Origin: Magallana gigas
Lineage: Eukaryota
NCBI RefSeq assembly: GCF_963853765.1
Contig: NC_088859.1
Location: forward strand, 19,158,001 to 19,222,000
DNA length: 64,000 bases
Direction: 5' to 3'
The notes under the pieces are model-generated. The model had not been told where the DNA came from. It worked only from the letters and a program-made list of their open reading frames with translations, and ran no database searches. The translations under genes and the position numbers were made by a program. Positions 1 to 64,000 of the stretch are shown here, in pieces (the stretch's first letter is position 1; each line of letters begins with the position of its first letter).

Positions 1-290
1 CAATGGTACAGCATACCGTATACTGAATTTATCTATTATTTTCAAGATCTACGTCTTGTCAGCGGCGATGATTTGTGCTTAGGTCCAAACACTGTTTCAC
101 TTTCGGTTTGCCAGAGTAACTGCATAGGAGAGTTGATTAAAATCAACTCCCAAAAATGGGGAAAGAAATTGTACAATTAATATTTAAACACAATTTATGC
201 TTTCCTCTTTCAAAGTATGTGAGAAGTATGCTCAGAATATTTATCAGGCGAAATTTAGATTATACTCTAAGTTAAAGTTATATCATTCAG

Positions 291-473
291 AGAAATTAAC
301 ATACAAAGCAACAGCGACTTCATCCTCAACTTCTGGGATCAATTTTGCAAGGAATGCTGTAGACGAGGACCCTAAGACATACGCTCTAACAAAAAGTGAA
401 AAGAATCCTCTGCTGACAATAACCCTGTCCAATATATTTACAATTAGATGGATATACTTAATTTTACAAGAAG
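291..473 (+). CDS. Gene A, lectin exon 1 (F-type lectin/discoidin-like domain, N-terminal half)
   Basis: Acceptor cattcag|, donor |gtaaaa, 183 nt, phase 1-1. Encodes (E)KLTYKATATSSST...NAVDEDP...LILQE. Same length and phase as the paralogous exon 25107-25289. Confidence 0.85.
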
Positions 474-643
474 GTAAAATATANNNNNNNNNNNNNNNNN
501 NNNNNNNNNNNNNNNNNNNNNNNNNNNNNNNNNNNNNNNNNNNNNNNNNNNNNNNNNNNNNNNNNNNNNNNNNNNNNNNNNNNNNNNNNNNNNNNNNNNN
601 NNNNNNNNNNNNNNNNNNNNNNNNNNNNNNNNNNNNNNNNNAG

Positions 644-838
644 ATTCGTATACCACCTTTTTTGTTTTCATCAAAAACTCAACATTAACTGACGCCACAC
701 TGTGTAACTTTTTCTATGCAACAAGGATTAAGAACACTCGAAATATAATATGCACTGAGACATTAACTGGTGATCAAATTGTCATCACGACAAATTCTAC
801 ATTGGGACGTCTTGTGGTCTTCGAAACACAGGTTTATG
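644..838 (+). CDS. Gene A, lectin exon 2 (C-terminal half)
   Basis: AG at 642-643 directly after an N gap, donor |gtaagt, 195 nt, open frame DSYTTFFVFIKNSTLTDATLCNFFY...ICT...GRLVVFETQVY. It is 9 nt shorter than the gene B exon. The Cys pair and terminal ExxVY fit an F-type lectin fold. Confidence 0.8.
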
Positions 839-1613
839 GTAAGTTAATTTTCCGGGTTTTTTTTACTTTAAAATTCCTAATGGAATGAACGGCGTTTTGC
901 ATGTATTGTTTCTTACTGTTAATTAACTATAATATTTATATTGTTAAACGTAAATGCATGACTTGATGATTACACTGAGTGATTGCGGGAAAGCGATGTT
1001 TAATTACAGTGACATTTTTCTACTACAGCTGTACCAAAATTGCATTTAATACTGACAGGGGTGAAATGAATACAATCTAACAAACAAGAAATCCAATTAT
1101 AAAGTAAAGAACACGATAATAAAAAGGACAGTCTCCAAATACATACTATACATATTTGCTTTTTATTTTTAACTGCCTAACAGTAATTTATCTGCGTTAA
1201 CTTTTATATTCCATTTATGCTTGTATTTACCCTTCATGTATTGTAAACCTTGACCTGTCTCCTTAAAAACTGTGTCGTCTGTTTTTATAATAAAAATAAG
1301 CAATATTTCTAAGTCCTACTATTCAACACATACTTTTTAATTAATTAAATGTTAAAATCGTGCACATAGAGGCAAAATAAAAGGACAAGAGTTTCAGTAA
1401 CTTAGCATTAAAGGTCTGAATAATTATCAAAAAAAAATTGAAAAATCAACAACTACATTTTTGGGGGGATTGAATCCCTTTTTCAAAGAGGGAAACTAAC
1501 ATTTTATAGTGATTGGAAATTGTGGATCTGAAATTCGGAAGTGAATTTTATTTTCAGCCTAGACGAATCTCGCTGAGGTTACACCCGTTCATACTGATTA
1601 ACATTTACATGTA

Positions 1614-1935
1614 TTTTAGCTCAACTGGACCAAAAGTTGTCAGTCTCTGTGTCCGCCTGTCTGTCCGTCTGTCAGTAATTTTTTCATATCTTTTGCTTCT
1701 TTTCTAGAACGTCTGAGCCAAATTAAATTAAACTTGGTACAAGCGACTTATGGGCGGGGATTTTTAACTGTTTTTGAAAAAAGACGAAATCTTTTTTAAT
1801 AGGCAGAAAATCCCAAAACAGTGAAAATAAGGTGTGTCTTAAAAAATTAATCTTCTTCTCAAGAACTACTGCACCAGAAATCCAATTGATACTTACACCA
1901 AAGTTTGTATATATTGTAAAGATTTTAAATTTAAT
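1614..1935 (+). mobile_element. Degenerate Helentron-associated (HINE-like) fragment in the intron; second copy about 27011-27330
   Basis: ttttagctca start, gtccgt/ctgt microsatellite and ttcttctcaagaac monomer motif, as in 22825-24080. Confidence 0.55.
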
Positions 1936-2088
1936 TGGACAATTGTACAAAATTCAAACGTAACGTCAGGCGGGTTGATATGTTTTGACTTTAGCCTGTC
2001 TTGGACGTAAGCAACATTCTTTTTACGATATAAGCTGATTTTTCAGCAAATCAGAAAGCGGGTTACATATGAAATTGAATTCTTACAG

Positions 2089-3153
2089 AGTGTGCTCAAG
2101 GTACCTACGGAGATCTATGTGACCGTGAGTGCAGAAACTGTGTAGACAATAGATGTCATGGGTATACAGGAGTCTGTGAACGTGGCTGCAAGATTGGTTG
2201 GCAGGGGGAAAACTGTGACATACTTTGTAATTTAAATTGTAAGAACAGTAAATGCGACCGCTATACGGGGTTTTGCACAGAAGGATGCAAACCTGATTGG
2301 TACGGAGAAACATGTGATAAACAGTGCCCATCGCAGTGCGAAACGTCTTGTGATCGATCTTTAGGATGTACAAATTGCCAGATAGGCTATAATGGACCGA
2401 ACTGTAATCCATGTGACGGGAATACGTACGGCAAAAACTGTAGCTTGACTTGTCAAAATTGTGATGACTGCAATAATGTTAATGGATGTGGAGTATGCCG
2501 GAACGGCTTTCACGGTGATCTTTGCAATCTTGTATGTCCAAAGCAATGTAGAAATTACATATGCTCTCGGCAATCAGGAGATTGTGTAGATGGATGTAAA
2601 GACGGATATGCAGGTATTAAATGTGAGACACGTTGCGAAGATAGCTGTGCAACTTGCAGTCCCAACGATCTTTGCATCTCTTGTTTAAATGGAAGGTTCG
2701 GTACAAACTGTGAATACCGTTGTCCAGGAACATGCGGCGGAAGTAAAACATGTGACAAGAACAGTGGAGTGTGTTCGGAGTGTAATCCTGGAACGTTTGG
2801 TCCAAATTGTACACAACAATGCAGTAATAAGTGTTTACCTGGTATACCGAGTGTTTGTGACAGAAATGGAACGTGTACCAGTGGATGCGTGGACGGATGG
2901 TTTGGTCCACAATGCGATACACAATGTCCAATTGAAAACTGCAAAAAATGCAACTCCAGCGATTTTTCTTGTGAAATTTGTAATATTGGTTACTATTTAG
3001 ACAATGTACGAGAAATTCGAAAGTGTGTAAAGTGTCCGTCTAGGTATGTTAGTTGTAATAGCGATTTAAGATGCACCGAGTGCATACCACAATTTACTGG
3101 ATACCAGTGTGAAAATGAATGCACCATAAACTGCGTCGATGATCTTTTCAAAT
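2089..3153 (+). CDS. Gene A, large laminin-type/EGF-like repeat exon (MEGF10/SREC-like ectodomain)
   Basis: Acceptor tcttacag|, donor t|gtgagt, 1065 nt, phase 1-1. Uninterrupted Cys-rich repeats (ECAQGTYGDLC...GW.G..C...). Extends the ORF-track ORF 2445-3164 upstream. Confidence 0.9.
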
Positions 3154-4188
3154 GTGAGTATTAAGTATATACACCCAGTTTATAATCTTTTTTAAAATTT
3201 TGTTTTATCTTTACATTTTAGTCCCATCAAACTCATTTATACTTAATGCAAAACGATCGGTTACACGTTGTTACATGTAACTTAGATATAAAAAGTGGAA
3301 TGAACAGTTCTTAACATACACATAAATATGTTAAACGTAAGCATTGACATAATTGATATGTTAAATTAACCGATAACATCTATCTCTCTCTTGAGAAACA
3401 ATGTAAACATATGAAACAAAAACATTTTCATTTAACTCACTATGCTAGCTTTATCTATAAATTATCATGCTGAAATGTCGCAATAATTTACTGAATCGGA
3501 TTCCGTCACGCGTACGGCTATTTGTACGGACCAAAAATGCATTTGACGGTGACAGAACCAGTTTAAGACTAACACTTACGGAGTATCAGATGTAAGTATT
3601 ATTGTACCACTGAAGTGCCCGGTTGGTTTTGACCAATATGAGATGTTAAATAATTTTTTTTATTGAATTAACATTGATTGAATTAAGAAATGTTTTCGAG
3701 TAAATCATACTTACTGTGGAGAACCATTTTGTATTGATATTTTTTCTTGAAAGTTTGTGTAAGTTGCAATAATGATTTATGGCTGTTATTGCCCTGTATA
3801 ACAAGAAAGTTGAACCGGCTAAAATGTAGAGTGTTATTTAAACAACCTTTAGAATATAAGGATTCAGGCAACTCTCAATTCTTGAAATCAAATATGAAAT
3901 TGATATGAAAAGATACCACTTAAAACTGTGTCAATGAACTATTAAATTTATGTATCAAATTTTGCATGTTCCACCATTTTTTAACAATGGAGTTAAGAAA
4001 TTTAAACTGTAATAATTTTATTGTTATTTCAAAAAATATTAATAATATTGATATTATTAAACCGACGTAGACAGTCACGCAGTGAAGCTCAGAATAATAC
4101 TATCAGAGCGTACATGTTGACGAGGAAAAAATTCTAGGTTTACTACATACATGTACATGTATGTGAATTATTATGATAGTAAGTGAGA

Positions 4189-4190
<2 letters not shown>

Positions 4191-4239
<49 letters not shown>
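4191..4239. repeat. (CT)n microsatellite; longer paralog at 29543-29621
   Basis: Seen directly in the sequence. Confidence 0.95.
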
Positions 4240-4242
<3 letters not shown>

Positions 4243-4287
4243 GTATTGTTTAACAGACATTTGCTATTTTTAAAATGATTTTATCAG

Positions 4288-4364
4288 GTTCTGTTTCTAG
4301 TAAATTCCCAGATGAACCGAGAGCAAACGCTTCAGTAAAGCGTTCGGAGAGCGAGAACTTGTAA
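4288..4364 (+). CDS. Candidate short terminal exon of gene A (CSVSSKFPDEPRANASVKRSESENL*)
   Basis: Acceptor ttttatcag|, compatible with phase 1, stop TAA at 4362-4364. The frame is kept in copy B, but the region is near-identical anyway. No transcript evidence. Confidence 0.25.
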
Positions 4365-4636
4365 CTGGTCAGCAGATGCTGGGCGTACATGTGTAAGTTG
4401 GCGGTTGGTTAGTTAATGTAGAACACGCACAAAACGCATGCGTAACGTTAACCCTTAACGAACAGTGAACTTAATAGAAACTATGTATTAGATAAACCGG
4501 ATGCTCTCTTCATATTGAATAAATATTATTATACGAGAATAAAGCTAAGTTATAAGAGAAGTATTTTAGATGTGTAGTGTCACATTAACAAACGCGAAAA
4601 CGAAATATTCTTGAGTTTTCTGAACAGTGAATTTAA

Positions 4637-5275
4637 AGGACCATGGTCACGATTTTGGTCAAATTCTATTTTTCTGTTTTTATTTTTTACAATGCTTTAG
4701 GAATGCATTTCTAATGATCAAATGAAATTTAAGAATCAGTCATTTTGTCATAAGGAAGATACAGAGCTCAAAATTCTTTGTCCTGTAAACAAAGTTCTTG
4801 CCCTATATTTGTTTACACAGTTTCAATATACCAGTAAAATTTTTTTCACGATTTGTCTATCTTCTTAATCATTTTAAGCATTCATAAATAGTTCCTAACG
4901 TTTAACACTTTTATTCTTGGTTTTAAGTTGGCTCTATACACCCACAATTTATTCCAATATTCAATAAAAGACCATAAAACAGATACTTATCAAATAAGAA
5001 AATGATGATAGTGATACTATAGGTATATTTAAAGATTTTTAAAAATGTTTTTTCGTGTTTTTGTAAAATAATTTCTTAAAAGTTAACAATTAACAAATTG
5101 AAAGAAATGTTTTTGTCTTCTGATACAAAACAAAGAATTTTAAGATCCGTTACTCGCTTATAACAAAAAAGAATGGCTCTCAAATTTTGGTTGCCTATCA
5201 AAAATGCCTTACTGAAGCACTGTATACATAAAATTGGAAAAATAATTTTTGACCAAAATTGTGACCATGCCCCTT
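4637..5275. mobile_element. MITE with TTAA flanks, Kolobok-like (copy A)
   Basis: TIRs aggaccatggtcacgattttggtcaaa / tttgaccaaaattgtgaccatgcccct, with TTAA on both sides. Confidence 0.75.
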
Positions 5276-8200
5276 TTAAGGTCGACTTCTGTACAATGTG
5301 CATGCAATGTATAATTGATAATGCAAAGTTTGTTTTAGCCTATGAGAGCTATGTGGCAAAAGAATGATGGTTATTATTACAGGGATGTAAAAAAGATAGA
5401 AAACAGGTTTGTAGCTGAAGAAGGATCATTCACTAGCTACTGCCACTTTTCTTTATTGAAGCATGCTTGTTTTGTAATAGTACATTTTTCATTGCACATT
5501 TATGTTAACCTGATTTTTAAAAATGTCTTTATATTCATGTTGATTTTTATTTATTTTTTCCAGCCCTACCAACATTAATAATTTTAATTTTAATGGTGCA
5601 CCTATTTATCATTTTCCTACACCTATCTGAATAACGTAAATATGGTGATGTGTAAAAATGAATAATTTCTTCAAACATCTCAAAAGAAAGACGGCTGTCT
5701 CGCAAGGTTATTTCTTAGCAAAGCACACAGACAGATACATGAAGGCATCACATTGAAAAGAAAACACCTACAATAAAACAAGCAATCAATGAAAAAAGAC
5801 TTTTGCAGCTATGACAAGATATTTTCCGACGATGCTTTACACTTTTGGTTTTACAGCCTATAAAACTAATAAGTCGCTAGTCAAAGAAAAAAGGAAAGTA
5901 ACCCATATTTATGAATTCATGTCAGCTTTTAGCAGTGAATTCATGTACATGAAAGTGTTCACGGTGCCATTCCTGAGTGTTTATGTTCTGTATTCTTTTA
6001 TTATTAATAGGTAAAACATATAGATGCAAAATAGGCATGAATGATGCTGCTGATATGACAGACATTATCACTGTACATTTAAGGACATCACCAGAGAGAA
6101 GTTCTTATTGAAAAAAAAAACCCGGGATTTTGTAAGTGTTGCTGAAACCAGTAAACATGAAGTAAAGGATAACTTTAATCTTGTTTTTTCACATTCATTC
6201 CAAATTCATACAAATTTTTATAATAATAAAATATGTGTTTTGTAAAATCTTAATTTCGTTCCTTTCTTTTTTATTTTAGAACGAACTTCAGAAACTTTGC
6301 ATGAAGTTAGCTGCCATTTCTTTTGGACAAGTCCCTATTTATTCATTAAGCATAATAAGTTAAATAAGTGAAGGTGGAAACAATAAAACAGGATTCACAT
6401 TTAAAGATAGCATTCTGAGGCGGCATGGGCAGCCAGTGCTGATGATAGACTAAATCAGATTGTCAATTTTTATTGTATCATCCTCCAAACCATACTTAAT
6501 TGGAGACAACTTTTAAAACACTAATACACAAATCTAAGTTCTAATCTTATTGAATGTTTCAAGGATAAAATCCCAGGATTTAAGAACATATGTAATTATC
6601 AAGGAAGAGGATAAAAAAATCAACTGTATCAAATTTTTAGCGAGAAGTATTAGTGTTTTCTGTTTACGAGTAGACTACGATGCAAAAGATGATATGTTTT
6701 TTGTTATCAGTTTAAAGCTGCTATATAAGGAAGAGTTAGCAATCCAGTAGCTTGGCTTGTTGCAGTGATTTGTCATAAATTGAACTTTTTATGTACAAGA
6801 AAGTAATTTCATCTCTTTTGTGCAGAGACTTGTAACATTTTTACCCAGTAAACATATATTAGTAATCTGAAAGTTATTTACGTACGAGAAACCATTGTTG
6901 GCATATTGCACTGTTTTAAGTGAGTCACCATCATGCCCTAAAGTGTACGTATTTCTAGATCAACAAATGTGATAAAAAATTTAGAATTTTTGAATTCATA
7001 TTAATAAAAATGTTTTCAAATGAACATAGGGTTTATGAATGGACTCTATATATAGAGAGAATATATACAGCACGTCCCGTTTTGTAATTTTAACAGTTCA
7101 TAGTTTTGTGTTATACATGTACATTTATCTTTATTATGTACATGTGATTTAAATTTTGTGAATATCGTTTGTGAATTCATGATACTGAATTGATGAAGAA
7201 TCAGTTTAGTGCGAATAATGTCTGTATTACGTTTAGATCTGCAATGAGACTTCAGACGTTTTTTTTGTATATGTATGTATGTGTACTGTTCATTGCAAAA
7301 TCAATTTGTTCTTAATACATGTGTTTATCTATTAAAATGAGACTAAAGGTGTTCATAGAGCAAACGAATAAGGTATATGATGAAAATTATTCTGTGATTT
7401 CTTTTCGAGCACTAATTCATCGAGTGGTGATTATCTAAATATGTTCTGTAGAGCGTAAAAACAAAACTTTTAAAAGTGTTGTTTTTATTCTTAGTTGCAA
7501 CAGGAATATAGTCGATATTCTGACGTAAACAACAGTGTTGCAGATAAGGAAGATCATTATAAGTTCGATATGTATAATTTTGTAACAATTTTAAAATATC
7601 AGTTTTTTTAAATATATTTTCATATATCTTACTGTTTGTCAATTAATTAATAAATATGACAGTGTTTACTATTTTCATTAATATGTAGTAATGAAAAAAT
7701 AGATTTGAAACTTGTTTTGCTTCAATAAATCTGTATGTGGGACAAAAATGACTGTTAAAATCATGTGAAGAATGGGGTATACATACATTATATAGAAACC
7801 GATTAAAAACTTGGCAAATAAAGACAAGCATTTTGGTAACTTTTAATTGAAGAAGATGTATTTTTTATTCAGGTTAAAGCATAATTTAACGAAATAATCT
7901 CAAAGGAACCATCTTTATTGCTTTATTACGAACTATCGTGATTTCTTTTTTCAATAAAAATAAAAAATACACATGTTTAAGTTTTGGATATCCGTAGCAA
8001 TTTAAAGACATGTATAAAAGAATGTTTTCCCCTAACACATTTGATGAAAATGTTGTTTTGCAGTATTATACATTGTTACAAATAATGAAGCAATTTACGA
8101 ATATGATTGCTTTTAAAATCGTTTCCACACAGACGAATATGGCCTATAACTGTTAGTAAGATCAAATTTACATATTATGTAAAAATATATACAAGTGTAC

Positions 8201-9031
8201 AAGATTTCCGCTACATATAAACGATACTATACATAAACCTTAGAAGTGTTTGTTTGCTAAAGACACTCTATGTACACCTATATACACTGTATACACACGT
8301 ATTTAATACATTGAGTTTAAATATGCATGCGCAGTTATAAGCTAAATAAAAGGTGTTTCAAGTGCTTTCAGAACAAGTCATATTGCACTGTACAAATGAT
8401 ACATATATATTAACGCAATTGAAACCTCCATAATAACATCATTCTGATACTTTGGGACGAAAAAATAATGCTATATGTATTTACATGTACTTTGCCATTA
8501 AGAGTATTTTATAAATAAAGGCATCATTCATGTTTTATGGACCGCTTCATGTCGAAATAGCCTTGCTATACACTTTGTGTATGTCATATGTCAACTGTGT
8601 AAACATCGTTTGAAAGCCTGCATATATACTGCGTCAAATCAAATCTGACTTTGGAATTGTATACATATACGACATTGATAAAGCTTTCTTTTTTTACTGA
8701 TGGTGGTGAGATGTGATGGTAACAGGTACAGTATTGGGATAAACAGGACGTGGTCTGATGAGATACACTAAGACTCATCTTCCGTTTCTCTTAGTACTAA
8801 CTCAATTCAGCTAGTATACTTCATCCCCTTTTCCATACAAGTCCGTTGCAGTTTACGGATAAACTTAAGTGGAGGAAAACGGATTTTTCTGAACAAACCC
8901 GTTTTCTTTTCCTTCTTAAACGGAAGTGGGGAAAACCGATCAAAATCATACACTTTCGTATCCTTCAGTTTCCGAAAACACTTTTTTGTTATCTCCTTTA
9001 GAGACTTCGCTAACATTTTCTGTGAATAATC

Positions 9032-9112
9032 TCAATTCTCATTGTAATAGGTAATAAACATATTTTGATAGGCTCATACAGCTTCATTCAGGTAGTAGAA
9101 CATCAATTGCTC
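9032..9112 (-). pseudogene. PTP terminal exon relic, unit A
   Basis: EQLMFYYLNEAV*AYQNMFITYYNEN*, resembling the EQ..F.Y.....Y...F..Y.N end of PTP D2 domains. Acceptor lost. Confidence 0.5.
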
Positions 9113-9161
9113 CAATATATGACAAAGCATAATTATATGATTGCTTTTAACCTGCCTTATA

Positions 9162-9370
9162 CTGTAAATTCCTAATTAAACGCAAGGAATTAATATCAGC
9201 GTAAAATCGCGAGAAGCTCGTCTCGCGAATTTTAAAATCTCGCTTTTAATCATGTAAACTACATGAAACTATGATAAAATTTCGGCATTCGCGAATTCAT
9301 GTTCTCGCGATTTGATGGAGAATCGTTGAATCGCGGAATTAAGTACTCGCGTAAAATAAGGAATCTACAG
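9162..9370. mobile_element. 209-bp MITE with TA TSD (Tc1/mariner-type)
   Basis: TIR ctgtaaattcctaatt / aaataaggaatctacag with TA on both sides. Empty site cttaTAttgc in unit B at about 36846-36855. Confidence 0.9.
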
Positions 9371-9517
9371 TATTGCAAAGCGGTGTATCCTAGTTATGAC
9401 CACATAAGTTAATTGTTTCATGAAGTTCGTACCAATCAATGAGGAACAATTTATTTCAAAACTAATAATTGTGAAACACTGGTTGTTAAATTTGTTAGTA
9501 ACTCTATAAACATGTAC

Positions 9518-9654
9518 CCACCCGAATACTCGCAGATTTGAGCGCGTCCTGTCCGCATCTTTTCAACGGTTTGCAGGAAACTTACCCGATCCATGCGAAT
9601 TCTTTCAATTATGGTGGCAAATGTTCAATACAGACTGCTTTTCTTTGACTATTC
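9518..9654 (-). pseudogene. PTP D2-like exon relic following the HC motif, unit A
   Basis: Acceptor tttaag|, then N..(frameshift)SSLY*TFATIIERIRMDRVSFLQTVEKMRTGRAQI, resembling NG..RSGLYC...IER...EV...Q.V..MR..R.QI. The 3' boundary is approximate. Confidence 0.7.
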
Positions 9655-10075
9655 CTTAAATATTCTTTACAAAAATCAACATTCAATACTACATATATAC
9701 CTACAAGCTTAAATATAGGATAAAATAATTGCACAATTAAGTATAAGGCATTCTTAAGACTACTTTTTATCTGTGTTAGTGGAACATTTGCGAGGTTTGA
9801 GTCAATCCTCTGAATTACTACAATATCAAACCAATGTTTTTATATCTTTAAATACACATGTACGCCTAAGAGTATTTACAATTTTTTGTTAAATTTTGGT
9901 CACTTTGAACTAGTTTAACACTGGGGAATTGCCCCAAAATGTCGCGAAAATATAAGAAAATTATTGCAATTCACGTAATATGAAGATGTTGACTGAAATA
10001 CAAACCACGTATGCATGGTTATGAATTGTTGATAAGTATTTTTAACTGTTGTCAGTTTAAGTTAATCTGTCATAC

Positions 10076-10230
10076 ATACAATGTACAACGATGGTTGGGT
10101 TGTCAAATTGACGTTGCCAGGCATTAACCTCCTCAATTATCTCCAACAAAGGGTCTGGTGATTCTGAAACAGTGGCATCTTCGGACCCGAACTTACACTG
10201 AAATTGTTTCACAATCCTCTCACTTTATGA
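10076..10230 (-). pseudogene. PTP D2-like domain exon relic (WPD-loop to HC region), unit A
   Basis: Minus-strand translation S*SERIVKQFQCKFGSEDATVSESPDPLLEIIEEVNAWQRQFDNPTIVVHCM. 155 nt, tag| acceptor, |gtatg donor, phase 0-2. Matches the layout of the PTP exon that ends inside the HC motif. One premature stop. Confidence 0.8.
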
Positions 10231-10447
10231 CTACACTTATAGAAAATATGATTGCAAAGTTTTGTTTTGTATAGCTGTACATGAACAATTGATTAAAAAG
10301 GGAAACACGCCCAATATAATTGCTTAAAAATTCCATTCCACAGCAAGAGCAAACCTCTTTAAGAATCAATTCATTAACTAACATGGCGACAGAAATTTTC
10401 CTTAAACTGTATATCCTAGTAATGCTTTTGTTTAAAAAATAGATGAA

Positions 10448-10600
10448 TAAACAAGAGGTCCATGGGCCACATAGCAACACTGAGCAACACTAGACATAAT
10501 AAAATCAGCTAAATATAAACCCACATCAAACTTTGAACCTTTTATGAGGCCCATGAATTATCCAGCTCCACAATCAAATCAAATGAGAATCAACAAAAGT
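10448..10600 (-). mobile_element. HINE-like 3' end fragment
   Basis: acaagaggtccatgggccacatagc matches the reverse complement of the end of 22825-24080. Confidence 0.6.
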
Positions 10601-11064
10601 TAATGTTAATATGATTGCATATTAGTAATACCATATACTATATACGTTTTTTTGTTTCAACATACAGGGTTTTCAACAAAATGATCTTTTAATAGTTCGT
10701 TTTTTATCGCTATAACTACGTTCAAATTGTTTTTCAAGGCCTTTGGTTTTTTTTAGTCGTTTAGTTCTTCCTTTAACCTTGAGCGACCAGATTTCCCTTT
10801 ATTTTGTGGTGTTTCAAATGGTACAGTAATAAGCTTGTAATCAATCCATTATCATCTGTAAATGAAATATACCGTGAACTCTGTGACATTATCTTCTCTG
10901 ATACAACTGTCAGCTCTTATTTTTCTTTTTCTTAAACCAGCAAATGACGTAAAAAAGAGTTCAATTAATATTAAGGAAGTTAGCTGTTAACAGTATCATC
11001 ATTATCCTGAAAAATCTTTGTGAAGTAATTAACACAAAACACCTTTTGTATGAAAATACTTTAC

Positions 11065-11232
11065 ATTTATTGGTCAATTAATACCGATTTGGAGTAGTTC
11101 TCTCAATCCTTTTAGCTGCAGAAACTAAAAGCACGTATTTGTAGTTTTTATGTTCAAGGTAGTAAATAATTAATGTTTGACGGTTTCTTTTTTTCCTTAT
11201 ATCATCATTGACTGAACTAGATGATATCCTGC
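11065..11232 (-). pseudogene. Possible upstream PTP D2 exon relic (GY...FIITQ.PL.HT region)
   Basis: Acceptor atgcag|GYH. The homologous segment in unit B reads FIITQYLEHT. Very degenerate. Confidence 0.3.
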
Positions 11233-12036
11233 ATATAAATATGAAAACTGTTTTGTTCATTGTTGTTTATACTGTATCCGATTTCTTTCATAACTGCTTT
11301 CTTAACTTATTTTTTAAAATTTAAATAAAAAAACCTTAAAATATGCCTGGATATTTAGAGAACCAGAGATCGGTGAACAATCTATAATATCTATATACAA
11401 TTGGATGAGTGGACAGATCGACAGACATACTGATCACTATAGGTCGCCCGATGACGGGTACGTAATAAAAGTAAGCGAATTCAAATGGTCCTATATAATA
11501 AATAAAATAAAAATACTCGCCAACTTTGGAAAGTATGCATCGTTACGACCATTGTGTTTTAGAAAACATATATACACAGTTAATACACGTACTAGTATCT
11601 TCAATTCTGAAGAATGCCTTTTTATTACAATATACATGTAACAAATGTTTACCATATAAAGGACAAGAGCGTACAAGGCCTGACAAATCCCCCGTATCCA
11701 GGATTTTGAAATGGCATATGAACATATAAAAAATCATTACATTTGAAACTGTGCATCAGTACATGTACATGTATAATATAGAATTCTGTGACAAATAAAT
11801 AATATACAATAATACATGTACTTGGTACCTATCTCCTTAAAGTTTGTTTTATTTGATGCTTTCTAAGCATTGCAGCATGATTTCATAAATGTGCTAGCGC
11901 TATTTTTATCCGACATTGTATGTAAAGAACATGAACATTACGTAATTGTTGTCATTATATAAATATTAGATATTTTTCTCATAATCAATAAAAAAGCAAA
12001 ACACGTTTTACTAGAAGGCAAATGAGTTAAAAAAAA

Positions 12037-12115
12037 TGCCGTCTATACGATTCGAACACCCTCTCCATGGAGAAGGATAGACTACGAGCTTCCGCCTATC
12101 ACAGTGAGCTACGTT
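12037..12115 (-). mobile_element. tRNA-derived SINE-like head
   Basis: Minus strand has tagctcactgtg (A-box-like) and gttcgaatc (B box), followed by a T run. No complete cloverleaf seen. Confidence 0.4.
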
Positions 12116-12644
12116 CACACATTAAAGTACGGGTGAAAAAATTTAACTCTTTGACAATAATTACTTAAGTAAAACGTTTTTGGCGAAAATCGCAAATTTG
12201 ACCCATTATGGGTATAGGCTCCATTTTAATAAATCAATAATAAAAATCAAAATAAACTTATTCTTTAAATAAAAGTACTTTTAGGATGGAGTCAGGACCC
12301 ATTCATACCTGATTTTGCAATTAAGAACAGTAAATGATCCAAGATTTAGGCAAAAAACGATGTGCAGCTTAATTTGGAAACCAATTCATGTCGTGTTTAT
12401 AGAATGAAAGCACAATATTAACTTCCATCGTGAAATTTATAATGAAAACAATGCATACAAGTCAAAAATTAATATTCTAACTTGTATTGAAATTCTTTCG
12501 TCTTCATTGCTCCGAGAGGGGGATATGCAACACCTTTTACGCCCCTCTTCTTTATTTTTTACTTAAAATTGCTCCTACATTCCTCTTTCTTGTGTAAAGG
12601 GTTAAGATGTTTAATAAGTTTATAATAGTAAAGGAACTGTGCTG

Positions 12645-25568: not shown

Positions 25569-26129
25569 GTATGTAAATTTTCCGTTATTTTTTACTTTAA
25601 AAATCCTAATGGAATGAACGGCATTGGATATATATTGTTTATTACTGTTAATTAACTATAATGTTTATATTGTTATATGTAAATGCATGACTTGATGATT
25701 ACACTGAGTGATTGCGGGATAGAGATGGTTTATTACAGTGACATTTTCCACTACAGCTGTACAAAAATTGTATTTAATACTGACAGGGGTGAAATGAATA
25801 CAATCTAACAAACAAGAAATTCAATTATAAAGTGAAGAACACGATAATAATCAAAGTACTGAAGAACTGACGGAAGTTGATTTTGTCGATGAATATCTTT
25901 TTTTAAAATCAATGATATGTTATTTTGCATGACAAGTACATGTAGTTTCTAATTTGAATTACGCACATTTTTATAATATGAATTTTTTGACTTTTTCGAC
26001 AAGAATGTCGAGAAACCCCCATATGAATCATGTTAATAATATTTAAAGATAAAATTAATTCAATTAAACTATGTATCAGTAATAGAAATATTTCTCGAAA
26101 ACTGTATGGATCCAAGCAATATTGAACTC

Positions 26130-26224
26130 TAGTCTCGTTCAACCAAACGCTCGATTGACACCGTAAATCTCCGTCAAGGCCTAGGATTCACGGAGACAGC
26201 CGAGGGTCGAGTTGAACGAGACTA
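26130..26224. mobile_element. 95-bp hairpin MITE
   Basis: Perfect 14-bp TIR tagtctcgttcaac / gttgaacgagacta. Direct repeat tattgaac at 26120-26127 and 26225-26232. Confidence 0.8.
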
Positions 26225-27483
26225 TATTGAACCCTGGCGTAGGAATACATACGACTACAAAAATATTTAAATTGTTCGTACCATTTAAAATCTGACTATT
26301 TTCAAGGTATTTAATAAATAAGTTTCCTTGAAAAACAATGCTTTAGCATACATTACATCCATCGAATTTATCATTTTTTTTTTCAAGTCTTGTCACCAGC
26401 AATGATTTGTGCTGAGGTCCAAACACTGTTTCACTTTCGGTTTGTCTGAGTAACTGCATAGGAGAGTTGATTAAAATCAACTCCCAAAAAGAACAGTCTC
26501 CAAATACATACTTAACATACATTACTATACATATTTGCTTTTTATTTTTTACGCTTTTAAATAAAGATATTTGCCTTAAAGCGATTTATCTGCGTTTACT
26601 TTTATATTCCATTTATGCTTGTATTTACCCTTCATGTATTGTAAACCTTGACCTGTCTCCTTTAAAATTGTGTCGTCTGCTTTTATAATAAAAATAAGCA
26701 ATATTTCTAAGTCCTACTATTCAACACATACTTTTTAATTGATTAAATGTTAACGTGCACATAGAGGGAAAAAAAAAGGACAAGAGTTCCAGTAACTTAG
26801 CATTGAAGGTCTGAATAATTATCAAAATAAATTGAAAAATCAACAACTACATTTTTGGGGGGATTGATTCCCTTTTTCAAGGAGGGAAACTAACGTTTTA
26901 TAGTGATTGGAAATTAAATTGTGGATCTGAAATTCGGAAGTGAATTTTTTTTCAGCCTAGACGAATCTCGCTGAGGTTACACCCTTTCATACTGATTAAC
27001 ATTTACATGTATTTTAGCTCAACTGAACCAAAAGTTGTCAGTCTCTGTGTCCGCCTGCCTGTCCGTCTGTCAGTAATCTTTTCATATCTTTTACTTCTTT
27101 TCTAGAACGACTGAGCCAAATTAAATTAAACTTGGTACACAGCGACTTATGGGCGGGGATTTTTAACTGTTTTAAAAAAAAGACGAAATCTTTTTTAATA
27201 GGGAGATAATCCCAAAACAGTGAAAATATGGTGTGTCTTAAAAAATCTTCTTCTCAAGAACCACTGCATCAGAAATCCAATTGATACTTACACCAAAGTT
27301 TGTATATATTGTAAAGATTTTAAATTCAATTGGACAATTGTACAAAATTCAAACGTAACGTCAGGCGGGTTGATATGTTTTGACTTTAGCCTGTCTTGGA
27401 CGTAAGCAACATTCTTTTTACGATATAAGCTGATTTTTCAGCAAATCAGAAAGCGGGTTACATACGAAATTGAATTCTTACAG

Positions 27484-28548
27484 AATGTGCTCAAGGTACC
27501 TACGGAGATCTATGTGACCGTGAGTGCAGAAACTGTGTAGACAATATATGTCATGGGTATACAGGAGTCTGTGAACGTGGCTGCAAGATTGGTTGGCAGG
27601 GGGAAAACTGTGACATACCTTGTAATTTTAATTGCAAGAACAGTAAATGCGACCGCTATACGGGGTTTTGCACAGAAGGATGCAAACCTGATTGGTACGG
27701 AGAAACATGTGATAAACAGTGCCCATCGCAGTGCGAAACGTCTTGTGATCGATCTTTAGGATGTACAAATTGCCAGATAGGCTATAATGGACCGAACTGT
27801 AATCCATGTGACGGGAATACGTACGGCAAAAACTGTAGCTTGACTTGTCAAAATTGTGATGACTGCGATAATGTTAATGGATGTGGAGTATGCCGGAACG
27901 GCTTTCACGGTGATCTTTGCAATCTTGTATGTCCAAAGCAATGTAGAAATTACATATGCTCTCGGCAATCAGGAGATTGTGTAGATGGATGTAAAGACGG
28001 ATATGCAGGTATTAAATGTGAGACACGTTGCGAAGATAACTGTGCAACTTGCAGTCCCAACGATCTTTGCATCTCTTGTTTAAATGGAAGGTTCGGTACA
28101 AACTGTGAAAACCGTTGTCCAGGAACATGCGGCGGAAGTAAAACATGTGACAAGAACAGTGGAGTGTGTTCGGAGTGTAATCCTGGAACGTTTGGTCCAA
28201 ATTGTACACAGCAATGCAGTAATAAGTGTTTACCTGGTATACCGAGTGTTTGTGACAGAAATGGAACCTGTACCAGTGGATGCGTGGACGGATGGTTTGG
28301 TCCACAATGCGATACACAATGTCCAATTGAAAACTGCAAAAAATGCAACTCCAGCGATTTTTCTTGTGAAATTTGTAATATTGGTTACTATTTAGACAAT
28401 GTACAAGAAATTCGAAAGTGTGTAAAGTGTCCGTCTAGGTATGTTAGTTGTAATAGCGATTTAAGATGCACCGAGTGCATACCAAAATTTACTGGATACC
28501 AGTGTGAAAATGAATGCACCATAAACTGCGTCGATGATCTTTTCAAAT
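27484..28548 (+). CDS. Gene B exon 5, laminin-type/EGF-like repeat exon
   Basis: Acceptor tcttacag|, donor t|gtgagt, 1065 nt. About 12 substitutions relative to 2089-3153 by manual comparison. Confidence 0.9.
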
Positions 28549-29539
28549 GTGAGTATTAAGTAGATACACCCAGTTTATAATCTTTTTTAAAATTTTGTTT
28601 TATCTTTACATTTTAGTCCCATCAAACTCATTTATACTTAATGCAAAACGATCGGTTACACGTTGTTACATGGAACTTAGATATAATAAGTGGAATGAAC
28701 AGTTCTTAACATACACATAAATATGTTAAACGTAAGCATTGACATAATTGATATGTTAAATTAACCGATAACATCTATCTCTCTCTTGAGAAACAATGTA
28801 AACATATGAAACAAAAACATTTTCATTTAACTCACTATGCTAGCTTTATCTAAAAATTATCATGCTGAAATGTCGCAATAATTTACTGAATCGGATTCCG
28901 TCACGCGTACGGCTATTTGTACGGACCAAAAATGCATTTGACGGTGACAGAACCAGTTTAAGACTAACACTTACGGAGTATCAGATGTAAGTATTATTGT
29001 ACCACTGGTTGGTTTTGACCAATATGAGATGTTAAATATTTTTTTTTATTGAATTAACATTGATTGAATTAAGAAATGTTTTCGAGTAAATCATACTTAC
29101 TGTGGAGAACCATTTTGTATTGATATTTTTTCTTGAAAGTTTGTGTAAGTTGCAATAATGATTTATGGCTGTTTTTGCCCTGAATGGATCACAAGTAAGT
29201 TGAACCGGCTAAAATGTAGAGTATTATTTAAACAACCTTTACAATATAAGGATTCAGGCAACTCTCAATTCTTGAAAACTGTGTCAATGAACTATTAAAT
29301 TTATGTATCAAATTTTGCATGTTCCACCATTTTTTAAACAATGGAGTTAAGAAATTTAAACTGTAATAATTTTATTGTTATTTCAAAAAATATTAATAAT
29401 ATTGATATTATTAAACCGACGTAGACAGTCACGCAGTGAAGCTCAGAATAATACTAACAGAGCGTACATGTTGACGAGGAAAAAATTCTAGGTTTACTAC
29501 ATACATGTACATGTATGTGAATTATTATGATAGTAAGTG

Positions 29540-29624
<85 letters not shown>

Positions 29625-29669
29625 GTATTGTTTAACAGACATTTGCTATTTTTAAAGTGATTTTATCAG

Positions 29670-29746
29670 GTTCTGTTTCTAGTAAATTCCCAGATGAGCA
29701 GAGAGCAAACGCTTCAGTAAAGCGTTCGGAGAGCGAGAACTTGTAA
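29670..29746 (+). CDS. Candidate short terminal exon of gene B
   Basis: Paralog of 4288-4364, with the same acceptor, frame and stop. Confidence 0.25.
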
Positions 29747-30018
29747 CTGGTCAGCAGATGCTGGGCGTACATGTGTAAGTTGGCGGTTGGTTAGTTAATG
29801 TAGAACACGCACAAAACGCATGCGTAACGTTAACCCTTAACGAACAGTGAACTTAATAGGAACTATGTATTAGATAAACCGGATGCTCTCTTCATATTGA
29901 ATAAATATTATTATACGAGAATAGAGCTAAGTTATAAGAGAAGTATTTTAAATGTGTAGTGTCACATTAACAAACGTGAAAACGAAATATTCTTGAGTTT
30001 TCTGAACAGTCAATTTAA

Positions 30019-30659
30019 AGGACCATGGTCAGTATTTTGGTCAAATTCTATTTTTCTGTTTTTATTTTTTACAATGCTTTAAGAATGCATTTCTAATGAT
30101 CAAATGAAATTTAAGAATCAGTCATTTTGTCATAAGGAAGATACAGAGCTCAAAATTCTTTGTCCTGTAAACAAAGTTCTTGCCCTATATTTGTTTACAC
30201 AGTTTCAATATACCAGTAAAAAAATTTTTCACGATTTGTCTATCTTCTTAATCATTTTAAGCATTCATAAATAGTTCCTAACGTTTAACACTTTTATTCT
30301 TGGTTTTAAGTCGGCTCTATACACCCACAATTTATTCCAATATTCAATAAAAGACCATAAAACAGATACTTATCAAATACGAAAATGATGATAGTGATAC
30401 TATAGGTATATTTAAAGATTTTTAAAAATGTTTTTCGTGTTTTAGTAAAATAATTTCTTAAAAGTTAACAATTAACAAATTGAAAGAAATGTTTTTGTCT
30501 TCTGATACATAACAAAGAATTTTAAGATCCGTTACTCGCTTATAACAAAAAAGAATCTCTCTCAAATTTTGGTTGCCTATTAAAAAATGCCTCACTGAAG
30601 CATTGTATACATTAAAATTAAAAAAATAATTTTTGACCAAAATTGTGACCATGCCCCTT
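30019..30659. mobile_element. MITE with TTAA flanks (copy B)
   Basis: Orthologous to 4637-5275. Confidence 0.75.
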
Positions 30660-33600
30660 TTAAGGTCGACTTCTGTACAATGTGCATGCAATGTATAATT
30701 GATAATGCAAGGTTTGTTTTAGCATATGAGAACTATGTGGCAAAAGAATGATGGTTATTATTACAGGGATGTAAAAAAAAAGGTAGAAAACAGGTAGAAA
30801 ACAGGTTTGTAGTTGAAGAAGGATCATTCACTACTCCCACTTTTCTTTATTGAAGCATGCTTGTTTTGTAATAGTACATTTTTCATTGCACATTTATGTT
30901 AACCTGATTTTTAAAAAAATATTTATATTCATGTTGATTTTAATTTTATTTTTCCAGCCCTACCAACATTAATAATTTTAATTTTAATGGTGCATGTATT
31001 TATTATTTTCCTACATCTACAATGTATCTGAATAACGTAAATATGGTGATTTGCTAAAATGAATAATTTTTTCAAACATCTCAAAAGAAAGATGGCTGTC
31101 TCGCCAGGTTATTTCTTAGCAAAGCACACAGACAGATACATGAAGGCATCACATTGAAAAGAAAACACCTACAATAAAACAAGCAATCAATGAAAAAAGA
31201 CTTTTGCAGCTATGACAGGATATTTTCCAACGATGCTTTACACTTTTGGTTTTACAGCCTATAAAACTAATAAGTCGCTAGTCAAAGAAAAAAGGAAAGT
31301 AACCCATATTTATGAATTCATGTCAGCTTTTAGCAGTGCATGTACATGAAAGTGTTTATGGTGCCATTCCTGAGTGTTTATGTTCTGTATTCTTTTATTA
31401 TTAATAGGTAAAACATATAGATGCAAAATAGGCATGAATGATGCTGCTGATATGACATACATTATCATTGTACATTTAAGGACATCACCAGAGAGAAGTT
31501 CTTATTGAAAAAAAACCCCGGGATTTTGTAAGTGTTGCTGAAACCAGTAAACATGAAGTAAAGGATAACTTTAATCTTGTTTTTTTTTTCACATTCATTC
31601 CAAATTTATACAAATTTTTATAATAATAAAATATGTGTTTTGTAAAATCTTAATTTTGTTCCTTTCTTTTTTATTTTAGAACGAACTTCAGAAACTTTGC
31701 ATGAAGTTAGCTGCCATTTCTTTTGGACAAGTCCCTATTTATTCATATGAGCATAATTAGTTAAATAAGTGAAGGTGGAAACAATAAAACAGGATTCACA
31801 TTTAAAGGTAGCATTCTGAGGCGACAAGGGCAACCAGTGCTGATGATGGACTAAACCAGATTGTCAATTTTTATTGTATCATCCTCCAAACCATATTTAA
31901 TTGGAGACAACTTTAAAAACACTAATACACAAATCTAAGATCTTAATTTATTGAAAGCTTCAATGATAAAAATCCAGGAATTAATGAACATATATAACTA
32001 TCAAGGAAAATGTTTAAACAGTCAGCTGTATCAAATTTAAAGCGATAAATATTAGTGTTTTCTGTTTACGAGTAGACTACGATGCAAAAGATGATATGTT
32101 TGTTATTATCAGTTTAAAGCTTCTATATAAGGAAGAGTTAGCAATGCAGTATGAAGATACTGATGTGTTTTGATTAGATTGTTGCAGTGATCAGTCATCA
32201 ATTGAACCTTTTGTTTGCAAGAAAGTAATGCCATCTCTTTTGTGCAGAGACTTGTATCATTTTTACCCAGTAAATATATATTAGTAAACTGAAATTATTT
32301 ACGTACAAGAAACCACTTTTGGCATTGCACTGTTTTTAGCGAGATACTATCATGCCCTAAAGGGTACGTATTTCCAGATCAACACATGTGATAAAAAATT
32401 TAGAATTTTTGAATTCATATTAAATGTTTTCAAATGAACACATGGTTTATGAATGGACTTTATATAGAGAGAGAGTATCTACAGTACGTCCCGTTTTGTA
32501 ATTTTAACAGTACATAGTTCTGAGTTATACATGTACATTTATCATTATAATGTTTAATTTTTGTGAATGTATTTGTGAATTCATGAAACTGAATTGGATA
32601 GAATCAGTTTAGTGCAAATAATGTCTGTATTACGTTTAGATCTGCAATGAGACTGTAGACGTTTTTAGTATATATGTATATAATTAAGTGGTCTGCTAAT
32701 TGCAAAAGTTTTGAAAAATCAATTCGTACTTAATACATGTGTTTATCTCCTAAAAAGAGATTCTTAAAGCAAACAAATAAGGTATATGTGTTATTTTTTT
32801 TTTTATAAAAATTAGTTTTTTTAGCACTTATTCATTCAGTGGTGATGATCTAATTATGTTCTATAGAGCGTAAAAAACAAAGCTTATTTAAAGTGTTTTT
32901 TTAGTATTAGTTGCAATAGGAATAAAGTTGATATTAAGTTAAGGAAGATCATTATAACTTCGATATGTACAATTTTAAAATATCAGTTTTATAACATATT
33001 CTCATATATCTTCCTTTTATCAAATCAATTAAATAATAAATATGACATTTTTATTATTTTCTGAAATGTGGTGATGAACAAATAGATTTGAAACTTGTTC
33101 TGCTTCAATAAATTTGTATGAGAGCTAAACAATGACTTTGTTGAAATTATGTAAAGAAGGGAGTATACATTCATTATCTAGAGACCGATAAAAAAGTTTC
33201 TAATTAAGACATGCATTTTTGTAGTTTTTTTTAATTTTGAAAAAGATGTTTTTTATTCAGGTAAAAGCGTAATTTAACTAAATGATATCGAGTAGGAACC
33301 CTCCATATTGCTTAATCACATATTGTTGGGATTTTTTTCTTATGAAGATAAAAATAACCTTGTTTAAGTTTTGGATATGTATAAGACAATGGTCTTCCCC
33401 TTATACATTTAATGAAAATGCTGTTTTGCAGTATTATAACTTGTTACAAATAATGGAGAAATTTTCGAACATGATTGCTTTTAAAATCGCTTTCACACAA
33501 CGAAGTTGACCCATGACTGCGAGCTGGTCAGATCCAATAAGCATCTATACTTATAAATTAAGACTTTTTCCAAATAAACTACGAAATGCCTGCACCAGTG

Positions 33601-34657
33601 TTACTGTTTTTACATATGGCTTTTCGATACATGTGAGATGATATCCGTAAGCTATGATTGAATTAATTGTACCTGATTAGTAATTTTTGTGAAATTAATA
33701 AAAATAAACCTACTTTCATTTTCGATACATTTGCCCGAAATAGCAAATATGAGAGTAAGGTAGTGGACACGCTTTGGCGGATCCAAGTCAGTGGGAGTTA
33801 TCATCAAAATATATGCTTGCAATGAAATAATATTAAATGATTACGTAAACAATAAATAAATTTATAAGAAACTTACTTAGATTATACATAGAAATTAAGA
33901 TTTGACAAATGTTGAATAAAGGAAATAAGGTAATTCGTTTCTTAATTGTGCAATTTTAGTCATAATAGATTGAAGCTAACGAAGCGCGACCTCTCACGAG
34001 AGAATTGAATAGAACTTTCCAGAAGGGGGTAACCAAAAACACGGTTTGACTAATAAACGTCATGGCGAAAAATGTAGGACATGTTCATCATGTATCATGC
34101 ATCATGACTCTTTGGTTAATGAAAGAAAAACCCGGAAGACTTTGACGCCATTTTAATTTTAATGGAATTTATTTTCTAAAATGGGTTGGTCAGGAATGCG
34201 GTTTGACTAATTTACATCATGGCGGAAAGTGTAGGGTGACTTAAACATTGGGCAGATACTTTGGATCTATAACTTTGGTTCAAGATATGCAAATAAATAA
34301 GCATGTCTATATAAATTAAACAGAGAAATTAAAATCGGGGGGGGGGGGGGGGGGGGGGTGACCACCTTTCCGCAAGTTTTTATATGAAAATCTCATTTGG
34401 GATTGTTATATATTGTGAAATTTGATCTAAAGAACACAATTTAATGACGTCCTAAATACCCACTAACTGGTTTAAAAAAATTCTTTGTTATCTTTTTCCA
34501 ATCAGCTGCAACAAAAAGAATTGAGGCCANNNNNNNNNNNNNNNNNNNNNNNNNNNNNNNNNNNNNNNNNNNNNNNNNNNNNNNNNNNNNNNNNNNNNNN
34601 NNNNNNNNNNNNNNNNNNNNNNNNNNNNNNNNNNNNNNNNNNNNNNNNNNNNNNNNN

Positions 34658-35694
34658 ACCCGTCCCTTCTTCAGGACAACAAAATAAAAACTACATAAGA
34701 AAGAAAAAAACATCTACAAAACTAGCACTAAACTAAACTAAATAATATATATAAACTAGATAATGTTTAAACACCGGATCAAAACGTGGCAGCTACATCT
34801 TTATATTTAAGAATTCGAGCCCGAGAAAGAAAAATCCCGTCCGACGCAGCGGACGGTCTGTGAAGAAGTGCTGAAAGATAACGCGAACGAATTAACTTGC
34901 TAATTGGGGGTTGCTGTTAATTAAGTTGTACTAGTAAGATAATTCGTAGTGAAAGTTTGTAGGGAAGATTGGCCCTGTAAAAGACCACATAAATAATTAT
35001 GAATGTAAAAACTAATGGAAGTGAAATAAAGAAAAAGAACAAAACCGATTAAGGAAATAGCTAATAATTTGAATAAATAACATGATTAATAGTTTGTACA
35101 TGGACCGAAAAAGATGAAGATGGTGATATTGCTACGAAAACAAATCAGTACTTAGTTGATGTTCATTTTGGTGAAGTCACTTAATTTGTTAATGCCGTCA
35201 GGGCGGAATGACTTCAGTCTATGCATCCAATTTTTTTTTTTTTTTTTTAATTTTTTCTCTCCGCATCTGTCCAGTTAGGGTTGTGATCAATGACCAAAAC
35301 CATCATGTCCTCCCATTTGTGACCATCTAAATTAAAATGTTCCCCGACGGGTTCTTTAATTTTCTTAGTTTTGATGGTGGAACGATGATTATTGATGCGC
35401 CTGCAGATGTAGATGTAGCTGCCACGTTTTGATCCGGTGTTTAAACATTATCTAGTTTTTATACATTATTTAGTTTAGTTTAGTGCTAGTTTTGTAGATG
35501 TTTTTCTTCTTTCTTATGTAGTTTTTATTTTGTTGTCCTGAAGAAGGGACGGGTTGGCCCGAAAATTTGACAATATTTTACTTTATTGTTCGTGTCGTTG
35601 GTTATTTTTAGTGCTTTTTTATATCTCATCTTATAACCGTGTATCTTTTGATCCGACACTTTAGATAACGAGTGTTGTTGGTTTGCTAGTGCTT

Positions 35695-35729
<35 letters not shown>
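34658..35729 (-). mobile_element. 5'-truncated Penelope-like element: GIY-YIG 3' fragment with direct and inverted pseudo-LTR
   Basis: Minus strand 35152-35404 encodes RRINNHRSTIKTKKIKEPVGEHFNLDGHKWEDMMVLVIDHNPNWTDAERK...WMHRLKSFRPDGINK. 34658-34800 and 35405-35552 form an inverted repeat pair. Ends in (TA)n and an N gap. Confidence 0.85.
35531..35575 (+). ncRNA. Minimal type I hammerhead ribozyme motif in the PLE pseudo-LTR
   Basis: Stem I tgttgtc/gacaata, core CTGAAGA (35538-35544), stem II GGG/CCC, GAAA (35561-35564), palindromic stem III AATT, predicted cleavage after 35568. Confidence 0.7.
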
Positions 35730-35731
<2 letters not shown>

Positions 35732-36726
35732 TGCTTAACAATTTAGTATTATTCAATTAATGTGTAAAGTGTTAATTGCCTCGCTTGGGCGGGATATCAT
35801 TTAGTATTAGGTAAAATTAAGTATGTGTCGAATTCCCTCTATATATAAACGTTAAATGGAAAGGAACTTGTAAGTTGTTAGAACCTGTTAGAACCTGTTT
35901 TTAATCCTTTTTTAATCAATAAAATATGTTCAAAACAATAAACGTTGCTATTTATCTACCTTACACGGATATGTTTGCTAAAGGCACTCTATGTACCCTT
36001 AAACATCACCGTTTACACACTTCATAATATAATGAGTGTCATCGTGGATGTGCAGTTATCAACCAAAGAAAATGGGGTTTAGCGTGCTTTCAGAACAATT
36101 CATATTGCAGTGTACAAATGTTACAAAATAACTCAAATGCAATCTCCATAATATCACTCTGATAATCTGGGACGAAAAAAGAATAATGCTAGCTTTTTTA
36201 CCATTAAGAGTATTTTATATAAAGCCATCATTCATGTTTCATGGACAACTTCATGTCGAAATGGATATTCTATACACTTTATGTATGTCATAAGTCAACT
36301 GTTAACACCGTTTGAAATTCTGCATGTATATTGCGTCAAATCGAAACTGACTTTGGAATTGTATACATGAAAGACAATGATCAAGATTTCTGTTTTTACC
36401 AAAGATGGTGAGATGATAACAAGACCATTATTGGGATAAACAGGACGTGGTCTGATAAGATAAACTAAGACTCACTTTCCGTTTCTTTAAGTACTAACAC
36501 AATTCAGCTTGTATACTTTTTCTTTTCCAAACTAGCCCGTTGCCTTTCACGGATAAACTTAAGTGGAGGAAAACAGGTTTTTCTTAACAAACCCGGTGTT
36601 TTCTTTAACTTTGAAACGGAAGTTGGGAAAACCGATCAAAATTATACACTTTCGTATACTTTAATTTCCAAAAACAGATTTTGTTATCTCCTCTAGCGAT
36701 TTTGCTCACATTTTCTGTGAATAATT

Positions 36727-36807
36727 TCAATTCTCATTGGAATAGGTATAAAATAAATTTTAATAGGCTCATGAAGCTTCATAAATGTATCAATAAATCA
36801 ATTGTTC
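36727..36807 (-). pseudogene. PTP terminal exon relic, unit B
   Basis: Homologous to 9032-9112 (EQLIY*YIYEAS*AY*). Confidence 0.4.
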
Positions 36808-36992
36808 AAATAAATGAAAGAGTATATATGATTGTTTTAACATTGCTTATATTGCAAAACGGTGTATCATAGTTATGATCATGTAAGTTAATTGTTTATT
36901 TGAAGATCATTTCAATCATTAAAGAACAATTTTATTTCAAAATTAATAATTCTAAATCACCGCTGGTAAAATTTGCTAGTAACTTTATATAC

Positions 36993-37130
36993 CCAGCCGA
37001 ATACTCACTTATTTGAAGGCGCCGTGGCCGCATCTGTACAATAGTTTGCAGGAAACTTAATTCTTGTTCCACGAATTCTTTTAATTATGGTGGCAAATGC
37101 CCAGTGAAGACCATTTTCTCTGTACGATTC
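36993..37130 (-). pseudogene. PTP D2-like exon relic following the HC motif, unit B
   Basis: NRTE(fs)NGLHWAFATIIKRIR(fs)EQELSFLQTIVQMRPRRLQI. Confidence 0.7.
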
Positions 37131-37514
37131 CTAAAATGTTCTTTACAAAAATCATTACTCGATACTATATAATATACACTTTCAAGCTTAATATAGTTAA
37201 ATATTTGCACAAGTGTAAGGCATTCTTTTTATTTGCGTTGTTTGAAAATTTGCGAAGTTTGAGTCTATCCTCTTTAAACCAGTGTTTTTATCTCTTTAAT
37301 AAACATGTATGCCTTAGAGTATACACAATTTTTGGTTAGAATTCGGTCACTATGAACTAGATTACATATAACACTGGGAAATTGCAGAAAAATTTCGCAA
37401 AAAAACTTCTTACTTTAACGATTCATGTAATATGAAGATGTAGACTAAAATACGAAGTACGTAGTTGTTGACTAAGTATTTTAACTGATGTCAGTTTAAG
37501 TTAATCAGTCATAC

Positions 37515-37667
37515 ATGCTATGTACAACGATGGTTGGGTTGTGAACTTGATGTTGCCAGGCATTGGCCTCCTCAATCATCTCCAGCATAGGATCTGGTGA
37601 TTCTGGAACAACGGCATCCTCGGACCAGAACTTACACTGAAATTGTTTCGCAGGCCTTAGTTAATGA
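37515..37667 (-). pseudogene. PTP D2-like exon relic, unit B
   Basis: AKQFQCKFWSEDAVVPESPDPMLEMIEEANAWQHQVHNPTIVVHSM. 153 nt, i.e. the 155-nt exon with a 2-nt deletion. Confidence 0.8.
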
Positions 37668-40600
37668 CTAGAGTTACCAAACAGATTTATCAAAGACAAA
37701 ACATTGCTTACGTAGATGTCAAATGATCAAAAAATTAAACAACAAAATACTATATATGAGTTTTATGGATTATTGGTGATAATGGCCACGGCTGCTTGAT
37801 ATTAAAATGAATACAGAATACAAGGTGAACCCTGGGATCAGCTGTTCACCCGTAAAAAACTATACCTCATTCATTAATACTTTAACATATTATATAGACC
37901 ATTAAAAATCCATTTGAGCACTACTGGTAAGCTGAAATATTCGCTGGCAAGCTCAGCAGTTGTCCCCACAGATAAGGCAGCCGTGACGAATGGGGTCTAC
38001 TATTATGGTGGCAGCTTGATCCTGAAAAATTTAATCTGCAGAGCCAGAAAATACCGAACTATGAAATTGTATACAATTTAAATAATATAAAATCCAATAG
38101 GGCCACCGGATATATGAAGGGGAGAGGTGGGTGGGTCAAATTCAAAGCAGCGACTGATGGGTTGTTCTGCAGGGAGTCTGTAACGTCACAATTTCAAGCT
38201 AATATCCCAAAGTGCACGCGATGACCAGCTAATATGCGTAAAGGTCCCCAAGGGTTGGAGGGTTATCATTATGGTGAAAATATTTAGCTTTGATAAACCG
38301 ATTTAACCTTGACAAGTTAAATCCAATTATTTTTATTTGCAAAGTATTGTTTTGTACAGCTGTACTTGCACAGTTGATTAAAAACGGAAACACTCCAGAA
38401 AAAAATTGCTTAAAAATTACATTCCACAACAAGAGCAATTAAAACTCTTTAAAAATAGAATCAAAAACAAATTGGGCTACAGTGATTTTCCTCAAACTGT
38501 ATATCTCAATATTGTTGAAATAAACAGATAAATACAAAGATTATGAAAGGAGACGTTACTTAAGTTGGACATGCTTGATATATTCAGTCTACTTTTGGTT
38601 AGTAAAATGTAAACATAGCAGATATTATGAGAAAAAAAACGTTAGTTTATTATTACTCAGTATCTTGAACATACAAACTACCGAACAGGTGTTTCCTTTC
38701 TGCTGGTAAAAGGTTAAAGACAACTACACCAAAACTACAATTACTGACCAATAATCCCTGGCAGTCTTCAGAATTAATAGTTACTAGATGATATCCCACA
38801 CAAGCGCGGGAATTAACAAATTACACTTTAAAATAATACGACACTAACTATGAAGAACCAATTTTTTTTTCATTTTTGGAAATACTGAGTCCACAAATTT
38901 TCTTAATTGCTTTCTTGACTTATTCTTTGAAATCGAAATAAACAAAAATGCATGGCTGAATATTAAGATATGCGAACAGGGATGAAATATTTAAACTAAA
39001 ATGGATGACTATACATGCCGTATGTCTCTATTGCCACCGACCGTAAAAAACCAAACTCTTCTTATTTTATTTCAAACCACTGGATGGGTATTTCTTTTTC
39101 TAAATGATGTTTTTTAGGTCAAATTTCACAATAACTTTTATCATTTTTTTATCACTTTATCATTAATATGTCGTGTTAAAAAAGTATGAAAATATAAAAA
39201 CGCTAGTGTATGCATATTTATTTGAACATTTTAAACTTATGAAGTGTCTGCCCAATGGTTAACCTGTAAACTCGCCCTTCATTTTCCGCCGCTTGGTGTT
39301 TCATAGGACCGACGATATCCAAAAATAAGCATTCAATGCTTATATTTATATTCATACTGATGTCTGTTTGTATCAAATATATTAGTATCGTTGCTTCAGA
39401 GCCATTATATACGTTTCAGTCAGGGTTATGAAACATACATGGAACAGCAATATTAACACTTTTTTTTAGTTTGCTTCCGTGACTAAAAATATAGTGTCAG
39501 ATACTTTGTAGAGAAAAATCTTTTTTATCAAGAAGTAAAAATAATTTAATGATTAATTTTAAAAGTATATAACATATTGGTTAAGCAAAGTAAAACGTTT
39601 TATTAATCTTACAAAAATATGTAAACTCAAAACACGTGATGACGTTTATATCCATCTCATCGCGCATTAATTAGCAAAGTGTATTAATAAAAAATTGAAC
39701 GTCGCAGAATTCAAATGCAAACATAAGGGAAAATTTACACTGAAAGTAACTATGTTTCAATAATTATGTAACAGGTATAAAGCAGTTTTAGTTTACCGAC
39801 ATCATATCCTACGTGTTGAAATACTAAAGGTCTAAGCAGTTAATTACTCTGGTGTAGGCGTTTCGTAGTTTAATTGGCGAAATGTCTTAATTTATAAGTA
39901 TAAGTGTTACAATCAAAAAAACGTAAGATTTTCATATCGTATCCTACTTTGGTTTTTGTTAAAACAACTCTCTTAATATGTTTCTTTTCATTTCACCATT
40001 TAGCGGTTTTTATATTAAACGATAATATTCAGAACAGAGTAATCGTTCGTATTTAACCACATGTTGAGTGGTTGAAAATATAAACATTGCGTGGCTTAAT
40101 AAAATCATATCCATGTTTGATGCTTGTGGTGTGCAATACCATGTTTTAAAAAAAATAATGGATGTCTGTTTTGCATAAAAACTTTGTATATCGAGTCATT
40201 TTCAAGGAAGATTTTGCATAAAATAGTATAGTCTGTTTCACTATTGATGCTATTACTAGGTCAGGCGCGGATCGAAAACTAATCCTCAGGGAGGATATCT
40301 ACTTAGCATGTTAATTGTTGCAACAGCAGACAAAAACTATTTTTTGTATTTTTTTATTTATTTCTAGAACACATTTTATCCACCTATTAATGAAGATAAA
40401 GTTTAAAATCAATAAACCTCTAGATTTAATAATTGACTACTATGGTACCTATGGTAACTCATGACTTACAGATTCATAGTAAACCCTCTAACCTACTGCG
40501 CTACGCTGTTAGGTGACAATATTGGGAAAGAACCAACTTATTTAATTAATTACGGTACGTCTCGTTTAATTGTTTATTTTGATAAACAATACATCACAAC

Positions 40601-42084
40601 ATGGAAGTGTCCCGTACCACCTTAAGAAAGAACGTGACATACAAAAAAAGCAAAGGGTTGAAAACAGAATCTGAACGAAGATGTAACGTTAAACAATAAT
40701 TCTTACGAACCCCTATAGATTGAAACAAAAACTTGTCTGGCGGAGGATGGATCTGAAAAATTTGGCCAGATTAGGCAACACCCGGTTTGGAGGACATTGT
40801 TGCAAATTAATTGTAGTATTTAATGCAGTAGGTCTTGATCGTCTTTTCTTGCAACATTTTTAGTTTTTCTGAAATATATTAGACATTGGTCGTGATTACG
40901 GTGCCGATTTTTATTTTTATTTTTGAATTGGAAAACAATTATTGCTAACGGAAAACGTAAAGTACTTTAAAAAATAAAAATTTCGAAATTATTAATAAAT
41001 TTTCAAACACCCGATTAACCTGAGAAATTAGACACGAGACAAGTGCCTGAATAATTGGGTCGAAGTATTATACACAACCACAACTTTTGATATTACTTTG
41101 GCAGAAAAAAATTGCGAATCTATACTTTTGATATAACTTTGGCAGAAAAATGCGAATTTATCCATCACAAGGCTTAATGGTATAAATGAAATGAGATACT
41201 ATTTTGAATTAACATGTATATTCACATTTGTTTTCTTGGATTACGGATGATAACAGCAGTCTGTTCTTTTAATCGTTTTAATCACTTTACAGAATTGACA
41301 AGATCCGGATTGCACAACATTTTTTAAACATAACATGATTGCAAAATATCTGACTTTTTAGCCCTTTTAACGATTGTGATATTTTACATGCCAGGGAAAG
41401 CGTCAGAACCGGGGCTATTATGAAAACTGGAATTTCACCTCCTCCAACTTGATATCTTTAATGATTTAAGTGAGCAGTTCCTGTTTTTGAAAAAAGGGAA
41501 GAGTTTAATACAAAGATAGAAACATATACTTAGGAATCACAAAAATACCGGAAAGATCCGTTTATTTTTGGTAGGGTTCACACTCGTAATTGTATACACT
41601 AAGGAAATCATGTGGGTATACATGTATATCACAAGTTATTTACGACAAGTCAACAGGTGGCTGATAACTAAATGGCGAGAACTGTTTCGGTGCATGGAAC
41701 AATTGATCAATATTCAAATACACCGGAATTTAAAAAAACTTTAAGAATGGAGCATTTTGACAGAATAAAATGTAACTCTGTAAGTGTAATAATACAACGC
41801 GCATTACAAACGATATAGGCAGTGTTGCATCCGTGGTATCTAGAATCACGGCCAGAAAAAAAATTAGGGTGAGATATAATACAGGACCCCAACTTTTAAT
41901 TTAATTTTGGCTGAAGAAAAAGCGTATTTATTTATAACAAGGCTTACCAGTATAAACTGAAATGAGTTGCTAGTTTGGGTTTAAATTCACAGTTGTTTAA
42001 ACAATAGCAAGGACAGTAAAATTGATCGATAATTGAGCAGTAATTACCCCGCATAAGGCCGATCGATAAGTGGCCGGATGACGG

Positions 42085-42152
42085 TAGCTGAAGGTCTGTA
42101 GCACCCGGTCTGAAAAAATTCGGACAGACCAGGAGCTACAGATCTGCAGCTA
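42085..42152. mobile_element. 68-bp TAG...CTA hairpin element (second copy 51086-51153)
   Basis: tagctgaaggtctgtagc / gctacagatctgcagcta arms. Absent from the third repeat unit near 50610-50625. Confidence 0.6.
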
Positions 42153-42242
42153 GGGTTATGGGAGTTAACTCTTACTAATTACATTTGTATAAGCAGTCAG
42201 TTCTTTTCATCGCGGCCAGTTTACAGAATAGACAAGATCCGG

Positions 42243-45200
42243 TGTTATATAGTGCCTTTTCCCCCTAGCCATCTTTCCCCCCGATAAAATGGCTATATAG
42301 CAGTTTTTCCCCCGGAAAAATGGCTATATAGCAGTTTTTCCCCCACGGAAAGCTGACTATATAGTGGATTTTCCCCCTTTTTATAGCCAGAATACCCCCA
42401 CGGAAAACCTACTATATAGTAGATTTCCCCCCTTTTTTAAAATTCCGGTCATGTTAATGGCGGACCATTCGTGGCAATAATTTGCAATAACTAATATGAT
42501 TTTAATTTTTCATAATAAAGGATAATTATGGCGTTTATTAATACATAGAATAAAATACATGGTTTTTTCACCCCTGATATGAACAAAGGCACACGCCTTC
42601 ATAACATGTCTGTGTCATCACCATTTATTTCACCTTTTGTTACACCTTTTTGGAACACCTTTTACACGGATTTCGGAATACCTCGAATCTTTTTTATCTA
42701 TAATCGATGCTTATCTACAGTTTTGACTTCGACGTTATGACATTGACATTTTTCACAGAACACGTCAGAAAACATTTGAGTTAAAATATGCCGGTTTGGA
42801 ACTCTAATTTTCCCATGTATCATCATCTATGTATGAGCTCCTCCCAGGAAACTAACTGACCAATCTTTACTTAATTTTGTAGAGGAAGGGAATAAGAATA
42901 AATTGATACTGTTAGAAATGACGATCTTAAATATAATCGTATATTTGTACTTCTAAATATCAAACGAGAGAAAGGGTGCAATGATATGATGAGAAACTGA
43001 AATGTTTTACTTCGATTGATGGGGTTCTAAATCATGGGTAAAGGGTATTATAATAAATAATGTATTAAAGGCATGTGTAAAGTTAGTATTTACAATTTTG
43101 AGCGTCTCGGAGAAAGTCATGCAATATTACCAAAATCGTCCAGCGTACATCTTAGATATTTTAAAAAGTGTTTAAAACTGAAAGATTACACAGAATGAAC
43201 CTCTGCCATTCAGTCAACTGAATGATAACTGAATGGTCTGGAAAGGTGACTGAATGGCATAGCTATACCATTCAGCCACATTTCAGTTACCTATCAGTCA
43301 CCTTTCAGTTAACTGAATGGCAGAGATTCATCCTGTGTTATCCCATTAAAGTCCAAATTTTGAATTCAATTGCTTGCTGGTGTCGTTCTATTTTTAGCTG
43401 TGACCTAATTTGAATAATGGGCCAAATATGGATTAAAAACCAAGAAAAATTATGGAAACAATGCAGTTTGAGCACTAAGAAAAGAAAATAATAGAAAATT
43501 TCTCACAGTTGTTTTATTATATATGTTACTTTAAACTTCATTTTTCATAATACCAATTTAAATAATTAAAAACTGCCCATAGAACCATGAAATAGAGATT
43601 TTGAAAACTAGCATTTTGCCAATTTTGCTACATGTATAAAAATAAACAACTTTGATAGAGGTATAAATACACCTGTAAACGCCTGCATCTTCAAAATTTA
43701 TCATGATTTTTTAAGACGAAGGCATAAGTGTAAATTTCTCAAAAATCCACTTTTGGACTCTCAAAGAATAACACGCAATGATAATATATTGACTGATACA
43801 TTCCATCAAAATAAGCATATTCTAGCACATTATTAAATATATTTATATTTCAAAAAATAAGTTATTAAATGGATTTTGAAAGAATGAATTAATTCAAAAT
43901 TGATATTTTCTTGTCATAAATATTTGTTATATTGATATTATTGCTCTCCAAACCTGTAAATTAATTTTTGGCTGTGAAATATGATTTGTAAGATTTATCT
44001 CCCCTTTGATACAATCTCTAGGCAGAGGAGGTTAAAAAAGTGAAGAGACGCCAAATGGAGGTCACATTGAAAACATAATTTATGACAATGGGGTGAAAAG
44101 AAGTTATTTGATCATTATGACCTTATCATTTTCCATCAGAAGGAACCATGAGATTATTTTAATTTAGCTTGACCTATCTGTTCATGAAAATGGGTGAAAA
44201 CACATTAGGTTTAGTCAACCATGACAAAAACATATTGGCAAATTTTATGGCATATTAATACTATGTTGCACACCAAAATTGATATCGATACATCAACAAT
44301 GCTTGTGGACTGTTTTGCGTGACTTTCTCTGAGACGCTCACGCATATTCATATTCATGTCTTTAAGCACATTTTTACGAAACGCGAGGTGTTATGATGTA
44401 AACATTTTTTTTAATGTAACTTTACAACCAATCGGTATCTTTGCTGGTTACTTTGGAAAATGTTAAATGGAGCCTGAACTAACCTTATTTATATATTATC
44501 ATTCATCGGGTGCTAATTTTTCCGCTTTTTATTTTGCAACATGATTTATAAATATATTGAAAACGATGCCATATGAAAAAAAGATGTACGATTCACTTAC
44601 CTAAAAATCGTATCACACTATTCATTTCATATTTTTGCAATAAAGATTTACTTGTATATCATATTATTTCTTCGAATAATGAAACAAGGGTAATTCAAAA
44701 TTAAAACTAACACATTTTTTGTGATGAGCTGACTTTTTTTTTTTAATATAAGCTTGTTCTTCTAATCAATTGGCAAGTAAAAAAAGCCGTATATCAAGTG
44801 TGCTTTTGTTGGTTATTTATTTTTTTATTTTTTATTTATGAATTAAAATTTATTCATCTATTTATTTAGTTATTTATTATATCATTAGTCATCTTATGAA
44901 TTGATAAAATGTTTTGAAGAATAATGATTTTACCCGCGTACCTTTTTTTAAAAATATTTTTGTTCGTGATCAATTTAAAAAAAAAAGCAGAATTAAGCGT
45001 AAATTCTAACCATTTTGATAAGGAAATATATAAGTGAGTGTGTATTGCACAAACAGACAGACGGAGTGATAGATTTATTAAAATATTCTCAAAACATTTT
45101 TCACTTAAAAATTAAGAACACAGAACTATGCATATACATGTAAGTGTAATTCTTGTGAAACCATGTACTTTTTTCAATTAATTATCTAAATTAATTAAGT

Positions 45201-45498
45201 TCTACGTATTATTCCATTACACACACGTTCAATTTTCGGCATTGTCTATAAAAATAATAAATCGGCAAAACGAAACTTAACCTGTACAGATGAATGCAGA
45301 TACAGCCTTGGAGTGTAGAAACATTGATTTTAATCCTTACTGGGTTTCCATAAATATTTTGTATAAGCGTGAGGGAGAAACCTTACTATGGGGGAAAAGC
45401 TACTATATAGTAGCTTTTCCCCTCCAGGGGGAAAGGCTACTATAAAGTAGGTTTTCCGGGGGGAGAAGCTACTATGGGGGAAAAACTGCTATACAACA
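42243..45498. mobile_element. 3256-bp non-autonomous TIR DNA transposon with CCGG TSD (Ginger-like)
   Basis: Termini TGTTATATAG../..CTATACAACA, CCGG at 42239-42242 and 45499-45502, subterminal repeats tatatagcagtttttccccc. Empty site gatCCGGattgc at about 50675. Confidence 0.85.
43189..43337. mobile_element. 149-bp MITE nested in the CCGG element, TTA TSD
   Basis: About 34-bp TIR cacagaatgaacctctgccattcagtcaactgaa / ttcagttaactgaatggcagagattcatcctgtg. Confidence 0.8.
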
Positions 45499-47269
45499 CC
45501 GGATTGCAAAACATTTTTTAAACATAAAAAAATAAGTAAATGTCAAAAGACATGCCGGAATCCACAACATCTGGATTCAACAAGTTTTACTGTACATGTA
45601 ATCTTAAGAAATAACACGATAAAATGAAATGAAATAAATATCTGCGGATTTAATTCGAAATTCTTTACTCAGATGAAATTAAATATGTACAAATAGGACA
45701 TTACTTATTACCGTTGAAGAAATGGTCTCGCTTTTAACAGTTTATAATTCGAAAGTCTAATATGTTAGAAGTAGTTTCACGGTATGGCAGACATGTTTAC
45801 CTCAGTCTTAACAAGACACCATTCAATCTTAACTAGACATCATGAAGATGAATACACTCTTAAAGAGTCTCGCTTTTCTGTTTAAAAAATTGGATGAAAC
45901 GCATTTTAGAGGATTTTGCTTTGATCTTTGTTTATTACTTAGAAACTTTAAAGTTGCCATAGAAATTCAATTCCAGGTTATTACCTCTGACCAACAGGCA
46001 TTTATGGTTTGATATGAGCAACATTGAGCGAATGAGAAATAATTGATGGTCGACAAATGGATTGTAAAATGATCGGCTATGACCTATACGAAAGACCTTG
46101 AAACTTGTTTCAAAGTCATTGCCAACCCCTTGCCCTAAAGCGTTATGAATGTGGAGCATGAGCCAGATAAGTCTATAAAGAGAGGATACATGCTCTGAAT
46201 TTTTTTAGTGTGTGATATGATATGACCTTTTACCAAGAACGTTATTCGATAGTATTGCACACCATTTTACAAAAGAGGCTCTGTAGGTGAAGTGAGATTG
46301 AACAACAGAGAGAAGATTTATGTCCCAGACAAAGATTTTTAGATAATTTCGTTATGACTTTAATTTGATTAAGACTTAGAAAACTTTGCTTAAGAGGGCC
46401 CCATCTTAATGGCCATTTTTAGACTATATTGAACTAATAAAGAAAATCTCTAGGAAAAGACATATAAAACATATGATAGGGCTAAGAGAAAGTAAGTTTT
46501 CCCTGAAAAGATCTTTGCGTGGTCGGATATAACATTGATGTTTGACCAAGAAAACTCATTCAAGATCACTTAACACCATTTGACCAATTGGACTCTGTGG
46601 GTAAAGTATATGCCAGATTGGACCAAAGACAGAGAATGTTGATACGGGCAAAACAAAGATAATTATGTTTAGAAATTTGGTTCAGGATCATTTTAACTTC
46701 TGAACACAGTTTATACATGTATGTACATGTTTTAGTATTTTAACATAATCTCTAAAAATTGCCTTCAATATGTTATGGATTTCTTTCATTACAATATAAC
46801 AAATATTTATTATATAAATTTAAATCATACCTAAAATTGCTCCCATATTCAACTATTTGTGTAGATGATGTTTCAGGGAATTATGCTGCTTTAACTATAC
46901 TGTTTACCTCCGTCAAGCCTTCTTCCAAAGCTTGAAGGAATTTTTACACAGTCTCCTCCTTATACATGAACTACTACATGTCATTATCGATGAACAAGTA
47001 CATGACACATGATTAAACAGATTTAAAAAAATGAAGGTCAAAGAGGGCTATGTTTAGATTACTTGGGTACTTTAAATACAGTTAATGTGTTACATTAGAT
47101 TCACTTTACCTGGAAATAGTTTCTCAAATCAGTAGAAAATTACTTGATTATGATAGATATCATGTTAGATAAGAAATTTGTGTCATATATGCGAAAAAAC
47201 ATGCAAAATATTTTGGATTAAAAATTACATTTTCGAAATTTTAATTCAGTAAATGGGAACAAAAAACAC

Positions 47270-47338
47270 CAGGTAGATTCAAACTTCTCATGAACTGCGG
47301 TTGACAAGCTCGCTACATTAACCACTAAACTATGGCGT
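47270..47338 (-). mobile_element. tRNA-like segment (paralog about 52802-52870)
   Basis: Minus strand has tagtttagtggtt and gtttgaatc boxes (gttcgaatcc in the paralog), then a T-rich run. Confidence 0.35.
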
Positions 47339-48060
47339 TGTCGACACAATCGATTAGTAAAACAATCTAACAAAACATTTACATTGCCATCTTGTGAGGT
47401 AGTGACTTGAATAAAAATAAAGTCTCGGTGTAGTGAGATATCATAAAGGTCTTTTTGATTGACAAAACACAAATTATGTATTTTGTACAGTAAATATTTA
47501 AGTCAAAGTGAGAAATATTCATTTTTAACACATGTTCCGTTAAATGTACGTCTTCTATTTCAACATTCATAATAAATCAAAGCTGATATATAGACATTAA
47601 TTCTCTGATGACGCATTGACGCTACACAATTGTTAAGGTCAACAAATCTCGTCCGTTCACCTTGCTTAATGGGGAAATTTTGGGCTGCAAAGGTCGTAAT
47701 ATATTAATGATTGTATTTCGTACAAAATAATCATTTCAATTTTGGAATGTGACCTTGGATATTGATTGTCAAAAAGTTCATTGAAAATTATGTTGCACAA
47801 GGAATACAACTGTTTATACTTGTGCGAGTTTATTACCATAATGTATTGAATTGTTAAGGAAGTTTTTTGTTTTTGTTTTTTTACATCCATTTATCAATTT
47901 GTTTGATTAAAATCTTCGACTGTTCGCAGAGCTACTTCTATTTGTTTATTTGCTTCGACAAACAGCGCTGATCATAACTGTACACTTCCGTTCCTACACT
48001 GTGCATGTGGTATATTCGTTTTTATAGAAGGAATCGTAGAATCAGTGGATCGGTATATAA

Positions 48061-48335
48061 AGTTCCTTCCGTGATTTTGTCTTAAAGTTTTTGACTTAAT
48101 CTTTATAAGACACTTTAAACGTTTAGATAAAGTTCCTTCCATTATCTTGTCTTAAGGTTTCTGACACCATCTTTATCAAACATTTTAAACACTTAGATAG
48201 AGAGTTCCTTCCATGATCTTGTCTTAAAATTTTCGACTTCATCTTTATCAGACAATTTAAACATTTAAAAATAGTTTCTTATGTGATCTTGTCTTAAAAT
48301 TTTGACACTTTATCTCTATCGGACACTTTAAATAT
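48061..48335. repeat. Minisatellite, 4 copies of about 70 bp
   Basis: Units begin agttccttcc..gatcttgtcttaa at about 48062, 48131, 48203 and 48273. Confidence 0.85.
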
Positions 48336-48361
48336 TTTGTTCAGGCATCATTTATTTGAAG

Positions 48362-48367
<6 letters not shown>

Positions 48368-48406
<39 letters not shown>

Positions 48407-48412
48407 AGAGAG
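48368..48412. repeat. (GA)n microsatellite; a (CT)n tract follows at 48686-48760
   Basis: Seen directly in the sequence. Confidence 0.95.
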
Positions 48413-48681
48413 ATTTCATTTGTTTTAAAGTAATGCACATTGTAATAGAATCCAACAAAGCAGGTTCAGTCCACGTACTACACCTGTCAATCGAATCAGC
48501 CCGCGAGCTGCACCATGTGCTCTTTCCGTGATAATTTTTTTCAAGACCGAAGAAAATATATATTTATATGTTTAACAATAAAGTATTTTATAGTGTTTTT
48601 AATGTATAATATGATTCTTACACACTCTATGTGTGAAAGTTGACATACTACGTTGTTTAAGCAGAAAACTACACGTGTAAA

Positions 48682-48744
<63 letters not shown>

Positions 48745-49376
48745 TTCTCTCTCTCTCTCTTTTAATTGAGATTGCTTATTCAATTTTCAGAGAGCCGAAG
48801 ACCCTCCTCCCCCTTTCCCCCTATCTTCTTCAAGTTCATTGTTTATGCATTTAAAATTAAGACTTGTTATCAGAAAGATTATTAAAGCTTTTGCTTCCTG
48901 TACTTTAGTGTATACCAATGGAAGCCGTAAGGTACTTGTAATTACATGTGACTGACTAACTGCACCTTGGAATAGTGTCTAAATCAACAGAAATGGTCTT
49001 GATTAGAAATGATGCAATGTGGCATAATGTATCAGAAGTATATACATGTAAGTCATATAGGCGAAAATATAAACAATTGTGTATTTAAACACTTATAATT
49101 TAAAAGTTTAATGAAATTGAAATGAAACGCATGCAAATTTAAACTTGTTATCTGCGGTTCACAAGCCCGAAACTCATGCACAGATACCGGTATGTTTTAC
49201 AACACAGGTATACTTAAAATTTCGACGTCTTGATAAAAAGGGAACAGTTTTCAGTATACATTTCATGATATATAAGTTATATACCATTGGCTTTGATCAA
49301 TTCAAGGCTTTTTAAAATGTTTGATGCTGTGCATATTTGAAACACGGCAAATTTCGGCCAATAACGTCCCTTGTTC

Positions 49377-52300
49377 TTTTCTTAATTGCTTTCTTGACAT
49401 ATTCTATGAAATCGAAATTAAAAAAAAATGCATGGCTGGATATTTAGATGAGCGAGCAAGGATGAAAAATCTAAACTAACGTGGATGATTATAAATTCAT
49501 GTCCTTTTCCTCTGTTGCCGCTGACAGGAAAAACGCACACTTTTCTTGTTTTATTTCAAACCACTGATTGGGTATTTATTCTAAAATTCTTTATTCTAAA
49601 TATTGTTTTTTTAGGTCAAATTTCACAATAATTTTTATCACTTTTTTATCACTTTATCATTATTTAATCTGTCGTGTTAAAAAAGTAAGAAATTAAAAAC
49701 GCTAGTGTATGCATATTTATTTGCACATTTTAAACCTATGAAGTATCTGCCTAATGGTTAACCTGTTAACTCGCCCTTCACTTTCCGCCGCTTGGTGTTT
49801 TATAGGACCGACGATATCCAAAAATATAAGCATTCAATGCTTATATCTATATTCACACTGATGTCTGTTTGTATGAAATATATCAGTATCGTTGCTTCAG
49901 AGCCATTATATACGCTCTCAGTCAGGGATATGAAACATACATGGAATAGCCATATTAACATTTTATTTAGTTTGCTTCCGCGACTAAAAAATTAGTGCCA
50001 GAAGCTTTATACAGAATTTTTTTTATCAAGAAATAGATATAATTTAATGATTAATTTCAAAAGTATATATCAGATTGGTTAAGTAAGGTAGAACGTTTCA
50101 TTTAATCTTACAAAAATATGTATACTCAAAACACGTGATGACGTTTATATTTGTGCTCATGGCGCATGAATCAGCAAAGTGTATTCATAAAAAAATTGAA
50201 CGTCGCAGATTTCAAATGCAAACATTAGGGGAAAACTTCACTGAATGTAAATATTTTTCAATAATTATGTACATGTAACAGGTAAAAAAGTTAAAGATTA
50301 CTGACATCATATCCTACGTGTTGAAATACTAAAGGTCTAAGCAGTTACTCTGGTGTTGGCGTTTCGTAGTTTAATTGGCGAAATGTCTTAATTTATAAGT
50401 ATAGATGTTACAATGAAAGAAATGTAAGATGCTGAAAAGTATTTTCATAAAAAAGGCAATTTGTGTTTAGCACTACACAAAGATTTATCATGATGATGAT
50501 AATACTGTTTACTGTTTTTACTTTGATGATAGGCTTGTTCATTTGTTTAAATCAATTGTAAGGACAGTAAAATTGGTCGATAATTAAGCAGTAAGGCCGA
50601 TCGATAAGTGGCCGGTTTACGGAAGATAACAGCAGTCAGTTCTTTTAATTGCGGCCAGTTTACAGAATAGACAAGATCCGGATTGCACAACATTTTTTAA
50701 ACAAAACATGATTGCATAATATTTGACTTTTTTGCTTTGCCCTTTTGACGATTGTGATATTATACATATCAGGGAAAGCGTCAGAACCGGCACTATTACG
50801 AAAACTGAAAGTTCACCTCCTCCATATATCTTTGGTGATTATAGTGAGCAGTTCCTGTTTTTGAAAAAGGGAAGAGTTTAATGCAAAGATAGAAACAAAT
50901 ACTTAGGAATCACAAAAATACCGGAAAGATCCGTTTATTTTGGGTAAGGTTCACACTCGTAAGTGTGTACTCTAAGGAAATTTATTATCACAGTTGTTGA
51001 AATCAATAGCAAGGACAGTAAATTTGATCGATAATTGAGCAGTTATTACCCGCATAAGGCCGATCGATAAGTGGCCTGATGACGGTAGCTGGAGGTCTGT
51101 AGCCCCCGGACTGATAAAATTCGGATGGACCGGAAGCTACAGATCTGTAGCTAGGGTTATGGGAGATAACTCTTACTAATTATAAGCAGTCGGTTTTTTC
51201 ATCGCAGCCAGTTAACAGAATAGACAATATTCGGATTGCAAACAAATTTTAAAACCTAAAAAAAAAAGACAATGTCAAGGGACATGCCGGAAGGCACAAC
51301 ATCTAGATCAAACAAGTTTTACTGTACATGTTATCTTAAGAAATAACATGATGAAATGAAATGAAATAAATATCTATTGATTTAATTCGAAATTGTTTAC
51401 TCAGATTAAGATTAAATTAAATATGTACCAGTTGGACATTACTCACTACCGTTGAAGAAATGGTCTCGCTTTAAACAGTTTATAATTCAAATGTCTACTC
51501 TGTTAGAACTATTTTCACGGTATAGTAGACATGTTTACCTCTGTCTTAACAAGACACGATTCAATCTTAACTAGACATCATGAAGATGAATACACTCTCA
51601 AAGATCGAGTCTCGCTTTTCTGTTTATTAAATTGGATGAAACGCATTTTAAAGGATTTTGCTTTGATCTTTGTTTATTACTTAGAAACTTTAAGATTGCC
51701 ATAGGATATCAATTCCAGGTTATTACCTCTTACCAACAGGCATATGATATGACCTTGATCTTTTATAAAGAACGTTATTAGATAGTATTGCAGATCATTT
51801 GACAAAAGAGGCTCTGTAGGTGAAGTGTGACTGAACAAAGGAGAGAACATGAATGACAAAGACAAAGATTTTTAGATAATTTCGTTATGACTTTAACTTA
51901 AGACCTAGAAAACTTTGTTTAAGAGGGCTCCATTGTTGTGGCCATTTTTAGACTATATTGAACTCATAAAGAAAATCTCTATAAAAAATCTAAATTTTAA
52001 CCCATATGATAGGGCTAAAGGAAAGTAAGTGCTCTGAAAAGAAGATCTTTGAGTGATGGGATATAACATGAACGTTTGACCAAAAAAAGTCAATAAGGAT
52101 CACTAAACACCATTTGACCAATTGGACTCTGTGGGTAAGGTATATGCCAGATTGGACCAAAGAGAGAGAATGTTGATACGGGCAAAACAAAGATAATTCT
52201 GTTTAGAAATTTGGTTCAAGATCATTTTAACTTCTGAACATAGTTTATACATGTGTGTACATGTTTTAGTATTTTAACATAATCTCTAACAATTGCCTTC

Positions 52301-53310
52301 AATATGTTATGGATTATGTTATTCATATGTTATGGATATGTTATTATATAAATTTAAAGTATACCCTAAAATTGCTACCATATTCAACTTTTTTGTGAAG
52401 ATGATGTTTCAGGGAATTATGATGCTGTAACTATACTGTTTACCTCCGTCAAACCTTCCACCAAAGTTTGAAGGAATTTTTACACAGACTACTCCTTATA
52501 AATGAACTACTACATGTCATTATCAATGAACAAGTACATGACACATGATTAAACAGATTTTAAAAATGAAGGCCATGTTTAGATTACTTGGGTACTTAAT
52601 ATACAGTTAATGTGTTCCATTAGATTCTATTAAGATCGCTCACTACACCTGGAAATAGTTTCTCAAATCAGTAGAAAATTACTTGATTATGATAAAGCAT
52701 GTAAGATAAAAAGTTTATGTCATATATGCGAAAGAATGAAAAAAAATTGAATAAAAAATTACATTTTCAAAATTCTAATTTAGTAGATGGGAACAAAAAA
52801 ACCAGGTGGATTCGAACTTCTCATGATCTGCGGTCGACAAGCCCGCTACTTTAATCACTAAGCTTTGGCGTTGTCGACACAATCGATTAGTAAAACAATC
52901 TAACAAAACATTTACATCACCATCTTGTGACGTAGTGACTTAAAAAATATAAATCTCGATGTAGTGAGCTACCTTTTTACCTTAAAGGCCTTTTTCGATT
53001 GACAAAACACATATTTTATATGTTGTACAGTAAATATTTAATTCAATGTGAGAAATATTCAGCTTTAACACATTTTTCCGTTACATGTACCTCTTTTATC
53101 TCAACATTCATAATTTATCAAAGCTGATATATATACATGTAAGCTACATGTAAAAGTGTTCAACTGTCAGATCAGATACATACGATTGCCAGCACTACGT
53201 GACAATGTGAACTCTCTGATGACGCATTGACGCTGCAAAATTGTTAAGGTCAACAAATCTCGTTCGTTCACCTTGCTTAATGGGGAAATCTTGGGCCGCA
53301 AAGGTCTTAG
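49377..53310. repeat. Internal segmental duplication, copy 2
   Basis: Paralog of 38890-47700. Confidence 0.85.
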
Positions 53311-53544
53311 TTCGACAAACATCAACATTGAAATTTTTTAACCACAAATTGGATGTTCTTAAAACCTTGGCTTTGAGATATTCAATTTATGAAATCTGGT
53401 GATAACGAACATAACTTTATCTAGTGTTTAAATCAAAAGTCAAAATTAAAGGAAAAACACAAAACTGGATCAAAGCAAACATGGACCTCTAATCAAAATT
53501 AGAGGTAGAATCAGGTGCCATATAGGAGTGTACGGTGTTCCGAT

Positions 53545-53640
53545 GTGGCCACTTCGACCATCGCAACTTCGCACTTTCGCCCCTTCGCCGTCGCACCTTC
53601 GTACTTTCGCCTGCGCAATATCGCACTCTCGCACCTCGAC
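53545..53640. repeat. Degenerate TTCGCAC-type short tandem array
   Basis: cttcgacc atcgcaac ttcgcact ttcgcccc ttcgccg tcgcacc ttcgtact ttcgcc. Not present in unit A. Confidence 0.7.
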
Positions 53641-54069
53641 CTAAAGGTCGAATGTTAAATTGAGACTTGCAGTTATTTGAGGCTCATGAATGTTGCTAAA
53701 ACTCATGAAATTATTTTATATGATTATCATTAGTTAGAACGTCTCTTGTTGAAATTTATTTGCAATATGTAGGCCCCTAGTGTTAAATACTGAAAAAACT
53801 TAGGGAAAATGCAGAACTTGCGGCTATGACTGTTGTGTTGACTTTACTAAGTGATATTGCAAGTTACAGACGGGAGGTAAAAGAACACGAAAAGTAAGCG
53901 ATTGGGACATAGTAAACTATACACCGGTAAGTTTCTGATATGTGATAGTGCAACATGCACACAGTAAGGAACGTCACCTTAAATATACCTACATATCGAG
54001 TTGGAATCCACAGCGAGTAATTTCTTTTTTCTTTTCATGGTTTAAGTCTTTGAATAAATTCTGCTTTAT

Positions 54070-54545
54070 GTGAATATAGAAATAGGTCTGTTAACAATGA
54101 TGCGCAATCCGTAACCTCAGGATTGTTGGAAGACCTGATTTCCAAAAAACTACATAGATGTTGTCTATTAGAAAAGCAAGCATCTTTTTATATCATCTTT
54201 AGAGTATTTGTGTACGCAATCCGAATGGTTATTAACCAAAATTATTTTGTAAATAACCGATGACAAGGTAAATAAAATTACGAGATCCATTTCCATTGTA
54301 AAAGCAACTATTTATGATGTCAAAAAGCATGAACTTTAATTTATCGTGGGGAATGGTTGTATAAAGTGTAAAAAAAAAAAAAGTCGTAACTTTTGATGCT
54401 ATTGATTTTAGTAAAAAAAAAATCAAATTTTCTAAAAGTTCCTTACAATTTTTAAATACCCACATCTGATTTGCACCGCTTCTTGAATATTATGTTGTAC
54501 AATACTCATAAAGTCTCTTCTTTACTGTTGTTAATATTCTAGTAA
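54070..54545 (-). mobile_element. Penelope-like RT core fragment, unit B
   Basis: ORF 54232-54465 contains TLYTTIPHDKLK. Orthologous to 14880-15330. Confidence 0.7.
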
Positions 54546-55398
54546 GGAGTGAAGAAACATTTACTGGAACCTACTATGTATCTTTGTATGTTAAGATTTT
54601 TATGAAGTTTAGGTATCCAATAGAAGTAAGGTAATTCAAATTCACTTTTATTGTCAGGAATATTGAAAATATTTAAAACTGACATGATATGAGTTTGAAA
54701 CATTTCCTCCATAAAAATGAGCTATGAGTAAAAGTAGGATTGCCACTTGTCGAATTAAATCTAAGTTCTTCTAAAATACAGTTTATATATTGAGCCTTAC
54801 AAAAACAATGTTGTTTTCTGCTTTGTCAGCATTATTACATTATTTACAATTTATTACAATTATGAATGATGCTGTATTTTTCAGAAGCTCTAATTCCAAT
54901 AAAAAGGATTGATAAAGAATTTGGATCAAAACAACATTAATTAGTTATCAATGGTTAGAGTAACTCGTTGAAGAGCATTTATCTATCACTATCTCGATAT
55001 ATTAAGGCTTAATTACCATATAAAAAAAATAGTATTATTGATTTTCAAAAATAAATTTTTACTTTCAATTAAAGCAATTCCAATGCTCTTTCATGTTACA
55101 TTGAAATTTAAATCAATATTTTGAATAGTGTTCTCATATACTAGAATCACAGCTCATATTTCTTTTTATAATGTAGCTTATGTGTGTTCAAAAGGCTAAA
55201 TAAAATGTCGTTACTCGGCACAAAGAGCAGCTGTTGTCACTATGTTACCAATCTTCAATTTCACATATAACCATGTACCGAGCTTGACTGCTAAAAGTGA
55301 CTGCTATATGTTCATCATAAGACCAACAATCACTTCACTTCAACACTCGGGGAACCTTTGACCCTGGGAAATATAATTTCGAGTTCACAATCATGGTA

Positions 55399-55729
55399 CA
55401 GGCACGAAGTATCAGGGGGGCCAGGGGGCCTGCCCCCCCCCCTTCTTTTGCGCACCAAAATTTTTTCTTAAATTTACATACAAAAAATTGAATTAACATG
55501 GAGTCCCCCCCCCACTTTTCTGTGACCATGTATAAATTGATTTGAAAAGAAGGAAATAAGCAGTGAATTGAAGTGAAAAGTATACCCCCCCCCCCCGGGA
55601 TTAGGATTTTCAGGATTTTGAAAAGTCACCTTTTTCCTTTTTTTGTTCGTTTTTTTTTTTTGGTTGTCAAGTTTTTTTTTGGACGAGTCTGCATCCCCCT
55701 CCTACTTTCAAAAACGATGCTACGTGCCT
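55399..55729. mobile_element. MITE, hAT-like
   Basis: TIR caggcacgaagtatc / gatgctacgtgcct with atggta duplicated at both flanks. Empty site aattatggtagaag in unit A at about 16203-16218. Confidence 0.75.
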
Positions 55730-58700
55730 ATGGTAGAAGTTTTCATTTCCCATCTTTACATTACACTTAGTTTGCCTGCTAGATTCCCATAGGTAGAGGA
55801 TTTTTTTAAAAGAAAAAACACACATTTACTATATTACCACTGTGACACATCCTATCTCTAAAACCCATTTTGCTATTTCTATACCTCAAAACAGCATCCC
55901 AAGAAAGATAACTCATATTTTGATGCCGGAGTATAGAGAAGGGTTGATTTCCCATTTTTTTTTCATACCCATAAATTCATGTTATGGAAAGAAATGTGCT
56001 ATGCGCATTGCAGTATAAAGACCTAAATTTTCCAACGAGAACAAAACAGTCATGCTGTACAGTATGTTGAAGACATGTAGCAGAGAATGTTGGATCGGAA
56101 TTCTCAGACATTTCGTTTTGTTTTTGAAATTTCTCCAGCAGCATTGTTTCCGGTTTTGACAATTGGACGAGTAAGTAGTTGAAAACAGTATGCTTATGGT
56201 TTGTTGAAATAACAGTTAAATATTTAAACTTAAATATGTTTTATTTTGTATTAATGTTTTAACATTTCTAAGGTTCTGTACTTTTTCAAAATTTTTAAAG
56301 AATTCTTTCGAAAAAGTAACCACATTTGATTTACAACATAATCTTATGTACACCAAGAGGCCAAAAATTATTCAATGTTTGATTTTCCATACATCATTGA
56401 AAACCAGTATTTCCACGATTTGCTGTTCACATCTCGATCGGTCTTTATAAGATGCAACTTTATGAGCATTGTTAATTATTTTCTTTGTAGTTCAAGGGCT
56501 TGTAACATTCATTTACTTAAAAATCAAAATCCGTTTTAGTTTATATCTTTTACCCAAGGATGACTTTATCTTAGTTTGTAAAAAAAATTAAAACAAATTA
56601 GATCCCATCAAAAGAATCCCCAATGTTTAGCAGCATATTAAATTTCCTTCTTGTAAATTGAACATTGGACTGTTACAACAAAATATCCAACCATTTTATT
56701 TTGAAATTTAATAAAATTACTATTCAATGTAATTTTTGAGCTGACATAGTGCAGAACAACTGTACAATAACATTAGAGTCTAATTCCCGGATAAAGCATT
56801 GTTTTCATTCACACTGTCAATTTCTTCGAGTTAAAAAAACGAGAAATGTGAAAGAGGAAATCCTGGATTCCCTAAAATGGGTATGTATGTTCAGGAAATT
56901 GACAAAAAGTGACAAAAATGGAAAATAGAAACGACTATAGTAACAATTAATCTAATATTATGATTGAAAAATTGTTGTATAAATGGAGGCTTTTAAAATC
57001 ACACAGATATGACCAAAGATTATAACTATCAAACGCGTTACTGGAAAGGTTTTAATGTTTTTAACATTTGCGTGTATAATTGGCAATTTGATAATCACTT
57101 GAATCCACAAATATAGCAAGAAGTCAAATATTTATATTATAATTTGTATCGTAATTTATCGTTTAAAACGATGATAATAAAAAATTAATGATGTATAATT
57201 AGAATCTAGAAACACTATTCAATATCTGCCCTCTTCCGTAATTAACAATATGACCTATTATTGTAATAGTTTGTATCTCACATATACCAGTTGATATGAT
57301 ATAAATGACAATAATAAACAGAATAAAATGTGTTTTATTGTACAAAGGCCTGTCCATTCTTTTCATCTCTTTTCAGACAAAACCAGAAATTAAAAACAGA
57401 GAGGAAACTAATCAATAATGATTTATCCAAACAGAAAATTCGATTCACCTATACAAGAAAGTGTTAGTTTTATTCATGTTGTTCTAAATAGAAATATATT
57501 ATAATACAAAATGTAGACTTTATGATTTTGTTTCTTAAAATATACTGGCGTGTGTGATGTGATTGTAATCGTTTAGTTATCTTGGCAAGTGACTGTGCGC
57601 TATTTACATACGTATTGCTAATACATGAAAAAGTGTTGAATTCTTAACATATGAAATGTAATCAACGACCAATTCAGTTACCTCTATCGTATATATTACA
57701 ATACCGATATCTACATGTATATATCTTTCCAACTCATACCACGAGTTATAGAACTTTGGGCACATAACATTGTCAATTTTGTCCTTTTTTTTCGTTTGCT
57801 TCGAATCATGAGTTGTTTACTACGTGTAATAAATACATTTTTGCCATATATTGTTGTTATTTATAGTATTATTATCAACGTAAAAAGAATTCATTGACAA
57901 AATATTATAAAAGGTTAATATGTCACAAAATACGATTCCGGAGACAAAAAAAAATTAATGAGCAATTAAGTTTATTTTAATTTCCATTGTAAAAAGTCAC
58001 ATTAACCCGATATATCTCATGTATTCATGTACAAACGAATTTTCGAAGCTTTAAGTGGCCAATGTACAATACGGAAGAAAAACCACAAATCAACATGCAA
58101 AAACGATATTTCAATGAGTCCCGTGAACTTGCATTTTTCTAACACCACACGTTTTACTGATTTAATACTTACAGGTTTGCTATTGAAGAACTGTGATTTA
58201 AAAAGGAACCTTTCAAAAACTATATTCAATGTTATTGAAATTATATACTTATACATATAGGATAACCTGACCTAAATTGTATTTTTGATAAAAAATCTAG
58301 GCTTATACAGAGGAAAGAACGTGTGTTATAGAACATATCGTGATATCAACCTATCCTCAATTTTGTAAAATCTGTTCAAAATAGTAGGTTTTTTTAATGT
58401 CGACTGATTCATTGTCACATTTTTTAGTCTACAATATTTTATTGATATACTGACAGTCTGACACAACAAATTGGTTGTAAAAATACCGATGTTTATAAAA
58501 TTTCTTTTTTGCTAATTGTATGGCCTAAGACTCCCTGACAAGAAATGACAATACATTGAATATTTTCTTATCATCGAAAAATGTTTTTTTCACCTGATTT
58601 TTCACTGTCTGGTGTGGCCTCCTTTCAATCTGGTTATAACCCTTAATCACCAATAATTTGGGGGTGGTGGTTATCGGCGAAGTGTTTACATATGTAACCA

Positions 58701-59639
58701 TAGAATGTGCAGAAATAAGCATGATGTAGAGGAATGGGGAGAGGATGCAACGCCTACTTTTGACGAAATAGGCACATAAGATTCGGGCACATACATTTCA
58801 AATATCTTATGTTTTCTAAGTTACATGGAATTTCTTATTATATATCTTAACGTAAGATTCGTTCAAATTACATTGAAATTCCAAATAATTGATTGTCATA
58901 CACACCAGCTTCTTCATAGCAAGCCATTTGTCTCGTCGCATTAATACAGAGGAAGTAAATTATTTCTATCAATTAAGCTTCATGTAACGTGAACATTGCC
59001 AAAATAAGTTTATCTTAACAATCAAATGTCAAGAAAAGGGTTTATTTAAGTACAATACGTCAAAACAACTTGCAAAGATATCAATACTTTGTTGTTGTTT
59101 TTTTTTGTCCTAAGATACATTATTTAAAAAAAAAAATCTTCACTTTACCAACCACGATAGAAAAATCCCATTCATGACATACATTGTATTTTATTAATTN
59201 NNNNNNNNNNNNNNNNNNNNNNNNNNNNNNNNNNNNNNNNNNNNNNNNNNNNNNNNNNNNNNNNNNNNNNNNNNNNNNNNNNNNNNNNNNNNNNNNNNNN
59301 NNNNNNNNNNNNNNNNNNNNNNNNNNNNNNNNNNNNNNNNNNNNNNNNNNNNNNNNNNNNNNNNNNNNNNNNNNNNGCAAATGATTCATTTTTTTCAAAA
59401 CAAATTAATTCTCTTCAAATGTAACTTTTCCAGGTTCTAAAGAATTGTTAATTAACTAGTAATAAATCATATTGTTAGACTATTTCAATGCCAGTTTAAT
59501 ACCTCTGACGGATGTTAATTTTTTTTCATTTTCTGGCCTCATACCATGTGATTATTAATCATCACAGGATATAAAGATCCAGGAAATAATATAAACAAGA
59601 CATTTAAAGTGTGTTTATATTACAAATGGAACATTCAAA

Positions 59640-59697
59640 ATGAAGTCTCTGTGGATATACATGTTAGTGATCCTTGTATCTGTCAAATATGTTGCAA
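59640..59697 (+). CDS. Gene C exon 1, signal peptide MKSLWIYMLVILVSVKYVA
   Basis: 58 nt, donor a|gtaagt. Both the exon and about 100 nt upstream are homologous to gene B exon 1. Confidence 0.85.
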
Positions 59698-60210
59698 GTA
59701 AGTATAATATATTAAGATTGTTAAGTCGAAACATGTAGTAGTAAAACAACAATATAAACAATATAGCATTTGTGATCTATCTTATAAATTCAGAAAAGCG
59801 AAATACAGCAATTAGATCTATAAGTGTGCATCTGTAAATGATAATTGTCTCCTGTCGAGAAATTTTATAATATTATACGTATTTCAATGTACTGCTCTTT
59901 GTTTTATAGTAATGTCAATGTGCAAAACTAACGAAATATATGAATAAACAATTTCAAAGTACGAATAAATACTGCTATCAAACTCCTCAGCACATATACA
60001 TGCTTTGATTCAGAAAGAAGGTTTAACTTATTTAAGTTTATTGCTCTTGAATTTTGTTTGTTTGTAGAGCAAATGTATAGAATTAGGACGAAATATACAT
60101 ATCTCTTTGTTACTTGATAGTTTAATAAAAATAACATTTTCTCTTCAGTGTTAGAAATTATGTTATTGTCGGTAGAACGTACTATAAGTGTGTATTTTTA
60201 AATATTGAAG

Positions 60211-60339
60211 GCCAGTGTATAGGCAGTGAGCCCTGTGATTGCCATTGTTTTTGCTGTTCCGCCGTATGCCTTACATCTTTCAACTGCACTTCTTGCGCTA
60301 ATGGATGGAGCGGCACAACAAGCAATGGCTGTCAAAGAC
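60211..60339 (+). CDS. Gene C exon 2, 10-Cys mini-domain (SQCIGSEPCDCHCFCC...CANGWSG...CQR)
   Basis: Acceptor attgaag|, donor c|gtgagt, 129 nt, phase 1-1. Paralog of 20352-20480. Confidence 0.85.
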
Positions 60340-61396
60340 GTGAGTAGAATGTGTCATGTTCTTAAAAATTAGCTATGTAACTGTAACATGTTTATGACAN
60401 NNNNNNNNNNNNNNNNNNNNNNNNNNNNNNNNNNNNNNNNNNNNNNNNNNNNNNNNNNNNNNNNNNNNNNNNNNNNNNNNNNNNNNNNNNNNNNNNNNNN
60501 NNNNNNNNNNNNNNNNNNNNNNNNNNNNNNNNNNNNNNNNNNNNNNNNNTGCATTAATCACGAAATTATCTTTATTTAAACAAAAGTTTTTATGAATGGT
60601 AATTGCATAAAATGTTTTGGGAAAAACTGTCGATACAATAGATAGTAGCACTGAAATCACACAGTAAAAGCAATTTGGCCCTCGCACCATATTATATCAA
60701 TATAAGTAATTTTAAAGTGATCACCTAAGTAACATGAACAAAATTTGTTCCCTTAAGCAATATTTTTGAAAATGATATATAGCACTTGACACTTACAGAA
60801 AATTAGAAAATGGAATATTGTGAAGAATTGATGCAGATGACCTTTAATGTAGATATGCACACTTTTAAAAAATCACCATAATGACTTAAACCGTAAGGAG
60901 AATTTTTTTATGCATGTTGAAATACAAGTAGTTTAAAGGTTGTATATATAAAACAAATAAGAACTTGTTAAAATTTTTAGTTTAAAGGCAATTTGCAAAA
61001 ACATTTAACTAAAATCACCAAAGCATGAATTCAATGTTTTTATGCTACTTTTAAAAGCTCTTTAAAAACAAAACGACTGTATAAAAATGTAAATCTATCT
61101 TAAAAAGCTAGGCTCGATATTGTAAAAAAAATGCACTAGTAGTCTGTTTAGGTTTACATAGCTAAAATGGGTTTTAACTCATCCATTCCGATATATTTAG
61201 ATAGATAGATAGATCGATCGATCGATCGATAGACTTTTATGGCATTTAGATCGTCTAAAATAGGGAACTAATTTCCTAAACATCAACCAAACTCTTTAAG
61301 CGGCGATTTCATTAGCTATCTAAAAAAGTTTATCTGGGTTAAGTTCGTATGTATAAGTACTATATATACAGTACCGATCAGACCCAACTGAATAGA

Positions 61397-61773
61397 AAGT
61401 AAACCTCATCTAAACCCTGGGTTTACTTTCTGGGTTTACTCCATGTTTATTAGAGTGGACCCAGAGTAAACCCAAAGTAAACCCAGAGTGGACACAGAGA
61501 GTAAACCGATCAGAAGTATATCCCTGAAAGCAGACACTACATGTGTATTCGGAATATACATGGGGCAGGAATTACAGACAGTAATATGGTAAGATAAAAT
61601 ACAGGTCTGCTTAACACTTAAGTGCGTATAGTTGACCCAAAAATCAATTCTTGAGTAAACCCAAAGTAAATCCCGAGTAAACCCAAAGTTAACCCAAAGT
61701 GGACCCAAATTTTCAAAAAGTAAAGCCGGAGTAAACCCAAAGTAAACCCAGAAAGTTAACCCGGGGTTTACTT
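61397..61773. mobile_element. MITE-like element built of GTAAACCC repeats
   Basis: About 33-bp imperfect TIR (aagtaaacc...ctgggtttactttctgggtttact / agtaaacccagaaagttaacccggggtttactt) and many internal gtaaaccc(a/g)aa units. Confidence 0.65.
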
Positions 61774-62127
61774 GGAAACTGTTTTAATAAAGTCTTTTTT
61801 ATTTACTCGTGTCTGAAAAACTATCTAAATTGATGTAGATTTTATATAAATCATCGTAAAAGGAGGGGGCCACAGAACGTAGTTACAACATATCATCCTT
61901 GTAACTTTTTGTACAAGTATTTAAAGTTTAGCGAGACATTTCTAATGATCAATCAAAATTTCAGTGTCAATTGTAGAATTATAAGCAAAATACATAGCTC
62001 ACAATTCTGCTAGGTTTAAATCATTTTTGTTCACATGAGTTTATTACATTCAAATTAAGATTTTTTAACTTGGTATTTCCTATTCAGCACCTAAAATGTA
62101 AACAAAAATGGCACCAGCTCTGTGTAC

Positions 62128-62257
62128 TGTTGTGTCTCATGAAATCAGGAATTTATAAATCGGAAGTACAATTACTTTATTAAGTTTAATTTAGAACCCA
62201 GCACGATAAACACATATAAATCCGTATAACAATACATACATGACACCCTCCTTCTTT
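62128..62257 (-). mobile_element. Polypurine tract and probable short 3' LTR of the Gypsy element
   Basis: PPT aaagaaggaggg (62246-62257) directly precedes TGTCA at 62245. AATAAA inside. Candidate end ..acaaCA at 62128 is uncertain. Confidence 0.5.
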
Positions 62258-62432
62258 AAAAAGATAGCGTTACTGCCAATCATGTCAATCCTAAACTTCA
62301 ATTATGAGCATGATAATGAATTGGGGTATGTTAAGAAGCATTTGTAATAGAACAAAATTGACAATATAAACATTTCCAATATCTTTGAAAATGTTGCTGT
62401 AAACACTTTAAAACGACGCAATGGCTAATTGT

Positions 62433-64000
62433 TTAAGTAACAAAGTCTGCAAATTTGCCAGGAATTTTAAAGGTACGTCCAGAACGAGTTTGTCTCGATT
62501 CCTCAGATTTTTTTAGCGCTTGTACTTGTGGACTCTTGTACAGGTTTCGAACGAATGTCTGTGGGGCCATCACTGTCTGGAATCCAGAGATCAAAATCCT
62601 CACTGACTACCGTTTAGGTTTCTCTGATTTAATTGGTTTCAGCATACTTTGATTCCGCCTACACCGTTTCCAATCACACGATACCAAGAAGGTTTTGGAA
62701 GCGGAAGTTTGGACTCCACGGTAGCGTGTCTCCATGTGTTGCAATCTTGTACATAACATTGTCTTCTGGGTGCAGCTCTGGAAGATTCTTTGTTCCTCTG
62801 CGGTCATGGAATTTTTTGTACTGCATCTGTCGGGCTTGTAGTTTGGCATGCTGGTTGTTCCCTACCAGACGAAGAAGATCTGCGGTTACATGTAAGTTTG
62901 TTATCAGACGACGTCCTATAAATATCTGCGCTGGTGATTTTCCAAGCCCTTGAATTTTAGTGTTGCGATAGGCCGTTATTGCTTTGTAAGGGTCTTTGTT
63001 TTTCTTGAGGATCCGCTTGGCAGTTTGTACCATTCTCTCTGCCTGTCCATCTAATCTAGGATATAAAGGACTTGACGTACTGTGTACAAATGCACATTCC
63101 TTGGCAAAGTCTCTAAACTCTTTGCTTGCATATTGAGGACCATTGTCAGATATTGATTAATTAGGAATTCCATATTTGGAGAAAATGCTCTTCAGTGAGT
63201 TAATAACTTTGAAGCGATGACAGGTCCTTTAGGATCATGATCTTAAACCATTTTGAGTAGTGATCGGCTATAAGTAGATAATGATTTTGCTGATACACAA
63301 ATTTATCAGATGCAATCTTCGACCATGGACGGTCTGGTAACTCCACACATATCAAAGGTTCTTAAGCGTAGTGAATTTGAACTTCTGCACAAATATGACA
63401 CTTGGATACTTTGTCTTCAATTTGCACTGCCATGCCGGGCCAGTACATACATTCACGTGCTCTGCTCTTGCACTTTACGATTCCGAGATGTGATTCATGA
63501 ACTATGTCTACCATTTTCTGTTGCATTGATTTTGGAATGATGAGTTTGCTGCCTTTGAATAATAGTCCATCTACGTGAGATATCTCATCACAAAATGTCC
63601 AATAAGGAAGTAAACACGAAGGTAACCTTAGTTTGTTTTCAGGCAAGCCTAACGATATTAATGGTAATGGTATTAAGAAGATGCTGTAAGGTCGAGTCAC
63701 ATAAAGTTTTACGCTAAATTTCTTTGTAGCGGTCCGATGTTATAGGAAAGTGTTGGTTGAGTGTAATGCTGTTAACCTCTGCTTCCGGTACCAGTGTTTG
63801 CTTGGTGTAATTAAGATATTGTCAACATCCGCGACAAACATAATTTTTCCAGGTTTTTATTCAATCTTTAAGACGTATTTATGGACGGCAAGTAGTAGTC
63901 TCTGTAAGCACAGAGGAGCTGAAAGTAGTGGTTTACGAGTGATTGATTCTAGGGGTTTGTGGTCAGACTCTACAGTAACTGTTCTACCAAAAATGTACTA
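62433..64000 (-). mobile_element. Degenerate Ty3/Gypsy pol (RNase H, zinc-binding and core integrase), truncated by the window edge
   Basis: YIFGRTVTVESDHKPL (RNase H); HESHLGIVKCKSRARECMYWPGM...CHIC (integrase HHCC); ISDNGPQY..EF...SSP.YP..DGQAERMVQTAK (core); ends TRSGRTFKIPGKFADFVT*. Contains stops and frameshifts. Confidence 0.92.

What the first reader, a model, noticed from the sequence alone, without database searches (positions are those of the whole stretch)
291..38790. Repeat unit pairs a sense lectin-EGF ectodomain gene with an antisense, broken PTP tail: possible receptor-to-soluble-decoy conversion
Seen: units A and B each have a + strand lectin+EGF gene with no transmembrane exon I could find. 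About 6-8 kb downstream, PTP D2-like exons lie on the minus strand in correct internal order (10076-10230, 9518-9654, 9032-9112 in A; 37515-37667, 36993-37130, 36727-36807 in B), none annotated in the ORF track. Established: bivalves have expanded lectin/EGF receptors that end in a TM segment plus tandem PTP domains. Inference: an inversion of the 3' half of such a receptor gene, or capture of a convergent neighbour, cut off the signalling tail. That would leave a secreted pattern-recognition or decoy ectodomain, which was then tandemly amplified.
Basis: partly seen in the sequence, partly recalled or inferred. Interest (0 to 1): 0.78.

Follow-up and report, generated by a model that had tools for sequence, protein, structure and literature searches.

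The report
Oyster receptor turned secreted protein
In the Pacific oyster, copies of a lectin-EGF tyrosine-phosphatase receptor gene lost their membrane and phosphatase parts, whose decayed remains lie backwards just downstream, and now make secreted ectodomain-only proteins; this is a tidy but fairly ordinary case of gene-family evolution.

Summary
The window is Magallana (Crassostrea) gigas, contig C7:19158001-19222000. It contains two of at least four tandem units, which I, A, B and C. Each unit carries a + strand gene: signal peptide, Cys-rich stretch, galactose-binding-like domain, EGF repeats. RefSeq models of 546-552 aa end at a stop right after the EGF exon.

That stop comes from read-through of the old phase-1 5' splice site (A: AAA T|GTGAGTATTAA). 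RNA contigs show no splice leaving the EGF exon. No TM exon is detectable in any unit.

About 6-10 kb downstream, on the minus strand, lies a decayed 3' fragment of a phosphatase gene. It keeps the D1 P-loop exon, the D1 last exon and the last three D2 exons plus 3' flank, with stops and frameshifts.

An intact paralogue, D, with lectin-EGF-TM-D1-D2 all on the + strand, lies about 60 kb past the window. The relics form one clade that groups with D's tail (moderate support). Orthologous full-length receptors exist in Ostrea, Saccostrea and C. virginica.

So "receptor turned into a secreted ectodomain, then amplified" is well supported. Inversion versus inverted partial duplication is unresolved. 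The decoy function is untested. An older RefSeq model joins an A-type head to D's tail, which is a caveat.

The parts
287..473 (+). Gene A exon 3, first half of the galactose-binding-like ('lectin') domain. Exons 1-2 (signal peptide, Cys-rich) lie upstream of the window at about -3160 and -2340.
   Evidence: P0152 aa 63-123 maps here at 98%. Donor GT at 474-475.
484..641 (.). Assembly gap, entirely inside the short intron 474-643 of gene A.
   Evidence: Both splice sites are read outside the gap. Unit B has a 75-nt intron at the same place.
644..838 (+). Gene A exon 4, second half of the lectin-like domain.
   Evidence: P0152 aa 124-188 maps at 100%. RNA junction 837/838 to 2088/2089, GT..AG, in X2 and X5.
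2089..3164 (+). Gene A EGF-repeat exon, coding part (358 codons, 66 Cys), ending at stop TAA 3162-3164.
   Evidence: Covered by RNA contigs.
3153..3164 (+). Former exon end (3153, phase 1) and the disused 5' splice site GTGAGT (3154-3159). These are read through to give ...C-E-Y-stop.
   Evidence: unit D has AG|GTACGT and splices to its TM exon. The alpha-type copy in unit C has T|GTAAGTATTAG, giving CKY-stop. No RNA junction starts here.
3165..6641 (+). Long spliced 3' UTR of gene A/B-type transcripts. The exon continues to 4392. Introns are 4393-6010 (alternative acceptor 5339) and 6132-6279. The transcript continues beyond 6641.
   Evidence: GT..AG junctions and strand-specific depth. Splice sites read.
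8258..9040 (-). Relic A: homologue of the 3' UTR/flank of the intact receptor gene D.
   Evidence: D141286-141892 matches 8879-8258 on the minus strand at 71%.
9041..9154 (-). Relic A: last D2 exon, with an in-frame stop (EAV*AY).
   Evidence: E 1e-7.
9538..9648 (-). Relic A: D2 exon after the catalytic-site Cys, with a stop (LY*) and a 1-codon deletion. Unit 0 and C. angulata share the same lesions.
10075..10221 (-). Relic A: D2 'QFQ...IVVHC' exon. The frame is open and it is 86% identical to D.
   Evidence: PF00102 E 3e-4.
12562..13240 (-). Relic A: two remnants of the last D1 exon (13169-13240 and 12562-12654).
   Evidence: 13169-13240, E 0.003; 12562-12654, E 6e-5. One search shows the alignment for 12562-12654.
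13395..13508 (-). Relic A: D1 P-loop exon. SAGVGRTGTF is degraded to SVDVGRTKTF, with a stop.
   Evidence: E 1e-9.
18995..20479 (+). Gene B 5' exons: signal-peptide exon at about 18995-19052, an alternative first exon at about 19543-19590 inside a MITE copy, and the Cys-rich exon 20354-20479.
25100..25567 (+). Gene B lectin-like exons (about 25100-25289 and 25365-25567).
27484..28559 (+). Gene B EGF exon coding part with the same read-through stop. It is 97.8% identical in protein to A.
34530..34657 (.). Assembly gap inside a B-specific insertion of the spacer. No exon is affected.
   Evidence: unit C joins the equivalents of B 34217 and 35841 directly.
36006..37657 (-). Relic B: 3' flank, last D2 exon (36736-36903, 3 stops), D2 exon (37013-37121, frameshift) and QFQ exon (37514-37657, HC changed to HS).
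46872..53332 (-). Relic B: D1 P-loop exon in two copies (47593-47694, 53201-53332) and D1 last-exon remnants (46872-46931, 52369-52464, with stops). These are spread out by a local duplication.
59640..60341 (+). First two coding exons (signal peptide, Cys-rich) of the next unit (C). The rest of unit C lies beyond the window.

Best explanation
The window shows two units of a Magallana-lineage tandem array. The array derives from a lectin-like/EGF receptor-type tyrosine phosphatase: signal peptide, Cys-rich stretch, galactose-binding-like domain, EGF repeats, TM, active D1, inactive D2.

In one ancestral copy, a rearrangement broke the gene in the intron after the big EGF exon. The 3' part of a phosphatase tail, from the D1 P-loop exon to the 3' flank, ended up on the opposite strand. 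I think this was most simply an inversion of the gene's own 3' half followed by deletions.

With no downstream exon to splice to, the transcript reads through the old 5' splice site. A stop follows two or three codons later. The product is a secreted ectodomain-only protein of about 525 residues after signal cleavage.

The tail decayed into a pseudogene fragment. The whole unit (head gene, spacer, backward relic) was then amplified and shuffled by unequal crossing-over and gene conversion.

Shown here: the anatomy, homology, read-through stop, expression, single origin of the relic and conserved Cys framework.

Inferred: the inversion as the mechanism, secretion, and any role as a soluble binder or decoy.
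For: Array and units.

Intact paralogue D, with all exons open and in sense.

RefSeq models of 546-552 aa end at the post-EGF stop, in M. gigas and in C. angulata.

The stop is a read-through of a phase-1 donor that is conserved with D.

RNA shows the lectin-to-EGF junction, no junction leaving the EGF exon, and + strand coverage continuing past the stop.

No TM is present by hydropathy or by exon search.

The relic exons are colinear on the minus strand with stops and frameshifts, and share the lesion SVDVGRTKTF in 0, A and B.

The relics are monophyletic (100/99) and group with M. gigas D (88/92), apart from C. virginica, Saccostrea and Ostrea tails.

The heads of the short genes and of D fall in one Crassostrea/Magallana clade whose outgroups are full-length receptors.

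The same head-spacer-backward-relic layout, with the same stops, occurs in an independent C. angulata assembly.

All 66 of 66 Cys are conserved across 19% protein divergence, with dN/dS about 0.5.
Against: The relic lacks everything 5' of the D1 P-loop exon and the first four D2 exons. A plain inversion therefore needs extra deletions.

The 5-kb spacer between the EGF exon and the relic has no counterpart in D. No inverted repeats flank the relic.

Relic introns still align to D's introns at 74-80%. Head introns of the short genes gave no blastn match to D's. Head and tail may therefore have different histories relative to the present D.

An older RefSeq model (P0169) joins gene-A-type leader and lectin exons and an alpha-type long EGF exon to D's tail.

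The stop lies upstream of two 3' UTR introns, which could expose the mRNA to decay.

Pfam does not recognise the lectin-like domain above threshold.
Confidence: 0.72

Rival explanations
1. Inverted partial duplication or convergent neighbour. The backward relic is not the short gene's own tail. It is a separate copy of a D-like gene, or of its 3' 5 kb, that landed or lay tail-to-tail downstream. The short gene's own TM/PTP exons were simply deleted.
For: The relic starts abruptly about 40 nt upstream of the D1 P-loop exon. It ends about 700 nt past D's stop codon, like a discrete fragment. No TM-to-WPD exons are seen on either strand. Relic introns align to D, whereas head introns do not. This suggests different ages for head and tail.
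Against: It needs more events: an inverted duplication plus loss of the gene's own tail, and loss of the neighbour's head. No minus-strand lectin or EGF exon exists anywhere in the 194 kb examined. Head sequences evolve 4-5 times faster than tails. The array is also riddled with conversion tracts. Unequal alignability is therefore weak evidence.
Confidence: 0.3
2. The short genes are transcribed but functionless remnants: truncated duplicates on their way to decay, with mRNAs that are decay targets.
For: The stop codon lies upstream of two spliced 3' UTR introns. dN/dS is 0.5 in the EGF exon and 0.88 in the lectin-like domain between A and B. Unit C is a patched chimera.
Against: All 66 cysteines are kept despite about 68 amino-acid changes between units 0 and A. 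By my own calculation the chance expectation is about 12 lost, P about 1e-6. Open frames are kept in all three short units and in two C. angulata genes. Steady RNA coverage is seen in several independent studies.
Confidence: 0.13
3. The heads still serve a receptor. In some haplotypes, or by long-range splicing, an alpha-type head is joined to D's TM/PTP exons, as in the older RefSeq model P0169. Under this reading the short form is only one isoform or allele.
For: In P0169, exons 1-2 are 100% and the lectin domain 98.4% identical to gene A. Its tail is the D locus at 97-100%. Other older-assembly proteins (P0156, P0157) also match no unit here, so copy content differs between individuals.
Against: P0169's EGF exon is absent from this assembly; the best match is 79%. 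In the RNA runs laid, the only strongly supported junction from lectin exon 2 goes to the short EGF exon (a minor 783-to-2097 joint in one contig lands in the same exon), and nothing leaves that exon before the stop. Such multi-unit models are a common artefact of homology-guided prediction across tandem arrays (my own knowledge).
Confidence: 0.12
4. Assembly error: the minus-strand orientation of the phosphatase exons is an artefact.
For: Two gaps lie within the finding's span.
Against: Four units in this assembly have the same layout. An independent C. angulata assembly has it too, with the same lesions. The gaps lie in an intron and in a unit-specific insertion, away from the head-relic junction.
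Confidence: 0.02

Closest known systems
Ostreid lectin-like/EGF receptor-type tyrosine phosphatases. Examples: M. gigas unit D / LOC105342354 (P0169), Saccostrea echinata 'RPTP kappa-like' (P0004), Ostrea edulis LOC125671627 (P0166), C. virginica P0171-P0173.
   Same: Same leader, Cys-rich stretch, galactose-binding-like domain and EGF exon, with the same phase-1 exon end. The relic exons are 83-88% identical in protein to D's D2 exon.
   Different: The window's genes have no TM and no phosphatase domains in sense. Their tail is a backward, broken fragment.
MEGF10 / Draper / CED-1 family (the RefSeq name given to genes A and B).
   Same: Many tightly spaced EGF-type repeats.
   Different: No TM, no cytoplasmic signalling tail, and no EMI domain hit. 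The nearest relatives are phosphatase receptors, not MEGF10. The name reflects EGF-repeat similarity only.
Ostrea edulis 'protein draper-like' P0161 (797 aa).
   Same: A duplicate of the same receptor family that has lost its phosphatase domains. It is sister to the Ostrea full-length receptor. This is a parallel, independent tail loss.
   Different: It keeps the TM and a roughly 45-residue tail. No phosphatase relic lies within 10 kb downstream.
Soluble receptor paralogues or decoys made by truncating a receptor gene (general class; named from my own knowledge, not tested here).
   Same: The ectodomain is retained, and the anchor and signalling parts are lost.
   Different: Here the truncation is genomic, by rearrangement plus splice-donor read-through, rather than by alternative splicing or shedding. 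Ligand competition is not shown.

Membership tests
Classical receptor-type PTP (Pfam PF00102, tandem D1-D2): the minus-strand relic | Sequence homology to the PTP domain | tested here: met
   PF00102 E 3e-4, 20.8 bits for one exon, against a cut-off of 20.9. tblastn to D exons gives E 5e-26. DNA homology gives E 1e-145.
Classical receptor-type PTP (Pfam PF00102, tandem D1-D2): the minus-strand relic | Intact HC(X)5R P-loop in D1 | tested here: not met
   SAGVGRTG is degraded to SVDVGRTK (0, A) or NVDVCRTK (B). The exon carrying the ...HC residues is absent, and A has a stop.
Classical receptor-type PTP (Pfam PF00102, tandem D1-D2): the minus-strand relic | Complete open reading frame with WPD-loop exon, TM and ectodomain on the same strand | tested here: not met
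   No WPD, D1 N-terminal, juxtamembrane, TM or D2 N-terminal exons are detectable. Stops or frameshifts occur in the D2 exons of all four copies.
Lectin-like/EGF RPTP family (D-type): genes A and B | Homologous leader, galactose-binding-like domain and EGF exon | tested here: met
   tblastn and DNA matches to D. The heads fall in one Crassostrea/Magallana clade, with full-length receptors as outgroups.
Lectin-like/EGF RPTP family (D-type): genes A and B | TM segment and tandem phosphatase domains in the same transcript | tested here: not met
   RefSeq models end after the EGF exon. There is no TM by hydropathy. No RNA junction leaves the EGF exon.
MEGF10/Draper/CED-1 | EGF repeats plus TM plus cytoplasmic signalling tail (N-terminal EMI domain) | tested here: not met
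   No TM or tail. No Pfam family reaches threshold, and none of the weak hits is EMI.
F5/8 type C / galactose-binding-like domain ('lectin') | Profile match above the curated cut-off | tested here: inconclusive
   PF22633 and PF00754 score E 0.004-0.02, 16-18 bits, against a cut-off of about 28, in four of five family members. A Pecten relative carries both families in precomputed hits.
F5/8 type C / galactose-binding-like domain ('lectin') | Beta-sandwich fold like discoidin, CBM32 or F-type lectin | tested here: inconclusive
   The model is weak (pLDDT 59.5, pTM 0.56, all-beta). The best Foldseek rows are APC10, muskelin discoidin, CBM32 and the lectinolysin F-type lectin at E 0.003-0.03 and TM 0.4-0.5, mixed with Ig domains. 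Sugar binding is not testable here.

The most novel reading that the evidence does not exclude
The array could be a two-way regulatory module for the neighbouring receptor D.

First, the secreted heads might compete for its ligands. In the older model P0169, gene A's lectin-like domain is 98% identical to that of a full-length receptor.

Second, the + strand head transcripts have a spliced 3' UTR that runs toward the backward relic. If they extend across it, they would carry sequence antisense to D's mRNA. Relics B and C keep exact matches of 38-55 nt to D's D2 exon. That could let the pseudogene tail regulate the parent gene at the RNA level.
Probability: 0.06. Interest if true: 0.75.

Novelty: new member of a known kind. 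Interest (0 to 1): 0.38.

Why it matters
This is a clean, datable example of how an invertebrate immune-type or adhesion-type receptor family makes secreted paralogues. The steps are a genomic break in one intron, a stop supplied by the disused splice donor, a fossil tail left alongside, and then tandem amplification with a fast-changing binding domain.

It corrects the database name: these are not MEGF10 orthologues. It points to an unannotated pseudogene fragment in each unit. It also flags the locus as structurally polymorphic between oyster haplotypes. The same family lost its phosphatase tail independently in Ostrea.

It does not open a new kind of biology.

Tried and rejected
- A shared boundary at D134116 between units A and C first looked like an inversion breakpoint. 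It is a roughly 472-bp MITE with thousands of near-identical copies, so I dropped it.
- I first read the short EGF exon as 'fused by deletion to a terminal mini-exon'. One search showed instead that the C-terminal C-E/K-Y-stop is read-through of the old donor.
- I searched for a TM or juxtamembrane remnant in the 5-kb spacer by tblastn and by Smith-Waterman against shuffles. Nothing exceeded chance.
- I looked for inverted repeats flanking the relic and found none.
- The Ostrea edulis short-tail gene has no phosphatase relic within 10 kb.
- The Saccostrea P0004 locus gave no DNA because the gene range is too long.
- Pecten outgroups were too divergent for the head tree.
- Pfam gave no family at E 0.01 or better for the whole proteins. 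The domain fold model was of low confidence.
- Literature searches found nothing specific to this locus or family.
- Earlier-findings look-ups were empty.
- The intronless PTP gene on C2 was used only as a first probe.

Full report
**Identity of the window**

The window is G000:C7:19158001-19222000 of a 564-Mb, 29-contig genome. The contig length of 53,672,946 bp equals that recorded for Magallana gigas RefSeq proteins encoded here. I fetched 40 kb upstream and 90 kb downstream. Coordinates outside 1-64000 are given on the window's scale.

**Checking the observation**

A self-comparison shows that 169-10233 and 24984-37670 are duplicates. Identity falls from 97-98% around the EGF exon to 77-80% at the phosphatase relic. 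Both units carry two + strand exons of a galactose-binding-like domain and one large EGF exon. That exon is 361 codons from stop to stop, with 66 Cys.

These are the RefSeq proteins P0152 (gene A, 546 aa) and P0153/P0151 (gene B, 549/546 aa). RefSeq names them 'multiple EGF-like domains protein 10'. Both end exactly at the stop after the EGF exon. Hydropathy shows an N-terminal signal and no TM. The TM of the full-length relative scores 3.3, against at most 1.6 here.

- A: 10075-10221, 9538-9648, 9041-9154.
- B: 37514-37657, 37013-37121, 36736-36903.

**The gaps**

Gap 484-641 lies inside a short intron. Its donor (474-475) and acceptor (642-643) are both read, and the phase fits. Unit B has a 75-nt intron at the same place. 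Gap 34530-34657 lies in a B-specific insertion of the spacer. Neither gap touches a claim made here, and I filled neither.

**What surrounds it**

The D2 exon has five copies, all within 155 kb. Four are on the minus strand, each downstream of a lectin-EGF head. These are unit 0 (upstream of the window), A, B, and C (downstream of the window).

The fifth copy is on the + strand, in a complete gene that I call D, at 122728-141185 on the window's scale. D has a leader, lectin-like exons and a 594-codon EGF open frame. Its TM exon lies at 131952-132056. After juxtamembrane exons come an active D1 (WPD, HCSAGVGRTG) and an inactive D2 (HCMNGAKKSG). All exons are open.

Full-length orthologues of about 1415-1430 aa exist in Saccostrea, Ostrea edulis and C. 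virginica. The receptor architecture is therefore ancestral for oysters.

**How the short genes end**

D's EGF exon ends in phase 1 at ...ECTKI-A|GTACGT and splices to the TM exon. In A, B and 0 the homologous exon end reads ...TTC AAA T|GTGAGT ATT AAG. The consensus donor is still there but is read through, giving C-E-Y-stop. In C. angulata, P0159 ends ...CTECKY-stop in the same way, at the end of a long EGF exon.

RNA supports this (two RNA-seq contig sets and two poly(A) raw-read runs):
- It shows the lectin-to-EGF junction.
- It shows no junction leaving the EGF exon.
- Plus-strand coverage continues past the stop to 4392.
- Canonical junctions follow at 4392 to 6011 (or 5339) and at 6131 to 6280, and the transcript continues beyond 6641.

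The mRNA therefore encodes the short protein and has a long, spliced 3' UTR heading toward the relic. Reads at 95% identity or more cannot separate A from B.

**The relic**

Using D's exons as probes, unit A holds the following on the minus strand, in gene order:
- the D1 P-loop exon (13395-13508, with a stop);
- remnants of the last D1 exon (13169-13240, 12562-12654);
- the last three D2 exons;
- about 700 nt of 3' flank, down to 8258.

The TM, juxtamembrane, D1 N-terminal and WPD exons are not detectable on either strand. Nor are the first four D2 exons.

Units 0 and A share the same stops. C. angulata also has the LY* and EAV* stops in the two D2 exons that L033 reaches. B and C share other lesions. 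Units 0, A and B all carry the degraded P-loop SVDV(G/C)RTKTF. The tail was therefore already dead before the unit multiplied.

In a rooted tree the four relics form one clade (100/99). That clade groups with M. gigas D at 88/92, apart from C. virginica, Saccostrea and Ostrea. Relic introns and 3' flank are 74-80% identical to D's. The D2 QFQ exon is 87-91% identical.

**History of the heads**

The head tree gives Ostrea, then Saccostrea, then an unresolved three-way split. The three lineages are:
- the short-gene lineage, which I call alpha (0, A, B, and C. angulata P0001 and P0159);
- the D/C lineage, which I call delta;
- the C. virginica receptors.

C. angulata's P0159 keeps a long EGF exon yet already has the read-through stop, the alpha-type spacer and the backward relic. 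The truncation therefore came first. The loss of the last ~200 codons of the EGF exon in 0, A and B came later.

Unit C is a patchwork. A 2.8-kb D-like tract (83% identical) is followed by a MITE piece. Next come the last 21 codons of a P0159-like exon and then alpha-type spacer and relic.

Units are mosaics in general:
- A is B-like in the EGF exon (dS 0.02).
- A resembles unit 0 from the EGF exon through the relic (93-99% DNA identity).
- The lectin-like domains differ much more: dS is 0.22 between A and B, and above 1 against unit 0.

This is what unequal crossing-over and gene conversion do to tandem arrays.

**Are the short genes alive?**

All 66 cysteines are conserved between units 0, A and B, despite 19% protein divergence between 0 and A/B. 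dN/dS is about 0.5. The frames are open in every unit and in C. angulata, and RNA is present in several studies. I read them as functional secreted proteins with a variable binding domain. I did not test secretion, glycan binding or any decoy action.

**Mechanism of the rearrangement**

A two-break inversion of the gene's own 3' part is the most economical account. It explains the break right after the EGF exon, the tail-to-tail layout and the single origin. It still needs later deletions, and I found no breakpoint signature.

An inverted partial duplicate of a D-like tail fits the discrete ends of the relic. It also fits the observation that relic introns align to D while head introns do not. 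I cannot decide between the two with one genome and no outgroup synteny.

An apparent shared breakpoint turned out to be a MITE with thousands of copies.

**Caveat**

P0169 is an older C. gigas RefSeq model (LOC105342354, 1416 aa). It joins exons identical or 98% identical to gene A's leader and lectin exons to an alpha-type long EGF exon, and then to D's TM and phosphatase exons. That EGF exon does not exist in this assembly; the best match is 79%.

There are two readings. It may be a prediction stitched across the array. Or it may be another haplotype in which an alpha-type head is still coupled to the phosphatase tail. Other older-assembly proteins (P0156, P0157) also match no unit here. 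Copy content therefore clearly varies between individuals.

**Comparison with what is known, and verdict**

The genes are annotated, but under a name (MEGF10) that they do not earn. They lack TM, tail and EMI domain, and their nearest relatives are phosphatase receptors. The relics appear to be unannotated, because no protein model covers them.

The phenomenon is a receptor duplicate truncated to a secreted ectodomain, with a fossil of its lost part alongside. That is a known kind of event. The Ostrea short-tail gene P0161 is sister to the Ostrea receptor and shows a parallel loss.

The case is well documented and tidy rather than surprising. I score interest at 0.38.

Noticed in passing
window 19160-19656; also L030:116-606: A MITE of about 472 bp with 38-bp terminal inverted repeats. 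It has thousands of 99-100% identical copies genome-wide (3682 first-look candidates), which implies recent activity. The older copy in the window supplies the alternative first coding exon of gene B isoform X4 (MLDISPFIDFNCISFT, about 19543-19590).
   Followed up: partly
window 290-838 versus 25100-25567: The lectin-like domain is the most variable part of the units. Between A and B, dS is 0.22 and dN/dS is 0.88. The adjoining EGF exon is nearly identical (dS 0.02). Unit 0's domain is saturated against both (dS above 1). This points to a conversion boundary, diversification of the binding domain, or both.
   Followed up: partly
window 2089-3164 versus unit 0 (about -20262 to -19180): The EGF exon differs more between units 0 and A (89% DNA identity, dS 0.20) than the flanking 3' UTR/intron does (about 95%). 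This suggests conversion from other paralogues or faster change within the exon.
   Followed up: no
P0169 (older C. gigas RefSeq, LOC105342354): This model joins gene-A-type exons 1-4 and an alpha-type long EGF exon that is absent from this assembly to the TM/PTP exons of unit D. It is either a chimeric prediction or a structurally different haplotype.
   Followed up: partly
L032 (Ostrea edulis, P0161 locus): The Ostrea 'draper-like' gene has lectin-like domain, EGF repeats, TM and a roughly 45-aa tail. It is sister to the Ostrea full-length phosphatase receptor P0166 on the same chromosome. This is an independent loss of the phosphatase tail, with no relic within 10 kb.
   Followed up: partly
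window 37514-37657 and unit C (about 85446-85589): Relics B and C keep exact matches of 55 and 38 nt to D's D2 'QFQ' exon, although overall identity is about 75%. This exon is 87-91% identical to D in all four relics. Possible causes are conversion with D, constraint on D's side only, or chance.
   Followed up: partly
window 1842-2041, 4642-4841, 5242-5441: RNA depth here is 10-20 times that of the neighbouring exons, with many loose ends. These are repeat-derived sequences transcribed elsewhere in the genome. 4632-4787 and 5124-5279 are an inverted pair.
   Followed up: no
window 38898-47600 versus 49377-53142: A local duplication inside unit B's spacer doubles the D1 P-loop exon remnant.
   Followed up: partly
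window 62674-63700 (minus strand): Two open frames look like a retrotransposon integrase, with an H2C2 zinc-binding motif. They lie in the long intron of unit C's gene.
   Followed up: no
about 99,630-106,700 on the window's scale (L026-L027, outside the window): A satellite array with a period of about 182 bp, in both orientations, lies between units C and D.
   Followed up: no
G000:C7:19349602-19350249 (minus strand, outside the window): A further EGF-exon fragment of the family, 52% identical to P0169's exon, with two stops. It lies about 50 kb beyond unit D.
   Followed up: no
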